The notes under the pieces: generated by a model
Databases searched by the model: none
What the model saw: the letters and a program-made list of their open reading frames with translations, nothing else
What the model was told of the DNA's origin: nothing
Part shown: one piece after another, positions 1-64,000 of the stretch
Layout of the letters: each line of letters begins with the position of its first letter
Position numbering within the stretch: position 1 is the first letter of the stretch
From: Actinomycetes bacterium
GTDB lineage: Bacteria; Actinomycetota; Actinomycetes; Mycobacteriales; SCTD01
Reading direction: 5' to 3'
DNA: 64,000 nucleotides
Assembly (NCBI GenBank): GCA_046565705.1
Contig: JBKHYE010000123.1
Location: forward strand, 1,075-65,074
Position numbers and translations under genes: made by a program

Positions 1-3000
1 CGTGTCGCCGGGCGGCGTCACACTCGCCAGGCGCCCGTCCGTGCGGTACCCGTACTGCACCGACAGTCCGCTACGGGGATCGGTCACCCGGCTCAGTCGC
101 CCGTTCGCGTCGTACTCGTAAGTCGCGATCGCGATGCGTTGCATCGCAGACGGCGTCGCCGCGCTCACCAGCGCCGTGCCGACAGCAGCGCTACCGCGGG
201 CAAGCAGGTACACGGTCTGCAGCCGCTCACCGCTGCCGGTTCCGGAGTAGACGAACTCCAGGGCCCGGCACCCTGCGGTGACCGTCGCGGGCGTTCCCGT
301 GGGTGTCGGGCAGGCGGCGCCGCTGTCTTGCGGGGCGACCAGCCACTGCGGGTTACCACCGCCTTCGGTGTACACGACATTGGTCACCGCTTGCATCGTG
401 GACGATGAACCACTCTGGCCGCGCACGGCCTCGATCTTCGTGACCTTGAAGCGGGCGGGCGTTGTGGCACTGCCATGCCCTGGCACTCCCGGCGCCCCGA
501 CGAATACGACCTTGTCCCCGTCGAGGTTGGTCAGCGTGTAGGACGCCGCTGTGGTGCTCGTGCCGGGCGTGAAGGTCAGGGTCGCGCCTTCGACGGCGGC
601 CTCGCCTTCGGCGACGTAGGTGTTCGGCGTGGTGCTGCTCGCGCGCACGAACGGCATCTGCGTGCCGTCGCCGCGGGTGATCAGCACCGTGCTGTCTCGG
701 TCGAGCAGGTCCTGGTAGTCCGCGCCGGCTTCGTCGGCCGCCAGCGAAAGTCTCCATCCTGGACCGAGCGGCGACGGGGCACCGGCAGGTGCGGCGCCGG
801 TGGCGTTCGACACGAACGTCCGGGAGACGGCCAGACCGCCGTGGGGGGCGGTGACCTCGGCGTCTCGACCGGTGATCGAGTACGCGCCGGTGAGCAGGCT
901 GACGGAGCCGGGGCCCATCTCCGCGCTGCTGTTGGCGCCGCTCAGCCCCGCCGCATCCACGGTGATCAGCTGTCCGCCGGTGCAGCGCTCAACAGTGCCG
1001 CCTGTGACCTGGAAGCAGGCGCGGACCTGCACGAGCCCGTCGTCCAGGTGACTGGTGGCGTTCCACTGGTACAGATTCGACGCCTTGCCGGGGCTGCCGT
1101 CGACCGTCTCGTCGACGACGTCCAACCACGTCTGCGTGGTAGGCACGCCGTCCCGCTCGAGGGCGCCGACCGGGATGTCGGCCCAGTTGCCGGTCGGATC
1201 GGTGGTGTACGGACGGGTCTGGAACTTGACCTTGGCGTAGCTGTCCGCGCCGCTGCGCTGGAGCAGCCGGGCGGTCGCCTTCAACTGACTGCGGCGCTGC
1301 GTCACGCGCTGGAACTGGGTCGGGTGGACCACTGTCCCGACGCCGAGCACCGCCTGACCGGCGCGGCCGTCCCACACGATGTTGCCGCCTTGGAACTCGC
1401 TGCGCCATCCGCCAGCGACCACGAGCTCGTCGCTTGTCGGGTAACCCAGCCAGCCGCCCTCCCAGCCGTTGCCGGCCCAGGTGTCGCGGATCGCGCCGCG
1501 GACGGCCTTGGCGCCGGTCGCCGAACTCCAGTAGATCGAGTTGCTGTCCACACCGGGGCGGGTGAAGTGGTTGTACCGGCCGATCGTGTCCGGCGTCGTC
1601 TTCTGCGGGGTCGTCGGGTAGCCCAGCCCGCGTTCCCAGCCGTAGGAGGCCCACTTGGCCCGGATCGGCCCCTGGACGTCGTGAGCGCCGTAGTCAGAGC
1701 GCCAGTAGATCGAGTTGTGCAGCCCGTCAGGAGACGTCGAGGTCTGTCCGGGCTTGAAGAAGTGGTTGTAGCGGCCCACACCGTCGGGCGTGGTCATCTC
1801 GTCGGTGGCGGGCCATCCCAGTCCGCCCTCCCACCCCAGCTGCGACCAGCGCGTCCGGATCGACCCCTGGATGCCGTGCGCGCCGGCGGTCGCGTTGTAG
1901 TAGATGGAGCGGTTCTGCACGCCGTTGTTGGTGAAGTGGATGAAACTTCCGCCGACGATGAGGTTCTCCTCGCTGACCGGAAGACCCCACGTCTCGCCGC
2001 CGAGCCGCCACCAGGCATCGCGGATCGCGCCGCACAGCTTCTTCGGCCCGTTGATCCCGCCGGTCACCGTGGTGCAGTTCTCCCAGGTCACGGTGAGCTT
2101 CGGCGCGGTGCCCGTGCCGCCCTCACCGGGCTTGAAGCGCTTGTACCCGACCGTCGACGTGCCTCCCGCGTACACGCGGAACCCGTCATTGACAACGCCG
2201 TCTGACCTGGACCACTCCTGCACGATCGGGCGGACATCGACGTCGCGGTAGGCCGCGGGGCAGGACGAGGAGTAGCCCTGTGCGAACACCGCGCTGCCGG
2301 TCGGCGCGGACCACACCGGGGGTGCGTTGTTCCAGGTGACCTGTCCGGGGGTCCAATACCCGGCATTCGCAGCGATGACAACAGGCGGCATGCTCGTCGT
2401 AGAACAGGTCGCGGAGTACTCGTTGTACAGCGACACCTTCGCGGCCAGCACGTTGTTGTCGTAGTCGCTCAGTTCCGCGGGCAAGTGGTAGTACAGCAGT
2501 GTCTCCGCAGGGTGCACCGACCCGCCGACAGCTCGGAATCCCATCTTGAGATTGCCCGAGTCGTAGATCCCCTCCGCGGTCGTCGGGAACGCGGCGTCGA
2601 TGTAGGCATCCCAGTACAACGAGGCGTTCTGACCGGTGTTCACCACATAGTCAGGGTCGATGGTCACCGGAAACACCCGACCGCCGTCGGCCAGCCACGC
2701 GTGATCCACCCCAATCTCCACGGTGACCGCCCGACCCTGCTGACCCACCAGGGTGGTCCGCACGGGCGTCCGAGCCGGTTCGCCGACTGCGTCCAGCGAG
2801 GAATCGAACGCATGACCGCCCCCGAACGTGGAGATCACCACGCCCGCGGCGTCGACGAACTCAACGCCCGCCTCCGCCTGTCGAGCAGACACGCCGGCAG
2901 CGACGGTGAACAGGTTGCGGTAGGACGGGAAACCGACAGCGGCCCGGCTCGGCAACACCACGCTCTCCTTGACCCGGTCGCCGTGCAGCTGAAGGAGCAG

Positions 3001-3657
3001 GTCACGCCCACCGGCAAGCACCGCCCCGTACCGCGCGGAAGCCGCCGCAGCCGCCCGCTCCGGCCGAGTCACCTGCGCCGGTCGGCCGGTCGCCGACCCC
3101 TCAAGCCGCCACGACACCTGCCGGGCGCCCTCCCCGACCTCGACGACCGGGGCGCCGCCGGTCACCGCGACCACCCTCGGCGCGCCCGCCGGCGCCGCCC
3201 GCGGCCGCCATCGACCATCGGACTGCTGGAGCTCCAAGTCCAGCGGCCGCCACGCACCACCGGCGTCGCGGAACCGCACCGGCTGCCCGGCCACCTCGGT
3301 CGAGAACGAGCCGTCCGGCAACGCCGACGTCGACGACCGCTCCGTCAGCGATCCCTCAACCACGACCGGAGCACCCGACTCGCGGGCCTGCGCCGACGCG
3401 CGCTCCAACGGCGATGGCTCCGTCGTCGACGGCGATGCCATCGGGTGCTCCGCGGGCTCCACAGGCGGGGCCTCATCGAGCGGGACCGGCGCCGCGGCGC
3501 GGTCAGCCGCCACGTCCTGCTCCAGCGCCTGGACTCCCGGCGCCGACGTCTGCCCGCTCTGGGCAGCCGCAGGCGCGGCGAAGACGACCACGCCCCCCTG
3601 CACGGACGCCATGAGCGACAACGACAGCAGCCCGACCACGGTGCGGCGACCCAGCAC
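1..3657 (-). CDS. Secreted RHS/YD-repeat protein, N-terminal ~1219 codons (DNRLRE-like region, LGFP repeats, RHS repeats); 3' end lies left of the window
   Basis: The minus frame with codon low coordinates = 1 mod 3 is open from ~3925 to position 1. It is missing from the ORF track only because it has no stop in the window. My translation starts GTG(3657) MLGRRTVVGLLSLSLMASVQGGVVVFAAPAAAQ, which looks like a signal peptide. It continues ...VSLYNEYSATC...GQVTWNNAPP...VRPIVQEWSRSDGVVNDGFRV (DNRLRE-type), then LGFP-type repeats. Canonical YD repeats lie at nt 1-140 (ATYEYDANGRLSRVTDPRSGLSVQYGYRTDGRLASVTPPGD). ATG 3612 is an alternative start. Confidence 0.8.
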   Translation of the reverse strand, partial: MLGRRTVVGLLSLSLMASVQGGVVVFAAPAAAQSGQTSAPGVQALEQDVAADRAAAPVPLDEAPPVEPAEHPMASPSTTEPSPLERASAQARESGAPVVVEGSLTERSSTSALPDGSFSTEVAGQPVRFRDAGGAWRPLDLELQQSDGRWRPRAAPAGAPRVVAVTGGAPVVEVGEGARQVSWRLEGSATGRPAQVTRPERAAAAASARYGAVLAGGRDLLLQLHGDRVKESVVLPSRAAVGFPSYRNLFTVAAGVSARQAEAGVEFVDAAGVVISTFGGGHAFDSSLDAVGEPARTPVRTTLVGQQGRAVTVEIGVDHAWLADGGRVFPVTIDPDYVVNTGQNASLYWDAYIDAAFPTTAEGIYDSGNLKMGFRAVGGSVHPAETLLYYHLPAELSDYDNNVLAAKVSLYNEYSATCSTTSMPPVVIAANAGYWTPGQVTWNNAPPVWSAPTGSAVFAQGYSSSCPAAYRDVDVRPIVQEWSRSDGVVNDGFRVYAGGTSTVGYKRFKPGEGGTGTAPKLTVTWENCTTVTGGINGPKKLCGAIRDAWWRLGGETWGLPVSEENLIVGGSFIHFTNNGVQNRSIYYNATAGAHGIQGSIRTRWSQLGWEGGLGWPATDEMTTPDGVGRYNHFFKPGQTSTSPDGLHNSIYWRSDYGAHDVQGPIRAKWASYGWERGLGYPTTPQKTTPDTIGRYNHFTRPGVDSNSIYWSSATGAKAVRGAIRDTWAGNGWEGGWLGYPTSDELVVAGGWRSEFQGGNIVWDGRAGQAVLGVGTVVHPTQFQRVTQRRSQLKATARLLQRSGADSYAKVKFQTRPYTTDPTGNWADIPVGALERDGVPTTQTWLDVVDETVDGSPGKASNLYQWNATSHLDDGLVQVRACFQVTGGTVERCTGGQLITVDAAGLSGANSSAEMGPGSVSLLTGAYSITGRDAEVTAPHGGLAVSRTFVSNATGAAPAGAPSPLGPGWRLSLAADEAGADYQDLLDRDSTVLITRGDGTQMPFVRASSTTPNTYVAEGEAAVEGATLTFTPGTSTTAASYTLTNLDGDKVVFVGAPGVPGHGSATTPARFKVTKIEAVRGQSGSSSTMQAVTNVVYTEGGGNPQWLVAPQDSGAACPTPTGTPATVTAGCRALEFVYSGTGSGERLQTVYLLARGSAAVGTALVSAATPSAMQRIAIATYEYDANGRLSRVTDPRSGLSVQYGYRTDGRLASVTPPGDT
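1350..2035 (-). repeat. Four LGFP-type repeats (cell-wall association motif) inside the RHS protein
   Basis: Repeats of about 55 aa with the pattern NSIYW.S..GAH.V.G.IR..W...GWE.G.LGYPT. The repeat ends read WGLPVSEE, LGWPATDE, LGYPTTPQ and LGYPTSDE. Confidence 0.7.
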
Positions 3658-4078
3658 AACGACCCCCCCAAGTTGGCCGCCGAACTCAACAGCACAGAGT
3701 GGTCGACTCGCGCCGCAACGTGTTCGCCTCACTCGTACGGGTGAATGGCCACCTGGCCGCCCGCGGCTCGTCCATCGGTGAGAGACCAGACGCCAGAGCA
3801 GACCTGTCCTCGCATGAGGCGCCACAGGCGTCCCGCTGCACAACTTGCGGGCGACGCAGCTGCCCGGAGGCAACGAAGCCCAGACAGCACCCCGCGCGCA
3901 TGACACCGCAGTCAAGAGCCCCGCTTAACGAGCAGATGCGGCGCCGCGTGCAGGCGCGGGATGAGCCGGGCGCACAGTTCAAACCTGCTTCGACGAGCGA
4001 CTGCTAACGGGGAGCGTTAGCAATTGAGATCAATCGATGCGCCTTGCGAGCCGGCAAAGTGCCTCTGACCTGCGGTTT

Positions 4079-4124
4079 TGAGCGCGCTGGGCAGGATTCG
4101 AACCTGCAACCTCTTGATCCGTAG
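4079..4124. repeat. att-type direct repeat: 46-bp copy of the 3' half of tRNA-Arg(ACG)
   Basis: 4079-4124 (tgagcgcgctgggcaggattcgaacctgcaacctcttgatccgtag) equals 7133-7178 with one mismatch (4089 g versus 7143 c). The match continues weakly for 5 more nt. Confidence 0.85.
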
Positions 4125-4365
4125 GCAAGCCCGCGCCGTGCTGGTGCGTCTTGCGACGTCCGTCCACGCCCGGCTCATGGTGCCTCGTCCGCGTGCGGAG
4201 TCCACCTCGTGCTACCTCGTGCCGTGCGACGGTGCCGGCTCCGTTAGCTGTTTCGTTAGCAGGCCGACCTGCTGCCATGTTGCGCCGAACCCGCCGCTCC
4301 GAGGGCGTCACGGACGAGAGGCCACTCGCCGGTCGGAGAGCCGATCACCGGCGGCGGGCGGTTGC

Positions 4366-5139
4366 TTACGAGCGCTCGAGCGGCCCAACGCCCCACCCAC
4401 GCGGCCCGTCGGAGACTGCCGCCAGCAGGAACAGGTTCGTACTCCGGTACGGCCACCGCCACACCGCGCCGTGCTGCGCCAAGTGCAACCACGTCCGACT
4501 CGGCAGCGTGTAGCCGATCTCCAGCGGCGCCCTCAGCTCAGGCAACACGAGCTCAGTCAAGCCTCGAGTGGCGGCCTCCTCCACAGCGCCCTCGTCACGT
4601 GGAGCCAGCCGCAGCTGCCCCACCCACTCGATCAACCCGTCGTCCGGGCGACCACCAGACGAGCTCCAGACAGTCGCGCGGCCCGGCGTGCCGGCCAGCC
4701 CGGCGTTCAGTAGCGCCTGGTTGCGTTCGACCTCGCGGTCCGCGACTGGACCCTCGAAGACGTCGACGACCATCGACAGGACCCGCCCGTTGGCGAGCAG
4801 CGCCTCGAGCCGCCCGCGACACCACAGCTGCTCAACCGGCTCGACATCTTTGAAGGTCTGACCAATGGCGGCATTGCTCAGGTGGTGAGCACAGCCAGGC
4901 TCGGTGCACCACAAGGCGAACCTGCCAAGCTCCACCACGCCGTAGACGTCGGCGGCGCCGAAGTCCTCGATCGCCCGGGCGAAGCCGTGGCGCGCGCCGA
5001 ACTCATGCGCGGAACTCACCACAGCAGCGTGATCCGCAGCGTCGAGCCGAGTCAACCAAACCTGGGGCAGACCCTTCCTCCTGCGGACACCTGAGGCGCA
5101 GCCGCTCGCGCATGAGGGAGCCGGCGCTCGCCGGCACAT
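4366..5139 (-). CDS. Hypothetical protein (islet cargo, no family recognised)
   Basis: This lies within track ORF 4366..5211. The TTG at 5211 overlaps the upstream gene, so ATG 5139 is used here; the start is uncertain. From ...LTRLDAADHAAVVSSAHEFGARHGFARAIEDFGAADVYGVVELGRFALWCTEPGCAHH... onward the sequence has non-repetitive, protein-like composition. Confidence 0.5.
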   Translation of the reverse strand: MCRRAPAPSCASGCASGVRRRKGLPQVWLTRLDAADHAAVVSSAHEFGARHGFARAIEDFGAADVYGVVELGRFALWCTEPGCAHHLSNAAIGQTFKDVEPVEQLWCRGRLEALLANGRVLSMVVDVFEGPVADREVERNQALLNAGLAGTPGRATVWSSSGGRPDDGLIEWVGQLRLAPRDEGAVEEAATRGLTELVLPELRAPLEIGYTLPSRTWLHLAQHGAVWRWPYRSTNLFLLAAVSDGPRGWGVGPLERS

Positions 5140-5188
5140 CGGCACGAGCGGACGTCGACACCGGCCGCAGCGAGAACAGACTGCTCGC

Positions 5189-5527
5189 TTAGGTGGCGAC
5201 GAAGGCTTCAATGGCCTCGCGAGCCAAGTCGCTGACGGTGCGATGCTCGGCGGCGGCGCGGTCGCGCAGAAGCTTGTAGGCCGTCGCTTCCACTCGCACG
5301 CTGACCCGCGGGGAGGGTCCAGCGGCTGATCGGCCAGTCAGGCCGGGGCGCCCGACGGGACGCTTGGTCATTGGGCCGGGCTCGAAGTCGTCGGCCTCGA
5401 AGGCGGCGGCCATGGCTGCAGCGTCGGCGTCAGTGATGACGACGCCGCTGGTCGTCGTCCATGGTCCCGGTTCGGCGGGACGCTTCCGGGTCACCTTTGA
5501 CGCGCGCTTGCGGTTCACTGCTGCCAT
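5189..5527 (-). CDS. Ribbon-helix-helix (CopG/BrnA-like) antitoxin candidate
   Basis: An internal ATG of track ORF 5189..5785 gives MAAVNRKRASK...RVSVRVEATAYKLLRDRAAAEHRTVSDLAREAIEAFVAT. The C-terminus is a typical RHH motif. The start overlaps the upstream stop (ATGGCAGCAGTGA). Confidence 0.65.
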   Translation of the reverse strand: MAAVNRKRASKVTRKRPAEPGPWTTTSGVVITDADAAAMAAAFEADDFEPGPMTKRPVGRPGLTGRSAAGPSPRVSVRVEATAYKLLRDRAAAEHRTVSDLAREAIEAFVAT

Positions 5528-5796
5528 TGCTGAGCCTCCTTGTACTCGCGCCCGAACTTGTTCGTCCGCAGCGGCATGCTGTGAATGACGAGGAGCTCGC
5601 CGCTGGCGAGCTCGACGCCCGTGACCTCTAGAGCCACGCCGCGCTGATCGTCGCCGGTGAACAGCAGGACGTCGACCGGTCTGGCTGGCGGTTGCGCGCG
5701 GATGATGTGAATCAGTCGGGCCTGTTCGATGACGTGGCGGGTCCGGCTGCGTGCGACGCGGTGCTTGGTCGCGCTCGTCGCCCACCTCAGCCGCAC
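5515..5796 (-). CDS. Small toxin candidate, BrnT/DUF497-like
   Basis: A 93-aa ORF: ...ATKHRVARSRTRHVIE...VLLFTGDDQRGVALEVTGVELASGELLVIHSMPLR. The toxin-first order with an RHH partner fits BrnTA. Family assignment is by eye only. Confidence 0.5.
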   Translation of the reverse strand: MRLRWATSATKHRVARSRTRHVIEQARLIHIIRAQPPARPVDVLLFTGDDQRGVALEVTGVELASGELLVIHSMPLRTNKFGREYKEAQQWQQ

Positions 5797-5801
5797 CTCC
5801 G

Positions 5802-5820
5802 CATTCTGTCAGACAGAATG
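5802..5820. promoter_or_regulatory. Perfect 19-bp palindrome CATTCTGTC-A-GACAGAATG between the integrase stop and the TA pair (operator or terminator hairpin candidate)
   Basis: Read directly: 9-bp arms around a single centre base, relatively AT-rich. It sits in the 31-nt gap between 5828 and 5796. Confidence 0.4.
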
Positions 5821-5827
5821 TAGCGGG

Positions 5828-7036
5828 TCAACGCTGCTCCCTCGGGCCGCTGAGCAAGCCCGTCGAGGCGGCATCCTTGGCGAGCAGTGCCTCCAGGTGG
5901 TCGGCGGTGTCCACGTCATGCAGCGGCAGCGCGTGGCAGTACTGCCGCAGCGTGGTGCTCGCTTCAGCGTGGCCGAGGCGTTGCTGGGCTTGCAGCAGGT
6001 GACCGTCAGCGACCAGGACGGTGGCTACGGTGTGCCGGAGCGCGTGCAGGCACACGCCGCGGTGACCGTGACGGCTCACGAACTCCGTGAACCAGTGGGT
6101 GAGGCTGCCGGCCCGTAGCCGTCGGCCGTGGTCCGGGTCGGCGGAGAACAGCCACCCGCCGAGCTCCAGCCCGGTGGGCAGTCGGCTGCGCCAGTCGCTC
6201 ACCGTGTCGTGCCACAACGACGCGGTGCCGGTCCCAACGGTGATGCGGCGGCTGCGTCCGGTCTTGGTGCTGGTCACGATCTCGTCGCTGACACCGCGCT
6301 CGATGTGCAGCAGCCGGCCGTGTAGGTCGTCGCAGTGCAGCGCGTCCAATTCACCGCGGCGGGCGCCGGTGTCTGCCGCCAGGCGCAGCAGCAGCCGGAT
6401 CTGCTCCGCCTTGTGCAGTGAGCGCAGTCCGGCAGAGGTCCCGGCGGACGAACACGCCTCGTCGACGTCACGGTCGGCGCTCGACAGCAGTGACCGGACG
6501 ACTTCGAGCGGCACGTCGCGCCGAGGGTCAGGCTGGCCAGGTCCGCGCATACCGGCCAGCGGCTGGCTGGCCAGCAGCCGCTGTTGATGCGCCCAGCTGA
6601 ACGCCGACCGCAGCGTGCGCACATGCAGACTGATGGTCGTGCTCGGGACGCCGGCGGCAGCCCAGGTGCGCATGGCCGCGCGCAGCACCGGCGGCGTCAA
6701 TGTCGCTGGTGCCCTGCGCGCCAGCGGGTCCCGGCTGAGCCGGCGGCACGTGCTGCGGTAGCCGCGCCAGGTGCCGGGCTTCCAGTCGTGGTCATCGTCC
6801 AGCCACCGCTCGAGCAGGTCCCGAACGGTCCGCACAGGTGTCTGCTGAGCCGCCCGTAGCGCCGCTGCCTGAGCGGCAAGCTCCTCCTGCTGCCGTCGTG
6901 CCTCGGCGAACTGGCCGCGTACGGCGACCGAGCGGTAGATGCTGCGTCCGCTGACGGGGTCGGTGCCGAGGCTGACCCTCACCTCCCAGCAACCCGGCTG
7001 GCGCTGCCGCAACGACCCTGCTCCGCGTGATCCCAT
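5828..7036 (-). CDS. int: Tyrosine recombinase / phage-type integrase
   Basis: 402 aa with the catalytic signature ...TGARRGEL..., ...LHALRHTVATVL..., ...LGHAEASTTLRQYCH (R, H-x-x-R, H, Y). It lies directly adjacent to the tRNA-Arg 3' end. Confidence 0.9.
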   Translation of the reverse strand: MGSRGAGSLRQRQPGCWEVRVSLGTDPVSGRSIYRSVAVRGQFAEARRQQEELAAQAAALRAAQQTPVRTVRDLLERWLDDDHDWKPGTWRGYRSTCRRLSRDPLARRAPATLTPPVLRAAMRTWAAAGVPSTTISLHVRTLRSAFSWAHQQRLLASQPLAGMRGPGQPDPRRDVPLEVVRSLLSSADRDVDEACSSAGTSAGLRSLHKAEQIRLLLRLAADTGARRGELDALHCDDLHGRLLHIERGVSDEIVTSTKTGRSRRITVGTGTASLWHDTVSDWRSRLPTGLELGGWLFSADPDHGRRLRAGSLTHWFTEFVSRHGHRGVCLHALRHTVATVLVADGHLLQAQQRLGHAEASTTLRQYCHALPLHDVDTADHLEALLAKDAASTGLLSGPREQR

Positions 7037-7136
7037 CTCGGCCCCATGCCCGTTGATGGGACCGCTGATGGGATAGCGGCGCTCAGTCAGCGGACCGGAC
7101 CCGAACGAACCGACCGGTGACCTGGCCTTTCATGAG

Positions 7137-7209
7137 CGCGCTCGGCAGGATTCGAACCTGCAACCTCTTGATCCGTAGTCAAGTGCTCTATCCGTTGAGC
7201 TACGAGCGC
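7137..7209 (-). tRNA. tRNA-Arg (anticodon ACG)
   Basis: Manual cloverleaf: acceptor GCGCTCG/CGAGCGC, D stem GCTC/GAGC, anticodon stem CTTGA/TCAAG with loop CTACGGA, T arm GCAGG-TTCGAAT-CCTGC, discriminator G. CCA is not encoded. Confidence 0.9.
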
Positions 7210-7316
7210 CTGTGGCGGACACCGTCCGCGGCACGCGGGCCAGCATAGCGGCCGGCGCCGCCGCCTCCTCCGGGCGCAGCAACCGGCGGCACACACCCCC
7301 CACCTAAGGTGCGCGC

Positions 7317-8846
7317 ATGCCTCCCGACGCACCCGCCGGCGGCCTGGGAGCCCGCGCGGAGGAGGCGCTCGCGCGGCTCGGTGACCACGTCGCGCTGGTC
7401 TTCGACGACGTCGAGCACACCGCCGCCGCGCTGCACGAGCGCGCGGCCCGGCTGGCCGGCGGTCTGGTGCGCAGCGGCGTGGGACCGGGCGCCTGCGTCG
7501 TCGTCTGCATGACCAACTGCCCCGAGGTGCTGGTCGTCTACGCCGCCTGCTGGCGGGCCGGCGCGGTCCCCGTGCCGGTGATGCCGTCGCTGACGCCCGT
7601 CGAGCTGGCCCACGTGCTCGATGACTCCGGCGCTGTGCTCGCCGTCGCGTCGCAGCGCAGCCTGCCGCTCGTGGCGCAGGCAGCGAGCAGCCGCGCTGTC
7701 CGCGTCGCCGTCGTCGGAGAGCGCACTGCGGGCGCCGACCTGTCGCTCGACGAGCTCGAGATCGAGCCGCTCGCCGTCGTCCACCGCAGCGACGACGACC
7801 TCGCCGCCCTCCTCTACACCGGCGGCACGACCGGCCGGGCGAAGGGCGTGATGCTCACGCACGGCGGTCTGGACCGCACGGCACGCGCGCGGGCACAGGT
7901 CTTCGCCGAGTCGGGGGCGCGCGACCTGCTGCTCGCGCTGCCGCTCTCGCACGTCTACGGGCTGCTCAACTCGGTCACGCGGATGCACCTGCCACAGCCG
8001 GGTCGCGTAGTGCTGCAGGACCGGTTCGACGCCGCCGGCTGGATCACGCTGGCCGAGGAGCACGAGCCCGACGCCGCCGCCCTGGTGCCGTCGATGCTCC
8101 AACTGCTGCTGCGCCGGCCGCTCGAGCAGGCCGACCTCGCGAGCCTGCGGTACGTCACCACGGGAGGCGCGCCCCTGCCGGTGCCGGTGCGCGAGCAGTT
8201 CGAGCGGCGCGTCCCGTCGGCGCGGGTGTGCGACGGCTACGGCTGCACGGAGGTCACCTCGACCGCGACCATGAACCCGTACTCGGCGCCGCGGTCGGGC
8301 AGCGTCGGGCTGCCGTTGCCCGGCGTCGAGCTGCAGGTCGTCGACGACAGCGGCGCACCGCTCCTTCCGTGGCAGGACGGCGAGGTCTGCGTCCGGTCGC
8401 CCGGCGTCATGGCCGGCTACTGGAGCGGCGGCGGCCGGGACGACGCCGCGACGGCCGCAGTCGTCCGTGACGGCTGGCTGCACACCGGCGACGTCGGGCA
8501 CCTCGACGACGACGGCTACCTCTACGTCGTCGACCGGCTGAAGGACGTCGTCATCCGCGGCGGCTTCAACGTCTACCCGCGCGACGTCGAGGACGTGCTG
8601 CTCGAGCACCCGGCCGTCGTGGCCGCCGCGGTCGTCGGCCGGCCCGACGAGCTGTACGGCGAGGAGGTGGTCGCCTTCGTGCAGCTGTCGGCGCCGGCCA
8701 CCGACGACGAGCTGCTCGCCTTCGCCGCGGAGCGGTTGGCCGCGCACAAGCGCCCGCGCGAGGTGCGCGTCGTCGACGCCGTGCCGCTCACCAGCGTCGG
8801 CAAGACCGACCGCAAGGCGCTGCGCGCCGCCGCCTCCGCGACGTAG
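7317..8846 (+). CDS. AMP-dependent synthetase/ligase (acyl-CoA synthetase, FadD-like)
   Basis: Motifs LLYTGGTTGRAKGVMLTH, GYGCTE, HTGDVGHLDDDGYLYVVDRLKDVVIRGGFNVYPRDVE and VGKTDRKAL. Confidence 0.9.
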   Translation: MPPDAPAGGLGARAEEALARLGDHVALVFDDVEHTAAALHERAARLAGGLVRSGVGPGACVVVCMTNCPEVLVVYAACWRAGAVPVPVMPSLTPVELAHVLDDSGAVLAVASQRSLPLVAQAASSRAVRVAVVGERTAGADLSLDELEIEPLAVVHRSDDDLAALLYTGGTTGRAKGVMLTHGGLDRTARARAQVFAESGARDLLLALPLSHVYGLLNSVTRMHLPQPGRVVLQDRFDAAGWITLAEEHEPDAAALVPSMLQLLLRRPLEQADLASLRYVTTGGAPLPVPVREQFERRVPSARVCDGYGCTEVTSTATMNPYSAPRSGSVGLPLPGVELQVVDDSGAPLLPWQDGEVCVRSPGVMAGYWSGGGRDDAATAAVVRDGWLHTGDVGHLDDDGYLYVVDRLKDVVIRGGFNVYPRDVEDVLLEHPAVVAAAVVGRPDELYGEEVVAFVQLSAPATDDELLAFAAERLAAHKRPREVRVVDAVPLTSVGKTDRKALRAAASAT

Positions 8847-8864
8847 GTCGGGCAGGCTGCGCGC

Positions 8865-9266
8865 ATGGAGCGGCAGCGGGTCTCGTCTGGAGCGGTGTGG
8901 GAGCCGGTCGTCGGCTACTCGCGGGCGGTCCGCGTCGGGCCGATGGTCTGGGTCGCAGGAACGACGGCGGCCAGACCCGAGGGCGGCGCGGTCGGGGGCG
9001 ACGACGCCGGCGAGCAGACCCGCGAGGCGCTCCGCCGCATCGCCGCGGCGCTGGAGCAGGTCGGCGCGACCCTGGCCGACGCCGTCCGCACCCGCATGTA
9101 CGTCACCGACATCGCGCGGTGGGAGGAGATCGGGCGCGCGCACGGCGAGGTGTTCGCCGACGTCCGCCCGGCGGCCGCGATGGTGCAGGTGGCCGCGCTG
9201 ATCGATCCCGCGCTGCTCGTCGAGGTGGAGGTCGACGCCTACGTGACGGACACGAGCGAGCGCTGA
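8865..9266 (+). CDS. RidA/YjgF family protein
   Basis: 133 aa: ...YSRAVRVGPMVWVAGTTA...GEQTREALRRIAAALEQVGATLADAVRTRMYVTDI...AAMVQVAALIDPALLVEVEVDAYV. Confidence 0.8.
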   Translation: MERQRVSSGAVWEPVVGYSRAVRVGPMVWVAGTTAARPEGGAVGGDDAGEQTREALRRIAAALEQVGATLADAVRTRMYVTDIARWEEIGRAHGEVFADVRPAAAMVQVAALIDPALLVEVEVDAYVTDTSER

Positions 9267-9850
9267 CGCGCCGCGCGGCGGGCGCTGATGGCGTAGTCGA
9301 TGCCGGTCGCGACGGTCGCGATCACTGCGATGGCGAGCACCGGAACGCGCACCGCCGCCGCGGTGCCGGTGAGCGGCAGCAGGTACAGCGCGACGGCGCA
9401 GTTCTGGGTGAACGCCTTGAGCTTGCCGCCCCGGCTGGCCGGGATGACGCCGTGCCGCAGCACCGCCGTCCGCAGCGCGGTGACGGCGACCTCGCGACCG
9501 ATCACGACGGCGGTGACCCACCACGGCACCACGCCCAGCCACGACAGCCCGAGCAGCGCGGTGCCGACCAGCGCCTTGTCGGCGATCGGGTCGGCGAAGG
9601 CGCCGAAGTCGGTGCACAGGCCGCGGCTGCGGGCCAGCCGGCCGTCGACGACGTCGGTGATGCAGGCGGCGGTGAACACCGCCCACGCGGCGACGAGCCA
9701 GCCGTCGCCACCGCTCGCGCGGCCGATCAGCAGTCCGGCGAAGACCGGCACGGCCAGCAGCCGAGCCACGGTCAGGGCGTTCGGCAGGTTGAGCACGGGC
9801 ACCGCGGACGGCGGCACCTCGGTCAGGTCCGGCGCCGCAGCGACCGGCAT
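9239..9850 (-). CDS. pgsA: CDP-alcohol phosphatidyltransferase (phosphatidylglycerophosphate synthase-like)
   Basis: Internal ATG (9850) of track ORF 9239..10033, 17 nt after the upstream stop. It carries the motif DVVDGRLARSRGLCTDFGAFADPIADK (D-x2-DG-x2-AR...G-x3-D-x3-D) and several TM segments. Confidence 0.85.
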   Translation of the reverse strand: MPVAAAPDLTEVPPSAVPVLNLPNALTVARLLAVPVFAGLLIGRASGGDGWLVAAWAVFTAACITDVVDGRLARSRGLCTDFGAFADPIADKALVGTALLGLSWLGVVPWWVTAVVIGREVAVTALRTAVLRHGVIPASRGGKLKAFTQNCAVALYLLPLTGTAAAVRVPVLAIAVIATVATGIDYAISARRAARQRSLVSVT

Positions 9851-9867
9851 GGTGATCGGTTCCGCGG

Positions 9868-11079
9868 TCACGCAGCACCTCCTCGGGACAGGGCACCGGC
9901 GCGCTCGCGCCACAGCCACGACAGGACGATCTCGGCGGTGCGCTCGGGCACCTCGATCTGCGGCACGTGGCCGACGCCCTCGAGGACCTCGAGCTGCCAG
10001 TCCGGCCGCTGCTCGAGCAGCGCCTGCGAGCACGACAGCGGCACGAGCCGGTCGAGCTCGCCGTGCACGATGAGCGCCCGCTGCCGAACGGCGACGACGG
10101 TCTCGCGGTAGGCGTTGCCGCGCGCCAGCAGCGCGACGAGGGACCGGGCCGCCTCGAGGAACGCCGCCTCGGCGTCGGGGCCGGCGGCGCGCGAGGCCAC
10201 CAGCTCGACGGCGACCTGCCGCATCTCCTCCGAGACACGGCTGATGTCGGCCGTCGTCAGCCGCATCTGCTCGCGCACGACGCCCTCGGCGCCGAGCCGC
10301 TCGAGCCGCCGCGCGAGCACGCGCTGCGCGACGCCGGGCACGGCGAACACGGCCGCCTGGCGGGCCACGGCGAGGTCGGGCAGCTCGGTGCGTACGCGCG
10401 GAGCAGCCGGGCCGATGAGCACCAGGTCGGCCACCCGCTGCGGCGCCTCGGCCGCCTCGAGCAGGGCGATCGTGCCGCCCATGGAGTTGCCGAGCAGCAC
10501 CGCCGGCTCGCCCACGACCTCCTCGAGGAAGCGGTCGAGCAGCTCACGGTTCGCCAGCACGGAGGCCGAGCGGCCGGCGCGCGGCGTGCGGCCGTGTCCG
10601 GCGAGGTCGAGCGCGAGGACGCGGTGCCGGGCCGCGAGCAGCGGACCGAGGTCGTGCCAGTTGGCGTGCGAGCCACCCAGCCCGTGCACGCACACCACCG
10701 GTGGGCCGACGGCGTCGCCGGTGGGCTCGTGCTCGACGTAGTGGACCGGGCCGTCGAGGTCGACGGTGCGCGAGCCCTCGACCGGCTCGCCGAGCGCCGG
10801 CGTCAGCGCGATCTCGGACAGCGAGCCGCCGGCGAGGCCGTCGACGTCGACCGGGGCGTCGTCGGTGCCGCGGCGCCACCGGGCCAGCCGCTCGACCGCG
10901 ACGCGCTCGCGGAGCAGCTCGAGCGAGGCGGCATCGCGCAGCGCGGCAGGGCGGAGCGCGGCAGGGCGCAGGGCGGTGGCTCGGTCCCGCAGGGCGGCCC
11001 CCTGCCGGGGGACGGCGGCGGTGAGCTGCCCGGTCCGGTGCTGGACCGCGCGGCGGGTACGGGCTGGCAGCGTGCTCAC
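9868..11079 (-). CDS. Alpha/beta hydrolase
   Basis: VVCVHGLGGSHANWHDLGPLLAARHRVLALDLAGHGRTP and the nucleophile elbow LLGNSMGG. GTG 11079 is preceded by AGAGGA at a 5-nt spacing. The track start 11190 is the alternative. Confidence 0.8.
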   Translation of the reverse strand: MSTLPARTRRAVQHRTGQLTAAVPRQGAALRDRATALRPAALRPAALRDAASLELLRERVAVERLARWRRGTDDAPVDVDGLAGGSLSEIALTPALGEPVEGSRTVDLDGPVHYVEHEPTGDAVGPPVVCVHGLGGSHANWHDLGPLLAARHRVLALDLAGHGRTPRAGRSASVLANRELLDRFLEEVVGEPAVLLGNSMGGTIALLEAAEAPQRVADLVLIGPAAPRVRTELPDLAVARQAAVFAVPGVAQRVLARRLERLGAEGVVREQMRLTTADISRVSEEMRQVAVELVASRAAGPDAEAAFLEAARSLVALLARGNAYRETVVAVRQRALIVHGELDRLVPLSCSQALLEQRPDWQLEVLEGVGHVPQIEVPERTAEIVLSWLWRERAGALSRGGAA

Positions 11080-11266
11080 GCGGGTCCTCTCAGGGCGTCG
11101 GGACAGGGGCGCACCCGGACGACCCGGGCAGGACGAGAGTGTGCGCGCTGAGAGACGACTCAATCCCTCAGCCGACGGGAGTGACGTCACACCGACGACG
11201 CTTCGTCATGGACCACGCGTGCGCGGACACGTGGCAGGCATGCAGCGGCCCGCGCGCGGGCCGCCG

Positions 11267-11360
11267 TGGCGGAGGCTCGGGGATTTGAACCCCGGATGGG
11301 CTTGAAGGCCCAAACCGCATTAGCAGTGCGGCGCCATAGACCGGACTAGGCGAAGCCTCC
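11267..11360 (-). tRNA. tRNA-Ser (anticodon GCT), CCA encoded
   Basis: Acceptor GGAGGCT/AGCCTCC, anticodon stem CCGCA/TGCGG with loop CTGCTAA, long variable arm (GGGC/GCCC), T arm CGGGG-TTCAAAT-CCCCG. Confidence 0.9.
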
Positions 11361-11540
11361 CGAGGGCCTCGCGGCCCACGGCCGAGCAGCGTACCGGGTC
11401 CGGTGGCACGGCGGCAGGGCCAGCGAGGGCGGGCGCCGGGCACGAGACGCCCGTGCTCCGGTCGGGTGACGCGAGCAGACCGTGGCCCGACGGACATGGA
11501 CGGGGGGTCCTGAGGTACCTACGGTGTCCACCATGAGGGG

Positions 11541-12773
11541 GTGACCGTGGCCGACGTCGCGGAGGGCACGTCCTGGCCGGGTGCGAGCCCACCAGGCGTC
11601 GAGCTGCCGCGCACCCGACAGGTCCGGCTGGTCGTCCCGGACGTCCTGCTCACCGACGTGCTCGCGGTGCTCGCCGGCGCCGGCACGACCGCCGACGCCG
11701 CCGGCGCTGCGCTCCCGCTGCTGGCCGGCCGTCCCGGGGTGCGGGCGGTCGCGGTCGTCGCCCGCAGCGAGCGCTCCGCCGTCGTGCTCGGCTCGGCCGG
11801 TTACGACTGCTCCTCCATGGCGCCGGGCGCGCAGCTTCCGCTCGACGCCGGGCTCCCCGTCACCGAGGCGGTCCGCACCGGGCGCACAGTCGTGCAGGGC
11901 GGCGGTCCCAGCTGGGTGGCGATCCCCTTCGGCCGCGGGGCGCAGGAGCCCGGCGCGCTGCTGCTCAGCCTGACGGCCGCGCCCCCGGAGCACACCGCAG
12001 ACCTGGCCCGGCTGCACCGGCTGGCCCGCGCGATCGGCGACGCCCTGCACCGCACGGGCCAGGCCGAGCAGGCGACCGCGTCGCTGGCGGCGGTGAGCGC
12101 TGCGCTTCAGCCGCCGGCCGCCCGCTGCACGGGGTGCGACGTCGTCATCCGGACGTGCGGCGCCCGGGACGGTGTCAGCGGCGACGTCGTGACGTGCCTG
12201 TCCGACGGCCGTGGCGGCACGTGGCTGCTCGCCGCGGACGTCGTCGGGTCCGGGCTGGTCGCCGCGCTGCTCGCCCGGAGCGTGCGGGCGGCCGCCCGTG
12301 CGGTCGCGACGTCGGCCCCTGGACCGGCAGCGCTCCTGCGTGCGGTCGAGCAGGGCATCGCCGACGACGTGCCGCCGGGCCTGTTCGTGACGGCCACCGC
12401 CGTGCACCTGCCGGCGGACGGCCCGGGCCGCGCCGCGAGTGCCGGGCATCCGGTGCCGCTCGTGCTGGCGGCCGGCCGGGCCACGGCGGTCGGCCTCGAG
12501 GCGGGGGCGCCGCTCGCGCTGGAAGCCGTCTCGGTCAGCCGGCACCCCGAGGCGCCGGTCGACCTGCCCGACGGTGGAGTTGTCCTGCTGCACACCGACG
12601 GACTGGTCGAGCGCCGGGCGGGCCGCAGCGTGCGGCAGCTCGACCCGGTGCAGCTCGCGTCGGCCCTGCCCGCGGACCTCGAGACCGCCGCCGACCGGCT
12701 GCTCGCAGCGGCCGACGCCGTCGGACCGGCCGAGGACGACGTCTCGCTGCTGCTGGCGCGCCGCCGCCCGTGA
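11541..12773 (+). CDS. GAF-domain plus PP2C/SpoIIE-family serine phosphatase
   Basis: C-terminal half: ...VSGDVVTCLSDGRGGTWLLAADVVGSGLVAALLARSV...GLFVTATAVHL...GHPVPLVL...GGVVLLHTDGLVE...DDVSLLLARR. The N-terminal half is GAF-like. Confidence 0.75.
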   Translation: MTVADVAEGTSWPGASPPGVELPRTRQVRLVVPDVLLTDVLAVLAGAGTTADAAGAALPLLAGRPGVRAVAVVARSERSAVVLGSAGYDCSSMAPGAQLPLDAGLPVTEAVRTGRTVVQGGGPSWVAIPFGRGAQEPGALLLSLTAAPPEHTADLARLHRLARAIGDALHRTGQAEQATASLAAVSAALQPPAARCTGCDVVIRTCGARDGVSGDVVTCLSDGRGGTWLLAADVVGSGLVAALLARSVRAAARAVATSAPGPAALLRAVEQGIADDVPPGLFVTATAVHLPADGPGRAASAGHPVPLVLAAGRATAVGLEAGAPLALEAVSVSRHPEAPVDLPDGGVVLLHTDGLVERRAGRSVRQLDPVQLASALPADLETAADRLLAAADAVGPAEDDVSLLLARRRP

Positions 12774-13273
12774 CCCGCTGGGTCGCGCTGCTGCGCGGCG
12801 TCAACGTCGGGTCGGCGCGGCGGGTGTCCATGCCGGACCTGCGGGCCCGGCTGGCCGAGCGGGGTGCGGACGACGTCGCCACCTATGTGCAGAGCGGCAA
12901 CGTGGTGCTGTCCTCCGCCGGCGAGGCCGACAGCGTCGGTCGGCTGGTCCGCGACGCCGTCGCCGACCTCGGTGTCGGCTGCGACGTCGTCGTCCGCAGC
13001 GGCGCGGAGATGGCTGACGTCGTCGGGCGCAACCCGTGGCCGGACCGCGTCGGCGAGCCGACCAAGCTGAACGTCGGGTTCCTCGACGGCCCGACCGCAG
13101 GCGAGGCGCGCAGGGTGGCCGACGAGGAGGAGGTGCGGTTCGACGGCCGCGAGCTCTGGCTCTGGTACGGCGCCGGGCAGGGCCGCTCGAAGCTCGTGCT
13201 CGACGTCGGCCAGCGGGTGCTGACGGTGCGGAACTGGCGGACGGTGCTGGCGCTGGCGGAGATGTCGGCCTAG
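12770..13273 (+). CDS. DUF1697 family protein
   Basis: The GTG at 12770 overlaps the upstream stop (GTGA). Sequence: VTRWVALLRGVNVGSARRVSMPDLRARLAERGADDVATYVQSGNVVL...LTVRNWRTVLALAEM. The longer track ORF from 12134 overlaps the phosphatase gene out of frame. Confidence 0.75.
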   Translation: MTRWVALLRGVNVGSARRVSMPDLRARLAERGADDVATYVQSGNVVLSSAGEADSVGRLVRDAVADLGVGCDVVVRSGAEMADVVGRNPWPDRVGEPTKLNVGFLDGPTAGEARRVADEEEVRFDGRELWLWYGAGQGRSKLVLDVGQRVLTVRNWRTVLALAEMSA

Positions 13274-14331
13274 CCGAACACCGCGTTCCACGCCTTGCCG
13301 GCGAGGTCCTTCGCGCCGCCGGCGGCGTCCCCGACGGCGTCGACGACGTCGTCGCCCCACTCCTCGACCGCGGCGCCCACGCCGATGCCGATGAAGGCGG
13401 CCGCCGCGACGCCGATGAGCACCGGCGCTGCGGCGACCGTCGCCGTGCCGAGCAGCGCCGCGGCTCCGGCGGTGATGACGGGAGCGGCCACGGTGGCGGC
13501 GGTCGCGGCGGCGACGTTGCTCGCGACCGCCGTGCCGGGGTCCTTGCCCGACGCGACGTCGACGGCGATGCCGGCACCGGTGGTGAAGACGCCGACCACG
13601 GGGACGCCGCGCAGCACCGGGACGGCGGCCGCGACCGGCCGGCCGGCGTACCGCGCCCACGGCACGACGCGCTGCACGCCGTCGGCCCGCGCCGCCCAGG
13701 TCGTGGCGCTCCCGCGCCAGGCGCGCATCTCCCGCAGCTCGGCGTTGCGGAGCCGGCGGAGCGCCGCCGCCTCGGCACCCGACGCCTGTCCCGCCGCGGT
13801 GCGCACCTGGCGGGCGAAGGCGCCGTGCGCTGCGGCCAGCGCCGCCTGGCCGTCGGCGATGTCACGCGATGACAGCGCCAGGTCGTGGGCGATCATCACG
13901 AGGTCGTCCCAGCCGACGACGGCGCCCTGCGCTCCGCCGGCCGGTCCGGGAGTTCGACTGCCCACGGGCAGGCCGCGCAGCGCGCTCACGAGCGTCTCGT
14001 GCGCGGCGCGCTCCGCCTCCTTGGCGCGGGCGACGAGCCAGGGCGCGTCGGGCTCGTCCGCCTGCCGGGCGAGGTGCTGCGCCTCGGCGAGGTCGGCGGC
14101 GAAGCGCTGCACCGCGCGGCCCGCGGCGGCGAGGGTCGCGGCGAGGTCGTCCGCGGCGGCGCGCTGCCGGCCGGCGAGCTCGCGCCAGCCGTCACCGGCG
14201 TCGCCTTTCCACGACGGGGTCGCGCCGCGCGCAGCCGCCAGCGCGTCCCCGGCCGAGGCGACGCCGTCGGCGGCGCGGGACAGGGCGCGGGCGAGCGCCT
14301 CGCAGCCGGCGACGTCGCCGCGGACGATCAC
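13270..14331 (-). CDS. WXG100-like / T7SS-signal-type N-terminal domain protein with Gly/Ala-rich membrane-spanning C-terminus
   Basis: The N-terminal helical hairpin carries W-x-G (...ATPSWKGDAGDGWRELAG...AADLAEAQHLARQ...). The C-terminal ~110 aa is a run of small-residue hydrophobic segments (GVPVVGVFTTGAGIAV...APVITAGAAALLGTATVAAAPVLIGVAAAAFIGIGVGAAV). GTG 14331 overlaps the upstream stop as GTGA. Confidence 0.6.
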   Translation of the reverse strand: MIVRGDVAGCEALARALSRAADGVASAGDALAAARGATPSWKGDAGDGWRELAGRQRAAADDLAATLAAAGRAVQRFAADLAEAQHLARQADEPDAPWLVARAKEAERAAHETLVSALRGLPVGSRTPGPAGGAQGAVVGWDDLVMIAHDLALSSRDIADGQAALAAAHGAFARQVRTAAGQASGAEAAALRRLRNAELREMRAWRGSATTWAARADGVQRVVPWARYAGRPVAAAVPVLRGVPVVGVFTTGAGIAVDVASGKDPGTAVASNVAAATAATVAAPVITAGAAALLGTATVAAAPVLIGVAAAAFIGIGVGAAVEEWGDDVVDAVGDAAGGAKDLAGKAWNAVFG

Positions 14332-14594
14332 CGCGGCACCGCGCACGCATCGGTCGACTCGTAGGCGTCGGCCGCGGCGCGCAGGGCGTCGGCGTCGGCC
14401 GCCGCCACGGTGGCGAGCGCCTGCACGCAGGCGGTGAGGCCGCCGAGGACGGTCGCCAGCGCGCCGCGGCTGTCGGCGCGGCCGGTGTCCGCGGCGTCGG
14501 CGGCGCGAAGGGACGCCCCGCCACCGGCGGCGGTCTGCGCCGCGCCGTCGGCCGACGTCGCGGCGGCCCGCAGCTCTGCCGGGACGACCCTCAC
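14328..14594 (-). CDS. Small Ala-rich helical protein, EspC / type VII secretion target-like
   Basis: 88 aa starting at GTG 14594, which overlaps the upstream stop as GTGA: VRVVPAELRAAATSADGAAQ...LATVAAADADALRAAADAYESTD. Family assignment is by eye. Confidence 0.5.
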   Translation of the reverse strand: MRVVPAELRAAATSADGAAQTAAGGGASLRAADAADTGRADSRGALATVLGGLTACVQALATVAAADADALRAAADAYESTDACAVPR

Positions 14595-14926
14595 GACGCC
14601 GGCTCCGGGGCGGCGAAGGGGGTGTCGAGCACGACGGCGACGACGCCGAGCCCGGCGGCGAGCGCGTCGGTGCGCTCGACCGTCAGCGCGACCCATGCCT
14701 GGTTGTCACCGCAGCAGCGGACGAGCGCCTCGAGACTCGAGTACGCCGGGAGCACGACGCCATCGCCCGGCACGTCGCGGAGCACGAGCTGCGCGGTCTC
14801 GTCGCCCGGGCGGACCCGCTCGCTCGGCAGGTAGACGACGGCGGTCGGAGGCAGCACGCGCGGCAGTGTGGCGGGCGCGAGCCCACAGCGCGCCGAGTTG
14901 TCCACAAGCTCGGTGCCGGCTCGCAC
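14591..14926 (-). CDS. SAV_915 / SseB-like small protein
   Basis: C-terminal part of track ORF 14591..15673: ...VVYLPSERVRPGDETAQLVLRDVPGDGVVLPAYSSLEALVRCCGDNQAWVALTVERTDALAAGLGV. The gene must start below the tRNA at 14973. In-frame GTG candidates are 14926, 14905 and 14857. Confidence 0.55.
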   Translation of the reverse strand: MRAGTELVDNSARCGLAPATLPRVLPPTAVVYLPSERVRPGDETAQLVLRDVPGDGVVLPAYSSLEALVRCCGDNQAWVALTVERTDALAAGLGVVAVVLDTPFAAPEPAS

Positions 14927-14972
14927 GGGGCCGCCGGTACCTGCTCCGGTGGCAGACTGGCCGGCCGGACCA

Positions 14973-15061
14973 GGAGGGTTCGCATAGTGGACTAGTGCAG
15001 CCGCCTTGAAAGCGGCCAGGCGGTTCATCCCGCCTCGTGGGTTCGAATCCCACACCCTCCG
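14973..15061 (+). tRNA. tRNA-Ser (anticodon TGA)
   Basis: Acceptor GGAGGGT/ACCCTCC, anticodon stem GCCGC/GCGGC with loop CTTGAAA, long variable arm (GGCGG/CCGCC), T arm GTGGG-TTCGAAT-CCCAC. Confidence 0.9.
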
Positions 15062-15253
15062 CACAGGTTGCCCGCGGTCGCGGCTCGACGTGGCGACGGC
15101 GGTCTGCGCTGCTGCTCGGTGGCCGGGCTCGGCGTCCTGATGGTCACCGGCGTGTGGTTGGAGGTGACGAACAGGTGACGAGTCGGTGCGGACCCGGAGC
15201 CGATTCCCGGTCGGCTGCGTCACACCGGCAACCGACCACGCGAGGAGCACGCC

Positions 15254-17515
15254 ATGCCAGCAGCAGCCGGTCCCTGGCCCGCCCGCATCGGACTCGTCAC
15301 GGCGGTGGCCGTCGGCACGGGTCTGCTCACGCTGCTGCCGGGCGGGTCGCCGTCGGCGGGGGCCGCCGGCCTGGTGGCGTGGTCGGACTGCGACGAGCTG
15401 CTGCGCCACTACCGCACGGAGCTGGTGCGCAATCCGATGCCGTACGGCGATGCGCGACTGCTCGGCGACAACAGCGGCGGCGTGCTGGCCGCCCAGGAGA
15501 GCGCCGGCGCCCCGGTGGCGACGTCGAGCGACCGCGCGAGCAGCGGAGCGACCGGTGGCGCCGTGGGCACGGGGCCGACCGGGACGAACGTGCAGGAGGC
15601 CGGCGTCGACGAGCCCGACATCGCGAAGCTCGCCGGCGACGTCGTCGTCACGCTCAACGCCGACCGGCTGCACGTCGTGCGCGGGGGCGCCCGTCCGCAG
15701 GCGCTGACGTCGGTCGGCCTCGGGGACGGGGTGAGCGGCGGCGAGCTGCTCGTCGACGGGACGCGGGTGCTGGTCGTCGCGTCGCGCTGGCAGCCGGTCG
15801 ACGTGCCCGAGCCCGGGCCGCTGCCGGTCGAGCCGGAGCCGCTCCCCGTCGAGCCGGAGCCGCTGCCGGTCGAGCCGGAGCCGGAGCCGGACGACCCGAC
15901 CGTCGAGCCGCTGCCCGTGGAGCCCGACGACGTGCCACCGGTCGACGTCCCGACCACCGAGCCGGCGCCCGACGGATCGGCGACGCCCGAGCGGCCCGTG
16001 CAGGTCGACCCCGACACCGGCGTCTCGTCCGACTCCGCCGCCGCGCCGGTGCGCGGCCGCGCCCTCATGTCGATGGTGGCGCCGGGCGCGCAGTCGGTGC
16101 GGCTCGTGCTCGTCGAGCTCGCCGACCCGGCGGCCCCCGAGGTGGTCGAGACGCTCGACGTCGACGGCGGGTACGTGTCGGCCCGGCTGGTGGACGGCAC
16201 CGTGCGGCTCGTGACCTCGTCGAGGCCGGACCTGTCGATCCCCATGCCGACCGAGCCGGGCGCCGCCGCGCAGCGCGAGGCTGTGCAGTCCTACCGCGAC
16301 GCCGCAGCCGAGGCGGGCGTCGACGAGGTGCTGCCGACGGCGGTGCGGCGCGACGGCTCAGGACGGGAGATCTCCGCCGCGCCGGCGGTGGAGTGCGCCG
16401 ACGTTCAGCACGCGGTCGACGCGCCGAACGGCGTCACCACGCTGATGGTGACGACCCTGCGGCCGAGCGCCGGGCTCGCGCCGGTCGACACCACGGCGGT
16501 CACCACCGACGGCGACCTCGTCTACGCCTCGAGCGAGCGGCTCTACGTCGCGACCAGCCGGTGGGGCACGGTGGCGCCGGCGACCGCCGACGTCCCGGCA
16601 CCCGACGAGGTGACGACGCAGGTGCATGCCTTCGACACCACGTCGCCGGACGCGACCCGGTACCTCGGGTCGGGCTCGGTGCGCGGCTACGCCTACGGCC
16701 GGTGGGCCTTCTCGCAGCACGAGGGGCACCTGCGGGTGGCCACGACGCTCCAGGCACCGTGGGACGCCGGCGGCGGCGCGGCGTCGAGCGTCGTGGTCCT
16801 GGCGGAGGAGGGCGACCGGCTGGTCGAGCGGGGGCGCGTGGACGGCCTCGGCCCGGGCGAGCGCATCTACGCCGTCCGGTACTTCGGCGACATCGCCACG
16901 GTCGTCACGTTCCGGCAGACCGACCCGCTGTACGTGCTCGACCTCGCCGACCCCGCCCGCCCGCGGCTGCTCGGCGAGCTGAAGATCCCGGGCTTCTCGA
17001 CCTACCTGCACCCCGTCGGCGACGACCGGCTGCTCGGCGTCGGGCAGGACGCCGACGCGACCGGCCGCGTGACGGGCTTCCAGCTGTCGCTGTTCGACCT
17101 CACCGACCTGTCGAAGCCGGTGCAGGTGGACCGGCTGTCGCTGGGCGAGGGGTCGAGCCCGGCGTCGGACGACTCACGCGCCTTCGGCTACGACCCGCAG
17201 CGGCGCCTCGCGGTGCTCCCGTTCACGACCTGGGACCGCCGGACCGGCCTCGCCACCAACACGGCGCTCGGCGTGCGGGTCACCGCCGACTGGCGGCTCG
17301 AGGAGGTCGGGCGCCTCGACGCCGGCCCCGACCTGTCGGTGGACCGGGTCCTGCTCGGCGGCGACCGCCTGTACGCGGTGACCTCGGGCAGCGTCGTCGC
17401 AGCCGACCCCGCGACGCTGGCGCCGACGGGCACGGCGGTGCTGCACGGCGCCGGCTCGTCCGGGCGCGGCGTGGAGCCCGGCGGCGGCGCCGAGCCCGGC
17501 GTCGTCGTCGACTGA
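15254..17515 (+). CDS. Secreted beta-propeller domain protein (COG4880 / Beta_propel type)
   Basis: N-terminal hydrophobic signal. The C-terminal region reads ...YAVRYFGDIATVVTFRQTDPLYVLDLADPARPRLLGELKIPGFSTYLHPVGDDRLLGVGQDA...FQLSLFDLTDLSKPVQV. Confidence 0.75.
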   Translation: MPAAAGPWPARIGLVTAVAVGTGLLTLLPGGSPSAGAAGLVAWSDCDELLRHYRTELVRNPMPYGDARLLGDNSGGVLAAQESAGAPVATSSDRASSGATGGAVGTGPTGTNVQEAGVDEPDIAKLAGDVVVTLNADRLHVVRGGARPQALTSVGLGDGVSGGELLVDGTRVLVVASRWQPVDVPEPGPLPVEPEPLPVEPEPLPVEPEPEPDDPTVEPLPVEPDDVPPVDVPTTEPAPDGSATPERPVQVDPDTGVSSDSAAAPVRGRALMSMVAPGAQSVRLVLVELADPAAPEVVETLDVDGGYVSARLVDGTVRLVTSSRPDLSIPMPTEPGAAAQREAVQSYRDAAAEAGVDEVLPTAVRRDGSGREISAAPAVECADVQHAVDAPNGVTTLMVTTLRPSAGLAPVDTTAVTTDGDLVYASSERLYVATSRWGTVAPATADVPAPDEVTTQVHAFDTTSPDATRYLGSGSVRGYAYGRWAFSQHEGHLRVATTLQAPWDAGGGAASSVVVLAEEGDRLVERGRVDGLGPGERIYAVRYFGDIATVVTFRQTDPLYVLDLADPARPRLLGELKIPGFSTYLHPVGDDRLLGVGQDADATGRVTGFQLSLFDLTDLSKPVQVDRLSLGEGSSPASDDSRAFGYDPQRRLAVLPFTTWDRRTGLATNTALGVRVTADWRLEEVGRLDAGPDLSVDRVLLGGDRLYAVTSGSVVAADPATLAPTGTAVLHGAGSSGRGVEPGGGAEPGVVVD
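15821..15883 (+). repeat. 3 x 21-nt tandem repeat encoding LPVEPEP
   Basis: CTGCCGGTCGAGCCGGAGCCG repeated three times with 2 substitutions. A degenerate fourth unit lies near 15911. Confidence 0.8.
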
Positions 17516-17580
17516 GCCCGGCGCCTCAGCCGGCAGGTGCTCCGACGTCCTGACGCGGGGCCGGTGGTTGGCTGGCGGTC

Positions 17581-18699
17581 GTGGAGCAGCGCCAGCGGTG
17601 GGCGGTCAGCGCGCTGTTCCTCACCAACGGCGCGCTGTTCGCCTCGGTGCTCCCCCGGCTGCCCGAGGTCAAGGACCGCTTCGCGCTCTCCGACGGCGAG
17701 CTGGGACTGGCGCTGCTCGGCGTCGGGCTCGGCGGGCTGGCCGGTTCGACGGCGACCCGGGGGCTGCTGCCGCGCTTCGGCGCGCGGCGGCTGGCCGTCG
17801 GGTCGACGCTGCTGCTGGCAGCGGCGGTGCCGATGGTCGGGCTCGCGCCGTCGGCCACGGCGCTGTTCGCGATCCTCGTCGGCGTCGGCGTCGTCGACTC
17901 GCAGACCGACGTCGCGATGAACGTGTCCGGCGTCGAGGCACAGCGGCAGCTCGACCGTCCGGTCCTCACGTCGATGCACGCTGTCTGGAGCATCGGCGCG
18001 GTCGCGGGCGGTCTCGTCGGCAGCGCCGCGGCGGCGCTCCGCGTGCCGCTCGCGGCGCACCTGGCAGTCGTCGCGATCGCCTGCGCCGCACTGGCTCTGG
18101 CGGTGCGGCACGACGTCCCCGACTCGAGCCGTCACGGCACCGGCGTGCGGACGTCGGGCGCCCGGTTCTCGCCCGCTCTCGTGCTCCTGTGCGGGCTCGC
18201 GGTCCTCGCCGCGGCGCTCGAGGACGCGCCGTCGTCGTGGAGCGCGGTGTACCTGGCCGACCACACCGGCGCCGGCCCCGGCACGGCCGGCCTCGGGTTC
18301 ACCGCCTTCATGACCGCGATGGTGCTGATGCGGCTGGTCGGCGACCGGGTGCTCGCCCGGTTCGGCCCCGTGGCGGTCGTGCGTGCCGGTGGGCTGGCGG
18401 CCGCGGCGGCGCTCGGGTCGGCACTGGCAGTGGGCGGGACGGCGCCCGCGCTGGTGGCGTTCGCCGTCGTCGGGCTCGGCGCCGCGACGGTCTTCCCGGC
18501 CATGATCACGGCCGCGGGGGCGCTGCCCGGCCAGGGCATCGCGGCGATGAACGTCGCGACGCGCGTCGGGTTCCTCGCCTCGCCGCCGGTGGTCGGGGCG
18601 GTGGCCGACGCCGTCGGGCTGCCGCTGGCGCTCGGACTGCTCGTGGTGCCGGCAGCGCTCGGGCTCGGGCTGCTGGCCGGGGGCGTGCGGGTGCGCTGA
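17581..18699 (+). CDS. MFS transporter
   Basis: 372 aa with about 12 hydrophobic segments. The N-terminus is WAVSALFLTNGALFASVLPRLPEVKDRFALSDGELGLALLGVGLGGLAGS. Confidence 0.8.
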   Translation: MEQRQRWAVSALFLTNGALFASVLPRLPEVKDRFALSDGELGLALLGVGLGGLAGSTATRGLLPRFGARRLAVGSTLLLAAAVPMVGLAPSATALFAILVGVGVVDSQTDVAMNVSGVEAQRQLDRPVLTSMHAVWSIGAVAGGLVGSAAAALRVPLAAHLAVVAIACAALALAVRHDVPDSSRHGTGVRTSGARFSPALVLLCGLAVLAAALEDAPSSWSAVYLADHTGAGPGTAGLGFTAFMTAMVLMRLVGDRVLARFGPVAVVRAGGLAAAAALGSALAVGGTAPALVAFAVVGLGAATVFPAMITAAGALPGQGIAAMNVATRVGFLASPPVVGAVADAVGLPLALGLLVVPAALGLGLLAGGVRVR

Positions 18700-18824
18700 C
18701 GCCGTGCGTCCGGCGCGGGACGCCGTGCGTCCGGCTGCGCGTGCGGGCGACGTGTGCTGCCAGGCGGACGCAAGCCGGGGGACATCTCGGGAGGAATCCG
18801 GGCGACGGCGTCGAACTCCCGGCC

Positions 18825-20255
18825 ATGGCCCTTCGTCTGCGCACCGGCCGCCGCACGCCGGCCCCGCTCGCCCTCGTCCTCGTCACCGGCGTCCTCGCCT
18901 CGGGCGCGGTCGCCACGACGCTGTCGCTGGACAACGTCGACGGCTCGGCCGTCACGCCGGTCGAGAAGTTCCGCGCGGAGGCGCTCGACGGCGTCACCGG
19001 AAGCGCCGGGCGGGCGCTCGCCGAGGAGCCCGACCTCGAGAACTTCGAGCACGTCTTCCACTTCCCGTTCGAGGGCAACGACGCGGAGCTGAAGCGCTTC
19101 AGCGCCGCCGACCAGGGCACCGACATCGAGTTCTTCTCGCCGGTCGTCGATGTGACGCAGCCCGACGGCACTGTCGTCGAGCAGCAGCGGGACTACGCGA
19201 TCGTCGGGTCGTACGACCGCGGCGCGTTCATCTTCGACATCACCGACCCGGAGAACACGAGCTTCGTCACCCAGATCGTGTGCCGGCAGCGGCAGAACGA
19301 CATCCAGATCCGTCAGTTCGGCGAGCGCTGGGTCGTCATGCTCAGCAACGACCGGTCGGGCACGCTGTGCGCCGGGCCGGAGTTCGGCGGCCGCGACATC
19401 GAGTCGCCGTCGCCGACGGTGCCGACGAACTCGGCGAACCGCAACGGCGGCGCCGCGGTCTTCGACGTCACCGACCCGCGCAACCCCACCCCGATGTACA
19501 ACCTGCGCGTCCACGACGGCGTGCACAACTGGACGTGGCACCCGACGGAGCCGGTCGCCTGGATCTCCACCGGTGACCTGCCGGGCGGGGTCGACCACCT
19601 GCCGGTCTACGACTTCGCCGACCCGGACAACCCGGTTCTCGCGGCGGACCTGCAGACCGAGGGCGGTCCGCACGACATCACCTTCAGCAACGACGGCAGC
19701 AAGGGCTACGTGGCGTCGGAGAACAACGTCCGCGTGTACGACGCGACCGACCCGCGCAAGCCGACGCTGCTCTACCGCGGCCCGACGATCGCGTCGTACG
19801 TGCACGGCGCCGACCCGACGCCGGACGGCAAGACGCTGCTCGTCACCGACGAGAGCCTGGTGCTCGGCGGGTTCTTCGCCAGCAAGACGGCGGTCTGCCC
19901 GGGTGGCGGCATCACCCTGTTCGACGCCACCAGCGAGCCGCTCAAGCCGCTGAGCTACATGGTCGCCGACATCCAGGGACAGTCGCCCGACCACCGCGCG
20001 TGCACCGCGCACGTCGGCCGCTTCACGCCGGACTCCAAGCACTACGTGACCGGCTGGTACCTCGGCGGTGTGCGCGTGTTCGACATCAGCGACCCGACGG
20101 CGCCGGAGGAGATCGGCCACGCGATGATGCCGGGCAGCGAGGTGTGGTCGGCCAAGTTCCACAAGGGCCAGTACGTCTTCACCGGCGACCTCGGCCGCGG
20201 CTTCGACGTCTACCGCTGGACCGGCGAGCCGCTCGGCACCGCGCCGCTCGGCTGA
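18825..20255 (+). CDS. Secreted LVIVD-repeat beta-propeller protein
   Basis: Internal ATG of track ORF 17568..20255: MALRLRTGRRTPAPLALVLVTGVLASGAVA (signal). Repeated motifs are AFIFDITDPENT, AAVFDVTDPRNP, VYDFADPDNP, VRVYDATDPRKP, ITLFDATSEP and VRVFDISDPTAP. Confidence 0.8.
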   Translation: MALRLRTGRRTPAPLALVLVTGVLASGAVATTLSLDNVDGSAVTPVEKFRAEALDGVTGSAGRALAEEPDLENFEHVFHFPFEGNDAELKRFSAADQGTDIEFFSPVVDVTQPDGTVVEQQRDYAIVGSYDRGAFIFDITDPENTSFVTQIVCRQRQNDIQIRQFGERWVVMLSNDRSGTLCAGPEFGGRDIESPSPTVPTNSANRNGGAAVFDVTDPRNPTPMYNLRVHDGVHNWTWHPTEPVAWISTGDLPGGVDHLPVYDFADPDNPVLAADLQTEGGPHDITFSNDGSKGYVASENNVRVYDATDPRKPTLLYRGPTIASYVHGADPTPDGKTLLVTDESLVLGGFFASKTAVCPGGGITLFDATSEPLKPLSYMVADIQGQSPDHRACTAHVGRFTPDSKHYVTGWYLGGVRVFDISDPTAPEEIGHAMMPGSEVWSAKFHKGQYVFTGDLGRGFDVYRWTGEPLGTAPLG

Positions 20256-20267
20256 GCCGAGATGTTG

Positions 20268-20273
20268 TAGCAT
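20268..20273 (+). promoter_or_regulatory. Possible -10 hexamer TAGCAT for a leaderless vapB-like transcript
   Basis: A TAnnnT hexamer ends 6 nt before the ATG at 20280. No Shine-Dalgarno sequence is present in the 24-nt gap. This is motif inspection only. Confidence 0.25.
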
Positions 20274-20279
20274 ACGACA

Positions 20280-20522
20280 ATGCTCACCGTGCCGGAGGCG
20301 GCGCGTCGGGTGGGGCGCAACCCCGAGACCATCCGGCGATGGATCCGCAGCGGCAGGCTGCGGTCCGAGCGGGTCGGCACGCAGCACCTCGTGCGCGAGG
20401 CCGACGTCGACGGGCTCGCCGACGAGGCGCCCCTGGAGCTGCCGGCGGCGTGGCAGATGGCCGACGGCGGTGCCATGCCGGCGTGGGAGCGGCTCGTGCG
20501 CGACGCACGGGACTCGCACTGA
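20280..20522 (+). CDS. Helix-turn-helix (MerR/excisionase-type) antitoxin candidate
   Basis: MLTVPEAARRVGRNPETIRRWIRSGRLRSERVGTQHLV. It lies immediately upstream of a PIN gene. Confidence 0.75.
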   Translation: MLTVPEAARRVGRNPETIRRWIRSGRLRSERVGTQHLVREADVDGLADEAPLELPAAWQMADGGAMPAWERLVRDARDSH

Positions 20523-20525
20523 CCG

Positions 20526-20936
20526 GTGCGGCTCGTCCTCGACTCCGGCGCCGCCCTGCGAGCCGCCGCGTCCTCAGCGGCGCGGGCGCAACTCGGCGGG
20601 CATGAGCTGATCGCGCCGCCGCTGCTTTGGTCGGAGGTGCACTCGGCCGTGCACGAGGCGGTCTGGCGGCGGGAGCTCGATGCACCGGGTGCCGACCGGG
20701 TGCTCGCCGGGTTCTCCGCACTGCACGTGCGGCGGAGGTCGCCGGCGCGGTTGCACGCCGTCGCCTACCGGCTGGCGAGCGACCTCGGCTGGGCGAAGAC
20801 GTACGACGCCGAGTTCCTCGCGCTGGCCGAGCTCGACGGCGCCCGCGTGCTCACCACCGACGGGCGGCTGCGCCGAGGTGCCGACCGGACCGGGCTCGTC
20901 CTCGGCCCGGCGGAGCTCACCGACGTCCAGGAGTGA
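20526..20936 (+). CDS. vapC: PIN-domain toxin (VapC family)
   Basis: VRLVLDSGA... and ...YDAEFLALAELDGARVLTTDGRL. It starts 3 nt after the antitoxin stop. Confidence 0.75.
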   Translation: MRLVLDSGAALRAAASSAARAQLGGHELIAPPLLWSEVHSAVHEAVWRRELDAPGADRVLAGFSALHVRRRSPARLHAVAYRLASDLGWAKTYDAEFLALAELDGARVLTTDGRLRRGADRTGLVLGPAELTDVQE

Positions 20937-20949
20937 CCGCGGGGACGAC

Positions 20950-22191
20950 GTGCGCCACAGTGGGCACGTGCCGCTCCAGATCACCGGCCACGACGACGGC
21001 CGGCTCCTCCTCGATTTGCCGTGGTCGACGCCGCTCGAGCACTGGCCGGCCGACTCGCTCGTCGCGCTGCCCCGGGGCGTCTCGCGGCACGTCGTCCGCT
21101 TCGTGCGGGTGCGCAGCCGGGTGTACGCCGTCAAGGAGGTCGGCGAGCACTCCGCGCGCAAGGAGTACCGGCTGCTGCGTGACCTCGAGCGGCTCGACGT
21201 TCCGGCGGTGGAGCCGGTCGCCATCATCACCGGGCGGGAGGCGCCGGACGGCACGCCGCTCGAGCCGGCCCTGGTGACGCGGCACCTGCAGTTCTCCCTG
21301 CCCTACCGGGCGCTGTTCTCCCAGACACTGCGGCCTGAGACCGCCAACCGGCTGCTGGACGCGCTGTCGCTGCTGCTCGCCCGGCTGCACTCCGAGGGGT
21401 TCTTCTGGGGGGACTGCTCACTGTCCAACACGCTGTTCCGCCGCGATGCGGGCGCCTTCGCCGCCTATCTCGTCGACGCCGAGACCTCCGAGCTGCACCC
21501 GTCGCTGTCGGAGGGGCAGCGCGCGTACGACCTGCAGACCGCGCACACCAACATCGTCGGTGAGCTGATGGACCTGCAGGCGGCCGGGCTGCTCGACGAG
21601 TCGGTCGACCCGCTCGAGACCGGCGCCGACATCCGCCGGCGGTACGACGGCCTGTGGTGCGAGCTCACCCGCGAGGAGGTCGTCGGCGAGGGCGAGCAGC
21701 ACCGCATCGCCGCCCGCGTGCGTCGGCTGAACGAGCTGGGCTTCGACGTCGAGGAGCTGCGGCTCGACGCCGCCGACGGGCTCGTGCGCATCGCGCCGAA
21801 GGTCGTCGACGCCGGTCACCACTCCCGCCGGCTGCTGCGCCTGACCGGTCTGGACGCCGAGGAGAACCAGGCCCGCCGACTGCTCAACGACCTGGACGCC
21901 TACCGGCACGGCACCGGCCAGCAGGACGAGGACGAGGAGATCGTCGCGCACGAGTGGCTGGCCGAGGTGTTCCAGCCGGTCGTGCGGGCGGTGCCGCGGG
22001 ACATGCGCGGCAAGCTCGAGCCGGCCGAGGTGTTCCACGAGGTGCTCGAGCACCGCTGGTTCATGTCCGAGCGAGCCGGGCGCGACGTCGGGATCGAGGA
22101 GGCCGTGCGCGACTACGTCCGCACCGTGCTGGTCACCAAACCGGACGAGAAGGCGGTGCTCGGAGCGGCGGCGTTCCTCACCGCCCCGTAG
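20950..22191 (+). CDS. DUF4032 domain protein (Kdo/RIO-like kinase fold family)
   Basis: GTG 20950 (or 20968) within track ORF 20680..22191. Sequence: ...RHVVRFVRVRSRVYAVKEVGEHSARKEYRLLRDLERLDVPAVEPV...FFWGDCSLSNTLFRRDAGAFAAYLVDAETSE... Confidence 0.7.
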   Translation: MRHSGHVPLQITGHDDGRLLLDLPWSTPLEHWPADSLVALPRGVSRHVVRFVRVRSRVYAVKEVGEHSARKEYRLLRDLERLDVPAVEPVAIITGREAPDGTPLEPALVTRHLQFSLPYRALFSQTLRPETANRLLDALSLLLARLHSEGFFWGDCSLSNTLFRRDAGAFAAYLVDAETSELHPSLSEGQRAYDLQTAHTNIVGELMDLQAAGLLDESVDPLETGADIRRRYDGLWCELTREEVVGEGEQHRIAARVRRLNELGFDVEELRLDAADGLVRIAPKVVDAGHHSRRLLRLTGLDAEENQARRLLNDLDAYRHGTGQQDEDEEIVAHEWLAEVFQPVVRAVPRDMRGKLEPAEVFHEVLEHRWFMSERAGRDVGIEEAVRDYVRTVLVTKPDEKAVLGAAAFLTAP

Positions 22192-22226
22192 CCGCCCGGA
22201 GGGCTCCCGTCGGGTGCGGCAGTGGG

Positions 22227-22248
22227 GGGAGCCGTCGGGAGGGCTCCC
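22227..22248. terminator. Hairpin GGGAGCC-(8 nt)-GGCTCCC in the gap between convergent genes
   Basis: A 7-bp GC stem at 22227-22233 / 22242-22248 between stops at 22191 (+) and 22261 (-). There is no U-tract. It is part of a 15-nt direct repeat (22199-22213 and 22239-22253). Confidence 0.3.
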
Positions 22249-22260
22249 GTCGGAGGGGGG

Positions 22261-23532
22261 CTACTGGCCGCGGACGACGCCGCAGCCGGGGTTCTCGCCG
22301 ACCTCGGGCGCGGCCTCGGGGCCGACGACGATGCCGGCGGGAGCGCCGGTGCACGTCGTCCCGCGTACCGCGCCGGTGCTGCGGTCGGCGAACAGGAACG
22401 CCGCGCGCAGCACGCCGCGGACGGTGCTCCCCTCCACCTGCGGGGCGGACCGCTCGAGCGCCTGCACCCCGACGTCGCCGCCTTCGACGGTGAGCGTCCG
22501 CACGGCGGGGCGGGCGTCGCCGGCGGCGACGAGGCCGGCCGCGTTGTCGGTCAGCCGGGTGTCGGTGACGGTGCCGTCGCTCGTCGCGAGAAAGCAGATG
22601 CCGCACTGGCCGCTGCGCAGGACGCTGCTGCGCGTGATCTCGGCGCGGTGCTCCCCCGAGAGCACGACCCCGCCGACGCCGTTGTCGACGAGATCGGTGT
22701 CGAGGAGCCGAAGGGTCGTGCGCCGGCTCGGGCCGGTCTGCCCCGCGGCACCCGCGGCCATCAGGACGCCGATGCCACCGGTGCCCTCGGCGTCGCCGCG
22801 GGCCCCGGAGACCCGCGCGGAGGTGATGGACAGCTCCGCCGCCGGCGACGCGCTCACGACGTTGCCGGGCGCGTCGCCGGACCGGCTCAGGGTGAGCGCG
22901 TCGACGGCGACCGGCTCGCCGGTGAGCACCAGCAGGACGCCGTCGGCCGCACTGCTGCGCAGCGTCGTCTCGTCGCGCCCGGCGCCGCGCAGCGTGACGC
23001 CGCTCAGCAGCACCAGCGTCTCGTCGACCACGTGCTCCCCCGCGGCGAGCTCGACGACGCTGCCGCTCGCCGCGGCCGCGACGGCCGCGGCGACGTCGCC
23101 GCCCGGCGGCACCGGGCCGTCAGGCGGGCGACCGCCCTGCAGCTGCAGCAGCACGGCCCGGGCGACGGGGCCGCCGGCACGCAGGCCGCGCAGGCCCTCG
23201 GTGAGGTCGTCGCGGAACTCCTCCGGGTCGCAGCCGATGCTCGCCGCGTGCGCCCGCACGTTGGACAGCGCGGAGGTGAACTCCTGCTCCGCCTGCGCGG
23301 GATCGGCGGCCGGTGAGGGCGTCGCGCCGCCGTCGGGCGACGTCGTGCCGATGCTGTCGAGGTAGCGCTGCGCGGTGTCGAGCAGCGCGTCGACGGCGGC
23401 CGCGCAGTCGTCCTGGACCTGCGCAGCCGGGTCGGGCGGCGGTCCGGGGGTGGCGTCCTCGCTGCAGCCGGTCACGGCGAGCAGGCCGCACAGCACGGCG
23501 GTCGCCGCGCGCCGTCGACCGGTGCCCGTCAC
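22261..23532 (-). CDS. Lipoprotein with right-handed parallel beta-helix repeats
   Basis: MTGTGRRRAATAVLCGLLAVTGCSE contains a lipobox (LAVTGC). Periodic beta-helix-type repeats follow (...VTLRGAGRDETTL..., ...ITSARVSGARGD..., ...LLDTDLVDNGVGGVVLSG..., ...VTDTRLTDNAAGLVAAG...). GTG 23532 lies 19 nt after the giant-gene stop, with AGGA upstream. Confidence 0.75.
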   Translation of the reverse strand: MTGTGRRRAATAVLCGLLAVTGCSEDATPGPPPDPAAQVQDDCAAAVDALLDTAQRYLDSIGTTSPDGGATPSPAADPAQAEQEFTSALSNVRAHAASIGCDPEEFRDDLTEGLRGLRAGGPVARAVLLQLQGGRPPDGPVPPGGDVAAAVAAAASGSVVELAAGEHVVDETLVLLSGVTLRGAGRDETTLRSSAADGVLLVLTGEPVAVDALTLSRSGDAPGNVVSASPAAELSITSARVSGARGDAEGTGGIGVLMAAGAAGQTGPSRRTTLRLLDTDLVDNGVGGVVLSGEHRAEITRSSVLRSGQCGICFLATSDGTVTDTRLTDNAAGLVAAGDARPAVRTLTVEGGDVGVQALERSAPQVEGSTVRGVLRAAFLFADRSTGAVRGTTCTGAPAGIVVGPEAAPEVGENPGCGVVRGQ

Positions 23533-23551
23533 GGGGCGATCCTAGGGACGG

Positions 23552-26500
23552 TCAGGCGACCCGGGCCGGCAGCATGCGGCGTCGCATGGCGAGCAGGGCG
23601 CCGAGCATCGCGGCCAGCAGAGCCACCCACAGGGCAGCCGGCCACGTCGGCGGCGTGCCGACGGGCCCGAACTCGGCCAGGTCGGCGCCGGCCGGGGCCG
23701 CTTCCGACACGACGGGGACCGCCGGGACGACGACGGAGGCACCAGCAGCACTCGGTGCCGGCTCCCCCACGTCGACCGACGCCGGCCCGCCCCGCAGCGG
23801 AGCGGGCGGCGGCGGGACGACTGGAGGCCTCCGGTCTGCCGCGGCGGCGCCGTGGAGCACCGACAGGTCACGCTCGCCCGGCAGGAGCACCTCGGTCATG
23901 CCGTGGTGGCCGTGCTCGAGTCCGAGGACGTGGCCGATCTCGTGGACGAGCACGCTGAGCAGGTCGACCCGACCGGGGACGACGACGCCGCCCAGGTCGG
24001 TGCTCCAGCCCCAGCCGGCGGCGTCGGGGCTGATCCGGATGGTCGTGCCGTCGACCTCGCCGAGCTCGGCCCGGCCGAGCGGCGCGATCTCGAGCCCGAT
24101 GCCCGCCAGCAGCGCGGGGTCCGCGCCGGCGTGCCGCCACAGCGCCAGCGCGGTGGTCAGGACGTGCCGGGCGTCGGCGAGGCTGACCGGCTCGGCGCCA
24201 GGCCCGGACGACGCGGTGACCTGCTTGCGGTCGTCGTCGAGGATGGTGACCATGCCCTGGTTGCCGACACCGGTGGCGCCCGTGACGTCCTGGACCTCGA
24301 CGACGACCAACTCGTCCGACTCCCTGACCCGGTCGCCGATGACGACGACGCTGACGGACGCCGTGCGCGAGCCGGCGCGGATGACGACGTCGAGGTAGCT
24401 CGGCCAGGCCTGGTAGTCGACACCCGCGGTCGCGTTGGGCTGCGTCGTGCTCTGGACGATCCACAGCCGCACGACCACGTCGGTGGTGGTCGTCGCCGAC
24501 AGGGTCAGCGTGAGGGTGGCCGTGGCCGTGCCGCCGTTGCCCTCCTTGATGCTGACGCTGCTCAGCGTCACCGTCGGCAGTGCCGGCGGAGGTGAGGTCG
24601 AGGTGTCGTCGTCGACGATCGTCAGGGTCTGCGACGACGGCGCGACGACGGCGCACCCGCTGCAGCTGCCGAGGCTGACGACGACCGTCTCGTTCCCCTC
24701 GACGAGCGTGTCGTCGAGCACGCTGACGGTGAAGCTCGCCGAGGTGACGCCGTCGGCCAGGGTGAGCGCGGCCGTGGACCCGCTGAGGGTCAGCCCGGCC
24801 ACGCTGTAGTCGGTGCCCAGGGTCGCGGTGCCGCCGAAGCCGACCACGACGCTGATCGCGCCGGTGCTGTTGGACCCGCGGGTGACCGTGTAGGTGACGG
24901 TCGCGCCGCTGCCCTCGCCGGCCGACGTCGCGCTGCCGGTCAGCGACACGGTGGGCTGGGCGTCGTCGTTGGTGATGGTGACGGTGGCGCTGGACGTGCC
25001 GAGGGTGGCGTTCACCGGGCTGGACAGCGTCACGACGAAGGTTTCGTTCGGCTCGTGCAGCGAGTCGCCGACGACCGTGACCGCGATCGTCTTGCTCGTC
25101 TCACCGGCGGCGAAGCTGAGCGTGCCGCTCGTGGCCAGGTAGTCGACGCCGGCCGTGGCGGTGCCGCCGCCGGTGGCGTACTCCACGCTGACCGTGCTCC
25201 GGTACGCGGCCGAGAGCGACACGGTGACGAGGACGGTCGTGGCGTCGCTGTCGCCCTCGGTGACGCTCGCCGGCGCGACGCTGACGGTCGGCAGGTCGTC
25301 GTCGAGGATCGTGACGCGACCGGTGCCCTTAAGCAGCACGTAGCCCGTGCCGCTGGACAGGTTCACGAAGAAGTGCTCGTCGGCCTCGACGAGGCTGTCG
25401 CTGTAGATCGTGACCGAGAGCTGCTGCATGGTCACGCCGGCGGAGAACGACAGGATGCCGTTGGCGGCCGCGTAGTCGCTGCCCGCCACTGCCGTGCCGT
25501 CCGCGGTCGCCCACGGGATGAAGACCGTCTCGCCGTCGCCGGGCGCCTGGTCGAGCGTCACCGTGACGGTGACGGTCTTGGAGCCGCCGGTGCCCTCGAC
25601 GACGATGACGTCGTCGATGACCGCGTTGGGCACCAGGACCGGGTCGGGGTCGGTCGGCGTGTTGCTGCCGTCGAACTGGGAGTCGTCGGTGCGGATGCGC
25701 AGCGAGGTGAAGGTCGCGGCGGACCCCGCGGCGATGAGCCCGAACCGGCCGTCGGACAGACCCGCGTTGTACCCCCAGCTGACCATGAACAGGCCGTTGA
25801 GCGTGACGCTCGCCGAGGCGCCCTTGATCTGGGCGTCCAGGGTGTACTTCGCGCCAGCGGTGAGGGCCTGCGCCACGACGGCGTCGACGACCCAGCCGCG
25901 CCGCGGGTCGTGGTGGCCGAGCAGGACGCGCTGGCCGGCGACGTCGAGGACGGCGAACTTGAAGTCGTCGGCGCCGTAGACGTCGAAGGCGATCCCCGCC
26001 GCGCCGCTGGTCGCGACCGTCGTGGTCAGCTGCAGCCACGACGTGCTGGCCAGGAAGCGGACGTCGCCGAGCTGCGCAGTGACGACGGCCGGGGCGCCCG
26101 GCGACGGAGTGCCGGTGTAGCCGGAGCTGTCGGAGGTCCAGACCCCCGAGTCGGGGGTGGTCAGAGGGCCGGTCCCTGCCGTCAGGTCGGTGGCGCTGTC
26201 GAGGGTGACCTGCGGCGGCAGGACCTGCACCCGCACGTTGTCGAAGCGGCCGCGGGAGTTGTCCGACCCCATGCCGACCATGCCCTTGTTCAGGGCGTAG
26301 GACAGTCCGTCGATCACCCGGGCCTGGAAGGTGTAGGTGAAGGCCGTCGTGCCGTCGACGGTCAGCGTGGCGGTGGTGCCGTTCACCGAGAGCAGCAGCT
26401 GGTACCAGGTGTCGAACTTGAGGTTCTTCGGCGTCTGCACGATCACGTGCCAGCCGAGCGCGTCGTGGTACCCCATGACGATCTTGTTCGTGGACTGGTC

Positions 26501-29500
26501 GATGCCGGCGAACTTGAAGTCGGTCGGGCTGAAGTAGTCGAAGATGATGTAGGCGTTGGCCTTCCACCCGCCGGTGGGCTTCACGATGGAGGCCGAGACG
26601 GCCACCTCGTAGTAGATCGGCAGGTAGTCGTCGACGTAGAAGACGGCCGAGGCGTCCTGGCCGAGGCTGCCGGCGCTGACCTGCAGAGCGCCGCCGCTGA
26701 CGTGCCAGCTGCCGCTGTCGACGTAGAAGCCCTGGGACGTTCCGTCGTTGAAGTCGGCGCCGCGCAGGACGTCGCGCCGACCACCGGGGACGTTGCCGGG
26801 CTGCGGGTCGCGCGGGCCGCCGGTCTGCTCCTGCCAGAGACCGGAGTCCTTCTGCGTGACGATCCCCGCTTCGCCGTAGGGCTCGCCGTTGCGCGCGGCG
26901 TACTCCGCACCGGACTCCTGCACCAGGGTCTGATCGGCGCCCTGCGCCTTCGACAGCGCGTACAGGAACTCCATGAGGCCCGGCGGCACCTGCCGGCTGA
27001 CCGTCGCGATGCCGAACGGCGCGAACGGCACCAGGTAGCTGTTGAACTCGCCGACCCAGTCGATGAGCCGGTCGCCGCCGGTGTTGCCGATGAGGACGTC
27101 GAGCCCGGCGCCGCCGACGGCACGGTCCTCGTACGTGCTGTGCGTCTCCGGCTGGTCGTTCAGGTTGTCGTTCGTGGTCAGCACGTCGTCGGCGTTGAGC
27201 AGGTCGTTGCCCCAGCCGCCCCACAGGGTGTCGCGCCCGGTGCCGCCGACCAGCCAGTCGTCGCCGTAGTCGCCGAACAGGACGTCGTCGCCGTCGGACC
27301 AGAACGTCGTCCCGCCGACGGTGCCGACGTTGAGGCCCTCGTCGTGCGCGAAGTTGAGGAACCAGGGTGCACAGCCCTCGGCCTCCGCACCGGCGCCGGT
27401 CGGCGTGCAGCCCGTGTTCGCCTTGTTGGCGGCCCCGTTCGCGTTCAGCGTGATCATCCGAAGCGGGTCGTACTCGTCGTAGAGCGCGAACTGGCCGGTG
27501 TGGACGACGTCGCGGCCGAGCAGGTTGTAGCCGGCCAGCGGGCGGTGGAAGTCGTTGCGGACCAGCGTCCAGCCGGTCCAGTCGACGGCGTACGACAGCG
27601 GCAGGGCCTCGGCGCCGGACATCGCGTCGTCACCGGAGCCGCCGTGCATGAAGTCGTCGCCCCAGCCGCCGAACAGGACGTCGTCGGCGTAGAGCGGGCG
27701 ATACAGCGGGTCGTCGATGCCGCTGCCGACCTTGGGGTTGAGCGCGAACGGCGTGAGGTCGACGGTCTTGTTGAGCTTGTCGGTCGGGTAGATGACGGCG
27801 ACCTGGATCTTGCCTGGCGTGGTGATCTCGGCCTGCACGTTGGCGGAGGTGAGGCCGTTCAGCGGCTCGGTCTTGCCGTTGCGGCTGGTGAGGATCCGCC
27901 CGTCGTCGCCGAGGACGCCGTCGGCGCCGGTGCCGCCGGAGATCCAGTCGCGGCCCCAGCCGCCGATCAGGTCGTCGTCGCCGGCGTCGCCGAAGATCAC
28001 GTCGTTGCCGCCGCCGCCGTAGACGGTGTCGTCGCCGGTCTCACCGTGGAGCTCGTCGGCGCCCCAGATGCTGGCGCCGTAGGCGCCGTGGCCGTCGTAG
28101 GTCGTCGGGATGTCGGTCGGCACGGTCCAGACGCCGTTCACCTGGGTGCCGCCGAACAGGTCGGGCCGCCGGTCCGGTCCGCCGGCCACGTGGTCGAGGA
28201 GCATGACCGCGCGGACGATCAGCTTGAGACCTGTGCCGTAGCCGTCGTAGGTGAAGCGCAGGAAGGTGCCCACACCCTCGGTGGGCGTCGGGGCCACCAG
28301 GCGGAAGACGTCACCGTTGTCGCCGACGATGGTGTCGGCGTCGCGGGCGTGCGCGTCGGTGCCGGCTGTCTCCGTCGGCAGTCGCTCGTCGTTGCGGTCT
28401 GTCTTGGTGCCGGCGCCGCCGAAGATGAGGTCGTCGCCGCCCGGACGGCGCTGCGGGGTGGTGAGCGAGAACAGGCTCGAGCTGCCGCCGACGATGTCGT
28501 CCTGGCCGAGGCCGCCGAAGATGACGTCGTTACCGCCGCCGCCCTCGATGTAGTCGTCGCCGTCGGTCGTGGCCTCGAACGAGGCGACCACGCAGAGGTC
28601 GCCGGCAGCGTTGCGAGCCGCGCCGACCCGCTGATCTGCCGGGGCGTCGATCAGGTCGCAGGTGCTGCGGTCGCGGTGGTCGATCGAGCCGTCGCCCTGG
28701 ATCGTGTCGTCCCCGAGCTGGCCGAACAGGACGTCGTCGCCCGCGCCACCGGCGAGGTGGTCGTCGCCGTAGAACCACCCGGGCGTGTCGAACTCGTGGT
28801 GCAGCAGGGTGATCCGGTAGTCCGCCCAGGTCGGCTGGTTGCCGTTCCACGCCGGGTTCTCGAAGCGCTCGCTGTCGTCGGTGCCGTAGTCGATGAGCGC
28901 CTCGCCGGCGGTCGCCTGGGCGGTGCTGTAGATCTGCGAGCCGGTGAGCATCCGGAACCGCGGGTTGCGGTAGTCGCCCTCGGTCACGGTGCGGGCGAGG
29001 AAGACGTTGTCGCCGAAGACAAGGTCGCGCCCGACCTGACCGTCCACCGCGTCGTCGCCGCTGCCGCCGACGAGGACGTCGTCGCCGGCGCCGCCGCGGA
29101 TGGTGTCGTGGCCGCCGAGCCAGGTGTCGACGGTCAGCAGGACGTTGAGGACGTCCCACGTGCCGAGGTCGCCGGGTCCGCCGTTGCCCATGAGCAGGGT
29201 GACGTCGAGGTACACGACCGGGTCGGTGAGCGGGTCGCCCGTGATGCCGGTGACGCGGTACGCGCGCCCCCGGTCGCCGAACACCAGGTCGTTCCCGCTG
29301 CCGGTGTTGATCTCGTCGCCGCCCTGGCCGCCGAACACGATGAGCGGCAGCGTCGACGAGCCGGCCTGCACGGTGTCGTCGTCGCTCGTGCCGACCTTCG
29401 GCGGCGCGAAGACCTCGGGGGTCTCGCGAACGATCTCGACGACGAAGTACGGGTCCTCGGCGTCGTAGGTCCGGCGCTTGGTCCCGGCGTAGAAGCTGAT

Positions 29501-32500
29501 CGAGGTCTGGGTCCACGTGGCGTCGGCGCCGTCCAGCAGCACGCCGTTCACCCACACGCGGACGCCGGTGATCGTGCCGGTGCCGGGCAAGCTCGACAGG
29601 GTCTGGGTGCCGGTGCCGCGGCCGGCGACGGAGTAGGTGGTCGACCGGGTGACGGTGATCTCGGCCCCGACCCGGCTGTGGCTGTCGAACAGCCCGACGT
29701 AGCCGGCGGCGCCGTTGACGACGAAGCGGCCGACGTCGATGGTCACGCCGTCGCGGGTCGCGGTGAGGGTGATGCTGTCCGGCCGCAGCGGGGAGTCACC
29801 CGGCCACAGGGCCTGCGCCAGCTGAAGCAGGTTGTTCACCGGGCCCTGCGTGTTCAGCACGAGCCAGCCGTCGGCCTTGACCGGCGTCGGCGTCGGGATC
29901 GCCGCGACGGCCGACGGGGTTTGGAGGTCGACGGTGATGCGGTCGTTCCCGAGACCGGTGTTGAGCCAGGTGATGGTGCCGTCGAGGCCGTTCGCTCGTC
30001 GGAAGGCCCCGTTGATGCTGATGTGGTCGGCGCCGTAGCCGGTCCAGACCCGGATGCCCTGGCCGGACAGGAACGAGCCCGCCGCGTCGGCGCGGAAGGT
30101 GATGGCGCCGCCGGCCAGCCGGACGAGGTAGATCTCCGGCGTCTGGCCGGTTCCGAAGAAGGCCGCCCCGGCGTTCGTGTCGCCCTGCCAGGCCGTCGGC
30201 ACCTCGTCGTGACGGTCGGTGATGACCACCGGCTGGGTCACGGTCCCCTTGCCACCCGTGTCGGCCTCGTCGCTGATCAGGAGGGTCTGGGCGGTCCCGG
30301 TGCCGAAGTCGAGGTTCAGCGTCCCGGCGACGCGCGCGAGCGTGCCGGCGAGGAAGTCCGGCCGGTCGTTCGGGCACACCGTCGCCGGGTCGAGGCAGAC
30401 GGCGGCACGAGACGAGGCGTACACGCGGTCGTTGCCGGCGCCCAGGCTGACGTTGGTGAGCGGGAGGGTGCCGCGGACGTTGAGGACGTCGTCACCTGAG
30501 CCGAGGCCGAGGTTGAGGACCTCGAGGCCGTAGTAGTTGACGCCGTCGCGCCGGGTCAGGTCGCGGGCCTCGCCAGCGGTGCCGAGCGCCACGAGCTCGA
30601 TCGTGATCGGCGAGTTGTTCGTGGCGGAACGGACCCCCGCGTACACCTCACCGCGGAAGCCGATGAGGTAGTCGTTGCCGAAGCGGTGGACGTAGACGCT
30701 GTCCGAGCAGCGGGTGCGCGGACCTTCTGGCGGCAGCACGGTGCCGTCGGGCAGGGTGAGCTCCCCGCGTCCGGTGCCGCAGGTCATCGAGTTGCCCTGG
30801 GTCGCTGTCGACGGGTAGGTCGGGAAGAGCAGCTCCTGCAGGGCCGCGCGGACCTGATCGGCGGTGGGCCAGCCGTTGACCGGGTCGAGCTGGAACGTCA
30901 CCGCGCCGATCCCGACCCGGACTCCGCCCTGCATCTGCGACAGCACGATCGTGAAGGAGCTCGCGCCCGCCTTCGGCGTGAGGCTGTGCAGCTGGTCCAG
31001 CGGCCGGAGGCTCTCGTCGGCCGACGCGCGCGCGACCATGTCGAGCCCCGTCAGCCTGGTCTGTGTGAGCAGCCCGACGTTCGTACCGCTGTCCGCGGAG
31101 TCGTCGAGGTAGGCGACGTCGGTGCCGTCGCCGCCGTCGATGACGAGCAGCGCGGAGAGCAGGTCGAGGAGACCGCCCCTGCCGACCCGGAAGGTGTCGT
31201 CGCCCGTGCCGCCGAGCAGGAAGGTGTGCCCGTCGACCGACTCGACGGACACCGTGTCGTTGCCGGGGCCGGCGTGCACCGTCGTCGTGCCCTTGTGCGT
31301 CGTCTCGATGACGAGGGTGTCGCCGTGCACGTGCGCGTCGGTGACCATCTTCCGCGTGCCGTAGCCGAGCAGGACGGTCAGGTCCTCGAAGTCGGCGTAG
31401 ACGACGCCGCCCGGCATCGTGCGACCCACGAGCACGGTGTCCTCGGCCATGCCGAGGCCGGTGAGGCGGTAGCCGTACCGCGGGTCGTACCAGAGCTTGC
31501 CGCTGAGCACCGCGGCGCTGTCCTCGTTGTGGACGACGATGCGGTCGACCTGCGCCGCCTCGATGGCCTCGGCGGTGGAGGCCTGGATGGGCAACGGGTG
31601 CCCGGAGGTCTCGCCGGGCAGCAGCAGCGGCAGGTAGTCGTCGAGCGCGAGCGGGACCGGCGGGCTGTCATCGTCACCGCCAGAGACGTACAGCGGGCCC
31701 TGGATGAGATGGGTGCGGCGGGCGGCGTCGGCGAAGGACTGCAGGTCGTTGCCGTCGACGACGCTGTCGTCGATCGCGCGCACGGTGACGGTCTGCGCGA
31801 TCCACCAGTTGCTCGTGGTGAAGGTCAGCAGGAGGTCGCCGTTCGACAGCAGGGTCTGGCCGCCGGCGGCGACGAACTCCAGCTGCACCAGGTTGCACAC
31901 CGGTTGCCCGGCCGCAGTGAGGCCGCACTGCGTGCCCTGAGCAGCGGCCAGGTTCAGGCTTGGCGTCTGCAGCGCCTTGAGCCGGATCTGGATCGTCTGG
32001 CCCGGGTTCATCGTCAGGCGCACGGTGTAGCTGTCGGTGGCGCCGATCTGGCCGGGCGCGGCGCCCTCGACGAGCCGGGTCGTGCCACCGCTCTGCTCGA
32101 TGACGACACCAGGCGTGTCGCCGTCCTCGACCAGCGCGCGCACGGTGTCGACGTCCTGACCGAGCACGCCGACCACCACCAGCGAGGCTCCGTCGGCCAC
32201 GGACCACTCGTCGACGACGGTGATGGTGGAGGCGCCGTTCGCCGCGATCGTTCGGTAGTTGGCCTTGCCCAGCCCGCCGACGACCCGCACGACGGCGCCC
32301 ACCAGGCCGTTGACCGGCAGCGTGACACCCGAGGGGAGCGCCAGGGTGACGACGGTGCGCCCGAGGCTGTCCGTCGCGGTGCTCAGCACGGTCCCCGCGT
32401 ACTCGACCGCGAGGCCGGTGGCGGTGTCGAGGTTGGCCGGGGGCGAGTAGCCGGTGATGACGTACCCGCTGCCGGTCGGCGGTGCGACGTCGAAGTCGCC

Positions 32501-35500
32501 CTCGACGACGATGACGCCGTCGGCGGTGTTGCGCCAGATCCGCCGGACCTCGCCGGCCGCCGGACCGCTGGTGATCCGGACCAGCCAGCCGGTCAGGGAG
32601 CCCTCGGGGAGCGAGATGCCGGTCCGGAGCTCGTCGTCACGCCCCGTGATGCCGGTGGTGGTACCGACGAAGGAGTCGCCGGTGGCCACCGTGACCCAGC
32701 TGCGGATCGCCGCGACCTCCTGTCCTTCCACCTTGCCGTCGCCGACGGCGGTGACGATGACCGTGTAGCGGGTGGTCGTCCCCGCGACCCACACCAGGTC
32801 GAGGTAGCGGCTGGCGACCGCGGAGGAGCCGTGCCGCTTGAGCAGCAGGTCGGGGCCGCCGTCCAGGCGGACCGTCAGCGAGCCGATCGGCGGCGCGGTC
32901 AGCTCGATGGTGAACGTGGCGCAGGTGCCGGTGCTCGTCGTGCTGCCGCAGACGGTGGTGTTGCCATTGCCCGGCTCGACCACGGAGATGCCGCCGTCGG
33001 GGACGACCACCGGCACGCCGGTCTCCTCGTCGTCCAGCACCCGCACGCTGGTGTTGTTCGCCTGCAGCAGCTCGTACTCGCCGATCTCGCGGATCAGCCA
33101 GGTGCTGGTGCTGTCCGGCGTGACGGTCCAGTCGACGGCCACGGTGAGCGTGGTGCCGGAAACGGCGGTGATGAGCCGCGTCTGCCCGGCACCGGTGCCG
33201 CCGCTGATCGACACCTCCTTGCCGACCATGTCGGCCGGGTCGCCGCTCCACGAGTAGCCGCTGAGGGTCACGGCGTTGCCGGTCGCCGACGCCACGGAGC
33301 CTGACAGGTAGCCGACCACCATCGTCTGCACCGGGACGAGCTTCTCGCCCTCCGACGACAGGTCGAAGCTCGCCTTGACCAGCAGCGTCTGGGCCATGGT
33401 GCTGCCGGCGGCGAAGAAGAGCGTCGCGGACGTCCGCCAGGTCGTGCCGCCGTCGGTCGAGAGCAGCACGTACCGGAAGCGGCTGGTCGACGTCGGGTCG
33501 ACAGCGGGCGCGATGAGGTTGACCTCGACCGCGGTCGTGGGAGCCCGCGTCAGCCGGACGCTGATCTCGCCGGTGAGCGTGTTCGACTCGCGGACCACCA
33601 GAGAACCGCCGACGGGGGCGATGACGATCGCCGGTGCGTCGTTGTCGACGATCTCGGCGGCGACGCCGTCGATCGGGATGCTCTTCCATGCGTTCGACAG
33701 GCCGGCGGCCTGCTCGACGGAGTGCCGGACCAGTCCGGTGTGGCCGTTGAGGTCGTCGGCCTGCACCGGCGGTGGGGCCCCGGCCACCTCGACCCGGTCG
33801 CTGCCGAGCCCGCCGAACAGCCGGGTCTCGACGTTCGGGTTGGTCGACAGCACGTAGAAGACGTCGTCGCCCTCCATGCCGTAGACGCTCAGCCGCTCGA
33901 TGTTGACGTAGCTGACGAACCGGCCGGCCCCGTAGATGCCGTCGGCGGTGATGACGTAGGTGTCGTTGAACTCGGTGCCGATCACGACGACCTGGTCGTA
34001 GCCCTCACCACCGTCGATGGCCACCGGCGCGTTCATCGCGTACTGGATGAAGTCGCGACCCTCGCCCGCGTTCAGCCGGGCCGTCTCGGACTCGTGGACG
34101 AAGCTGCGGATGACGAACGTGTCGTCGCCGGCGTCGCCGTTGAGCTGCAGGACGGCCTTGTTGCGGAAGACCTCGAAGACGTCGTCGCCGGTGCCGCCGT
34201 TGATCGTCAGCGGTGCCGAGACGCCGTTGGAGATCCAGCCACGGGTCGAGGCGAAGAAGGCGCCGGCGAAGGCGGGGTCGTTCTCGTCGGTCGGCAGGCC
34301 GAACTCGACGCCGCTGGTGTACGCGGTGAACAGCTGCCCGATGCGGAAGACGTCGTTGCCCGAGCCGCCGTTGACGGTCATGGCGGTGGCGGTGTCGTCG
34401 AAGCTGAACGCGTCGTCCCCGGCCAGGCCGTTGACGATGACGCCGCCGTTGATGCCGCTGGTGTAGGTGACCTTCTCCGACTCGGTGAACAGGCCCTGCG
34501 AGTTCTTCGCGGACAGCGACGCGATGAGGCGCCGGCGGAACAGGAAGACGTCGTCGCCCGGCGACCCGTTCACGACGAGCACGTTGGTGCCGCCGTCGCC
34601 GCCGACGTCGGTGACGTTGACGCGCGAGCTGCCGTTCCCGAACAGGCCCACGAGGAAGTAGTCGGAGCCCTTGCCGCCCTCGAGGTTGAGCGTTCGCCCG
34701 CTCATCGGGTTCGGAGTGTTGGCCGGGTCGAGGAGAGCGTTGACGACCAGCCAGTCGTCGCCGTCACCGGCGTTCACCGTCGTGATGCTGCGGACGACCT
34801 CGATGAAGATCCGGTCGTCGCCCTTGGCCCCGTAGATCTGCGTGCTGGCGTCGGCGACGTCGGCGCCGCTCTCGCCGGCACCGGCGCCGGTGAGGGTGTT
34901 GTTCACCAGCAGGGTGTCGTGCCCCTCGCCCAGGGTGAGGGTGAGGTGCTCGAAGCCGGTGTAGGTGACCAGCCCGTCGGTCATCCGCTGCACCGAGGTC
35001 ACCACGTCGGGGCCCGTCGGGTCCTTGACGAACGGCCACCCGGCGACCGGCAGCATCGTGATGGCGTAGCGGGTCGCCCACCCCGCATCTCCGGCGAGCG
35101 TCCCGGTGTACGCGATCGCCCAGCCGCCGCCGGCCCTGCTCACCGCGACATTGCCGATGCCGACGATGGTCTCGAGCGCCCGCCGCATCTTGTCGGCCGT
35201 CGTGTCGAAGTCTAGCGAGATCGTGTTCGTGGCGAACATGGTGCCGTGGCCGACGCGGAGCAGGAAGCGACCGTCGAAGGCGTTCAGCACCTTGACGACC
35301 GTGACGAGGCTGGGCCGGGTCGCACTGGTGGCCGACTCGAGGGTCATCCCGAGTCCGGCGATGCTGTCGCGGCCGTCGGCGGTGCGGTCGAGGACGCCGA
35401 TCCGGTCACCGGTCGTGGCGGCGTCGTCGACGAAGAGCCGGTCCTTCGTGCCGGTGCCGGCCTCGAGCACGACGGCACTGCCGATCCCGCCGAGATTCCC

Positions 35501-38500
35501 GCCGATGCCGTCCTCGGGGCTGCTGATGCGGATGGTGTCGTCGCCGGTGCCCGTGCGGACGGTCAGGTGCCCCGCCACGCTGCGGATGATGACGGTGTCG
35601 TTCCCGTTGTTCGTCTCGACGACCGTGGGTCGCTGGGTACCGGCGTGCGTGCTGTCGATCCGCAGCGTGTCGCCGCCGGCGCCGAGCCCGATGAACATCG
35701 AGCTGAAGCCCTCGTAGGTGATGCCGACGGCCATCCCGAGCCCGGTCAGGGTGTTCGAGGTCAGCACGCCGCTGTTGGCAGCGGTGTCGCCGGTGTCGTC
35801 GACCCGGATCACGTCGAACGCTGCCTGCGCGGAGGAGCCCTCGTTGCCGCCCCAGACCTTCAGGGCGCCGGTGACGGCGTTGACGTTGCCGCCGGTGTTC
35901 GCCGAGCCGGTGGACCACAGCGTGTCCGTCCGGCTCTTCGCCATGTTGCTGCCGACGCCGAGCTCGTCGTCACCGTCGCCGAGGTAGATCCGGTGCTCGA
36001 CGTGGATGGCCCGGACGGCGACGCGGTCGCTGCCGGACAGCGTGCGGACCTCGATGAGCTCGACGCCGCTGTAGTCCACAGCCGTGATCGCGCTCGCCAG
36101 CGTGTCGCTCGTGCCGAGCGGCATCTGCCGGATCCGGCCCCGGGTGCTGTCTGTCGTGTCGACGACCAGGTCCTCGCGCAGTGAGGTTCCCCAGACCTGC
36201 AGGCTGTCGGTGCCGGCGCTGTCGGTGACGTGGACGCGCATCCCGGCGGCACCGGTCAGCTCGACCCGCACCGTGTCGTTGCCGTCGAGCGTGGTCAGCG
36301 TGGCGTCACCCGTCCACGGCGTGGCTGCCCGCTTGGTGCCGGCGACCGAGACCGAGCCGTCCGCGTCGCCGACGAGGAACGTGTTCGCGCGGCTGTCGCC
36401 GGTCAGCTGGGCGTTCTCGAAGATGCCCTTGGTGTCCTCGGCGATGCCGGTGGCGAAGTCGACGGCCCCCGACGTCGTCCCGACGACGAACAGGGTTCCG
36501 TAGAGGCCGAAGCTGGTGAAGGTCGGTGACGTCGAGGTGTAGCCGGCCAGGTCCTCGACGAGGGTGTCGCTGCCCCCGGCGTCGAAGAACCGGTCGAGAC
36601 CGCCGCCGCCGGTGAAGGTGTCGTTGCCGTCGGTGTAGTCCGTCTGCCCCTCGGCCGGCTGCAGGACGCCGTCGTGCCCGCCGTCGAGCACGTCGTCGAA
36701 CGGCGTGCCGACCAGGGTGTCGTTGCCCAGCCCGCCGCGCAGGACCACCGCGACCCGGTTCTCGGTCAGGCCGGCTGCGGTGAGCTGGTCGTCGCCGCCG
36801 TTGCCGCGGATCTCGAGCGTGTCACCCTCGGCGCGCACGCTGGTGCCGATCCAGATGTTGTAGGCCTGACCGCTGCCGGTCCGGCGGACCTTGATGTCGC
36901 TCCCGGTCCGCTCGGCGAGGCTGTCCTGGCTGTCGATCGTCCCGGTGAACGTGTCGGCACCGGTGGAGCCGTTGACGAGGATGCGGTCGGCCGCGCCGTC
37001 GTCGCTCGTCACGATGTTCGGCACCTGTCGGGTGATGCCGTCCTCGACCACCGTGCGGGTACCTGTGACGGTCACCCTGCGTCCGAGGTCGATGGTCAGG
37101 TCTGTCACGCTCGACGAGCTGAGGTCGTTGACGACGAACAGGTCGCCACCGGCGCGGCCGTCGAAGAAGAACCGCTCGACGTTGGTGACGGCACGGCTGG
37201 TCGTCGTGTTGCTCAGCGCGGGGACCTTGAGCTGCAGAGTGACGGTGCTGCCGCTTCCGCTGATCGTCAGCTCGTCCGGGAACGAGGACATGGTCACGAA
37301 CAGCCGGTCGGTGCCGTTGCCGGTCCCGTCGCCGCTCTCGGCCACGCCGTCGCCGTTGACCTCCGGGATCGAGCCGGCCTCCGCGCTCACCCGGATGATG
37401 TCGTTGCCGGCGCCGCCCCAGTACTTCGCCCCGCGGCCTTCCAGCTCGTCGTCGCCGTCGCCGCCGTACAGCTCGTCGGTCGCCGACGACCCGACGAGCC
37501 AGTCGTTGCCGCCCTGGCCGTAGAGGTTCGCCGTGCCGGTGCCGTCGTGGAAGATCACGTCGTCGCCGTAGCCGCCCTTCGCGACGACGTTGCCCGGGCC
37601 CTCGATGCTGATGATGTCCTCGTCGCTGCCGGACCCGGTGGTCGGGCCGCCGATGAGGCAGTTGGAGACGAAGTCGGCGCAGGACGCGCTGCCGGTCCAG
37701 GTACCGGCGTAGTTGACGGCGTCGTCGCCGGTGCCCATGTCCAGGTAGACCGGGATCTTGACCGAGCTCATCACGGTGACGCTGTCGTCGCCGCCGGTGA
37801 AGAAGCCGCGGACCGAGGTCACGTTGGTGTAGGTGTTGCTCCGGCCGAACGAGGTGACGCGGATCGTGCCCTTGGTCGCGTCGCCGTCGAGCTGCTCGAT
37901 GACGACGCTCTCGTCGGTGATGTCGGTCGCGATGTTGCGCACGCCGGCCCGGCTGCCGACGTTGAGCTCCAGCGCCCCGCCGGCCGACGTCCACGACCGC
38001 TGGTGCGCCTGTGTGCTGCCGCCGGTCTGTCCGGCGAGGTAGGTCGGCGGCGGCAGCTGCAGGTAGCCGAGGCGGAAGGTCTTCGACTTCGTCACCGTGA
38101 CGAACAGGATCTTGATGCGGACCTTGACGGTGAACTCGATCGCGACCTTGCCGCTGTCGCCGGCGCTCGCGGTGTCGAGCTGGACGGAGAAGTCCAGCCC
38201 GATGCCGACCAGCGTGATGCCGGCGACCTTCACCGACAGGCTCGCACCGACCGCGAGGCGGAACACGTAGGTGTTGTTCGTCGTGACGGTGCACGTCGTC
38301 GGCGGGGTCGGCAGCGGGTTGCCGTCCGCGCACCGGGCACCCGGCGCGTAGTTGACCGACGTCATCCGGAACCGGAACTCGCCGAAGATGCCGAACCCGC
38401 CTCCGCCGAGCGACAGCTGGCCCCGCACGTCGATGTCGAAGTTGCCGCGCGAGTCCAGGAAGATGGAGCCGGACAGCCGCGCGAGCCCGAAGAAGTCCGC

Positions 38501-41500
38501 GCTGATGGCGGCACGGAACGACCAGCCGCCGCTGGAGACCTCGATCCGCAGCGATGCGTCGAAGTTGATCAGCTTGAGGACGTGCGCCTTGCCTCGCACG
38601 TCGAGGACGAACGTCTTGGCCGCGATGCCGATCCGGGTGGCGTTCGTGGTGTTGAGCAGCAGCTGGCCGCTCGCCTCGACACCGAAGACCCGGCCGTCGG
38701 CCTTGACCGAGACGAGGAGCTTCAGCGCGATGCCCTTGTCGTTGGGCTCGTTGACGATGGCCGCGCCGCCCTCGAGGCGGAACTCCAGGCCGACGTCGTC
38801 GGACCCGACGACGAACCGCACGCCGAACTGCATCTCGAACCCAGTCGAGCTGATCCTGATCTCGACGAAGCCGGTGCCGTTGATGAAGCCGATGAAGCGG
38901 ACCGAGCCGTCGATGCGCAGCAGGAAGCCGGGCTGCACCGTGCTGGTGCCGAAGGTCTGCGCCCGGCCCGTGGTGTTGAGCTCCAGTCGCACCGAACCGT
39001 CGAAGCCCAGGCCGACGCCACCGCCGAACCCGGCTGCCAGCTCCACCTGGACGCGAGCCACCAGGCCCTGCCCGTTGATGCGGAACCCGCTGTCGCGGAT
39101 GGTGAGCCGGCCGATCGGGTCGAGCGCCAGCTCGCCGTTCACGATGAGCTCGATGCCGGGGTTGCCGCCGGCCAGCTCGAGCCGGAACAGCACCGACCCC
39201 TGGATGCGCAGCTTCTCCGCGATGACGAGCAGGCCGCCCATCTCGAGCTTGAAGCCGCCGACCACCGAGAGCGTCTGCGTCGTCACGACGAGGTTGCCGG
39301 CCCCGTCCCGCTGGAAGCCGTCGAACACGACCAGGCCGGACGACAGCGTCTTGGTCCGCACGGCGAAGGTCTGGATCGTCTGCTGGGAGGCGAAGGTGTT
39401 CAGCTCCAGCAGGAACTGGCCGTTGAACACCACGCCCGGTATGCCACTGCTGGCGAGCGTGAGCTGCACGCGGCCGACGACGCCCGTACGCGCGCCGACG
39501 TACACGGCGAGGTTGACGACACCTGTCAGCGACCCGAGGAACGCGATGGTGGTGCCGACCGCGCCGTCGACCTTGAAGTAGGCCGTCCCGGTCGGGTCCA
39601 GCGCTGCGGTGATGCCGATGAAGCCGTTGAGGGTGAGCACGCCGCCGATCGACAGCTGCGCCTCGATCGTCGCCTTGACGTAGATCTCGCCGCCGGCCGG
39701 CGCGGACGGGTTCTTGTTGCCGTCGAGCCCCGGGGCTGCCGCGTAGATGACCAGCGTGCGCGGGTCGGTCGGGCGCAGCAGCGGCTCGAACGAGTCGGGC
39801 AGGGTGAACCGCTGCTCCCTCAGGGTGGTGTTGAGCATCAGCGTCACCTTGCCGGTGGCGCTGAACAGGTTGCCGACGCCGGGCAGCCCGATGCCGCCGC
39901 CCATCTCGATGGAGATGAAGCCGGCCACGCCGACGCCCGAGGGTCCGCCACCGGAGATGATCAGCAGGACGGTGCCCTTGCCGTAGGTGATGTAGGAGTC
40001 ACCCAGGCCGAAGCTGACCTCGGCGGTGGCGAATAGGGTGAACTTGGGCGTCGTCGCCGCCTCGATGGCGATGAAGAAGCCGCCCTGCAGGCGCACGAGG
40101 TCGTTCGCCGACCCCGGTGGCCGGATGCGCGCCAGGGCGACCAGCTCGACGCCGAAGCTGCGCGGCCCGAGGACGAAGTCGATCGTCTTGTCGCTGCCAC
40201 CAGGCCCGATGCCCTTGAGGGTGATGCGCTCGAGCTTGGTCTGGTTGGTGGTGTTTATCTGCAACGTGCCCTTCCCGTACAGGAACACGCCGTACGGCTC
40301 GAGCGCCGAGAAGTTGGTCTCGATGGTGGCGACGCCCCAGAACGACGGGATGAAGGAGATCCCGCTCGGGGTCCCGAGGTCGAGCACGAACCGGCCGGCG
40401 GTGGACCCGACCGTGCCGAGCTTGATGATCTTCAGCTGGCCGGAGAACGTCAGCGTGAACAGCTTGCGCGCCGTGTCGATCTCGAGGGTGACGTTGGCCG
40501 ACAGGTCGAGCAGGGGCTCGTCGAGCAGGTCGGCGGCCTGCAGCAGGATGCCGCCGGACAGCTCGATGTAGAACGACGTGCCCTGGGTGACCAGGGCGAA
40601 TGACTGCGTCGACGCGGCGCTGCCGTTGCCGTCGCTGTCGGCCCAGCCGGCGGTGTCGCTTCCGACGGTTCCGGCGAACGCGCGGAAGGAGACCGTCACG
40701 GTGCCTGCCGTCAGCGAGCCGCCGCCGGTGAACATGTACCGGTAGACGCCGTCACCGCGGGCCGCCACGTCGGCGTAGGCCAGCGACGCGCTGCCGGCAC
40801 CCGAGAAGCTCAGCTCGTTTCCGTCGAGGGTGCGCTCGTCGACCGTGCTGCCGCGCACCGGTGTGAGGGCGACGTCCAGCCACGTCCGGCCGGCGAGGGC
40901 GCTGCCCGTGAGCACCGCTCCGGTGCCGCTCTCGGACGACGCCTTGGCCGCTGCCGACGCGAACAGCGCTGCGGTCCAGGCGTCCCCGGAGGTGTTGGCC
41001 CAGCCGCCGTCCACGAACCCGAGGGTCAGGTCGCCGCCGTTGTGACCGGCGAAGTAGTAGCGGTAGGTCCAGCCGGACGCCGTGGCCGAGACCAGTGCCG
41101 GCGCGCCGTCCACCGTCAGCGCGGTCTCGCCCTCCTTGAGGGTGATCTCGGCACCGCCGTCGAGAATGGTGTCGAGGTCGAGATCGACCGGCGTGTTGAC
41201 GTAGACACCTGGTGAGGTCTCGGACCGGCCGAACTGGGTGAAGGTGACGTCGACCCAGCCGCGGCCCTTCACGTCCTTGACGTCGAGCCGGCCGCCGTTG
41301 CTCGGGTCGACGAGGCTGCCGGCCGGCGTCTCGACGTAGAAGATCTCGGTCTCGGCCTGGTTCGGCGTGCCCTCCACGTCGCGGAAGCTGCCGCCGACGA
41401 AGGTGATCGAGTAGGCGCCGCCGGCGAGGGTCGCCGTGAACCCGTAGCGGTAGACGTCGCTGACGCCGACCCGCACCGGGGCGGACAGGGCGACCAGCGC

Positions 41501-44500
41501 TCCGCTCGCGTCGCGCAGCTGCACCTCGTCGCCGTTGATGCTGCCGTGGTCGACCGCTGCGCCGCCGGCGCCGCGGAAACGCACCTCCACGTAGCGCTGG
41601 GCGTTGAGCTTGTCGCGGCCGATCGCGGCACCGGCGAGCCCGGTGAGCTGCGGCTGGCCGCTGGTGTCGAGGACGGTGCGGACCGCGTCCGCGGTCGCGC
41701 CCTCGACGGTGAAGCGCAGGACCTGCTCCAGGTTGTCGAAGGTCAGGCTCGGCGCCGGTGGGTCGCGCGCGCTGGTCTCGCCGACGGCGTTGTCCTGCAG
41801 CGTCACGGTGATCTCGCCGGGCCGCACCTCGTTGTGCAGGAAGAACCGCCAGGTGCTGTTGCCGAGCGGCTGCGGGCCGTTGCCGTTGCCGAGCACCAGC
41901 ACGCCGGCGCCGCCGAACCCGCCGATGGAGATGTCGGTCGCCGAGATGGTGCTCGGGTTGATGGCGTTCCCGGTCGTGGGGGTGAAGGCGATGTCGAGGA
42001 AGGTGCGGTTGTTGCCGAGGTTCGCCGCGGCGGCCGACGCCGACATCGGAGCCAGGTCGAGGTAGCTGAGGGTGCCGGCCTTGAAGGTGACTGTCACGGT
42101 CGTCGCGGAGCTGCCGACGGTGTCGAAGGTGACCGGGACGGCGAACTCGTCGTAGAAGGTCGTCTCGTCCGTGACGGAGTCGGTCACGGACACCACGCCG
42201 ACGTAGGTGATCGGCCGGATCTCGTCCCAGGTCACGACCCAGCCGTTCGTGGCGGTGAACTGCACGCCGGGGCTGGATGTCGCGGTGTTCTGGTCGACGA
42301 ACTGCGCGCGCTGGGTGATCGAGGCGGGGTCGACCCGGCTGCTGCTGGTGCGCTCGAACCGGATCCGCACCTCGCCCGCGGTCGACGTGGTGGGGATCGA
42401 CTCGGAGGCCTTCGCCGTCGTCCCGGACGGCAGGTACGACCACGTCTCGGGCAGGAAGGTGGCGGTGACCGACCCCTCGCTCACCGAGGCGAAGGCGCCC
42501 GTCACGAAGTAGCGGAAGGTGGTTCCGGTCGGGGCCAGCCGGACCGGCGCGCGTGACGGGTCGAGTTGGACGGTGCCGAGCCCCGGCCCGCCCAGGGTGA
42601 GCTCCGCCGCCAGGTCCGTGACCGACGCGACGTCGAGGTCCGCGGCGGTCTTGCCTGCGGCCAGCGGGAGGGTCACGTCCAGCCAGTTGCGGCTGTTGAT
42701 CTCGCGCACGTCGATGCCGCCGAGCGGCACGGGGTCGATCGTCGAGCCGGTGATCCCCACGATCGTGACGTCGACGGAGAAGGCCGCGTTGGTGGCGCCG
42801 GGCGTCGAGCCGGTGCCGGTCCTGAGATCGGCGTTCTTGAACGTGCCGGCGCCGAACGACAGCCGGACGCGGCCGAGGGGCAGCAGCGTCGCGGTGTCCG
42901 CGAAGGCGTACCGGTAGCGCGTGATGCCCTCGCTCTTGATCGCGGCCACCAGCATGTCGACGTCGGTCGGGTTCGTCCCGACGTCCTTGCCGCGGATGAC
43001 GATCACGCGGATGCAGGGGTTCTCCGCTGCCGGCGTCGCGGACCAGGTGCAGTCGGCCTGGGTCCCTGAGGTGGGCCGCTCGTCCCGGTAGGTGTAGAAG
43101 ACGATCTTCTCGCCGTTGTCGGTGCCGACCTGGAGCTTGGCGAAGACGACGCCGCCGGCCACCACGACGGTGACGATGGCGTCGGGTCGGGTCGTGGCGA
43201 GGGCCCGGCTCGTCCCCGTCGCGGTCGGCGTGCGGGCGCCGACGGTGACGGTGAACGGCGCGCTCGTGCGGGTGAGCAGGTGCCGCGCGTCGATGGTCGC
43301 GCCCGTGGCCGGCAGGAACACCACGTCGACGTGCCGGCCGGACAGGTTGGCCGCCGCCGCGTCGACAGTGCCGCCGGCGAAGCCCGGGCCGACGACGGTC
43401 GCGGTCGGCGCCGTGCTCGTGCCGGTGGCGGTCGGGACCGGTGGGGCGTCGGTGGCCAGCGGGTTGCCGCTGGAGTCGCGGAACCCCATCTTCAGCTTGC
43501 CGTAGATGGTCAGCAGCCGGAACTGGTCGGGGATGTCGGCGAGGAACAGGATCGTCACCGCGCCGCTACTCACCTTGGACAGGTCGGCGTAGAGGCGGGC
43601 GCTCATCGACAGGTTGTCGTTGGCGAAGTTGAGCTTGCCGACGATGAGGAACTTCCCGTCGGTGGAGATCTTGATGACGATCTGCCCGTTGAACACCGCC
43701 TGCGACGTGTAGATCGAGTACAGCTTCGCCGAGCCGGTGATGACCATCGGCGAGGTGAACGCCGCGAGGAAGGCCTCCCCTGGGCTCTTGCCGGCGGTGG
43801 CCTTGGCCTGCTTGGCCACCTGCTGCTGCAGCGACGCCAGCCACTGGTCGGCGGAGATGGCGGTCGGCAGGCCGAAGTCGGGACCGCGCAGCGCCATCGG
43901 GTCGTCGATGGACGGCAGCGACTTGAAGAACTCCACGCCGGCGACGAAGTCGTTGATGGTCAGGCCGGTGTTCGGCTCGAGCAGGATGCCGCCCGGCACG
44001 TTGACGTTGATGAGCACCTGCAGCGGGCCGAGCTCGGACAGGCCCACCCGGATGCCGAAGCCGGCCATGCCGGCGATGGTGAACGAGCCCTGGATGCCGA
44101 CGTAGAACACCCGCTGCGCGACCGGCGTCGTCTCGTCGAACACGCCGATGATGTTGTAGCTGCTGTCGAGCTTGAGGATGCCGCCGACCAGGCCGGCCTC
44201 GATCTTGCCGCCGAACAGGTCGCCCTTCACGGTGACGCCGAGGGCGTCGATGCCGATGATCGGGAACTTGCCCTGCGCGAGCAGCGCCGGCGCGATGCGG
44301 ATGCCCTGGACCGAGCCGCTGATCTCCAGCCCCGGGATGCCCTTGATGCCGGTGACGCTCGCGGACAGGATCAGGACGAAGTCACCGGGGTCGCTCTCGA
44401 GGTCGCGCCAGGTGATGCCGATCGCGTCGATCCGCACCGGCAGGAACGACGGCCACTTGAACGAGTCGCCGCTCGCGGCACCGACGGCGATGAACACGCC

Positions 44501-47500
44501 GAAGCCGGGCGCCGTCCGGAACGAGCCGTCACCGCGGATCGCGAAGTTGCGGCCCTCGCCGGTGAGCTCGAGCCCGGCGATGGTGACCCTGGCCGCAATC
44601 GAGCCGAAGTAGATGAGGTCGCTGCGCGTGCCGGCCGCTCCGGTGTCGAGCCGCACCGCGCGCGCCGTGAGCGTGACGAAGCTGCCCAGCCGAACCTCGA
44701 GGGTGTCGACGTCGATGAGCAGCGCCTGCACGACCCCGCGATCGAAGACGAGGGTGATGCGGAACGCCTCGTCGTCCGGGTCGTCGGCCGTCTTGCGGTC
44801 GGTGAGGCTCGCACCGAACGCCCGGCCCGGGAACAGCGACGCGCCACCGGTCGCCAGGTAGATGCTGCCGGTGAAGGCCGCGTCGGTGCCGCCGAAGGTG
44901 ACCGTCAGGCCCTGCACGCCGATGCGGATGTCGTCGAGCTCGAGGATGCCACCGAAGGTGATCTTCGGATCGGACGTCGCCGTCTGCAGCGCGTTCGGGT
45001 GGGTGCTCGGCAGGCCGTAGGCCAGCTCCGCCGTGCCCAGGGTGAAGCCGTTGCCGCGGACGACGAGGCCGGGCAGCAGCGTGGACCCCGCCGCCGTGGC
45101 GTCGCACCCGGCGGTCTCGCCGGGGTTGCAGTTGGTCTGCGTGGCCGGGTTGAACGGCTTGAGGCTGCCCGTGATGTTGAACCGCGGGAACGTGATCGTC
45201 GCGGTGTTGATGCGCAGGAGCTCCTGCGTGATCGGACCCTTCGGGTCGTAGCCCATCGAGATGCCGGTCGCCCGCACCTCGACGACGTTCGGGACGACGA
45301 CCTCGAGGCCGCCGATGACCAGGCTCCACTTGCCCGTGGGCTGCACCCGGACGTTGCCCGACAGCAGCCCGAGGACGTCGACCGCCAGGTCGAACGTGCC
45401 GAGGATGCCGGTGAGGTCCGCCGTGATGGCGCTGCCGGACTGCGACGTCGCGCCGGCCGCGCCGCCGAACGCCAGGCTGGCACGGTCCATGCTGATCGCG
45501 ATCGTGAGCACGACCATGCCGTCGGCGAAGCCGAAGTCGGCGATGCCGACGCTGGGGTTCACCAGGCTGAGCGGCCCGAGCACGGTCGTGCCGGGTGCGG
45601 TGGTGGCCCCGGGCGCGGCCGGGTCGACCGTGAACGTCTGGGTCAGCCCGGTCTCGTTCCAGATCGGGACGGACGGCGTCCCGCTGCGCCAGCCGTTCGC
45701 GACGAAGGTCACGGTGACCTGACCGGCGCTGAACAGCCCGACGGCGTTGTTCGGGTTGGTGTCCCGCAGGAAGTACCGGAGCGTCACCCGGGTGGCCGTG
45801 AGCTCTCGGCCGGCGATGATCAGCGGGGCTCCGACGATGAGCGGCCGCTGGCTCGCCGTGTCCTTCGCGAGATCCGCGGTGACGGCGCCGCTGAACACGA
45901 AGGGCGCCTGCGTCTGGCTGAGCAGGTGGTCCTTGTCGATGGCCGACCCGTCGTTGCTGACGAAGGTGACGTCGAGGTACCGCTGGCCGTTCAGCACGGT
46001 GGCGGTGACGGACGTGCCCGCGGAGGGGCTCGCGAGCACCGCCGTCGGCTTCGGCTTCGAGCCGGCACCGGTCCATGCCGAGACCAGGAAGATCAGCTGC
46101 TCGTCGGCGGCGTTCGTCGCCCCGATCTCGTCGCTGAACGAACCCGGCAGGAACTTCACGGTCAGCACGCCGGTGCCGGTCGGCGCGGCGCCGGTGAAGG
46201 TGTACAGCCAGGTGTTCGGCTTGCCGGCCACCGGAGTCGGGATGCCCGTCACGGCGTACTGCGTGCTGCCGAGCCAGACCTCGATCTCGGCGGCGGTGTC
46301 GGTGATGGTCTCCGGCCGGATGCGCTCGTTGTTGACCGGGTTGACGACGACCTCGATGCCGCCGGCCAGCTTGCTCGCCACGATCGCCGCCCGGTTCAGC
46401 GGGCGCCGGACGGGGGGCTTGGTGGTGTCGGTGACGTCGTCGAGCCAGGTGCCCAGGTCGGCGGTGAGGAACAGCCTGGGCTTGGTCGTGGATGCCGACA
46501 GGGCCGTGTCGGTGCTCGGGAAGATCTCGAAACCGTCCACCCGGAAGGTCTGCAGCCGGAAGCCGGTGACCGGCGAGATGGTGAAGGTGCCGTATCCGGC
46601 GAGCTTGACGACGGTGGTGCCGTCCACCTTCACCGCGACCGCCGCCGGCGCCAGCGCGATGTCGAGCGTGCCGTCCGGCTTGCGCCGCAGCGACATCGTG
46701 CCGGACAGGGTGAACACGTTCGCGACGGAGATGACCACGTCGGTGGCCTCGAAGCGGAAGTGGTCCGGCTCGATGGCACCGGCCAGGCTCGGTCCGCCCG
46801 GCATGCTCACGCCCGGCAGCTGGCCGGGCCCGGTGCCCATGGCCACCGTGCTCCCGGTGGTGTTGACCTGGAAGCCCACCTTGCCGGACACGACCAGGCC
46901 GGGCAGCCCGAGCAGGCGCAGCTCACCCACGACGCGGATGGCGAAGCCGCTCGTCGTCCCCTGCAGGAACTCCACGGTCGCGTTGGTGACGAGCACGCCG
47001 ATGGCGTCGGGGTGGTCCGCCCCGGTCGTGGCGTTGCGTGACGGTCCACGCCCGATGAAGATCTCGAGGTTCGTGCCGGTGAACCGGCCGCCCGCGATGC
47101 GGAAGTCACCGCGGATCTCGAGGAAGTCGCCGAAGTCGAACTCGAGATCCTGCAGCTCGAAGACGTACTTCTGGGTGCCGGTCATGGCCGGGATGTCGAC
47201 GGCCACCGTCGTCCCGGCGACGTCGATGGACTCCTGGACCCGTCGGCTGGTCGGGCCGGTGGTGTTGAACTGGACGACGATCGTGCCGCCGGCCGAGAAC
47301 AGCCCCGGGATGGTGATGTCGGCCCGGCCGCCGAGCTGGCCGGCGACGCCGTCAGATGCGATGACGATGGTGCCGAAGCCACCGGTCAGGCCGGGGATGC
47401 TCTGCCCGCTGTTGCCGGTGATGGCGGCGTTGGTGAACGCGATGATCGTGATCTCGCGCGGCGTCCCCGGAGATCCGCCGGTGGTCGGCGTCGACATCCG

Positions 47501-50500
47501 CCGCTCGATGGCCACGTTGGCGCTGACGGTGAGCCCGCCGAGCGTGAGCGACGCGCCGGTGAGCGACACGCGGAAGAACGGGCCGGCCGGCAGCACGACG
47601 GGCACCCCGGCGACGGTCTCGTTCACCGCGACGCGGGTGTTGTTGACCTGGATCTGGGCGACACCGACGGAGAACCCGGTGTTCCCGCCGAGGAGGTTCC
47701 GGAGACCATCCGTGACGGCGACGGCGCCGGAGAACGTGCCGGCGACGCCTCCGGGGAGCAGCAGGACCACGGCCGAACCGTTGGTCAGGCGCACGCCCAC
47801 GTCGTCGCTCTGGTCGACGGTGCCCTTGTCGTCGCCGAGGAACAGCTCGACGTCGAACAGGCCGATCCGCACGGCCTTGGTACCGGCTGCCGTCGTGACC
47901 TGCTCGAAGAAGACGACCGCCTGCAGCGACTGGCCGAACACGCTCATCGAGACCCGGCTGAGGGCGATGCTGTTCGCGGGGTCGGCACGGGTGCCGGCCT
48001 GGACGCGCAGGTACGGCGAGCCCGGTCCGGGCACCGTGCTGAACGCGACCTTGACCGTCGGGACGGTCAGCTCGAAGGCGTCGCCCAGCGCGAGGTCCAG
48101 CCCGAACGACGCGTTGACCTCGCCGGTGACGCCGTTGTCGGCCACGACGAGGAAGCCGCTGGTGATGGTGAGGTTCACCAGGTTGCTCGAGCCGTTGCCG
48201 AGGCTGAAGGTCACGTTCGAGAGCGTCAGCTGCAAGGTGCCGTCGCCCTGCTTGGCGAAGGTGAACGAGCCGCGCAGCTCGACGGCGGCGATGCGCAGCC
48301 GCACGTCGGTGCCGGCGATCCGGAAGGTCGGCGTCCCGGAGACGCTCGTGCGGGTGTTCAGCGACACCTCGAAGCCGCCGGTGACGGTGACACCCGGGAT
48401 GTCCACGCCGATCGTCGCGGCCAGCGTGCCGACCACCCCGTCGGCGTGCAGGGTGAACTGCCCGTGGCCGTTGCTGACCGTGACCACGTCGCGGGTCGCC
48501 GACCCGAGCCGCAGGCCGACGTTCGCGAACCGCAGCCGGGTCTCCACGACGTCGTCGCCGCCGGCGAGCGCCCCGTCGGCGCCGAGCGAGGTGGTGATGC
48601 GCTCGACCGTGACGTCACCGGTGAGGCGCTGGCCGGCGATCGCGACGACCAGCCCGGTCACCGAGACCTTCACGTACTGGTTCCCGGGCAGGACGAGCGT
48701 GGACGTCACCCCGTCGAGCACGAAGGTCTCGTTCACCGCGACCGGGACGAGCTTGCCGGCGACCGTGCGGCGCATGTCGTTGAACTCGACGGCGACCGTC
48801 GCGGACAGGGCGCCGCCGGCCGGGTTCGAGAACCCGGGTACCACGAGCGTCGCGGTGCCGGACAGCCGGCCCGCCACGCCGTCGGGCGTGATGACCAACC
48901 GGGCCGACCCGTTCGAGAGGGTGAAGCCGACGCCGCCACCGGGGCCGAGGTACAGGCCCGCGCGCTCGATGGCGATCCGCACGACGGAGACGTCGTCGGT
49001 GGTGTTCGTGACGCCGTCCGGCCCGGCCGAGCGCACCTGCTCGAAGGCGTAGACGCCGCTGAGGGTCTGGCCGAAGGCGGTGAGCCGGGCGAGCTTGAGC
49101 CCGCCGGTGTCGCTCGGGTCGTAGACGCCGACCTGCAGGCGCAGGAAGCGCCCGGCCGGCAGCGTCGCACCACCGACGGCGACCTGCGCGGGCGTGGTGT
49201 TGAGCTGCAGCTTCACCCCGGCCGGGTCCGAGCCGGTCGTCAGCGTGAGCACGCCGGGGAAGCCCACCAGCGTGACGGCGGCGCTGAGGTTGGCCGCCAC
49301 GCCGGCCGGCGTCAGCAGCACCTCGCCGTTGACGGTCGTGATGGATAGGCCGGCTGTCGTCGTGCCGAGGGTCAGCGCCGCGTTGGTGACGGTGATCTTC
49401 GTCGTCCGCGCGTTGTTGGCCGGGTCGACGGTCTGGGTGACGGCGAAGCCGCCGGACAGCCGCTGGCCGGCGATCTCGAGGACGACGCCGGTGCCGCTGA
49501 TCGCCAGGTGCTTGGCGGCCATCGTCGGGATGACGACGTTCCCTCCGCCGACGACGATCGTCCGGCCCGTGAAGGTCGTGGTGGTCCCGGTGTTGACCTC
49601 GACCCGGAAGGTGCCCTCCAGCACCACCCCTGGGACGTGCACGGCGACGGTCCCGCCGAAGACGCCGGACACGCCGGTGGCCACCGAGCTGGTCACGACG
49701 AAGGCGCCGGCGCCGTTCGTGACGCTGACCAGGTCGGTCGTCCCGGTGCCGATGCGCAGGGTGATGTTGCGCAGGCCGAGGACCGTCTCGTACGGGCCGG
49801 TGCCGATCCGCTCGAAGCTGACGTCGCCGGACAGGGTCTGGCCGAGCAGCGAGAGCGTGATGCCGAGGCCCTCAACCCGGACGTAGGTGCCCGCGACCAG
49901 GTCCAGGGCGACGGTCGCGGCGCCGATCGACACCGTCTGCACGATGCGCTGGCCGGTCTGGTTCACCGTGAGGCGGAACGTGCCGGCGACGACGACGTCC
50001 GCGGGCAGCAGGCCCGCTGTCGACAACGTGCCGGAAACGGTCCCGGCCGGTCCGGCGCTGCTCAGCACCACGACGCCGGTGACGTTGCCCAGCACCGTCA
50101 GGGTGCCGAACCGCAGGGTGCCGCCGGTGATGGCGAGGACCGTGCGGGTCTCGCCGCCGCTGGTGGCGCGCTCGAAGCTGAGCCCGCCGGTGAGGGTGAT
50201 GTCGCCGCCACCGATGGTGACCTCGAGGTTGGCGCCGGTGACCTTGAGGTACGGGCCGCCCGGCAGGCGGGTGCCGTTGGCAAGGGTCACGGGGACCGCG
50301 CCGTTGTTCACCTGGACCGTCAGCGTGCCGGAGACCGCGAACCCCGGCGCCGAGATGCTGCCCACCACGGTGAGCTCGCCGGCCAGGCCGGTGCTGCCCA
50401 CCTGCAGCGCGCCGCTGAGCGTCAACGAGCCCAGCCCGCCACCGAGGGCCAGGGTGGCCCCGGTGACGGTCACGGTGACCAGCCGCGAGCCGTCGGTCTG

Positions 50501-53500
50501 CGTGCTCTGCGTGACGTCGAAGGTGGCCACGGTGAGCGCGACGTCTGCGACGCTGAACGCCACGTTGGTGCCGCGCACCTTGAGGTAGGGGCCCGCCTCC
50601 GCGATCGCCAGCGTGACCGCACCGACCTTGACGCCGGCGTCGTAGCCGCCCGTCGTCGTGCGGGAGCGGCGCATCGGCAGTGCCGCGCCGCCCTCTGAGG
50701 TGACCAGCTCGAGCACGCCGTCGCCTCCGAGGTCGCCGAGCGCGAAGCCACCGGCGAGGGTGGTGCCCGCGGCCAGCAGCTCGGTGCTCGTCGACGCGAA
50801 GCCCTGCCAGACGCCCGTGTCGTCGTGCGGCCCGCGGTTGAGCCGGGCGAACAGTCCGCCACCGCTCGTGGTGCGCACCAGGTCGACCCGCCTGTCGCCG
50901 TTGACGTCGACGAGCAGCACCCGGGTCGTGTCGCTCGTCCCCGGCTGCCCGCTCGGGGTGGCGAAGGTGGTGAACCCACCGGTGCCGTCGCCCTTGTACA
51001 GCGCGTCCGTGCCGGAGCCGCCCCGGCCCACGAACAGGTCGAGCTTCGCGTCGCCGTCGACGTCGGCGAGGGCCAGCACCGCGGTGGCCGGCACGGTGAC
51101 GCCGGTGAGCGCGGCCCCCGCGCCGAAGCCGAGCCAGCTGCTGTCGGTGCTGCTGTTGCCCAGGCCCTGGTACATCGTCACCGTGGTGCCGCCGGCGGTG
51201 CGGACGAGCAGGTCGGCGGCGACGACCGGGGCGGTGTCCTTGACGTTGCCGATGACGATCGACGCGGCGTTGCTGCCGAGCGCCACCCCGACGGTGGCCT
51301 TGGCGAAGGCCCCGGCACCGGTGTTGCGCCAGACCTCCGTCGCGCCGCTCGACCCGACCACGACGTCGGGCTTGCCGTCGCCGTCCAGGTCGCCGACGGC
51401 AAGGGCGGTGACGGCGGCGGGGGCGGTGAGCACGACGAACGGCGGGACGCCGTCGAACGGGTCGCCCACGCCGTCGTTCACGTAGAGCAGCACGGTGCTG
51501 GCCGAGGCGACGAGCAGGTCGGGCCGACCGTCACCGGTGACGTCCGCCAGCGCGAGAGCGGTGGTGCTGGTCGGTGCGGTGCCGAACGTCACGGTCTCCG
51601 AGACCGTCGCGCCGCGGCTGTTGAACAGCACCGAGAACGTGCCGGACAGCGTCACGCCGGGGATCGTCACGGCCACGGTGCCCGTCACGGTGCCGGCCAG
51701 CCCGGCACCTGCCCCGCTGCCCGACTTCAGCGACAGCAGGCCGCTGCCCTCGGACAGCGTCACGTACGCGGTGGTGCCGTCACCGAAGGACGCCGTGACG
51801 TTGCGCAGCAGGATGCGCACGACGGTGTCGACGCCGACGGCGGCCCTCTCCACCACGACGTCGCCGGTCAGCCGCTGGCCGCCGAGCGTCAGCACGATGC
51901 CGATGCCCTCGACCCGCAGGTAGGGCCCGCCGGGGACGTCCAGGGTGATGGTGCTGCCGCCGGCGGTCACCGACTGCCGCACCGCCGCGACGCCGGTGTT
52001 GACCGCGACGGTGAACGTGCCGGTGAACGCCGCCTGGCCGGCGCCGGGCGGCACCAGCAGCGAGACGTTGCCGGTGATGCGCCCCGCCACGGTGCCGTTG
52101 TTGACGACGAGCAGGCCGGTGCCCCCGGTGAGGCTCGCCCCGGCGCCCGCAGCGCCGATCGTGAGCGACACCTGGTCGGCGAAGATGCGCAGGATGCGCG
52201 GCGCTTCGGTGCCGGCGGGCGCGCTGGGGCTGACCTCGCCCCGCACCTGCTCGAAGCCGAAGATCCCCGACAGCGTCTGGCCGCCGATGGTCAGGGTGAG
52301 CGGCGACGCCGTCTCCGCCCGCACCGACCCCGGCTCGAGGACGCCGTACGGGCTGATGGTGACCCGGTCGGGCGTGGTGTTGATGCGCAGCGTGACCGAC
52401 AGGCTCGAGCCGCTGAACGGGTTGCCGGGCAGGGCGAGGACGAGCGACCCGCTCACGACACCGGCCACGCCGGTCGGGCGGATCTCGAAACTGCCGCTGC
52501 CGATCCGCACGACGACCGGGTGCACGCCGCCGCTCGGCTCGCCGAGCCGGAGGTCGACCGGGCTGCCGCCGGTGAGGGCGTCGGTGCCCAGCCGGACGGT
52601 GATGACGCTGCCGACCCTGGTGACGGCGATCGAGCCCGACAGCTCCTGGCCGCCGAAGCCGAGGGTGACGTTCTGGGCCACGATGCTCTGGGTGTTGTTC
52701 TCGACCGAGGTGCCGTGCAGCGACTGCGTCGAGCCGGTGTTGTTGTAGCGGAACGACAGGCTCGTGCCGGACAGCGTCAGGCCGGGGATGCCGATGACCG
52801 CGATCGAGCCGGTCAGGACGAAGGCGTACTGGCCGGACGCGGGGTTCATGCCCTCCCCGGCGACGTTCGTGAGCAGGAAGCCGCGCGCGGACGGGTTGAC
52901 CTGCGACGGCGTGCTGCTGTCGCCGTCGAGGTAGTAGGGACCCTCGCCGAGGAACAGCGTGACGTTCGAGATCGTGAACGCCGTCGCCTGCCAGGTGATG
53001 CTGCCGTAGAACTCGAACGGGCCGAGCTGCAGGGCGAGCTTGGCGCTGATCTCGACGAACGGCTCGACCGACGGCGTGTCCTGCCGGACCTCCGTCGCGG
53101 AGAAGACGATCGGCAGCGCGACGCCGTTGACGAGGACGAGCTCGTCCACCGCGCCGGCGGTGCCGTTGACGCGCGCCTTGATGTCGGCGCCGACGGAGAA
53201 CCCGCCACCGCTGCCGGCGTCGGCCTGGCCCGAGATGACGCCGGCCGCGCCGTCGGCCGTGAGCACGAACGCGCCCTGACCGTTCTCGATCTTGACCGCG
53301 TCGGTGCCCAGCGTGACGGTCACGCCGGAGAACCCGATGAGGGTGATCTCCACGGGCGTGTTGTGCAGCGCGCGGACCGGGCCGGACGCCGTCCCCGCGA
53401 TGACGAGGTCGAGGTCGCCGTCGCCGTCGGCGTTGACGAGCGCGACGAGCGCCGCGGCGCTCCCGGCGACGGTGGTGACGCCGACCTTCAGCGTCACCGG

Positions 53501-56500
53501 CGACGGCGCCCGCAGGCCGAGCCAGGTGCCCGCGCCGTCGACGCCCTTGTTGCGCATCAGCCGCGGGCCGTCGCTCGCCGTCGTGAGGACCGCGTCGAGC
53601 CGGCCGTCGCCGTCGACGTCGCCGAGCAGCGCCCCGGTCGCGCCGGTCCCGGTGCCGAGGTCGGTGGCCGCGATCTGCCAGGTGGCGTTGCTCACCGTGG
53701 CGCCCTCGAGCGCGGCGGCAGCGGCCGTGCCGAAGGCACCGCGGACCAGGCCGGTGAACGACGTGCCGGTCTTGCCGGTGTAGAACACCTTCTCGCTGCC
53801 GAGCAGCAGCACGCCGCCGTCGGCGAAGCCGGCGGTGCTCGCGACGGTGACCGTCGTGGCGGTGGCGTTCAGGCCACCGGTGCCGGTGACCGTCGTGGAG
53901 ACCGCGGCCGCCGGGAGCACGTTGCGGCCACGCCACAGCTGCGACGTGCCGGAGCGGGTGACCAGGACGTCGGTGAAGCCGTTGCCGTCGAGGTCACCGG
54001 CGACGGCGCCGGTCGCCGCCCCCGAGGACAGGAGGGTCGGCGGGGCGAAGAGCAGGCTGGTGACGACGGCGCCGGTCGCGACGCTGGCCGCGGCGCTGGT
54101 CGAGTCCAGAGCCCGGGTCAGGCCGGTGAACGAGGTGCCGGTCGTGCCCGCGTAGCGCAGCCGCTCGCTGCCGTTGACGATCAGCCAGCCCGACGGCGCG
54201 AACCCGGCGGTGCTCGTCACCGCGAGAGCCGTCGAGGCGCTCGTGAACGCACTGGTGGCCACCGCCGTCGTGCCGCCGCCGACGCCGGTCCAGACCGAGA
54301 CACCGGCGCTGCCGGCCACGACCAGGTCGCGCAGGCCGTCGTTGTCGAGGTCGGCCAGCAGCAGCGAGGTGACGCCGGTGGTGGTCAGCGTGCGGGCGTG
54401 CGCGGTGGTGCTCATCCCGAGCCACTGGCCGACCACGTTCACCGGCGCCTGGTGGCTCAGCGGCGCGTCACCACGAGCCGAGACGAGCAGCAGGTCGCCG
54501 TCCTTGCCGCTGTACGTGATCGGCTCGGTGCCGTCGACGACGACCGTGCCGGACGCGGCCAGCGGGGTGGCGCTGTCGACGGCGAGGTAGCCGACGGCGA
54601 CGGTCGCCCCGGCGGCCCGGTCACCCACGCTCGTGCCGTACTGCCCGCGCACCAGGCCGCCGAGAACGCCGGGAGCCACCGAGGTGTACCGGACGAACTC
54701 GGCGCCGATCTTGGCGATGCCGCTCGCGGCGAAGCCGGCGGTGCTGGTGACCTCGGCGAAGCCGACCGTGACGGTCGCGCCGCTGAGGTGGCCGGCGGCG
54801 GCCGTGCCGTTGACGCCGCGCACCAGCCCGTTCAGCGTCGTGCCGCTGAGGGAGGCGTACCGGATGAACTCGGTGCCGATCCGGATCAGGCCCGTGGCCC
54901 CCAGCCCGGTCGCGCTGCTCAGCGTCAGCGACGTGCCTCCCGAGCCGAGCGCGGCGGTGAGCGTCGGCAACGTGGCGGGAGCGGAGGTTCCCGAGGCGAG
55001 CTGCTGCGCGAGCGTGCTGCTCGCCGGCACGACGTCGGCGGCCAGGTCGGCTGCGAGCGTCGCCGTCGCGTTGCCGCCGTTGAGGAAGACCTTCGTCGTC
55101 GTCGAGCCGCTCGCGCCGATGACCAGGTCGGCGAAGCCGTCGCCGTTCACGTCACCGACCGTGACAGCCGAGGCGTCCGGCGTCGAGAACGCCGACCCGG
55201 ACAGGCCGTAGCCGAGCCACTGGGTGACCGTCGCGCCGGCGGCGTGCGCCGTCGCGCCGGCGAGCCGGCTCACGCCGGTGAGGGTGCTGCCGGTCTTGCC
55301 GGTGTAGGCGAGGTACTCGCCGCCGATGCTGACGACGCCGGCCGAGGCGAAGGCGCTCGCGTCGGCCAGGGTGAGCGTCGTCGCGGTGGCGCTGATGCCG
55401 GCGGCCAGCGTGGAGGTGCGGTTGCCGAGGTTGCGGTAGACGGCCGTCTGGCCGGTGCTGCCGTTCTTGGCCACGACGAGGTCGGGCCGGCCGTCACCGT
55501 CGAGGTCGGCGAGGGCGACGGCGGTCGTCGTCGTGCCGGTGCCGCCGACAAGCGACACCGAGGCCGTGTTGGCGAAGGTCCCCGCGCCGGTGCCGCGGAA
55601 GACCGAGACGCCGCTGCTGGTGCCGACGAGGAGGTCGACCAGGCCGTCGCCGTCGACGTCGGCGACGCGCAGCACCGTGGGGGTGACCGTCGGACCGACC
55701 GGGTTGGCGTCACCGAAGCCGGGCTTGGTCGAGCGCTCGACGGCGAAGCTGCCGGTGAAGCCGGTGCCGGCGACGCTCAGCGTGGCGCCGGTGACCTCGA
55801 ACCGCGCGTACGGCCCGGCCTTGAGCAGCGTCGCGCCGAGCTGCACCGGCAGCGACGTCGTGTTGATGGCGAGGACCGTGGTGCCGCCGGAAAGGGAGGC
55901 GTTCGAGCCGAAGGTGAAGCTGGGCGTGCCGGTGACGAGCGCCGCGACCCCGTTCGGGGTGATGCGGATGGCGCCGCTCCCGGTGAAGGAGGCGAACGTC
56001 CCGAGCGTGATGCTCAGGCCGGTCACCGTGACGTTCACCTGGACGCTCGGCGCGGTCCCGGTGCGCTCGAAGGTGAACGACGCTGCCGACACACGCACAC
56101 CGGCGACCGTCAGGTAGGTGCTGCCGGCGGTGAGCCGGATGGTGCCGGCCGCGAGGCCGCCCTGGAGGCCGCCGGTCGTGTTGAGGTCGAGCGTGACCGT
56201 GGCGCCGAGCTGGACCCCCGGGACCTCCACGACCAGGTCGGCGTTCGTGATGCTGCCGTACACGCCGCCGGCGACGGTGGTCGCTCCGGTGCGACGGGCC
56301 CCGATGACGGTGAAGCTGCCGCTGATGTTCGTCGCGCGCACGATCGGCGCCGTCGGCGTCCCGAGCGAGATCTCGCCACCGGTGATGGCCAGCGTCACCG
56401 AGCCCGGTGTCGTGCCGGTGCCGTCGACCTTGGTGAAGGTGAACGTGCCGGAGATCGTCTGGCCCGCCACCGTCAGGCTGACGCTGGAACCCGTCACCCG

Positions 56501-59500
56501 CAGGTAGCTGCCGCTCGCGACGGTGAGGGTCGTCGTGACGCCGCCGACGACGAAGTCCTGGGTGAAGCCGCCGGCACCGGTGTTGAGCTCGAGCGCGAAG
56601 GTGCCGGCCAGGGCCACGCCGGGCACGCCGGTCAGCGCGACGGTGCCAGTGGCGCGGCCGGCGACGAAGCCGCCGGCGAGCTGGAACAGGGCCTCGCCGT
56701 TGGTCAGGCTGACGAGGTCGCGGGTGCCGTCGCCGAGGGCGGCGCTGACGTTGCTCGCGGCGATGCGGACGACCATGACGTCGTCGTTCACGTTGCCGTT
56801 GGCCGGGTTGGGGCCGGCGACGCCGTCGGCACCCAGGCCGGTCACGACCCGCTCGAAGGAGACGTCGCCGCGCAGCGCCTGGCCGGCGACCACGAGGGTG
56901 CCGCCGATGACCGCGACGCGGACGAACGGCCCGGCGGGCACGTTCAGCGACAGCGTGGTGCCGCCGACCGCCAGGCTCGTGGCGACTGCCGCCGCCGTGG
57001 TGTTGATCTGCAGCCGGACGTCACCGGCGAGCGACAGCGCCGGGCCGGCGGTCACGCTGAGCGTGGCGGCGAGCGAGCCGGCGACGCCCTCCGGCGTCAC
57101 GACGAACAGGCCGGTGACGCCGGTGGCCCGCACGGTGCCGAGCAGGTCGAGCGAGCCGCCGCTGACGGCGAAGCGCACGACCTTGGTGCCGGCGGCGGTC
57201 GTGGCCTGCTCGACCGTGAACGAGCCGGCCAGCGTCTGGCCGAGCACCGTCAGGGTGACCGGCGCGAGGGCGGTGCCGCCGGTGACCCGCAGGTACGGCC
57301 CGGCCGGCAGCCCGAGCGCCGCCACGCCGGTGGTGTTGACCGCGAGCCCGAAGGTCCCGCCCAGCGCGAACCCGGGCACCGACACCACCAGCGTGGCCTC
57401 GACCGAGCCCGCCAGGCCGGCGGCGGTGAGGAGCAGCTGCGCGGGCGTGGAGGTCTGGGTGACTTGGACCAGCGGCGCGGTGTCGGTGCCGCCCAGGCGC
57501 AGCCGCAGGTTGCGGGCGGTGACGGCGAGCACGACGGCACCGGCGGCGTCGACGGTGCGGGTGAGCTCGACGTCGCCCGACAGGCTCTGGCCGACGAGCG
57601 ACAGCGTGATGCCGGTGCCGACCACCCGCAGGTACGGGCCGCCCGGCAGCGCCAGCGACACCGGCGTCGGCGAGCCGCCGACGAGGAAGGACGTGCTGAC
57701 CGGCGTCGTCGTGGTGTTGACCTGCACCGACAGCGTGCCGCTGATCGCCACCGACGGGACCGACAGCGAGACGGTGCCGCTGACCGTGCCGGCCAGCCCA
57801 CTCGGGCGGACGACGAACAGCGCCGTGCCGCCGGTGACCGACAGCATGCCGCCGATCGACAGCGAGGCGTTGGTGACGGCCAGGCGCACGACCTGCGTGT
57901 CGTCGCCGCCACCGGGCACGCCGTCGGCACCGAGGTCGGTGGCGCGCTCGAACGCGACGTTGCCGGTGATGGTCTGGCCGAGGACGGTGAGGGTCAGGCC
58001 GGTGCCCTCGAACCGCAGGTACGGGCCGCCGGGCAGCGCGACGGCGAGCGTCGCGGCGCCGACGGCGACGCTCGTGCTGACGGCGGCCGAGCCGGTGTTG
58101 ACGGCGACCGACAGGGCGCCGGACAGCGCGACGCCGCCGGGCAGGTTGACGGCGATCGTGCCCGACAGGCGGCCGGCGACCGCGGTGCCGGTGGACACGA
58201 GGACGCCGGAGCCGCCGGTGAGCCGGACGCCCGCCGCCGCCGTGCCGAACAGGACCTCGACCCCGGTGAGGCCGACCGTCGTGACGGTCGAGCCGTCGGA
58301 CGCCGTCGACCGCTCGAGGGCGACGTCGGCGGTCAGCGACGCACCGGCGAGCGCGAGCGTGACGCCGCTGCCGCTGACCCGCAGGTACGGGCCCGCCGGC
58401 AGGTCGAGCACCACGGTGCTGCCGGCGACGTCGATGCTGCGGCTGACCGCGGGCGTGCCGGAGTTGATCGAGACCGCGAAGGCGCCGGTGAAGACCACGC
58501 CCGGCACCGTCACGGTGATGCCGCCGCTCACGCGGCCGGCGAGCCCGGCTGCGGTGGAGACGAACGCGGCCGTGCCGTTGGTGACCGTGACGGCGCCGCC
58601 GGCGAGGGTGGCGCTGACGCCGGTGGCGCCGACGACGACGTCACCAGCAGGCGCCGTGTCGAACGAGAAGCTGCCGGTGAGCGACTGCCCGGCCAGCTGC
58701 AGGGTCGCGCCGCTGACCGAGAAGGACCTGACGACCGCGGAGGTCGGGAACAGCAGCTCGATCCCCGGCCCGGTGCTGCCCGGCACCGAGAGCACCAGCG
58801 GGACGGCCGCGGTGGCGCCGTGCACCGGCGCGCCGGTGGTGTTCACCCTGACGCTGACCGTGCCGCCCGAGATCACGACACCGGCGATGCCGATGAGGCT
58901 GACGCTGCCGGTGGCGACGAGCGCGTGGCCGGCGCCGGCCTGCACGACACCGATCCGGGCGCCGGACAGCAGCACGCCGCTGGCGAGCGGGTTGATCTCG
59001 CCGCTCTCGAGCCGGGCGGGGCCGCGCCCGAGGAAGATCGTCAGTCCCTCGCCGGCGAACCGGCCGCTGCTGTCGAAGGAGACGTCGCCCTCGATCGTGA
59101 GGAACTCACCGATGGTGAGCCTGGCGCCGAGCAGCGCCACCTCGACGAGCGGCGTCGAGACCTGAGCGAACTTGACGACCAGCGTGCGCCCGCCGACCTG
59201 GATCGCCTCGTCGATGTCCTCGCCGGTCACGGTGATGACCCGCACCACGACCCGCGCGCCGGCCGACACCGGACCGGCCGCGATGCTGGCGGTGCCGTTG
59301 AGGTAGCCGGCGATGCCGGTGCTGCGGAGCAGGAAGGCGCCCTCGCCGCCGGTCAGCTGCACGCTGTCGCCGCCGACCGTCGCCGACACGTTCGACGCGC
59401 CCACGACCGCGACCTCGTTGCCGGCGCCGTCGAGCCGGCGCTCGAACGCGAAGTCCCCGGACAGGGACGGGCCGGTGGCGGTCAGGCTGAGGGCGGCGCC

Positions 59501-62500
59501 GACCACCTCGACGCGCAGGTACGGCCCGGCCGGGACGGACAGGACGGTCGAGGTCGTGCCGACCGTGAAGGTCTCGGCGACCGCCGCGGCCCCCGTGTTG
59601 ACCGCGAGCCGGACGGTGCCACCGGTCAGCGTCACGCCGCCCGCGGCGACGGTGACGCCGGTGACCAGCCGCCCGGCCACCCCTGCCGACGTGAGCAGCA
59701 GCTGACCGCTGGTCGGGCCGACCGTCACCGGACCGAAGCTCAGCAGGTTCTGCGGGACGCTCGACACCAGCGCCGGCGTCACGGCCGCTCGGACGACGGT
59801 CGCGCCCGCGGCCGTCGTCGTCTGCTCGAACGAGATGCCGGTGCGCAGCGTCTGGCCCGCCACGACGACCTGCACGTCGGCGCTGCCGACGGCGACGCGC
59901 TGCTGGCCCGGACGCGTGTCGAACGACGCGGTGAGGGTGGAGGCGATGCTGATGCCCGGCACGGCGAAGCTGACCGGGCCGCTGAACGAGCCGTGGGCAC
60001 CGGTCGCCGTCAGCGTCAGGGTGAGCGACGCGGGGCCGACGGCCAGCAGCCCGCCGCCGAGCGACAGCGACGCGTTCGCCACCGTGAGCACGGTGTCGGC
60101 GCCGCTGCGGACGACGGTGACGTCGCCCGACACGGACTGGCCGAGGACCGAGACCGACAGCCCGGTGCCGACGAACCTCACGTAGGTCTGCCCGCTGCCC
60201 GAGGCCGGCAGCACCAGCGGCACCGAGACGCCGCCGACGGTGAAGATCTCGTTGACCGCCTCGTCGAGGCTGCTGACCTGCAGGGTGAGGGCTCCGGCGA
60301 CCCAGACGCCCGGCACGTTCACCGCGACCGTGCCGCGGATCTCGCCGGCGACGCCGGCCGCCTTGAGGAGCACGACACCGGTGCCGCCGGAGAGCGACAC
60401 CACCGGCGTGCCGCCGGCGCCGAGGGCGAAGGTGAGGTTCGCGACCGCCACCCGGACGACAGGCGTACCGCCCTGGACAGCGGTGCGCTCGATCGCGAGG
60501 TCGCCGACCAGCGTCGGCCCAGCGGTGCCGATCCGGAACCCGGCGCCGAGCGCCTCGACCCGCAGGTACGGGCCCGCCGGCAGGTCGTCGACCGCTGCGG
60601 CACCGGTGTTGAGCGCGACCGAGATCGTGCCCAGCTCGAGCGCCGACAGGGTCGCGCCGGTGTCGACCGTGCCGGAGACGCGCCCGGACACCCCGGCGGC
60701 CGTGACGGTGAACGCGCCGTTCACGCCCGTGACGGACAGGATCGTGTCGCCGCTCTCGGCGGTGGCGCCGGTGCGCAGGGCGAACGATCCGCCGGTGACA
60801 GCGACCCGGGTGGTCGTTCCGCCGCCGGCGGTGACGCGCTCGACCGACAGCGTCCCCGCCGACAGCAGGATGCCGGCGAGCCGGATGCCGATCGGGCCGC
60901 CGGCCAGCTTCAGGTACGGGCCTGCCGGCAGGCTCACCGAGCCGGCCTGCTGCGCGATCGCCGTGGTGTTGAACGCGACGGTCAGGGCGCCGGTCTCGAT
61001 CGCCACGCCGGGCAGGTTCAGTGACAGCGAGCCGGTGATGCTGCCGAAGGCGCCGGTCGTGCCGACGGTGAAGGTCGACGTCGCGCCGGTCTGGCCGATC
61101 GCCGGGCTGGCGAAGGTGCCGATGACCGTGGCGCCGTCGCGCAGCTCGAGCCGGACGTTCGTCGTGCTGACGGTGAAGCCGCCGGCCGTCCGGGCGAAGC
61201 CGAGGTCCGCGGTGAACGACGTGCCGCCGACCGCGATCGTCAGGCCGGTCCCGCGCACCTGCACGAAGGGCACGGTGGCGCTGGGCGCCCGCTCGTCCGG
61301 CGTGGACGCCGTGCCGTCGGTGAAGCGCACGATGACGTCGCCGTCGCCGTCCGGGAAGGCGATCGTCTGGTTCACCGCGGTGGTGAGCTCGTTGACCCGG
61401 ACGACGATCAGGCCGGTGACGGACAGACCTGGCAGCCCGACGAGCTCGACCGTCCCACGGACGTCGAGGGCGTACTTGCCACCGGACTTCCAGAAGCCGA
61501 CCGTCGCGCCGGTGAGGAGCAGCCCGCGCGCCAGCGGGTTGCGCGTGCCGTCGGACAGCAGGGCCGGCCCGTCGCCGACGAAGACGGTGAGGTTGCGGCC
61601 GGCGAACCCGCCCTCGCTGCCGGTGAAGTCACCGGTGATCGTGACGTAGTCACCGATCGTGAGCGTGCCGCCGAGGATCGACAGCGAGAAGACGATCGCG
61701 GCGTCGGTGAACACGACGCGCAGGTCCTGCCCGCCGACCGACACCGTCTGGTCGACGGCCGAGCCCGAGTTGTTGACGCGCACGACGACGTTGCCGCTGA
61801 TCGACAGCGGGCCGGTGTTCGCCGACACGGTTCCGGAGACGTAGCCCGCGATGCCGCCGGGGACGGCGGGCGTCGCCGCCGGGTCGGCCGGCACCACGAC
61901 GAGTGCGCCGGTGACGTTGCTGATGGTGACGGAGTCGGCGGCGACGGTGATGCGGCCGTTGCGGATGGCGAGCACCGTGCTGGCGCCGGACCGGCTGAAC
62001 AGGAAGGTGCCGGAGATCGTCCCGAGTGCCGGTGAGCCGAGCGTGATGGCGTTGGCGGCGTCGACGGTGACCTCGACGCGCGTGCTGCTCGCGGCGAGGG
62101 TGCGGCCGCCGACGACGGCGGCGGTGGTGCGGGTGTTGACGTCCACCCGGGCCGCGATGCCCGTGGCGCTCAGCACGCCCGGCACCTTCAGCGACGCCGT
62201 GGCCGTGAGGGTGCCGGCAGTGCCGCTGGCCGCGATCTCCAGCACGCCCGTGGAGACGCGCACCGACGCGATGCCGTTCGGCAGCACCAGCGAGACGCCG
62301 GACAGCGACACGGTGACGACGGCGCCCGCCGCCGTGGTCGTGCGCTGCAGCCGGATGTCACCGGTGAGCTCCAGCCCGGCGATCGTCAGCGTGACGTTGA
62401 TGCCACCGACCCGCACGGTCGACGCGGCCAGCGCGACGCCGCTGACCGTCTGCGGGGTCGGGGTGGTGTTGATCTCGACGCGGACGCCGCTGGACAGCGA

Positions 62501-64000: not shown

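Follow-up and report, generated by a model that had tools for sequence, protein, structure and literature searches.

The window, as we call the whole stretch of 64,000 nucleotides that was analysed, is dominated by one giant open reading frame on the minus strand (23552–64000, stop codon included). The frame runs for 13,482 codons without a stop (23555–64000), ends in a TGA at 23552–23554 and is still open at the right edge of the window, with the N-terminus lying outside it. The encoded portion has a mass of 1,361 kDa and a pI of 4.6. The earliest start codon in the window, a GTG at 63889, falls inside the first repeat module (aa 8–121), so the true start must lie upstream of the window; the full polypeptide has at least 13,482 aa and is probably ~15,000 aa long in total. 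As the GC content of the window is 72% and a spurious open frame of 3,441 codons is found on the opposite strand (50699–61021), the length of the frame is by itself weak evidence of coding. That it is coding is shown by its codon-position pattern, with a GC3 of 0.95–0.98 compared to a GC2 of 0.48–0.59 in each 1,000-codon tile, the existence of protein homologues for several of its parts, and an independently assembled syntenic locus that is collinear with aa 10340–13392. The uninterrupted 40.4 kb frame proposed in a sequence-only reading of this DNA is therefore borne out. That reading had also considered that the repeats could be an assembly artefact, which is not the case: internal DNA repeats are at most 64–73% identical, exact repeats do not exceed 31 nt, and the module repeats average 29% identity at the protein level. 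The domains and the neighbouring gene described below are likewise on the minus strand.

The N-terminal part of the encoded protein consists of repeat modules interrupted by two propellers. Array A (55652–63979; aa 8–2783) comprises 23 head-to-tail modules of ~112 aa with the consensus ..GvAG.lsGtvsl.vPGV.lsGTv.V.vNTt..aV...LPAGPYLRV.gtg.tLtvaGqtLsGdf.fER.., and is followed by FG-GAP propeller 1 (53285–55651; aa ~2784–3572), which was recognised by Pfam FG-GAP_3 and FG-GAP and by motif count. This propeller has seven DxDxDG Ca2+-loop blades, separated by six hairpin inserts of ~45 aa with the pattern IGxExxxY...L.RGxxGT. Array B (51488–53284; aa 3573–4171) adds five modules, the final copy partial, before FG-GAP propeller 2 (50651–51583; aa ~4140–4450), which has at least five Ca2+-loop blades and an FG-GAP_3 match of 104.6 bits. 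Array C (46610–50773; aa 4410–5797) contributes 11 modules, the first of them partial, and three degenerate copies lie much further along the chain (38078–39517; aa 8162–8641) in what is the sole basic stretch (pI 9.6) of an otherwise acidic protein. All arrays and degenerate copies were identified with our own HMM, and the module alignment was built from non-overlapping module triplets. The repeat described earlier as ~37 copies of an unnamed module is thus real, but the count becomes 39 clear and three weak copies, while the two FG-GAP propellers are upheld by Pfam (75–105 bits). Weak Pfam matches to TcdB_toxin_midN (21–25 bits) were also found inside the FG-GAP blades.

The AlphaFold2 model of three modules (aa 1808–2173) was of high confidence, with a pLDDT of 93.8 and a pTM of 0.84, and predicts an eight-strand beta-meander per module. 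The strands are 12–15 residues long and show strict alternation of hydrophobic and polar residues. Pfam (E<=0.01 and E<=5) and NCBIfam yielded no match to the module, and neither did PDB, whether searched with single sequences or profiles, nor Foldseek against PDB and BFVD. Array C is followed by a conserved non-repetitive core (43451–45703; aa ~6100–6850), which is the best-conserved part of the protein: it is 56–72% identical to homologues in other Actinomycetota and 41–53% identical to those in Planctomycetota, Proteobacteria, Verrucomicrobia, and Chloroflexota, and homologues are collinear across aa ~5350–7340, spanning the core. The AlphaFold2 model of the core is beta-rich with a pLDDT of 75, and nothing resembling it was found in Pfam (down to E<=5), NCBIfam, PDB by sequence or profile, or Foldseek (PDB and BFVD). 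Foldseek did return outer-membrane barrels, LptD, ushers, and ApoB100 for the module or core, with TM-scores of at most 0.27, which we rejected as generic long-hairpin similarity and not homology; for the core, the weak matches (LptD, ushers, SlpA, and ApoB100) reach a TM-score of at most 0.23, reflecting only generic beta-meanders.

Between aa 5850 and 11300, the protein contains weakly self-similar units of ~100 aa that may well be beta-sandwiches. The Ig-like arrays proposed earlier could not be confirmed, since no Ig-like HMM, including the Big_* and Cadherin families, matched the giant frame even at E<=5. The RTX runs, by comparison with Pfam HemolysinCabind, are genuine and occur in three regions with scores of up to 75.9 bits. 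The first nonapeptide block (37361–37603; aa ~8800–8880) was found by Pfam and by similarity to hemolysin and CyaA RTX blocks in PDB, and a longer RTX-rich repeat region (27011–29413; aa ~11530–12330) was assigned from two HemolysinCabind matches (75.9 and 52.6 bits), motifs, and internal repeats. In total, the nonapeptide motif matches 35 times, the last at aa ~12305. Next come two LamG/ConA-like domains (25721–26755; aa ~12416–12760), where aa 12474–12565 resemble aa 12666–12754. The Laminin_G_3 match (E=1.9e-5, 25.3 bits) is slightly under the Pfam cut-off of 27.6 despite this internal duplication. Four Calx-beta domains with a period of ~115 aa (24191–25663; aa ~12780–13270) are confirmed by Pfam (137.8 bits) and by the NCX1 CBD structures (E=2e-19).

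The Calx-beta domains adjoin a mini-metzincin (23846–24190; aa ~13271–13385) containing the sequence ...DAAGWGWS...DLLSVLVHEIGHVLGLEHGHHGM, in which the zinc motif HEIGHVLGLEH occupies window positions 23912–23944 (aa 13353–13363). The HExxHxxGxxH motif, correctly noted in the sequence-only reading, is kept together with G.M in all eight homologues compared, and the conserved Met lies five residues past the third His. The Peptidase_M10 profile (PF00413) matches with 25.3 bits against a cut-off of 24 and aligns only over profile positions 103–126 of 159, i.e. the zinc-motif region, whereas NF038122 reaches 24 bits against a cut-off of 80. A Pro-rich acidic linker (23651–23845; aa 13386–13450; 23% Pro) follows as a candidate wall-spanning spacer, and the chain ends in a transmembrane helix and basic tail (23555–23650), located by hydropathy scan and motif search, with the helix WPAALWVALLAAMLGALLAM at aa 13453–13472 followed by RRRMLPARVA. 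This is the single strong hydrophobic segment, as had been claimed, with none elsewhere in the protein. Neither LPXTG nor LAXTG precedes it, the nearest string being LAEFG, which has no invariant Thr, and the closest homologue (P0245) likewise has no such motif. Sortase anchoring was rejected because of this missing motif, even though the protein does have a hydrophobic segment followed by an RRR tail. The earlier description of the protein as tail-anchored is right in so far as there is a C-terminal transmembrane anchor, but the anchor is better read as a type I stop-transfer segment after Sec export than as a substrate of the post-translational tail-anchor pathway. The protein has 22 Cys, all paired 3–24 residues apart and none within aa 1–6290.

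Overall, ~22% of the residues fall into families that Pfam can name and ~35% into the unnamed module, with the remainder in neither, so the picture of a mosaic of beta-rich extracellular-type modules whose mass is mostly unnamed holds. HMM searches and Foldseek on predicted structures, proposed at the outset as checks, provided no Pfam, NCBIfam, or PDB name for module or core, and in the membership tests no characterised adhesin family matched, in agreement with the view that the domain order is that of no described system. The protein is also not an NRPS or PKS, as none of the 14 tiles scanned with Pfam and NCBIfam contained a Condensation, adenylation, PCP, KS, AT, or ACP domain. In the giant frame, Pfam showed no RHS_repeat or YD repeats and no FIVAR, GA, or DUF1542; Foldseek retrieved no Tc or RHS structures; and Pfam and hydropathy analysis found no SecA_DEAD, dockerin, cohesin, carbohydrate-active domains, or multiple transmembrane helices.

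The next gene encodes a beta-helix lipoprotein of 423 aa (22261–23532; Pfam Beta_helix, weak TIGR03805), with a signal peptide, the lipobox LAVTG/C, and a right-handed beta-helix domain. The gene begins with a GTG 19 nt past the stop of the giant frame, in the same orientation and with AGGA ahead, and its product is 61% identical to that of the gene that holds this position in the syntenic locus (L005). No such gene lies downstream of a more distant homologue (P0246), suggesting that the partner is conserved only among close relatives, and we rejected the lipoprotein as a family-wide partner for this reason. As judged from gene order, it is a predicted operon partner conserved in the closest relative. 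The 23.5 kb downstream hold the lipoprotein gene, a kinase/DUF4032 gene, MFS, Beta_propel, SpoIIE, and hydrolase genes, and others; the LGFP, SpoIIE, DUF4032, and Beta_propel neighbours recur at the syntenic locus, in an actinobacterial context. No genes for an ABC transporter, membrane-fusion protein, or TolC were found in these 23.5 kb, the upstream side being outside the window. A gene for an RHS/LGFP protein lies ~20 kb from the giant frame, on an apparently separate integrase/tRNA island.

Judged by its homologues, the giant protein is not unique. The module defines a family of ~1,800 protein clusters in several phyla (Actinomycetota, Planctomycetota, Verrucomicrobiota, Proteobacteria, Chloroflexota, and Bacteroidota), all annotated as hypothetical, and unannotated homologues with modules followed by the core occur in about this many clusters, across phyla. 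The same order is seen in P0115, P0120, P0189, and P0202 and in the collinear fragments P0073–P0114, and the giant protein, with 39 modules and then the core, fits this family definition. We found no description of such a module-plus-core family in the literature. Relatives of aa 1–333 in genome contigs are 31–41% identical among the matches listed. Exact look-ups of three neighbouring proteins gave no entry, and a 60-mer taken from the window edge had no exact hit in metagenome contigs. Two Microbacterium loci (L002 and L003) begin with ...RRTVLGRARAAAVSIVVTSALVVTLAAVPAQA/EE, an N-terminal signal peptide, and their module array starts at aa ~1450–1560, aligning with aa 9–312 of the window protein. 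At the C-terminus, the closest homologue is 63% identical and shares the ending of transmembrane helix and tail, while more distant homologues have no transmembrane helix, suggesting that family members differ in how they are anchored. In other members, among them Microbacterium sp. F51-2R (NZ_CP197470.1, at ~2.72–2.74 Mb of its complete chromosome), the mini-metzincin is N-terminal, which argues against cleavage at a fixed site beside the anchor. In most assemblies, the related giant genes are broken by frameshifts or contig ends.

We compared the protein with known giant surface systems. Embp of Staphylococcus epidermidis and Ebh of S. aureus are proteins of ~10,000 aa and ~1 MDa with an export signal, ~40–60 repeats of ~110–170 aa, and a putative C-terminal transmembrane anchor instead of LPXTG, and are rod-like over hundreds of nm (PMC7587433). 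The giant protein resembles them in its Gram-positive host, single giant chain, repeat rod, and C-terminal transmembrane anchor, but the resemblance is only functional: their repeats are alpha-helical FIVAR/GA and DUF1542, whereas those here are all-beta in the AlphaFold2 models, with no relation in sequence or fold, and they lack the Ca2+-binding domains, propellers, conserved core, and metzincin present here. RTX/Bap adhesins secreted by type I secretion systems (T1SS), such as LapA, SiiE, MpIBP, FrhA, and BapP, are huge acidic Ca2+-dependent fibres with RTX repeats, Calx-beta or cadherin-like sandwiches, an extender, and ligand-binding domains, e.g. a propeller (PMC12153261). The giant protein shares with them its very large size, acidity, RTX nonapeptides, Calx-beta domains, long repetitive extender, and propellers. 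However, these adhesins are exported C-terminus first by means of a C-terminal RTX signal and an adjacent T1SS and have an N-terminal outer-membrane retention module, while in the giant protein the RTX repeats are internal and followed by the LamG-like and Calx-beta domains, metzincin, linker, and transmembrane helix, the extender matched no Big_* or Cadherin HMM even at E<=5, the host context is that of a monoderm, and homologues have N-terminal Sec signals. T1SS secretion was rejected on the grounds of the C-terminal architecture, the gene context, and the signal peptides of the homologues.

Other systems share single features. Integrin-alpha-like bacterial proteins with FG-GAP/VCBS and Calx-beta domains have the same seven-bladed DxDxDG propellers and Calx-beta domains, but these make up only ~12% of the giant protein, the bulk of which (modules and core) is unrelated. 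Like the Omnitrophota/Actinobacteriota giants (West-Roberts et al., preprint) and Giant1–5 of Apilactobacillus kunkeei, the protein is megadalton-sized, mostly unannotated, and predicted to be extracellular; in these giants, the domains are visible only by structure prediction of tiles. The Omnitrophota giants differ in having many transmembrane helices and SecA-like and carbohydrate-active domains, and those of A. kunkeei in forming alpha-helical rods that carry a beta-solenoid at the N-terminus, bind the wall by an SH3b-like end, and lack a transmembrane helix. The giant protein shows none of these features. The RHS/YD cocoon and the C-terminal toxin behind an aspartyl autoprotease, typical of Tc-toxin/RHS/teneurin proteins, are absent. 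Finally, the mini-metzincin has the complete HExxHxxGxxH motif and conserved Met in common with M10 metzincins of the matrixin/serralysin type, but it spans ~110 aa compared to at least ~160 for a full M10 catalytic domain, with only the motif region aligning and scores near or below the cut-offs.

Taken together, we favour the reading, with a probability of roughly 0.6, that the protein is a surface fibre of a high-GC Gram-positive actinobacterium, exported by Sec, anchored in the membrane at its C-terminus, stiffened by Ca2+, and probably adhesive. The lack of internal hydrophobic segments, the paired Cys, the extracellular-type domains, and the acidic pI of 4.6 suggest an extracytoplasmic location. 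As in the Microbacterium homologues, an N-terminal signal peptide would direct export by Sec. As read from the sequence, the C-terminal helix would stop transfer and anchor the chain N-out/C-in, leaving the RRR tail on the cytoplasmic side. A spacer of 65 aa rich in Pro could cross the wall. Outside the cell, Ca2+ would fold and stiffen the RTX beta-rolls, the four Calx-beta domains, and the FG-GAP loops, as expected from the known properties of these families, and the close Cys pairs could form disulfides. The proximal two-fifths, consisting of the Calx-beta, LamG-like, RTX, and ~100-aa beta domains, would serve as an extender, and the distal ~5,800 aa are modelled as a rigid rod of 39 beta-meander modules displaying the two in-line FG-GAP propellers as putative ligand-binding heads. 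The core of ~750 aa, between rod and extender, would carry the family-defining function, and the membrane-proximal mini-metzincin, whose zinc motif is intact, probably acts on the fibre or a partner by processing or shedding it. The net function would most likely be Ca2+-dependent attachment or interaction with other cells or a matrix, at hundreds of nanometres from the cell. The adhesive role is a probable one, read from the domain families; as ~78% of the residues, including the core, have no functional annotation, the real activity may differ from adhesion.

The strongest competitor, which we nevertheless consider unlikely, is a shed or structural scaffold of the envelope or matrix, in which the protein is transiently anchored and then released by the mini-metzincin or the beta-helix lipoprotein, and the released fibres, cross-linked by Ca2+, would form a sheath, a protective coat, or the matrix of a biofilm. 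In its favour, an intact, conserved metzincin motif adjoins the linker and anchor, several homologues end past the metzincin without a transmembrane helix and so are probably released, and the protein is very acidic with many Ca2+-binding domains; Bap/RTX adhesins are also often partly released (PMC12153261). On the other hand, the anchor is kept in the closest relative, the metzincin of other members is far from any anchor, and self-association domains are not in evidence. Somewhat less likely still is that this frame represents, in the most complete intact form seen so far, a cross-phylum superfamily of megadalton surface fibres, defined by the module, ~750-aa core, and mini-metzincin, in which the core is more than a passive spacer and works as a novel machine held far out by the long chain, e.g. 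a beta-barrel or a belt-like element acting on the envelope or on membranes, or a hub for oligomerisation. If true, such proteins would be a new class of contact-dependent surface organelle and not ordinary adhesins.

We give little credence to contact-dependent antagonism or predation, in which the rod would reach a neighbour and the core or metzincin would act on the target envelope, as in polymorphic-toxin, Tc/RHS, and Omnitrophota giants. Large membrane beta-barrels or belts account for all weak structural matches of the core, TcdB_toxin_midN is weakly matched in the FG-GAP regions, an RHS/LGFP gene is present in the same window, and Omnitrophota giant genes have been linked to attack on the prey cell wall (bioRxiv 10.1101/2023.11.21.568195). 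However, the core scores are those of generic beta-meanders, the RHS gene is distant and apparently on its own island, SecA or multi-helix features of the Omnitrophota type are absent, and the protein has no RHS/YD repeats, C-terminal toxin cassette, or immunity-like small frame, the C-terminus being the anchor. Very improbable is a conduit for lipids or other hydrophobic ligands, where an amphipathic beta-meander groove or belt would move lipids or polymers across the envelope in the manner of LptD, TamB, or ApoB. Every module strand alternates between hydrophobic and polar residues and LptD and ApoB100 are among the Foldseek matches, but such alternation would be expected just as well in any beta structure of two layers, Pfam, NCBIfam, and Foldseek gave no meaningful score to an RBG, AsmA, TamB, or Lpt family, 5,800 aa is far longer than any envelope width, and decoration with FG-GAP, LamG, and Calx-beta domains is typical of binding proteins. 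Least credible of all is an artefact or dead gene (a chance GC-rich frame, chimeric or expanded repeats, or several genes fused by sequencing errors): the spurious frames in this GC-rich window and the frequent fragmentation of homologues in other assemblies would fit it, but codon-position GC is uniform across 40 kb, the repeats are too divergent, the same order of parts recurs in independent assemblies, and no internal signal peptides or transmembrane segments occur.

Surface proteins of giant size are already known from bacteria, and a length of more than 10,000 aa is by itself no longer surprising. The novelty of the anchored fibre that we propose lies in its content, as about one-third of a 1.36-MDa protein is a confidently predicted fold without a counterpart in Pfam, NCBIfam, or PDB. 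Since its relatives are mostly fragmented, an intact 40-kb copy with anchor and operon partner is a useful reference for defining the family (new Pfam entries), for structures of the module and core, and for genetic work in Microbacterium or another relative that can be cultured. Should the core prove to have its own activity, the family would be of interest beyond adhesion.

The giant frame runs on the minus strand without a stop from position 64000 to 23555 (13,482 codons), closes with a TGA at 23552–23554, and encodes 1,361 kDa of protein with a pI of 4.6 within the window. The longest stop-free frame antisense to it, at 50699–61021 on the plus strand, is a spurious one of 3,441 codons, so frame length alone proves little in DNA of 72% G+C; many further antisense 'ORFs' across the gene show high GC3, and such frames are traps for gene callers at this G+C. 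The codon-position signal for coding is unambiguous, with GC3 of 0.95–0.98 and GC2 of 0.48–0.59 in all 14 consecutive tiles. As DNA repeats within the gene are at most 64–73% identical and exact repeats do not exceed 31 nt, repeat collapse or expansion during assembly is very unlikely, and the artefactual repeat array that the sequence-only reading had set as a possible refutation is not supported. An independent, frameshift-ridden metagenomic assembly of the closest syntenic locus (L005) is collinear with aa 10340–13392, and the same collinearity links aa ~5350–7340 to protein fragments in many other assemblies. The uniform GC3 and GC2 and the collinear locus uphold the uninterrupted ORF, open at the edge, that had been read from the sequence. 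The earliest start codon in the window, a GTG at 63889, falls inside module 1 (aa 8–121); therefore, the real start lies beyond the window, and residues are counted here from its edge, residue i falling at position 64000−3(i−1).

From N- to C-terminus, all on the minus strand, the protein begins with 39 head-to-tail copies of a ~112-aa module (aa 8–5797), confirming the unnamed module of the sequence-only reading and correcting its count of about 37. The array is interrupted by two FG-GAP regions, at aa ~2784–3572 (with DxDxDG calcium loops, seven in all, plus six hairpin inserts of ~45 aa) and aa ~4140–4450 (at least five calcium loops), both consistent with the propellers proposed earlier. 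The six inserts lie between blades of propeller 1 (aa ~2886–3435, window ~53700–55340, minus strand) and share the motif G.i.IG.E.i.Y.G..G..L.G..RG..GT.A..H..GA.V; one copy weakly matches Pfam Rcc01698_C below the cut-off (E = 0.0024). Small domains (aa ~5850–6080) and a non-repetitive core (aa ~6100–6850) are followed by weakly self-similar ~100-aa units of several types (aa ~6850–11500), among which lie three degenerate modules (aa 8162–8641, window 38078–39517) and a first RTX block (aa ~8800–8880). The degenerate modules, remote from the main array, form the sole basic segment (pI 9.6) of an otherwise strongly acidic protein. RTX-rich repeats (aa ~11530–12330), two LamG-like domains (aa ~12416–12760), four Calx-beta domains (aa ~12780–13270) and a mini-metzincin with the motif HEIGHVLGLEH (aa ~13271–13385, window 23846–24190) come next, all of them expected from the first reading, and then a 65-aa linker (23% Pro), a 20-residue hydrophobic helix (aa 13453–13472) and the tail RRRMLPARVA. 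Pfam-nameable families cover ~22% of the residues and the module ~35%; Pfam and NCBIfam gave nothing beyond these families. Neither database found an NRPS or PKS domain in the ORF, which rules out such a synthetase, as had been claimed.

Module copies share a mean identity of 29% (maximum 51%), which makes the array an old and diverged one. AlphaFold2, given three consecutive modules and 25 aligned triplets from the giant protein and its homologues, returned an all-beta model (pLDDT 93.8, pTM 0.84) in which each module has eight strands in the order three long, two short, three long. The strands measure 12–15 residues, are linked by tight Gly-rich turns and have strictly alternating hydrophobic and polar positions. 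The module is thus confidently predicted to be a rigid beta-meander repeat, and a pTM this high across three modules indicates that neighbouring modules are fixed relative to each other, as in a rod rather than beads on a string. Foldseek found no PDB match to the model at E ≤ 1e-3; the best TM-scores (≤0.27) were all to outer-membrane barrels, a generic hairpin-meander similarity that we reject as kinship. In BFVD the model came closest to an unnamed protein (TMq 0.44), ahead of a putative phage tail fibre (0.36), and the module profile matched no PDB sequence. Against 1.84 billion representative proteins, the profile matched 1,824 clusters at E ≤ 1e-3, of which 638 also pass E ≤ 1e-30; the longest proteins reach ~7,700 aa. 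Named sources of word-index matches were Ilumatobacteraceae and Acidimicrobiales, Propionicimonas, Solirubrobacteraceae, Catenuloplanes, Rokubacteria, Planctomycetota, Mucilaginibacter and Akkermansiaceae; the matches are annotated as 'hypothetical', 'large repetitive protein' or 'beta strand repeat-containing protein'. This module makes up all 72 matches, which together hold 393 copies, and FG-GAP is the only Pfam domain they carry.

The non-repetitive stretch at aa 6050–6900 is far better conserved than the repeats. Fragments from Ornithinibacter, Microbacteriaceae, Actinoplanes and other Actinomycetota share 56–72% identity with the core, and identity still reaches 41–53% in Sterolibacteriaceae, Pirellula and other Planctomycetota, Akkermansiaceae, a gammaproteobacterium, Gaiellaceae and Limnocylindria. 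These homologues have no Pfam domain. Its AlphaFold2 model is of moderate quality (pLDDT 75, pTM 0.50, residues ~80–790 mostly above 75), showing long beta strands and one helical hairpin. Foldseek matched it only to large barrels and belts (LptD, pilus ushers, SlpA and ApoB100) at TM-scores ≤0.23, and its profile had no match among PDB sequences. The order of module array, then core, recurs in longer family members (e.g. P0115, P0120, P0189 and P0202), and we take the core to be the putative family-defining functional element.

The single C-terminal transmembrane helix noted earlier is the sole strongly hydrophobic 19-mer segment besides one beta strand at aa 1693. With a Pro-rich spacer ahead of it and RRR behind, it bears the hallmarks of a type I stop-transfer anchor whose tail would lie in the cytoplasm. 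LPXTG and LAXTG are absent (the nearest string is LAEFG), which rules out a sortase substrate. The 22 cysteines form 11 local pairs 3–24 residues apart, all within the C-terminal half (aa 6291–13116), with none in aa 1–6290 or in the module arrays; an oxidised extracytoplasmic protein is expected to show such a pattern. P0245, the nearest homologue of the C-terminus at 63% identity, finishes with the same series of Calx-beta, mini-metzincin, linker, helix and RRR, and more distant homologues terminate after the metzincin with a basic tail only. The zinc motif HExxHxxGxxH, the downstream G.M and the upstream DAAGWGWS are kept in 8/8 aligned sequences. The mini-metzincin is C-terminal and membrane-proximal in the giant protein and P0245, and N-terminal, right behind the signal peptide, in Microbacterium homologues (L002, ~3600–3950; L003) and several family representatives; it behaves as a mobile accessory domain, and a second copy may lie in the missing N-terminus.

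Among the matches listed in the genome scan, giant homologues occur in Microbacterium sp. F51-2R (a complete chromosome), Microbacterium sp. MF43 and a Gaiellaceae MAG. The two Microbacterium ORFs, of at least 5,320 and 5,399 codons (GC3 0.93–0.94), reach the ends of their loci. At the N-terminus of both stands a typical signal peptide, ...RRTVLGRARAAAVSIVVTSALVVTLAAVPAQA|EE; a Q/A-rich stretch, a copy of the mini-metzincin, a Pro/Ala linker and a further ~1,000 aa come before the module array, which starts at aa ~1450–1560. As aa 9–312 of the giant protein align with the first modules of these arrays, ~1,500 aa may be missing, for a total near 15,000 aa, an estimate resting on homologues at 39–41% identity.

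Nineteen nucleotides past the giant ORF's stop, a co-oriented gene (22261–23532) with AGGA ahead of its start encodes a protein that has a right-handed beta-helix domain and whose lipobox, LAVTG|C, marks it as a lipoprotein. In L005, a Beta_helix lipoprotein gene (61% identical) likewise follows the frameshift-fragmented orthologue of the giant gene, with Beta_propel, SpoIIE and Abhydrolase genes next, the same neighbours as in the window; one more distant C-terminal homologue lacks the lipoprotein partner. At the level of sequence, we regard an operon-like lipoprotein partner as shown. The LGFP repeats, SpoIIE phosphatase and Kdo-kinase/DUF4032 gene nearby, together with the best database matches, suggest a host in Actinomycetota, probably in Micrococcales. 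The Beta_propel (PF09826) gene, flanked in the window by tRNA-Ser (14973–15062), is near the giant gene in both loci (15179–17512, plus strand; L005, 13094–13789). A second large surface-protein gene (1–3924, minus strand, at least 1,308 open codons) runs off the left edge; it combines four LGFP repeats with a CBM96-like region and, at the far end, an RHS repeat, and its product is therefore probably a wall-associated RHS/polymorphic-toxin-type protein. A phage-type integrase gene (5831–7129, minus strand) adjoins tRNA-Arg(ACG) (7136–7209, minus strand), and G+C is 68–70% to the left versus 73–78% further right. Positions 1–7209 look like an island integrated at tRNA-Arg, carrying the RHS/LGFP gene.

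Sequence and computation establish that the intact frame encodes Ca2+-binding domains of extracellular type, one C-terminal helix with a basic tail, paired cysteines, the strongly conserved core and a conserved zinc motif. We put the probability that the giant protein is a surface fibre at about 0.6. It would be exported by Sec through a signal peptide encoded beyond the window and held by a type I anchor, the Pro-rich spacer crossing the wall; outside the cell, Ca2+ would fold and stiffen it. The C-terminal ~7,000 aa would act as an extender, the N-terminal ~5,800-aa module rod would point outward and display two propellers, and the metzincin would process or shed the fibre or a partner. At a rough 2–4 nm per eight-strand module, depending on sheet packing, the array might span ~75–170 nm and the whole molecule several hundred. 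The likeliest role is in adhesion or in long-range interactions at the surface, and we are less confident of adhesion specifically than of the fibre itself. Shedding by the metzincin could also suit a matrix or sheath scaffold released from the cell, which we consider unlikely for a protein with a putative membrane anchor. A contact-dependent antagonism device is improbable, and a hydrophobic-ligand groove, for which the barrel and belt matches of the core might be cited at their low TM-scores, is more doubtful still. An artefactual ORF, given the coding signal and the collinear L005, is hardly credible.

The layout resembles that of Embp/Ebh in combining an export signal and a C-terminal transmembrane region with ~1 MDa of tandem repeats (PMC7587433), but FIVAR, GA and DUF1542 repeats are lacking. 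The chemistry resembles that of RTX/Bap adhesins in its RTX, Calx-beta, propeller and Ca2+ dependence (PMC12153261), but its RTX blocks sit inside the chain, a C-terminal secretion signal is absent, no T1SS gene lies within 23.5 kb downstream, and Pfam recognised no BIg or cadherin-like extender even at E ≤ 5. The protein belongs to neither group, and we found no literature description of the module/core family, in line with the earlier impression that this domain order is not a described system. An RHS/Tc shell was also rejected. The protein is unlike the multi-TM, SecA-bearing Omnitrophota giants (bioRxiv 10.1101/2023.11.21.568195) and the alpha-helical Giant1–5 of A. kunkeei.

Proteins of more than 10,000 aa have already been reported in Actinobacteriota (bioRxiv 10.1101/2023.11.21.568195), so the ORF is no surprise in principle, and a giant extracellular, probably adhesive surface protein is a known kind of object. 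What is new are the building blocks: a widespread module and a conserved core without family name or structural neighbour, and the mobile mini-metzincin, in a family unannotated everywhere. In several long-contig metagenome assemblies (L001, L005, L006 and L007), frameshifts split the homologous giant genes into many short overlapping gene calls; most database entries for this family are therefore fragments, which makes the family look smaller and its proteins shorter than they are. The giant ORF gives this uncharacterised family an intact reference and offers structural biologists a target.

Follow-up and report, generated by a model that had tools for sequence, protein, structure and literature searches.

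We show here that bases 23870-24229 of the window (the whole 64,000-nucleotide stretch of DNA that was analysed) encode what the fold model presents as a complete but minimal metzincin, an MMP-like zinc-endopeptidase domain, and that this module belongs to a very large and uncharacterised family, whose members lie towards the ends of giant, repeat-bearing secreted proteins. The best explanation overall, which we consider about evenly poised between right and wrong, is that it is a minimal active metzincin of this large family, most likely acting in limited processing of the giant protein. What is new is a real, very small module, MMP-like in its modelled fold, at the anchor of a giant protein; the fold class itself (metzincin) was already known.

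The giant ORF and its C-terminal cassette

The module is encoded by a giant ORF on the minus strand (23552-63889, running off the window), which has the signature of coding DNA (GC3 = 0.97). There are no in-frame stops up to base 64000, so the protein must be longer than 13,480 aa, with its N-terminus outside the window; residue numbers (such as H13316) are counted from the first listed codon of the ORF. The C-terminal order is two LamG domains, four Calx-beta domains, the HExxHxxGxxH module, a Pro/Ala/Val linker, a TM helix and an RRR tail. The elements flanking the module are:

26213-26779, minus strand: LamG/concanavalin-like domain 1 (aa 12371-12559; PF13385 Laminin_G_3)
25682-26212, minus strand: LamG-like domain 2, diverged from domain 1 after duplication (aa 12560-12736; from homology to domain 1)
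24230-25624, minus strand: four Calx-beta domains, each closed by a (D/N)DD motif (aa 12756-13220; boundaries read from the sequence)
23645-23869, minus strand: Pro/Ala/Val-rich low-complexity linker of 75 aa, presumed wall-spanning stalk (from composition)
23585-23644, minus strand: single C-terminal TM helix, WPAALWVALLAAMLGALLAM (from hydropathy)
23552-23584, minus strand: putative cytoplasmic basic tail RRRMLPARVA and stop codon (from the sequence)

Scanned alone, LamG domain 1 passed the gathering score of Laminin_G_3 (29.1 bits against a cutoff of 27.6). Pfam and PDB sequence searches with domain 2 gave no matches, and it is assigned solely because it is homologous to domain 1 (BLASTP E=2e-11, 27% identity over 111 aa). 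The Calx-beta region passed the gathering score of PF03160 in four stretches (E=3.3e-54, 182 bits). The linker contains 16 Ala, 16 Pro, 12 Val and 8 Gly residues, and linkers of like composition are found in P0001, P0148, P0169, P0183, P0189, P0192 and P0229. The TM helix is the top hydrophobic window of the tail (Kyte-Doolittle mean 2.13 over 19 aa), and the stop codon lies at 23552-23554. A regular-expression search of the last 160 aa for LPXTG, LAXTG or NPXTG found none; the sole near-miss to a sortase motif, LAEFG, lies 13 aa before the helix, has no Thr and is not conserved in homologues. When the last 1,215 aa were scanned with NCBIfam (E<=1) for C-terminal sorting domains (GlyGly-CTERM, PEP-CTERM, MYXO-CTERM and others) the tail was unmatched, the SVAGG and MXAN_2677 matches being confined to the Calx-beta and HExxH regions.

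Much of this had been anticipated by an earlier, sequence-only reading of the window: every element of its cassette, from the paired LamG domains to the TM anchor, was found in order in the minus-strand ORF, the hydrophobic helix is indeed followed by an RRR stop-transfer tail, and an LPXTG-type sortase motif is indeed absent. Its linker of about 65 aa was too short, and its 13,000-aa ectodomain was right as to giant size but not as to extent, the protein being open at the window edge.

The cassette of Calx-beta, module, Pro/Ala linker, TM helix and Arg tail recurs in many independent uncultured Actinomycetota sequences (P0148, P0169, P0183, P0189, P0192, P0229, P0156, P0001, P0005 and P0006), and over 10 homologues have a TM helix with an Arg-rich tail, the helix being preceded by no conserved signature motif. 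In P0135 the module is found at both ends, beside hydrophobic segments. In the close relatives P0003, P0011, P0012 and the Humibacillus protein the active site is intact and the protein ends right after the module, with no anchor.

The predicted catalytic module and its fold model

RKQVTASSGPGAEPVS links Calx-beta 4 directly to the module, and the family HMM locates one copy at aa 13248-13351 (E=3e-40). Its parts are:

24170-24229, minus strand: conserved N-terminal extension of the module, RKQVTASSGPGAEPVSLADA (from motif recurrence in homologues)
23870-24169, minus strand: core of the predicted mini-metzincin catalytic module, ending LLPGER (aa 13241-13340; from the family HMM, AlphaFold2 and Foldseek)
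23912-23947, minus strand: zinc-binding motif VHEIGHVLGLEH (from the sequence and family conservation)
23897-23899, minus strand: Met13331, presumed Met-turn methionine (4 residues past the third His)

The module is of about 105 aa (about 105-120 residues over 23870-24229), and its core is laid out as helix A, a small beta-sheet with an AAGWGW edge motif, the active-site helix B and a Met-containing segment. HEIGHVLGLEH, on the minus strand at 23912-23944, conforms to the extended metzincin motif HExxHxxGxx(H/D); the presumed zinc ligands are H13316 (23942-23944), H13320 (23930-23932) and H13326 (23912-23914), and the presumed general base is E13317 (23939-23941). In the profile match Met13331 aligns with the Met-turn Met of karilysin, in a column that is Met in 97% of 259 family copies. 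No Tyr fifth ligand is present at the astacin/serralysin position, where the window reads M-T-E-V-L and so has Glu at Met+2; the common residues there across the family are Glu (46%), Ala (14%) and Asp (14%), with Tyr not among them. Nor is there a PRCG cysteine-switch motif, or any Cys between Calx-beta 4 and the module. The window copy has 13 residues between GWGW and DLL and retains every catalytic residue; its subfamily has Ser at position 47 (RISPDAAGWGW), where 97% of the family has Asp.

Before the module lies a junction motif, DDD-[RS][KR]-[LQ][VLM][TA]A..GPGA, which is also found in the actinobacterial P0140, P0147, P0148, P0169 and P0229, and a family-wide L.A[AST] signal is seen 26-31 residues upstream of the conserved Trp. 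The N-terminal extension is probably strand beta-I plus the loop into helix A; only its last six residues were modelled, as coil.

AlphaFold2, run on a 68-sequence alignment, gave a model (pLDDT 93.7, pTM 0.88) with helices at 7-23, 80-91 and 113-121 and strands at 35-38, 47-50, 53-56, 65-66 and 78-79, an arrangement that agrees with the metzincin alpha/beta fold (helix A, a sheet of about five strands, helix B and a C-terminal helix). The best Foldseek matches were the catalytic domains of MMP-12, -13, -9 and -3 (probability 0.94-1.0, TMq 0.50-0.60), at modest E-values (best 2.6e-3) and a TM of about 0.56-0.60, and the second group was selecase and other mini-zincins (TM 0.39-0.57). At E=1e-5 the family profile picks up both karilysin and MMPs; it also matches stromelysin-3 and fragilysin, and its alignment with karilysin extends through the Met. 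PF00413 matches 66 of the 68 family members; scanned by itself, the window module reaches 26.9 bits (cutoff 24), with only profile positions 103-126 of 159 aligned, and the long-loop relative P0125 is matched over positions 18-137 of 159.

A large family with a conserved active site

At E<=1e-3 the family comprises 9,006 representatives of 50%-identity clusters (6,291 at E<=1e-10), from Actinomycetota, Planctomycetota, Pseudomonadota and other phyla. Its modules lie towards the termini of giant repeat proteins that are secreted, and co-occur with repeats of the RTX, Calx-beta, cadherin-like, PKD and RHS types; they are also found at unanchored C-termini, at N-termini, internally and as tandem pairs. 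Across the 259 copies the motif is conserved at H 99%, E 100%, G 98%, H 98% and G 97%, with the third ligand His in 86% and Asp in 12%; W55 (100%), G52 and G54 (98%), D69 (98%), G98 (95%) and R100 (89%) are conserved as well. Some copies are degenerate (HELAQRLRLD, HEMGAQLGLD) and so non-catalytic. A literature search on family members found nothing.

These data bear on the nature of the module, which the sequence-only reading had described as protease-like or else a degenerate metal-binding fold. Both the zincin similarity and the His/Glu conservation on which it had staked its proposal were found, in the MMP matches of the fold model and in His/Glu/Gly/His/Gly/His(Asp)/Met positions conserved at 86-100%; together they uphold the protease-like description and disfavour the degenerate one. 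It had located the site of the motif correctly, its 23912-23944 being 3 nt shorter than the span of VHEIGHVLGLEH, and had rightly called the zincin-like region much smaller than a matrixin domain, yet the domain there is whole and conserved, not fragmentary. Of the two features it had proposed to look for, a Met stands at the position of the Met-turn, and no Tyr fifth ligand at the astacin/serralysin position. The predicted catalytic competence of the module is well supported.

Possible roles of the module

We propose that one catalytic zinc would be bound by H13316, H13320 and H13326, with a water activated by E13317, and that the module would be an active peptidase without the cysteine-switch motif of MMPs. 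With the Arg tail presumably intracellular, the linker of about 75 aa could form a stalk across the cell wall, which would place the protease at the base of an exposed fibre. A cut in the low-complexity linker next to the module, or at the conserved junction, might then mature or release the fibre. The most likely role of the module, which we put tentatively at rather less than an even chance, is to process by limited proteolysis the giant protein that carries it or copies nearby; a part in general protein degradation is less probable.

Autoprocessing or shedding of the ectodomain, as suggested by the sequence-only reading, would be only partly in line with the comparative data. The recurrence of module, Pro/Ala linker, TM helix and Arg tail in many actinobacterial sequences counts for it. 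However, a general function in shedding from a TM anchor is excluded by the unanchored relatives, whose active sites are intact; given these, and the N-terminal, internal and tandem modules, the role of the module cannot be tied to release from an anchoring TM helix at the C-terminus. A bolder and improbable idea is that no functional metzincin scaffold is smaller than the module (about 85-105 aa), and that it acts in cis as a ‘release latch’, of single turnover, built into giant surface fibres at their termini. The K-L-V-T-A..GPG junction or the linker would sit in or near the cleft and be cut when the fibre is altered by calcium, force or a ligand, so that the fibre is detached or matured; the module would then be a bacterial counterpart of the autoproteolytic SEA and GAIN domains of eukaryotic mucins and adhesion receptors.

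An active protease could instead work on external substrates (proteins of the environment, a host or prey, or the surface of a competitor), the giant protein being a display scaffold only, much as in serralysins, where RTX repeats are joined to an M10 protease. The conserved catalytic residues, the active sites that stay intact in unanchored proteins, the RTX, Calx-beta, cadherin-like, PKD and RHS partners typical of adhesins and toxins, and the nearest characterised relatives, which are secreted exoproteases (karilysin, MMPs and fragilysin), would all suit such a role. Against it, the module, at about 105 aa, is short of two features by which exoproteases shape their specificity pockets, the S-loop of MMPs and most of the C-terminal subdomain, and neither a cysteine-switch motif nor another latency device has been identified in it; its place at the wall-proximal base of a fibre of >13,000 aa, and not at the distal tip, would give poor reach, and the module consistently adjoins low-complexity linkers at protein termini. 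We regard action on external substrates as rather unlikely, while giving it more weight than the non-catalytic alternative, that of a zinc-stabilised structural or binding domain (a pseudo-protease) which caps or stabilises the fibre end or docks it to a component of the envelope. The very small size of the module is compatible with that alternative, as are the loss of the motif in some copies (those named above and the first copy of P0124), the subfamily's Ser at the largely Asp position 47 and the modules beside hydrophobic anchors at both ends of P0135. Yet the general-base Glu, dispensable for metal binding, is invariant, which favours catalysis over a role in structure alone; the Gly of HExxHxxG and the Met are each conserved at 97%, degenerate copies are a small minority, with those inspected adjoining an intact copy, and the window copy has all catalytic residues. 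A pseudo-protease is, on balance, quite unlikely.

That HExxHxxGxxH arose by chance, in a stretch of linker within a high-GC ORF that encodes no domain there, has next to no likelihood. It could draw on PF00413 reaching just 23.8 bits (cutoff 24), over only 24 profile positions, within the 1,215-aa fragment; it is refuted by the family size, with thousands of homologues aligned over about 100 residues, by the high-confidence fold model with MMPs as its top structural matches and by the conservation in 259 copies, and the coding signature of the ORF also stands against it.

If active, the module would rank with the smallest catalytic domains described for any metzincin, and would define a family, thousands strong, without a dedicated Pfam or NCBIfam model or a studied member. 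Its terminal position beside linkers and anchors would then suggest a general route to mature or release fibres of several thousand residues, and the module would be a handle on how giant proteins are displayed. If it is merely a displayed exoprotease, the domain would be MMP-like in an ordinary way, and only its host protein unusual.

Comparison with known systems

The matrixins (MEROPS M10A, PF00413; such as karilysin of Tannerella forsythia and human MMP-12 and -13) gave the best sequence-profile and structural matches, and one family member is named ‘matrixin family metalloprotease’ at NCBI. Module and matrixins share HExxHxxGxxH followed by Met and a helix A with a conserved Trp; by eye, the module's D..AAG.GWF appears to replace the Ca-loop and edge strand (DG..G.LAHAF) of MMPs. 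The module differs in having about 105 aa against a catalytic domain of 160-170 aa, in the lack, in the window's short-loop subtype, of the S-loop and its structural Zn/Ca ligands, in a Met 4-6 residues past the third His against 7 in the matrixin HSxxxxALMYP, in Gly after the third His where matrixins have Ser/Thr, in having neither the PRCGxPD cysteine switch nor a hemopexin domain, and in being embedded at the end of a protein of >13,000 aa.

To our knowledge, snapalysin (MEROPS M7, the Streptomyces small neutral protease) is the smallest metzincin described, at about 132 aa. It too is a very small actinobacterial metzincin, and the third-ligand Asp of its HExxHxxGxxD is found in 12% of family copies; however, the third ligand of the window copy is His, PF02031 (snapalysin) gives weak matches in just 2 of 68 members (E>=0.0037), and snapalysin is secreted as an enzyme in its own right, outside any giant protein. 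The archaeal minigluzincins (selecase, projannalysin and proabylysin; about 105-110 aa) resemble the module in size and minimal zincin scaffold but are stand-alone proteins without the HExxHxxGxxH and Met signature conserved in the module family; as far as we know, they lie on the gluzincin side of the zincins and have no metzincin Met-turn. The closest curated NCBI model is NF038122 (‘metallo_LGF’), which 67 of 68 members match over the edge strand and HExxH region, but at about 26 bits against a cutoff of 80 and over about 50 of 274 model positions, so that the module is not a member.

Further likenesses are functional analogies only. MT-MMPs and ADAMs are membrane-anchored metzincin sheddases, whose substrate is another protein, and in them too a metzincin belongs to a type-I membrane protein equipped with stalk, TM helix and basic tail. 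MARTX and polymorphic toxins have embedded releasing peptidases, and in them, as may be the case here, a built-in protease processes its own giant secreted protein.

Layout of the C-terminal end of the giant protein

The giant ORF has a GC3 of 0.97 and a GC2 of 0.54, and its frame contains no in-frame stop as far as base 64000 (63889-64000, minus strand); thus the protein is longer than 13,480 aa, with its N-terminus beyond the window, which truncates the gene. By translating the last 1,215 codons we recovered the full list of elements that the sequence-only reading had described there: two LamG and four Calx-beta domains, a HExxHxxGxxH motif, a Pro-rich linker, a TM anchor and an RRR tail. 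That reading had also stated that an LPXTG-type motif is missing, and this holds for the giant protein's C-terminal tail.

Features of the giant gene (all on the minus strand)
23552-63889 as listed: giant ORF, 13,445 aa
50390-63889: FG-GAP repeats, upstream of a Pfam-blank stretch
about 27960-28070: RTX repeats, downstream of the same Pfam-blank stretch
26213-26779: LamG1 (Pfam Laminin_G_3, 29.1 bits against a cutoff of 27.6 when scanned alone)
25682-26212: LamG2, a divergent duplicate of LamG1 (BLASTP E=2e-11)
24230-25624: four Calx-beta domains (E=3e-54)
23912-23947: zinc-binding motif VHEIGHVLGLEH

LamG2 was matched neither by Pfam nor by a PDB sequence search, and is assigned only via its internal homology to LamG1. 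C-terminal of the zincin module lies a 75-aa linker (A16, P16, V12, G8), then the TM helix WPAALWVALLAAMLGALLAM, with a mean hydropathy of 2.13, and RRRMLPARVA. No model for a sortase or other known C-terminal sorting signal matches this tail. The sequence LAEFG (about 23669-23683, minus strand), 13 residues ahead of the TM helix, comes close to LAXTG, the class E sortase motif, but with Phe replacing Thr; it is not kept in homologues.

The family HMM described below finds no module in the giant protein other than the C-terminal one, and the giant gene contains no DNA tandem repeats at a score of at least 200. The Pfam-blank stretch (36890-50389, minus strand) comprises 4,500 consecutive residues without any match at E<=1e-3. 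Between the RTX repeats and LamG1 lies a conserved segment, GGDRLIDWVGEFNSYLVPFAPFG..TVSR...P.L.EFLYALSKAQGAD (26924-27091, minus strand), for which Pfam has no model, and which is also present in two proteins carrying homologous modules, P0124 (5,371 aa) and P0135 (7,426 aa).

Homology and conservation of the zincin region

Judged from our in-context Pfam scan and PDB sequence search alone, the zincin region could be a chance motif: on the 1,215-aa fragment PF00413 fell narrowly short (23.8 bits against a cutoff of 24) and covered the motif alone, while the module region retrieved karilysin and MMPs from the PDB at E~0.01, with the helix alone aligned. Homology searches overturn this possibility. 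A 138-aa segment used as query gave 8 relatives at 41-58% identity; a profile built from these found 293 relatives in a word-indexed database and, in an exhaustive search, 9,006 representatives of 50%-identity clusters at E<=1e-3 (6,291 at E<=1e-10).

In 259 copies aligned to the family HMM, the three His and the Glu, whose conservation the sequence-only reading had made decisive, are well kept: first His 99%, Glu 100%, second His 98%, and at the third ligand His in 86% and Asp in 12%. The Gly positions of the motif are conserved at 98% and 97%. The Met-turn which that reading had wished to see has a good candidate, a Met conserved at 97%, mostly five to six residues past the third ligand; the fifth ligand did not emerge, there being no Tyr at the astacin/serralysin position of the window copy, which has Glu at Met+2. 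Elsewhere in the same alignment, the Trp of helix A is conserved at 94%, a D-x-D/N-A-A-G-W-G-W segment is near-invariant (W 100%, both Gly 98%), as is L..G.R after the Met, and the DLL opening the active-site helix stands at 98%. The window copy has every catalytic position and deviates at one 97%-Asp position, with Ser in RISPDAAGWGW, as do its closest relatives.

Predicted fold

An AlphaFold model from 9 sequences (pLDDT 74) was poor or unresolved in its C-terminal part and gave weak Foldseek matches; it was replaced by a model from 68 sequences (pLDDT 93.7, pTM 0.88), which comprises the long helix A, a short helix, five short strands, the active-site helix, a Met-bearing coil and a final helix. 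The zincin-like structure that had been suspected was borne out in this model, its top Foldseek matches in the PDB being the catalytic domains of MMP-12, -13, -9, -3 and -8 (probability 0.94-1.0, TMq 0.50-0.60, best E=2.6e-3), followed by selecase, a 108-aa mini-zincin. The family profile matches karilysin (1e-5), in an alignment extending through the Met, as well as stromelysin-3 and fragilysin. PF00413 matches 66 of 68 family members and, in the long-loop member P0125, aligns across profile positions 18-137 of 159. Among NCBIfam models NF038122 comes closest, with weak matches in 67 of the 68 (26 bits, where the cutoff is 80). By its predicted fold and these profile matches, the module is an MMP-like metzincin strongly cut down, to about 105 aa.

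Carriers of the module and the actinobacterial cassette

The module is carried by large secreted proteins built of repeats (the longest in our sample has 7,426 aa), with Calx-beta, RTX, FG-GAP, cadherin-like, PKD, DUF4347 and RHS domains, from phyla including Actinomycetota, Planctomycetota, Pseudomonadota, Verrucomicrobiota and Nitrospirota. Among GTDB representatives the highest identity reached was 56-59%, with MAGs of Mycobacteriales. Of the 83 proteins sampled that have 400 aa or more, 64 carry their last module within 250 residues of the C-terminus; other copies are internal, near N-termini (P0127, P0135) or in tandem pairs (P0121, P0125, P0129, P0136), and P0135 has one at each end, adjoining hydrophobic segments. 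Degenerate copies exist (for example HELAQRLRLD and HEMGAQLGLD), and in some tandem pairs (P0129, P0142, P0144 and P0176) the first copy has lost HExxH. Many matches measure 105-240 aa, and some of these sit on contigs of 40-285 kb, which raised the idea of stand-alone mini-proteases; their context showed instead that they are pieces of giant genes broken by frameshifts in long-read assemblies.

Many independent sequences from Actinomycetota (including P0148, P0169, P0183, P0189, P0192, P0229, P0156, P0001, P0005 and P0006) repeat the exact cassette: a Calx-beta domain ending in DDD, the conserved junction [RS][KR]-[LQ][VLM][TA]A..GPGA, the module, a linker rich in Pro and Ala, a TM helix and a tail rich in Arg. 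P0124 shares a larger C-terminal block, with a GGDRLIDW... segment, two LamG domains, module, linker and TM helix; in P0135 the shared parts are the GGDRLIDW... segment and the C-terminal module, behind which comes a hydrophobic tail. The junction between the fourth Calx-beta domain and the module, DDD-RKQVTASSGPGAEPVS (24170-24229, minus strand), is conserved far above linker level in the window, P0140, P0147, P0148, P0169 and P0229; it could be the beta-I strand of the fold, a segment that confers latency, or a site of cleavage.

The relatives P0003, P0011 and P0012 (43-46% identity) have an intact active site and end right after the module in a short basic tail with no helix, and so does the giant protein of cultured Humibacillus xanthopallidus (strain SLM-627, NZ_CP084995.1, around 4.545-4.557 Mb). 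Jannaschia seohaensis DSM 25227 and Sphingomonas aquatica LMG 28596 are further carriers that can be grown in culture. Many other members, presumably planctomycete (P0173, P0188, P0208, P0232 and P0236 among them), end 19-35 residues past the module in an amphipathic stretch and a terminal KRR, RRNRR or HKR, which looks like an undescribed C-terminal signal.

Neighbouring genes

Genes near the giant gene
22261-23532, minus strand: 423-aa gene, starting 20 nt past the giant gene's stop
20680-22191, plus strand: DUF4032 plus Kdo-kinase-like protein
15254-17515, plus strand: beta-propeller protein (PF09826)
11541-12773, plus strand: SpoIIE-type phosphatase

In the 423-aa product we found a lipoprotein-like signal (LLAVTGC) together with a right-handed beta-helix (PF13229, E=2e-8). 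A homologue stands behind the homologous giant gene of a second locus, L002 (about 10500-11670), and since the gene order is repeated there, the 423-aa gene may be a conserved partner of the giant gene. No sortase, protease or secretion-system genes were seen within about 23 kb downstream of the giant gene.

Proposed role of the module

We suggest that zinc would be bound by H13316, H13320 and H13326, with E13317 acting as general base and M13331 lying in the Met-turn. The positive-inside rule predicts an N-out/C-in topology, and the 75-aa Pro/Ala/Val linker could form a stalk across the wall, which would lift the protease off the membrane surface to the base of an exposed fibre.

The Glu is dispensable for metal binding and yet fully conserved, which argues for catalysis; a non-catalytic module seems to us unlikely. 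As to substrate, we tentatively favour the giant protein itself, which the module would process to a limited extent, either in cis or on a neighbouring copy. Degrading foreign proteins in bulk, as an exoprotease does, seems less likely to us, because the module is of minimal size, has no MMP-type cysteine switch and is constantly sited at protein ends, next to low-complexity linkers (in P0135, at both ends). Within such self-processing, release from the TM anchor cannot be the general function of the family, as the unanchored relatives retain intact active sites; shedding would be, at most, one local use.

Comparison with known metzincins

The zincin region had been judged much smaller than a full matrixin domain, and rightly so: it has about 105 aa, against 160-170 aa in MMPs. 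Unlike MMPs, it has no cysteine-switch motif and, in the window subtype, no S-loop carrying structural metal sites. The module thus misses several defining matrixin features, and it fits none of the other named metzincin families tested. Karilysin and the MMPs are its closest characterised relatives; closest in size are the minigluzincins and snapalysin, which has about 132 aa and Asp as third ligand.

Some members already carry the pipeline annotation ‘matrixin family metalloprotease’, so the kind is known. In the literature on giant Calx-beta/metzincin proteins, mini-zincins, LEPR-XLL and bacterial MMPs we found nothing on the module; what is new here is how far the scaffold is reduced, how large the unstudied family is, and that a terminal cassette is conserved. 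In function, the closest analogies would be metzincin sheddases anchored in the membrane and the releasing peptidases that form part of MARTX and polymorphic toxins.

Follow-up and report, generated by a model that had tools for sequence, protein, structure and literature searches.

A tandem ~110-residue module in a giant actinomycete protein, predicted to form a continuous amphipathic antiparallel β-ribbon

Giant bacterial surface proteins with stalks built from tandem repeats are already known, and the module described here lies outside curated families, solved structures, and viral models. Giant RTX adhesin stalks (MpIBP region II, LapA, and SiiE) share with it units of ~100–110 aa that stand dozens in tandem and account for the bulk of a megadalton surface protein, as well as acidic inter-unit loops that could bind calcium, RTX and Calx-beta company, and a presumed extender role. 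Unlike those stalks, which have no sequence or fold match to the module, the array here has strands twice as long and a predicted sheet that is continuous across units rather than divided into closed sandwiches; the repeats of MpIBP are near-identical, whereas the copies here are at 29% identity, and the host, an actinomycete, shows no type I secretion context among the neighbors seen on one side of the gene. VCBS/FG-GAP giant proteins have FG-GAP_3/VCBS blocks in common with this protein and its homologues, and these blocks are the source of the names assigned by PGAP, but the module is another repeat that also occurs in module-only proteins without a Pfam match.

Two further systems resemble the array in predicted shape. 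Chlorobium chlorochromatii Cag_663 has been predicted to form an extended sheet with a continuous hydrophobic cleft and proposed to dimerize (10.64898/2026.03.19.712371). Like the protein here, it is a giant bacterial protein with thousands of residues predicted to lie in one long sheet with a hydrophobic face, and in both proteins other domains stick out at intervals, HK97-like domains in Cag_663 and FG-GAP propellers in the present protein; solved structures offer no match to either, and they are likened by description, both structures being predicted. Cag_663 differs in being a diderm protein exported by a T1SS, with a C-terminal half that is a parallel β-helix. AsmA-like/TamB and repeating β-groove (VPS13-type) proteins have long open antiparallel sheets of repeated strand units with one hydrophobic face, and the array resembles them in its continuous sheet and single hydrophobic face, but their units have five strands and a crossing element where the module has eight strands and a flap; there was no Pfam match to them and no such PDB entry among the Foldseek matches listed, and the module family occurs in monoderm Actinomycetota in an array much longer than the envelope gap.

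The array is encoded by a giant open reading frame on the minus strand (23552..64000) of the window, by which we mean the whole 64,000-nt stretch analyzed, from an uncultured actinomycete (an Actinomycetes MAG). The product has at least 13,482 aa (~1.36 MDa, pI 4.6); the ORF was delimited at 23552..63889, with the frame still open at the window end at 64000 and the N-terminus beyond it. GC by codon position was 0.65/0.54/0.97 (GC3 0.97), which is the coding signature for a 70–75% GC genome. The long plus-strand ORFs that overlap this frame are antisense artefacts, as judged from the minus-strand GC3, and a non-coding or antisense reading of the array was rejected on GC3 and the existence of homologues.

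An iterated self-HMM detected 39 strong copies of the module (per-copy E 1e-9 to 1e-35) between aa −35 and 5737 (46679..64000), the first truncated at the window end where the array runs off it, and five weak copies at aa 6590–8570. Single-module phmmer found 31 copies in the real protein and 0 in 20 composition-preserving shuffles. Within 47230..64000, where about 37 copies had been predicted from the sequence, exactly 37 of the 39 strong copies were counted, the other two lying just downstream. The predicted period of 315–380 nt is real, with a slightly wider measured range (module-to-module spacing 102–147 aa, or 306–441 nt). Amino-acid identity between copies was 29% at the median and 54% at most, DNA self-matches of at least 100 nt reached at most 75% identity (64–67% for the longest), and TRF found no array with a period near 330–360 nt, all of which bears out the view that this is old, selected repetition diverged at the DNA level; the claim that every copy keeps the same order of elements also holds. 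Motif frequencies in the giant protein were 85% for N59, 46–62% for G(83)P(84)Y/F(85), and 82% for R/Q/K at the FER position, and the Asn is conserved in 95% of 1,291 family modules. The repeat is thus a genuine, ancient, protein-level module of ~110 residues.

The strong copies fall into three blocks, all on the minus strand: block A with copies 1–23 (aa −35..2720, 55730..64000; self-HMM domain table and single-module alignment), block B with copies 24–28 (aa 3518–4132, 51494..53338; self-HMM), and block C with copies 29–39 (aa 4362–5737, 46679..50806; self-HMM), which extends 551 nt past the start originally predicted. Two FG-GAP/VCBS blocks that were absent from the original prediction break up the array (aa 2721–3517 and 4133–4361). 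The first, a propeller block at 53339..55729 on the minus strand, fills the 797 aa that separate module 23 from module 24 (Pfam FG-GAP_3 E 1.9e-54, FG-GAP E 2.5e-34), and, as read from the sequence, its blades alternate with ~6 copies of a ~55-aa element of the form IGxExxxY...RG..GT.A. The second (50807..51493, minus strand) was delimited by the best Pfam FG-GAP stretch at aa 4160–4194 and the inter-module gap. Beyond block C, self-HMM matches at E 1e-6 to 4e-15 marked a single weak module copy at aa 6590–6659 (43913–44122, minus strand) and weak or degenerate copies at aa 7961–8570 (38180..40009, minus strand).

The rest of the protein, also on the minus strand, carries domains of other kinds. 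An Asp/Gly-rich region at ~aa 8690–12260 (27110..37822) contains the GGxGxD nonapeptide repeats that characterize RTX adhesins (Pfam HemolysinCabind E 8.3e-19, six stretches), here in the C-terminal third and outside the module array. It is followed at ~aa 12436–13220 (24230..26584) by a Concanavalin/LamG-like lectin domain, whose Laminin_G_3 match (E 1e-4) is below the curated cut-off, and then by four Calx-beta domains (Pfam E 1.2e-52). A small HExxHxxGxxH (metzincin-like) domain reading DAAGWGW...HEIGHVLGLEH (23870..24163) gave a partial Peptidase_M10 match at E 1.9e-4, below cut-off, and is 45% identical (E 2e-17) to aa 258–340 of a Microbacterium homologue (P0040). After a Pro-rich linker, the protein ends in a hydrophobic helix, WPAALWVALLAAMLGALLAM (23585..23644), and then RRRMLPARVA; this helix is probably a membrane anchor. 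Despite the helix and basic tail, the C-terminal tail (...ADLAEFGPVGTPPTWPAALWVALLAAMLGALLAMRRRMLPARVA) contains no LPXTG or LAXTG motif, and a sortase-anchored Gram-positive surface protein was rejected on this anchoring motif. The Microbacterium homologue has its HExxH domain and hydrophobic anchor at the N-terminus instead, which means that the two proteins do not share a conserved polarity with respect to the cell.

We found no known family for the module. Pfam-A and NCBIfam hmmscan returned nothing for it: across the 13,445 aa searched at E≤0.01, Pfam-A matched solely FG-GAP(_3), HemolysinCabind, and Calx-beta, with weak LamG and M10, and three module-only homologues of ~3,000 aa matched 0 Pfam families. 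A PDB sequence profile search gave chance-level matches only (E≥0.14), Foldseek against PDB and BFVD gave no match at E≤1e-3 (best TM 0.26–0.44), a single module against PDB chains reached TM 0.27–0.33 at best (E≥0.068), and literature searches found no description of the module. Because none of the Pfam, NCBIfam, PDB-profile, or Foldseek searches matched the module, the statement that no named family fits it stands, including for the Big, DUF11, and cadherin-type folds that had been named as possible matches. Several candidates were considered and rejected. Foldseek matches of the three-module model to outer-membrane barrels reflect local meander similarity only (TM≤0.26, RMSD ~20 Å), and matches to FG-GAP/VCBS repeats (PF13517 and PF01839; a ~60-aa blade with a DxDxDG-type loop) are confined to the two inserted blocks. 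A parallel β-helix or solenoid with an Asn ladder (TpsA/FHA or pectate-lyase-like) does not fit the module topology, which is an antiparallel hairpin meander; no Fil_haemagg or Beta_helix Pfam match was found in the module region, and each ~110-aa module has a single conserved Asn, which sits where a hairpin is kinked.

AlphaFold2 predicted a single module with pLDDT 96.6 and three consecutive modules with pLDDT 91.6 and pTM 0.81, with eight strands per module and no low-confidence linker. The models show a module of eight β-strands joined by tight turns. In the reference module (copy 17, aa 1872–1983, 57941..58276, minus strand), on which the strand map and coevolution ladders were placed, these are b1 TVTTVGLTGVEVLFG, b2 GVRLTGGSGVLVS, b3 AVAGRLSGTIAVN, b4 GVALSGALSVAV followed by NTGSA, b5 AVSTSVA, b6 AATLAVA followed by LPGG, b7 PYLRFEGTGLTLT, and b8 GQTITGNVAFERAT. 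The six long strands (b1–b4, b7, and b8; 12–15 residues) lie side by side in a single antiparallel sheet. In the model, b4+b5 and b6+b7 form one extra-long hairpin, kinked where the Asn of the VNT motif meets the LPAGP turn, and its b5–b6 tip folds back onto the hydrophobic side as a flap above b2 and b3. The variable loop predicted between VNT and LPAGPY is this short β-hairpin flap, which is missing in ~5% of modules. Hydrophobicity alternates strictly along each strand, making one side of the long strands strongly hydrophobic (mean Kyte-Doolittle 3–4); this face consists of Val/Leu/Phe/Ile with Gly "holes," and the opposite face is Thr/Ser-rich with Arg–Glu/Asp pairs. Some inter-module turns hold Asp/Gly-rich inserts (GADGVxGxxDD).

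Coevolution supports this topology independently of AlphaFold2. We applied mean-field DCA to 1,291 modules from 170 proteins. Of the top 50 couplings, 35 fell within the five predicted antiparallel ladders, where 9.5% would be expected by chance, and every predicted hairpin was recovered. The b4/b7 and b5/b6 couplings share a register (position sums 144–145), and these strands therefore form a single long hairpin; couplings 34–65, 23–74, 27–65, and 27–78 connect flap to sheet, and 32–61 and 32–60 place the conserved Asn near the b2–b3 turn. Coupled residues are physically sensible, among them the salt bridges R87–E109, R36–E57, and D36–R55 and, on the hydrophobic face, size swaps from G to V/L/I. 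Among 856 adjacent di-modules, a b8(n)–b1(n+1) ladder was detected (105>5, 105>4, and 104>6, ranking 13, 16, and 43 of all pairs), and these inter-module couplings vanished (scores −0.27 to 0.09) in a control pairing module k with k+3; the control maximum was 0.92, so inter-module pairs below ~0.95, such as b7/b8 to b3′, were left uninterpreted. The last strand, ending in FER, thus pairs with strand b1 of the module that follows, and the array is accordingly modeled as one continuous amphipathic antiparallel β-ribbon rather than beads on a string. The original prediction had asked whether consecutive modules would form beads or a continuous solenoid, and the three-module model and the inter-module couplings point to neither in the classical sense.

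We suggest, at a probability of about 0.6, that the array is a rigid extracellular stalk that shows FG-GAP propellers on a membrane-anchored giant adhesin-like protein. The FG-GAP, RTX, Calx-beta, and LamG-like domains and the C-terminal helix with its RRR fit a surface protein, as do the signal-peptide-like N-termini of two homologues, and the adhesion role is suggested by the FG-GAP, Calx-beta, and RTX company. The protein would be exported and then kept in the membrane by its C-terminal helix, and the ribbon would measure ~0.1 μm if ~6 strands × 4.8 Å per module sum over 39 modules. It could then serve as a stiff stalk or scaffold pushing the propellers and the N-terminal part away from the cell, where they may mediate adhesion or cell–cell/cell–matrix contact, with inter-module inserts that may bind calcium. 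The flap offers just ~6 hydrophobic residues against ~40 inward-facing residues per module and is too small for the hydrophobic face, so a simple monomeric stalk may be incomplete. This face may instead be a functional surface, either zipping face-to-face with a second copy or other chains into a two-layer fiber or sheet, or resting on or channeling lipids, a waxy envelope, or hydrophobic substrates, much as in AsmA/TamB-type grooves, the apoB β-belt, or the dimerizing cleft sheet predicted for Cag_663, a reading we advance tentatively and hold to be rather unlikely. The strong hydrophobicity of one side of each long strand (Kyte-Doolittle 3–4) would be consistent with it, as would a single-module model unlike a compact sandwich or barrel (best TM 0.27–0.33), weak and non-significant matches to open-faced sheets (CapZ, MS2 coat, MTP, and apoB100), the merely local alignment of the three-module model to membrane β-barrels, and the extended sheet with a hydrophobic cleft predicted in another giant bacterial protein (10.64898/2026.03.19.712371). 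However, monomer topology explains every strong coevolving pair, and therefore the sequences give no evidence for a specific oligomer interface; no Pfam AsmA, TamB (DUF490), or YhdP model matched the giant protein at E≤0.01, the module has eight strands and no cross-over element, unlike repeating β-groove units, and the family occurs in monoderm and diderm phyla with an array that far exceeds any periplasm. It is similarly doubtful, though conceivable, that the ribbon represents an undescribed fibrous architecture found in at least three phyla and possibly related to Cag_663, either a ~100-nm single-chain amphipathic ribbon or a two-ribbon zipper, whose exposed, functional hydrophobic face would act in self-assembly into fibers or sheets or in binding or conducting hydrophobic material.

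An alternative is that the array strings together separate β-sandwich domains of the Ig-like, cadherin-like, Big, or DUF11 type through linkers, as in the MpIBP, LapA, and SiiE stalks; adhesins of that sort typically show the ~110-aa length, tandem order, all-β content, Asp/Gly-rich loops between modules, and RTX/Calx-beta company seen here. We consider this very improbable: no Big, Cadherin, DUF11, or He_PIG model in Pfam/NCBIfam matched the giant protein or the three homologues at E≤0.01, the 12–15-residue strands are ~2× the length of Ig-type strands, Foldseek returned no sandwich domain (best TM 0.27), and the three-module pTM of 0.81 and b8(n)–b1(n+1) coevolution indicate sheet continuity, so that independent sandwiches are already contradicted by the model and by coevolution. 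We likewise give very little weight to the module being mainly a glycan carrier with the conserved Asn as an N-glycosylation sequon. The motif is often N-T-T, the polar face is Thr/Ser-rich, and a gene for a PMT-family glycosyltransferase lies ~9 kb from one homologue (L003), but PMT enzymes O-mannosylate Ser/Thr, not Asn. Ser/Thr occupies +2 in just 67% of modules across the family and just 46% of the copies in this protein, with Gly common at that position, whereas the Asn itself is present in 95% of the family. It is predicted to lie across from LPAGP where the hairpin kinks, close to the b2–b3 turn, and a structural role is much more likely than glycosylation; of the two roles originally offered for it, ladder or sequon, the structural one is thus favored, at the kink rather than in a stacked Asn ladder.

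The profile search that had been proposed for the module proved productive: an HMM-type search recovered at least 1,782 protein clusters (50% identity) that carry it, with up to 49 copies per protein, spanning Actinomycetota, Verrucomicrobiota, and Desulfobacterota. In every case the annotation reads hypothetical or is taken from another domain (PGAP: VCBS/FG-GAP), and the module defines a widespread, so far unnamed family. Other searches returned fewer homologues: a three-module query found 23, mostly frameshifted metagenome fragments, a word-index-based search with the single-module profile gave three short matches, and a single-protein scan of genome contigs detected only two Solirubrobacterales MAG loci. 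With at least 1,782 clusters, the module would thus allow a substantial amount of "dark" sequence in megadalton proteins to be annotated. The continuous amphipathic sheet, predicted and coevolution-supported, departs from the usual beads-on-a-string picture and poses the concrete, testable question of how a hydrophobic face estimated at ~0.1 μm is accommodated extracellularly. The module has a cultured carrier, Microbacterium sp. NPDC019599 (WP_360134932.1), which makes it open to experiment.

The overall architecture of the giant protein recurs in another genome (L003), and two homologues (P0040 and P0031) have signal-peptide-like N-termini. Within the 23.5 kb seen on one side of the giant gene, there was no adjacent ABC/MFP/TolC type I system; the neighbors encode a β-helix lipoprotein, a DUF4032 kinase-like protein, an MFS transporter, a β-propeller protein, and others. 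The first of these, immediately downstream (22264..23532, minus strand), is a 423-aa putative lipoprotein with an LLAVTGC lipobox and a right-handed β-helix (Pfam Beta_helix E 2.1e-8). A homologue of it (39% identity, E 1.6e-58) adjoins the giant homologue in Microbacterium sp. NPDC019599, and by sequence comparison the lipoprotein is a conserved neighbor of the giant gene.

The repeat motifs were encoded on the minus strand within a single ORF reported by the ORF lister (23552-63889), whose frame stayed open up to base 64000, with the first repeat copy beginning within those last 111 bases. The encoded protein comprises at least 13,482 amino acids (about 1.36 MDa, pI 4.6), and its N-terminus lies beyond the window; residues are numbered here from 63889, with negative numbers upstream. 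GC content at codon positions 1, 2, and 3 was 0.65, 0.54, and 0.97, the coding pattern expected for DNA of 70-75% GC, so we assign the coding strand as minus. Long plus-strand ORFs over the array, such as 50825-61024, are antisense artefacts.

A phmmer search with one module as query found 31 copies in the real protein and none in 20 shuffles of its N-terminal 5,800 residues. With an iterated HMM we detected 39 strong copies between aa -35 and aa 5737 (window 46679-64000), along with five weak copies in aa 6590-8570; exactly 37 fall within 47230-64000, the region in which the original prediction had counted about 37. Copies are spaced 102-147 aa apart, and the array falls into three parts, separated by FG-GAP/VCBS blocks at aa 2721-3517 and at aa 4133-4361. 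Pairwise identity among copies had a median of 29% and a maximum of 54%, the longest DNA self-matches were 64-67% identical, none of at least 100 nt exceeded 75%, and TRF found no array with the module period. The old divergence claimed from the sequence was thus borne out by both the amino acid identities and the DNA self-matches.

Four module pairs form a distinct variant (aa ~757, ~1607, ~3600, and ~5599; window ~61600, ~59050, ~53070, and ~47070, minus strand), in which the usual junction of strands b8 and b1 is replaced with GxFAGxxLTxFxGxGPAxLxxGxxNPxAxGxLL. The same junction occurs in two database homologues (P0025 and P0027), and this sequence pattern suggests a conserved higher-order super-repeat or special junction. 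The weak, degenerate matches lie far downstream of the main array on the minus strand (window 43913-44122, aa 6590-6659; 38180-40009, aa 7961-8570), within a stretch of about 3,000 aa (aa 5737-8690) that Pfam leaves unannotated. The beginning of this stretch, GPLSL..PS.GI.D.GF.DGM.VLTI....DRASL.FGG, is also conserved in P0026, the Olavius-associated homologue.

We ran AlphaFold2 on three consecutive modules (aa 1753-2112) with a 15-row alignment of paralogous triples and homologues, obtaining a mean pLDDT of 91.6 and a pTM of 0.81 with no low-confidence linker; a single module with a 38-copy alignment reached a pLDDT of 96.6. Each module was predicted to have eight strands, six of 12-15 residues and two (b5 and b6) of 7, joined by turns of 2-5 residues. 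As an independent test of this topology, 1,852 module instances were taken from 170 proteins, and mean-field DCA was applied to the 1,291 near-complete ones. Five antiparallel ladders accounted for 35 of the top 50 couplings, versus 9.5% by chance: b1-b2 (position sum about 26), b2-b3 (about 60), b3-b4 (about 92), b7-b8 (about 196), and one at 144-145 running through both b4/b7 and b5/b6, so that b4+b5 and b6+b7 are the two arms of a single long hairpin. This hairpin is kinked where the VNT turn (positions 59-61) lies opposite LPAGPY (80-85). Most remaining strong couplings connect the hairpin tip to b2/b3 (34-65, 23-74, 27-65, and 27-78), showing that the tip is folded back into a flap, which is absent from about 5% of modules. 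Coupled pairs included charges (R87-E109, joining the Arg of LRV and the Glu of FER, R36-E57, and D36-R55) and swaps of Gly with large hydrophobic residues (6-22, 24-35, and 54-90), and the residue types are physically sensible.

DCA on 856 adjacent module pairs revealed a further antiparallel ladder between b8 of one module and b1 of the next (105>5, 105>4, 104>6, 106>3, and 100>8, the first three ranking 13, 16, and 43 overall). When each module was instead paired with the third one along the same protein, these scores dropped to between -0.27 and 0.09; the largest inter-module score in this control was 0.92, so weaker pairs were left out of the interpretation. The original prediction had posed beads on a string against a solenoid, and the model and coevolution together indicate a sheet continuous from module to module, a continuous antiparallel ribbon. 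Column statistics showed strict hydrophobic/polar alternation in every strand, giving one face of V/L/I/F with conserved glycines and another rich in T/S with charged pairs.

The most conserved positions family-wide were N59 (95%), G32 (86%), A34 (84%), and G104 (83%). The conserved Asn had been proposed to act in a structural ladder or as a sequon. It lies at the hairpin kink beside the b2-b3 turn (couplings 32-61 and 32-60), and the economical reading is a structural capping or kink role. A stacked ladder is ruled out because each module offers a single Asn for its six in-sheet strands, and the N-x-S/T sequon occurs in 67% of family modules and only 46% of the copies here.

That the module belongs to no named family held in every search. 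Against Pfam-A (hmmscan, E<=0.01), the whole protein matched only FG-GAP_3, FG-GAP, HemolysinCabind, Calx-beta, and two sub-threshold families (Laminin_G_3 and Peptidase_M10), none covering the modules; NCBIfam gave nothing in the first 9,500 aa except a sub-threshold RTX match outside the array; and three homologues, each about 3,000 aa long and carrying 21-24 modules, had zero Pfam families. The 38-module profile found only chance-level matches among all PDB sequences (E>=0.14), and Foldseek of the predicted models found none at E<=1e-3 in PDB or BFVD. The best matches were a TM of 0.44 in BFVD for the three-module model and, for the single module, of 0.27-0.33 to various structures, both open sheets and sandwiches (E>=0.068). 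Membrane barrels were rejected as relatives: the three-module model aligns only locally to 16-22-stranded barrels (TM<=0.26, RMSD about 20 Å). Literature searches found no published description of the module. Its topology is well supported and not seen in PDB.

Among 1.84 billion cluster representatives, the same profile matched 1,782 proteins at E<=1e-3, of which 465 reached E<=1e-30; the highest copy number was 49, in a protein of 7,479 aa. Where named, these are a "hypothetical protein", "VCBS repeat-containing protein", or "calcium-binding protein". Carriers include the isolate Microbacterium sp. NPDC019599 (WP_360134932.1), Microbacterium sp., Propionibacterium sp., Micropruina, and Ilumatobacteraceae; Verrucomicrobiales and Rariglobus; Desulfobacteraceae and an Olavius algarvensis-associated bacterium; and relatives occur in two Solirubrobacterales MAGs. 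A neighbouring protein encoded in the window matches an NCBI "Actinomycetes bacterium" MAG at 100% identity, with Mycobacteriales next best at 73%. The repeat module is genuine, ancient, and widespread, and is not named by any curated family. Many database homologues (P0001-P0013) are 250-620-aa fragments with out-of-frame Arg/Pro-rich tails, and at loci from two other genomes (L003 and L004) the gene calls divide the giant gene into two neighbours (7,479 + >6,576 aa and 4,617 + >8,337 aa). Because of frameshifts, assembly errors, or miscalled boundaries, public data probably fail to show how large and how numerous these giant genes really are.

The setting of the module is a familiar giant repetitive surface protein. 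The array is followed by the unannotated stretch with its degenerate copies and then by an Asp/Gly-rich region that carries RTX nonapeptides. Next in order are a LamG-like lectin domain, four Calx-beta domains, and a small domain with an HExxHxxGxxH motif; a Pro-rich linker then leads to the C-terminal hydrophobic helix, after which comes RRR, and LPXTG is absent. The order of modules with FG-GAP, then RTX with Calx-beta, recurs at L003, and two homologues (P0040, from Microbacterium, and P0031) start with signal-peptide-like segments. The protein would be exported and membrane-tethered at the surface, with the ribbon as a distal stalk or scaffold bearing FG-GAP propellers; at about six in-sheet strands of 4.8 Å per module, a ribbon of 39 modules would have a length on the order of 0.1 µm. 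GADGVxGxxDD inserts in b8-b1' turns 3, 17, 20, 33, and 34 may be calcium binders. The main question is how the hydrophobic face of the ribbon is buried, and this could lift the module beyond a new Pfam entry. Since the flap is too small to cover the face alone, self-association of the face or binding of hydrophobic material is a live rival. A 2026 preprint describes a comparable feature in the giant protein Cag_663 of Chlorobium chlorochromatii, a predicted "extended beta-sheet with continuous hydrophobic cleft" that is proposed to dimerise (10.64898/2026.03.19.712371).

The HExxHxxGxxH domain is metzincin-like (DAAGWGW...HEIGHVLGLEH; window 23870-24163, minus strand, aa ~13243-13340) and immediately precedes the Pro-rich linker and membrane helix. 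The Microbacterium homologue has this domain at its N-terminus, directly behind the signal/anchor segment (45% identity, E 2e-17), and the domain is thus membrane-proximal in both proteins despite their reversed polarity; it might act as a protease in self-processing or shedding. In the first FG-GAP block (window ~53339-55729, minus strand), a ~55-aa element without a Pfam match, e.g. LTLADASAFASAGVVSIGGEYLAYTGKTGSTLTGVSRLAGATAHAAGATVT, occurs about six times in alternation with the blades, and a similar element is visible in the homologue P0021. The gene directly downstream of the giant ORF (22264-23532, minus strand) encodes a putative lipoprotein of 423 aa that has the lipobox LLAVTGC and a right-handed beta-helix (Beta_helix/NosD-like) domain. 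Its homologue in Microbacterium sp. NPDC019599 (L004, 8391-9683; 39% identity, E 1.6e-58) has its own lipobox and directly adjoins the giant homologue, in what looks like a conserved gene pair. A second large ORF of 1,308 aa (1-3924, minus strand), open at the window start, contains four LGFP repeats, a CBM96-like region, and an RHS repeat, and its product may be a wall-associated polymorphic-toxin-type protein.

What the first reader, a model, noticed from the sequence alone, without database searches (positions are those of the whole stretch)
53345..55680. Seven-blade FG-GAP propeller embedded in the repeat array
Exactly seven D-x-(D/N)-G-(D/N)-G-x-x-D-(L/V)-(L/V)-(V/I) calcium-loop blades occur. 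That number would close an integrin-alpha-like propeller. However, the blades are spread over ~780 aa because extra modules are inserted between them. A propeller decorated this way inside a fibre is unusual and could be the ligand-binding head of the protein.
Basis: partly seen in the sequence, partly recalled or inferred. Interest (0 to 1): 0.65.

Follow-up and report, generated by a model that had tools for sequence, protein, structure and literature searches.

The report
Seven-blade calcium propeller with inserted modules
A giant bacterial surface-fibre protein contains a genuine seven-blade, calcium-binding "integrin-type" propeller. Six copies of a small module also found in phage tail and baseplate proteins are spliced into its loops, which makes it an unusual variant of a common adhesion domain rather than a new kind of thing.

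Summary
It lies on the minus strand, inside an ORF of at least 13,482 codons (23552..64000) whose N-terminus is outside the window. Residues 2722-3520 carry exactly seven FG-GAP blades by Pfam and by a local blade HMM. Each blade has a DxDxDG-type Ca loop.

Six copies of a ~58-aa beta module separate the blades, and this module occurs nowhere else in the protein. Every insert sits in the same loop, between strand 3 ('N.G') and strand 4 ('W.G'). That places them on the Ca-loop face, opposite the face where the chain enters and leaves.

Two distant homologues, a Solirubrobacteraceae MAG and a metagenome fragment, also have seven blades but only two and one inserts. Blade number is therefore conserved and insert number is not.

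The module has no Pfam, NCBIfam or PDB match. It does match PHROG baseplate and virion families and predicted caudoviral structural proteins.

AlphaFold gives confident blades (pLDDT 86-93), low-confidence inserts and pTM 0.60. I had no coordinates and Foldseek TM-scores were poor, so ring closure is inferred, not shown.

A second cluster of six blades lies 590 aa downstream, so 'exactly seven' is true only of this cluster. Verdict: new variant of a known kind. An adhesive or glycan-binding head is likely but untested.

The parts
23552..64000 (-). Giant ORF that carries the feature. At least 13,482 codons; the N-terminus lies beyond the window end; the stop codon is at 23552-23554.
   Evidence: frame open to 64000, GC3 0.97. 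Pfam finds only FG-GAP in the first 8,900 aa. The C-terminal third has 3 Calx-beta, RTX repeats and a weak M10 match. HEIGHVLGLEH at aa 13316, and a C-terminal hydrophobic helix followed by RRR.
53330..55726 (-). Propeller A, aa 2722-3520: seven FG-GAP blades plus six inserted modules. It sits between two complete ~285-aa fibre repeat units.
55568..55693 (-). Blade 1 (aa 2733-2774), Ca loop DVDGDGLVD.
   Evidence: Blade HMM i-E 3e-16; pLDDT ~90.
55409..55540 (-). Blade 2 (aa 2784-2827), Ca loop DLDGDGRPD.
   Evidence: Blade HMM i-E 4e-18; pLDDT ~90.
55217..55384 (-). Insert module m1 (aa 2836-2891), in the strand 3-4 loop of blade 2, between 'RNLGN' and 'WLGYG'. This is the only insert position shared by all three homologues.
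   Evidence: Module HMM i-E 6e-22; homologues.
55055..55186 (-). Blade 3 (aa 2902-2945), Ca loop DVNGDGFAD.
   Evidence: Blade HMM i-E 4e-16.
54938..55054 (-). Ala/Ser/Thr/Pro-rich linker (aa 2946-2984) leading from blade 3 to the triple insert.
   Evidence: Sequence. AlphaFold predicts helices here at low confidence.
54758..54937 (-). Insert module m2 (aa 2985-3044), first of three tandem modules in the strand 3-4 loop of blade 3.
   Evidence: Module HMM i-E 2e-26; its N-terminal half has pLDDT 65-83 in the full model.
54587..54757 (-). Insert module m3 (aa 3045-3101).
   Evidence: Module HMM i-E 2e-24.
54422..54586 (-). Insert module m4 (aa 3102-3156), the most divergent copy. It is followed by 'WLGM', which returns the chain to blade 3.
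   Evidence: Module HMM i-E 1e-22; 27% identity to m6.
54260..54385 (-). Blade 4 (aa 3169-3210), Ca loop DLDNDGLRD.
   Evidence: Blade HMM i-E 4e-14.
54053..54235 (-). Insert module m5 (aa 3219-3279), in the strand 3-4 loop of blade 4.
   Evidence: Module HMM i-E 5e-25.
53903..54028 (-). Blade 5 (aa 3288-3329), Ca loop DLDGNGFTD.
   Evidence: Blade HMM i-E 8e-16.
53678..53860 (-). Insert module m6 (aa 3344-3404), in the strand 3-4 loop of blade 5. This copy was modelled on its own.
   Evidence: Module HMM i-E 2e-26; model pLDDT 70.8; BFVD matches; PHROG matches.
53522..53653 (-). Blade 6 (aa 3413-3456), Ca loop DVDGDGRLD. No insert; its short 'NKGVDGAGTW' loop shows the uninterrupted form of the insertion site.
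   Evidence: Blade HMM i-E 6e-16.
53336..53464 (-). Blade 7 (aa 3476-3518), Ca loop NADGDGDLD.
   Evidence: Blade HMM i-E 2e-15; pLDDT ~90.
50639..51577 (-). Second, compact FG-GAP cluster (aa 4105-4417). Six blades, no inserts, one degenerate Ca loop. It is outside the finding but in the same protein.
   Evidence: The homologue P0238 has seven blades at the equivalent place; L001 has none.

Best explanation
Residues 2722-3520 of a giant, C-terminally anchored surface-fibre protein form one Ca2+-stabilised, seven-bladed, integrin-type (FG-GAP) beta-propeller. The host is a high-GC bacterium, probably a Solirubrobacterales-like actinobacterium.

Shown:
- There are seven blades, each with a DxDxDG-type loop between strands 1 and 2.
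- Six copies of a ~58-aa beta module are spliced into the strand 3-strand 4 loops of blade 2 (one copy), blade 3 (three), blade 4 (one) and blade 5 (one).
- Blade number is conserved across homologues, while insert number varies (6, 2 and 1).
- The module is homologous to modules of phage baseplate, tail and virion proteins.

Inferred from standard propeller topology:
- The 1-2 and 3-4 loops lie at the same end of each blade. The seven Ca sites and all six modules therefore crowd one face.
- The polypeptide enters before blade 1 and leaves after blade 7 on the opposite face, next to each other.
- The propeller is thus a side knob on the fibre whose outward face is a calcium-rigidified platform displaying the modules.

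Inferred function: an adhesive, probably glycan-binding, head. The propeller provides a rigid scaffold, and the phage-type modules provide or extend the binding surface. Their copy number changes quickly between lineages.
For: - Blade identity and count: Pfam FG-GAP_3 and FG-GAP hits far above cut-off; seven blades by the local HMM and none in the inserts.
- Solved relatives: a profile of the seven-blade alignment that includes the query matches solved seven-blade propellers. These are PVL lectin (9e-24), CRTAC1, TcB (YenB/TcdB2), AAL2 lectin and integrins alphaIIb, alphaV and alpha5.
- Structure model: blade cores pLDDT 86-93 and pTM 0.60 even though 45% of residues are below pLDDT 50. The best Foldseek PDB hits are all FG-GAP propellers at probability ~1.0.
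- Homologues: L001 (Solirubrobacteraceae MAG) has 7 blades and 2 modules. P0238 has 7 blades and 1 module. In every case the insert lies between 'N.G/LNQ' and 'W.G'.
- Modules: exactly six, found only here in the protein.
- Phage relatives of the module: PHROG baseplate wedge, virion structural and tail fibre families, E down to 1e-8. BFVD matches at probability 1.0, TMq 0.6-0.72 and 30-52% identity.
- Loop geometry: PMC3192720 states that the Ca site of integrin-type blades is built from the 1,2-loop plus a glycine of the 3,4-loop, at the end of the blade opposite the FG-GAP motif. It also states that bacterial examples carry the Ca motif in all seven blades.
- Surface-adhesin context: Calx-beta, RTX repeats and a C-terminal hydrophobic anchor.
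- Lectin precedent: PVL and AAL2, among the closest solved relatives, are GlcNAc lectins according to their PDB titles.
Against: - Closure was not seen directly. No coordinates were available, and Foldseek TM-scores to solved propellers were only 0.2-0.3 with rmsd 13-24 A.
- The inserts are poorly modelled (pLDDT mostly below 50). The isolated module reaches only pLDDT 70.8 from an 8-row alignment.
- Nothing tested here addresses binding.
- The module has no solved or functionally characterised relative. Its phage relatives are annotated as structural proteins, not as receptor binders.
- The N-terminus and secretion signal are outside the window, so surface exposure is inferred.
- The alignment used for the model was selected so that the seven query blades lined up with seven-blade proteins, which favours a seven-blade solution.
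Confidence: 0.62

Rival explanations
1. A structural node rather than a binding head. The propeller is a Ca2+-dependent folding and rigidity element that punctuates the fibre, for example to ratchet export or set its geometry. The inserted modules are neutral or shielding decorations, like the decoration domains of phage and flagellar proteins.
For: - Two propeller-like clusters interrupt a monotonous ~285-aa repeat array.
- The second cluster has no modules.
- L001 lacks the second cluster, so these elements are dispensable or variable.
- Phage relatives of the module are annotated as structural proteins (baseplate wedge, sheath, virion protein).
- One module homologue lies in a flagellar hook locus.
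- The protein has other Ca-binding structural repeats: RTX and Calx-beta.
Against: - Blade number and Ca loops are conserved at ~35% identity between homologues, and the blade-2 insert is kept in all three. This suggests selection on more than bulk.
- The closest solved relatives include lectins and integrins, which are binding domains.
- Multiplication of modules on a single exposed face is what avidity-driven binding surfaces look like (inference).
Confidence: 0.24
2. The seven blades do not close into one ring. They form an open arc, or exchange blades with the six-blade cluster 590 aa downstream (13 blades in all). On this view the number seven is not structurally meaningful.
For: - Closure was not directly observed.
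- The downstream cluster has only six detectable blades, which invites complementation.
- The large inserts could hinder packing.
Against: - L001 has seven blades and no second cluster within 3,300 aa, so seven suffices on its own.
- P0238 has 7 + 7 blades.
- Among the generic FG-GAP hits, blade counts of 7 and 14 recur, and several proteins show a long gap after the seventh blade.
- pTM 0.60 with 45% of residues at low confidence is hard to reach unless the confident blades form one rigid body (inference).
- About 590 aa of fibre repeat separate the two clusters.
Confidence: 0.08
3. The propeller is catalytic, for example a polysaccharide-degrading propeller, and the modules act as substrate-binding accessories.
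For: - Some propellers with Ca sites are enzymes. Aldos-2-ulose dehydratase appeared among the weak Foldseek hits.
- A metzincin HExxHxxGxxH motif elsewhere in the protein shows that enzymatic parts can ride on this fibre.
Against: - No enzyme family was hit in Pfam or NCBIfam for this region.
- The best sequence and fold relatives are lectins, integrins, CRTAC1 and TcB, none of which is catalytic through the propeller.
- No conserved non-Ca acidic or His cluster is evident in the blades (sequence).
Confidence: 0.04

Closest known systems
Bacterial integrin-type FG-GAP/VCBS seven-bladed beta-propellers (Pfam PF01839 and PF13517; described in PMC3192720)
   Same: Seven ~50-aa blades. Each has a DxDxDG-like Ca loop between strands 1 and 2, with hydrophobic strands on either side. 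Pfam scores are far above threshold. Occurrence in large secreted or surface proteins is also typical.
   Different: Typical members are compact, ~350-400 aa with 45-60 aa blade spacing. Here four of the seven strand 3-4 loops carry 1-3 extra domains, stretching the propeller to ~800 aa. None of the 120 proteins listed in the first search carries the module, and of the 150 top representatives only P0238 does.
Integrin alpha subunits with an inserted alpha-I (vWA) domain
   Same: A seven-bladed FG-GAP propeller that hosts an inserted ligand-binding domain after blade 2 and that carries Ca-binding blades. The one insert shared by all three homologues here also follows blade 2.
   Different: - The integrin insert is a ~200-aa vWA domain placed between blades 2 and 3 (PMC3192720). 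From my own knowledge it sits on the ligand-binding face, away from the Ca loops.
- Here the inserts are ~58-aa beta modules, unrelated to vWA, placed within blades in the 3-4 loop on the Ca-loop face, and present in up to six copies.
- There are no thigh or calf domains, and no beta subunit is evident.
Fungal FG-GAP lectins PVL and AAL2 (PDB 2bwr, 4up4, 4tqj)
   Same: They are the best solved sequence relatives of the blade profile (E 9e-24 to 3e-20) and among the best fold hits. They show that this propeller type can bind sugars directly.
   Different: They are free-standing ~400-aa proteins without inserts. Whether the sugar-binding residues are conserved here was not tested.
Unnamed module of caudoviral virion proteins (PHROG 2885 and 708 'baseplate wedge subunit', PHROG 4406 'virion structural protein'; BFVD entries such as the Synechococcus phage Bellamy 'baseplate wedge initiator')
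   Same: The six inserts share sequence with these (30-52% identity over 42-58 residues) and share predicted fold (TMq 0.6-0.72, probability 1.0).
   Different: In phages the module is part of tail, baseplate or other virion proteins. Here it is grafted into the loops of a cellular propeller. No Pfam or NCBIfam model and no solved structure exists for it, so its function is unknown in either setting.
Giant repetitive bacterial adhesins with Ca-binding repeats (RTX adhesins of the LapA/MpIBP type)
   Same: A protein of more than 10,000 aa, made of a long repeat array with interspersed globular domains. RTX and Calx-beta Ca-binding repeats are present. It is anchored at one end.
   Different: - The fibre repeat (~285 aa) matches no Pfam family.
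- The anchor is a C-terminal hydrophobic helix with a basic tail in a probably Gram-positive host, not an N-terminal outer-membrane plug.
- The type I secretion signal and the N-terminus could not be examined.

Membership tests
FG-GAP / integrin-type beta-propeller (PF01839, PF13517) | Family HMMs match above the curated gathering score. | tested here: met
   FG-GAP_3 scores 183-191 bits against a cut-off of 26.9. FG-GAP scores 118-137 bits against a cut-off of 22.1.
FG-GAP / integrin-type beta-propeller (PF01839, PF13517) | Seven consecutive repeats (blades). | tested here: met
   The local blade HMM finds seven in aa 2733-3518 and none in the inserts. Seven are also found in homologues L001 and P0238.
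FG-GAP / integrin-type beta-propeller (PF01839, PF13517) | A DxDxDG-like Ca-binding loop between strands 1 and 2. In bacterial members it is present in all blades. | tested here: met
   All seven blades carry the loop. Variants are N at position 4 in blade 4 and N at position 1 in blade 7. Actual Ca binding was not tested.
FG-GAP / integrin-type beta-propeller (PF01839, PF13517) | The blades pack into one closed seven-fold ring. | tested here: inconclusive
   AlphaFold2 gives blade cores at pLDDT 86-93 and pTM 0.60. No coordinates were available. Foldseek TMt was only 0.2-0.3 against solved propellers, although the hit probability was ~1.0.
FG-GAP / integrin-type beta-propeller (PF01839, PF13517) | Sequence-profile relationship to solved propellers of the family. 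| tested here: met
   The A4 profile against PDB sequences gives PVL 9e-24, CRTAC1 3e-23, TcB 3e-22 and integrin alphaIIb 8e-19. The single sequence alone gave no hit at E<=1e-3.
Metazoan integrin alpha subunit | Thigh and calf domains, a transmembrane helix with the GFFKR motif, and optionally a vWA alpha-I domain between blades 2 and 3. | tested here: not met
   No Integrin_alpha2, VWA or related Pfam hit anywhere in the protein. The inserts are ~58-aa beta modules located within blades.
Phage virion-protein module (PHROG 2885, 708, 4406, 22827) | The module sequence matches the family HMMs. | tested here: met
   Best E 9.8e-9. Five of the six copies hit phrog_4406 and four of six hit phrog_22827. 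tblastn of one copy against GenBank phage genomes found nothing at E<=1e-3.
Phage virion-protein module (PHROG 2885, 708, 4406, 22827) | Same fold as the phage copies. | tested here: met
   The module model (pLDDT 70.8) against BFVD gives dozens of hits at probability ~1.0, TMq 0.57-0.72 and 30-52% identity. Both sides of the comparison are predictions, not solved structures.
RTX-type giant adhesin | RTX nonapeptide repeats plus a type I secretion signal and a retention module. | tested here: inconclusive
   RTX repeats are present (E 4e-17, six stretches). The secretion signal was not assessed, the N-terminus is outside the window, and no T1SS genes are among the neighbours scanned.
Sortase-anchored (LPXTG/LAXTG) Gram-positive surface protein | An LPXTG or LAXTG motif followed by a hydrophobic helix and a basic tail at the C-terminus. 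| tested here: not met
   The hydrophobic helix and RRR tail are present, but the only nearby motif is LAEFG.

The most novel reading that the evidence does not exclude
The Ca-loop face of this propeller is an evolvable display platform. Phage-derived receptor-binding-like modules have been grafted into equivalent strand 3-4 loops. Their number has expanded lineage by lineage, from 1 to 2 to 6, including a tandem triple in one loop. This would tune the avidity or specificity of a giant adhesin, and would be a cellular counterpart of the modular exchange seen in phage tail fibres.
Probability: 0.2. Interest if true: 0.6.

Novelty: new variant of a known kind. Interest (0 to 1): 0.4.

Why it matters
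FG-GAP propellers are among the commonest adhesion scaffolds in bacteria and are the ancestors or relatives of the integrin head. This case shows that the scaffold can tolerate domain insertions in four of its seven strand 3-4 loops, next to its calcium sites, and that the number of insertions varies between relatives.

It also ties a small, uncatalogued phage virion module to a cellular surface protein. The module has no Pfam, NCBIfam or PDB entry. That gives a handle for working out what the module does in phages, and for defining it as a family.

If the modules bind ligands, the domain would be a natural example of multivalent loop-grafted display on a rigid propeller, which is of interest for protein engineering. 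If they do not, this remains an ordinary adhesin domain with decoration.

Tried and rejected
1. **Plus-strand reading of the coordinates.** It gives no repeats. The feature is on the minus strand.

2. **Word-indexed homologue search with the 800-aa region and exhaustive HMMER search of 1.84 billion representatives.** Both were swamped by generic multi-propeller FG-GAP proteins, with 46,167 hits at E<=1e-3. Only P0238 shares the architecture.

3. **Homologue searches with the module profile and with the unique C-terminal flank.** They returned only three short ORFs. The family is rare or hidden by the word filter.

4. **Metagenome scan with the C-flank.** It found one near-identical 1.6-kb contig (L082) and one distant giant ORF without a propeller (L083).

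5. **Module against PDB sequences, Pfam, NCBIfam and tblastn on phage genomes.** Nothing usable.

6. **MAFFT alignments of the query with whole hits, eight-blade pieces or two-blade fragments.** These placed foreign blades on the inserts or stacked all fragments on blades 1-2. I screened row sets in the sandbox and kept one in which all seven Ca loops align and the module cores are gapped (A4).

7. **Foldseek of the full model against PDB.** The family is right but the superposition is useless for judging closure.

8. **Foldseek of the module against PDB.** No hit below E = 1. The weak resemblances, to the F1-ATPase N-terminal barrel, tailspike N-terminal domains and a phage head-to-tail interface, are not evidence.

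9. **Source-genome lookup.** An exact-sequence lookup of a neighbouring gene was not on record.

10. **Considered and rejected: that the inserts are degenerate blades.** The blade HMM finds none there, and the module profile and predicted fold differ from a blade.

11. **Considered and rejected: that the modules are recent DNA duplications.** The copies are only 27-54% identical at the protein level.

Full report
**Where the feature is.** The plus-strand translation of 53345-55680 is featureless Arg/Gly/Ala-rich sequence. The feature lies on the minus strand, in the frame of an ORF listed as 23552..63889, 13,445 aa from the first GTG. That frame stays open up to the window end at 64000 and has third-position GC of 0.97. 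The true protein is therefore at least 13,482 residues long and its N-terminus is outside the window. All residue numbers below count from the GTG at 63889. The finding corresponds to aa 2737-3515.

**Checking the observation.**
- Seven Ca-loop motifs are present. They start at aa 2744, 2795, 2913, 3180, 3299, 3424 and 3486.
Three deviate by one or two residues (DLDNDG, ...DAVL, NADGDG).
- A relaxed form of the motif occurs 7 times in the protein, against a mean of 0.012 in 2000 shuffles.
- Pfam reports FG-GAP_3 (E down to 4.5e-57) and FG-GAP (down to 1.2e-40), far above the curated cut-offs. It reports nothing else of substance in the first 8,900 residues.
- An HMM built from 12 blades of this protein finds exactly seven blades in aa 2733-3518 and none inside the long gaps.
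- The same HMM finds six more blades at aa 4105-4417 (window 50639-51577), one of them with a degenerate Ca loop. 'Exactly seven' therefore describes this cluster, not the protein.

**The inserts.**
- Blade spacings are 51, 118, 267, 119, 125 and 62 residues, against about 45-60 in ordinary FG-GAP proteins.
- The excess is six copies of a 55-61-aa unit. The consensus is ..T.LTV.STAGFAASG...IG.E..RYTGKTGT.LTGLVRG..GTAAAA...GATVT..W, with invariant G, G, E, Y, R and V (alignment A1).
- An HMM of the unit finds these six copies, and no others, in the whole protein.
- One copy follows blade 2, three in tandem follow blade 3 after a 39-aa Ala/Ser/Thr/Pro linker, one follows blade 4 and one follows blade 5.
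- In every case the insert begins shortly after the 'N.G' that ends strand 3 and ends at the 'W.G' or aromatic residue that leads into strand 4.
- Blade 6 shows the uninterrupted version of the same loop: NKGVDGAGTWLG.

**Topology (inference).** In a four-stranded propeller blade, the 1-2 and 3-4 loops lie at one end and the 2-3 and 4-1 loops at the other. For integrin-type blades, PMC3192720 states that the Ca site is formed by the DxDxDG loop in the 1,2-loop plus a glycine of the 3,4-loop, at the end of the blade opposite the FG-GAP motif. It also states that bacterial representatives carry the Ca motif in all seven blades. Two things follow from sequence alone:
- All six modules emerge next to the Ca sites, on one face.
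- The chain enters before strand 1 of blade 1 and leaves after strand 4 of blade 7, on the other face.

The propeller would then be a side knob on the fibre, with its decorated, calcium-rich face pointing away from the fibre axis. This differs from the integrin alpha-I domain, which is inserted between blades 2 and 3. From my own knowledge, that domain sits on the face away from the Ca loops.

**Homologues.** Generic searches were swamped by ordinary FG-GAP proteins. None of the 120 proteins listed in the first search carries the module, and only one of the 150 top representatives does. Four informative relatives emerged:
- **L001**, from a Solirubrobacteraceae MAG, has an open frame through all 21.5 kb fetched. 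It has seven blades and two modules, after blades 2 and 4, and no second blade cluster in the following 3,300 aa.
- **P0238**, a 2,330-aa fragment, has fibre repeats, then seven blades with a single module after blade 2, then about 600 aa, then a second compact seven-blade cluster.
- **L082**, a 1.6-kb metagenome contig, is 98-99% identical to the window.
- **L083** is another giant ORF that shares the unit following the propeller but has no blades.

Blade number is thus conserved at roughly 35% identity, while the number of inserts is 6, 2 or 1. The insert after blade 2 is the common one. The flanks of the propeller ('..PGF..' before it, 'TPV..IGF' after it) are also conserved.

**What the module is.**
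- It has no significant match in Pfam (best E 0.021), NCBIfam or PDB sequences. One copy found nothing by tblastn in GenBank phage genomes.
- It does match PHROG families annotated as baseplate wedge subunit (phrog_2885, E 9.8e-9; phrog_708), virion structural protein (phrog_4406, hit by five of the six copies) and tail or tail-fibre proteins.
- An AlphaFold2 model of module m6, from an eight-row alignment, is a small all-beta domain of moderate confidence (pLDDT 70.8, pTM 0.57).
- Against solved structures it has no hit below E = 1.
- Against predicted viral structures it has dozens of hits at probability ~1.0, TMq 0.57-0.72 and 30-52% identity. These are mostly large cyanophage or caudoviral structural proteins, including a 'baseplate wedge initiator', a 'tail sheath monomer' and YHYH-domain proteins.
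- One of the two short bacterial ORFs that carry the module lies between flgD and a flgE-like gene on a low-coverage contig. This suggests a decorated hook protein.

The module is therefore a mobile small domain of exposed virion and appendage proteins. It is uncatalogued and its function is unknown.

**Structure prediction of the whole region.**
- MAFFT alignments with generic FG-GAP proteins were unstable. They often laid foreign blades over the inserts or dropped blade 7.
- I screened row sets offline and used one with 36 seven-blade segments cut from the hits. In it all seven query Ca loops align and the module cores are gapped.
- AlphaFold2 on aa 2691-3560 gave mean pLDDT 58.7 and pTM 0.60. 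The seven blade cores scored 86-93 and most insert residues scored below 50.
- I had no access to coordinates.
- Foldseek against the PDB returned the right family (CRTAC1, PVL, AAL2, ITFG2, integrins alpha5 and alphaV) at probability ~1.0. However, E-values were only ~1e-4, TMt 0.2-0.3 and rmsd 13-24 A. These long, gapped alignments cannot show closure.
- A pTM of 0.60 when 45% of residues are low-confidence suggests that the confident blades form one rigid body. That is an inference, and the alignment was chosen to favour a seven-blade register.
- At the sequence-profile level, the seven-blade alignment containing the query matches solved propellers strongly: PVL 9e-24, CRTAC1 3e-23, TcB 3e-22 and integrin alphaIIb 8e-19. 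The single sequence alone matched nothing at E<=1e-3.

**Context.**
- Residues 20-5775 are an array of ~285-aa super-repeats with partial units. No Pfam family matches them.
- Propeller A sits between complete units. The second cluster interrupts a unit.
- The C-terminal third has three Calx-beta domains, RTX repeats, a weak Laminin_G_3 match and an exact metzincin motif (HEIGHVLGLEH).
- The protein ends in LAEFG, a hydrophobic helix and an RRR tail. This resembles a sorting signal but lacks LPXTG or LAXTG.
- Neighbouring genes are unremarkable: a beta-helix protein, a DUF4032/Kdo kinase, an MFS transporter, a PF09826 propeller, SpoIIE, a hydrolase, an AMP-binding enzyme and an LGFP/RHS protein.
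- Everything points to a giant cell-surface fibre of a high-GC, probably Solirubrobacterales-like, actinobacterium.

**Interpretation.**
- Best supported: a Ca-stabilised seven-blade FG-GAP propeller forms a lateral knob whose Ca-loop face displays six phage-type modules. It most likely serves adhesion, plausibly to glycans, given that the closest solved relatives include GlcNAc lectins and integrins.
- The main rival is a purely structural, Ca-dependent node with decorative modules.
- Non-closure or blade sharing with the second cluster is unlikely, because L001 has seven blades and no second cluster.
- An enzymatic role has no support.

**Novelty.** An FG-GAP propeller in a giant bacterial surface protein is ordinary. 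Multiple, copy-number-variable insertions of a phage virion module into equivalent loops on the Ca face are not something I found among the 270 proteins listed by the first and the exhaustive search, or in the papers I read. I therefore rate it a new variant of a known kind, of moderate interest.

Noticed in passing
window 50639-51577 (-), aa 4105-4417: A second, compact FG-GAP cluster with only six detectable blades, one of them with a degenerate Ca loop. The homologue P0238 has seven blades at the equivalent place and L001 has none. A six-blade FG-GAP unit would be atypical.
   Followed up: partly
window 63889-64000 (-): The giant ORF's frame is open to the window end. The listed GTG start at 63889 is not the real start, and the protein has at least 13,482 residues. 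The N-terminus and any signal peptide are unseen.
   Followed up: partly
window ~46560-63830 (-), aa 20-5775: The fibre is built from ~285-aa super-repeats, with partial 70-130-aa units, that match no Pfam family. Propeller A lies between complete units, whereas the second blade cluster interrupts one.
   Followed up: partly
window ~23912-23944 (-), aa 13316-13326: An exact metzincin zinc-binding motif, HEIGHVLGLEH, about 100 residues before the C-terminal anchor (Pfam Peptidase_M10 match is weak). It could be a protease or self-processing element on the fibre.
   Followed up: no
window 23555-23700 (-), last ~45 aa: The C-terminus has a hydrophobic helix and an RRR tail like a Gram-positive sorting signal, but the only motif upstream is LAEFG, not LPXTG or LAXTG.
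   Followed up: no
L081 8001-8213 (ENA contig ctg72151_4x_l): A 70-aa ORF carrying the insert module lies in a flagellar gene cluster, between flgD and a flgE-like gene, on a 4x-coverage contig. It is probably a frameshifted hook protein with decorating domains, which means the module also occurs on flagella.
   Followed up: partly
L082 (JGI Ga0247704_1009401), against window 52790-54391: A near-identical (98-99%) metagenome contig covers blades 4-7. It differs in length by 34 nt near window 53654-53660, which shifts the frame. This is either an assembly error or a strain difference.
   Followed up: partly
L083 (JGI Ga0265314_10000169), whole 12.9-kb locus: Another giant open frame of at least 4,310 aa carries a unit 35% identical to the segment following propeller A, but it has no FG-GAP blades or modules. 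The fibre repeats therefore occur without the propeller.
   Followed up: partly
window 1-3924 (-): A second large ORF runs off the window start. It has four LGFP repeats, a CBM96-like region and an RHS repeat, so it is another probable cell-envelope or toxin-type protein.
   Followed up: no
window 50825-61024 (+) and other long antisense ORFs: Very long ORFs (up to 3,399 aa) lie antisense to the giant gene. They appear to be artefacts of the 70-75% GC content, since the long 50825-61024 ORF fails the third-position-GC/second-position-GC screen that the giant gene passes.
   Followed up: partly
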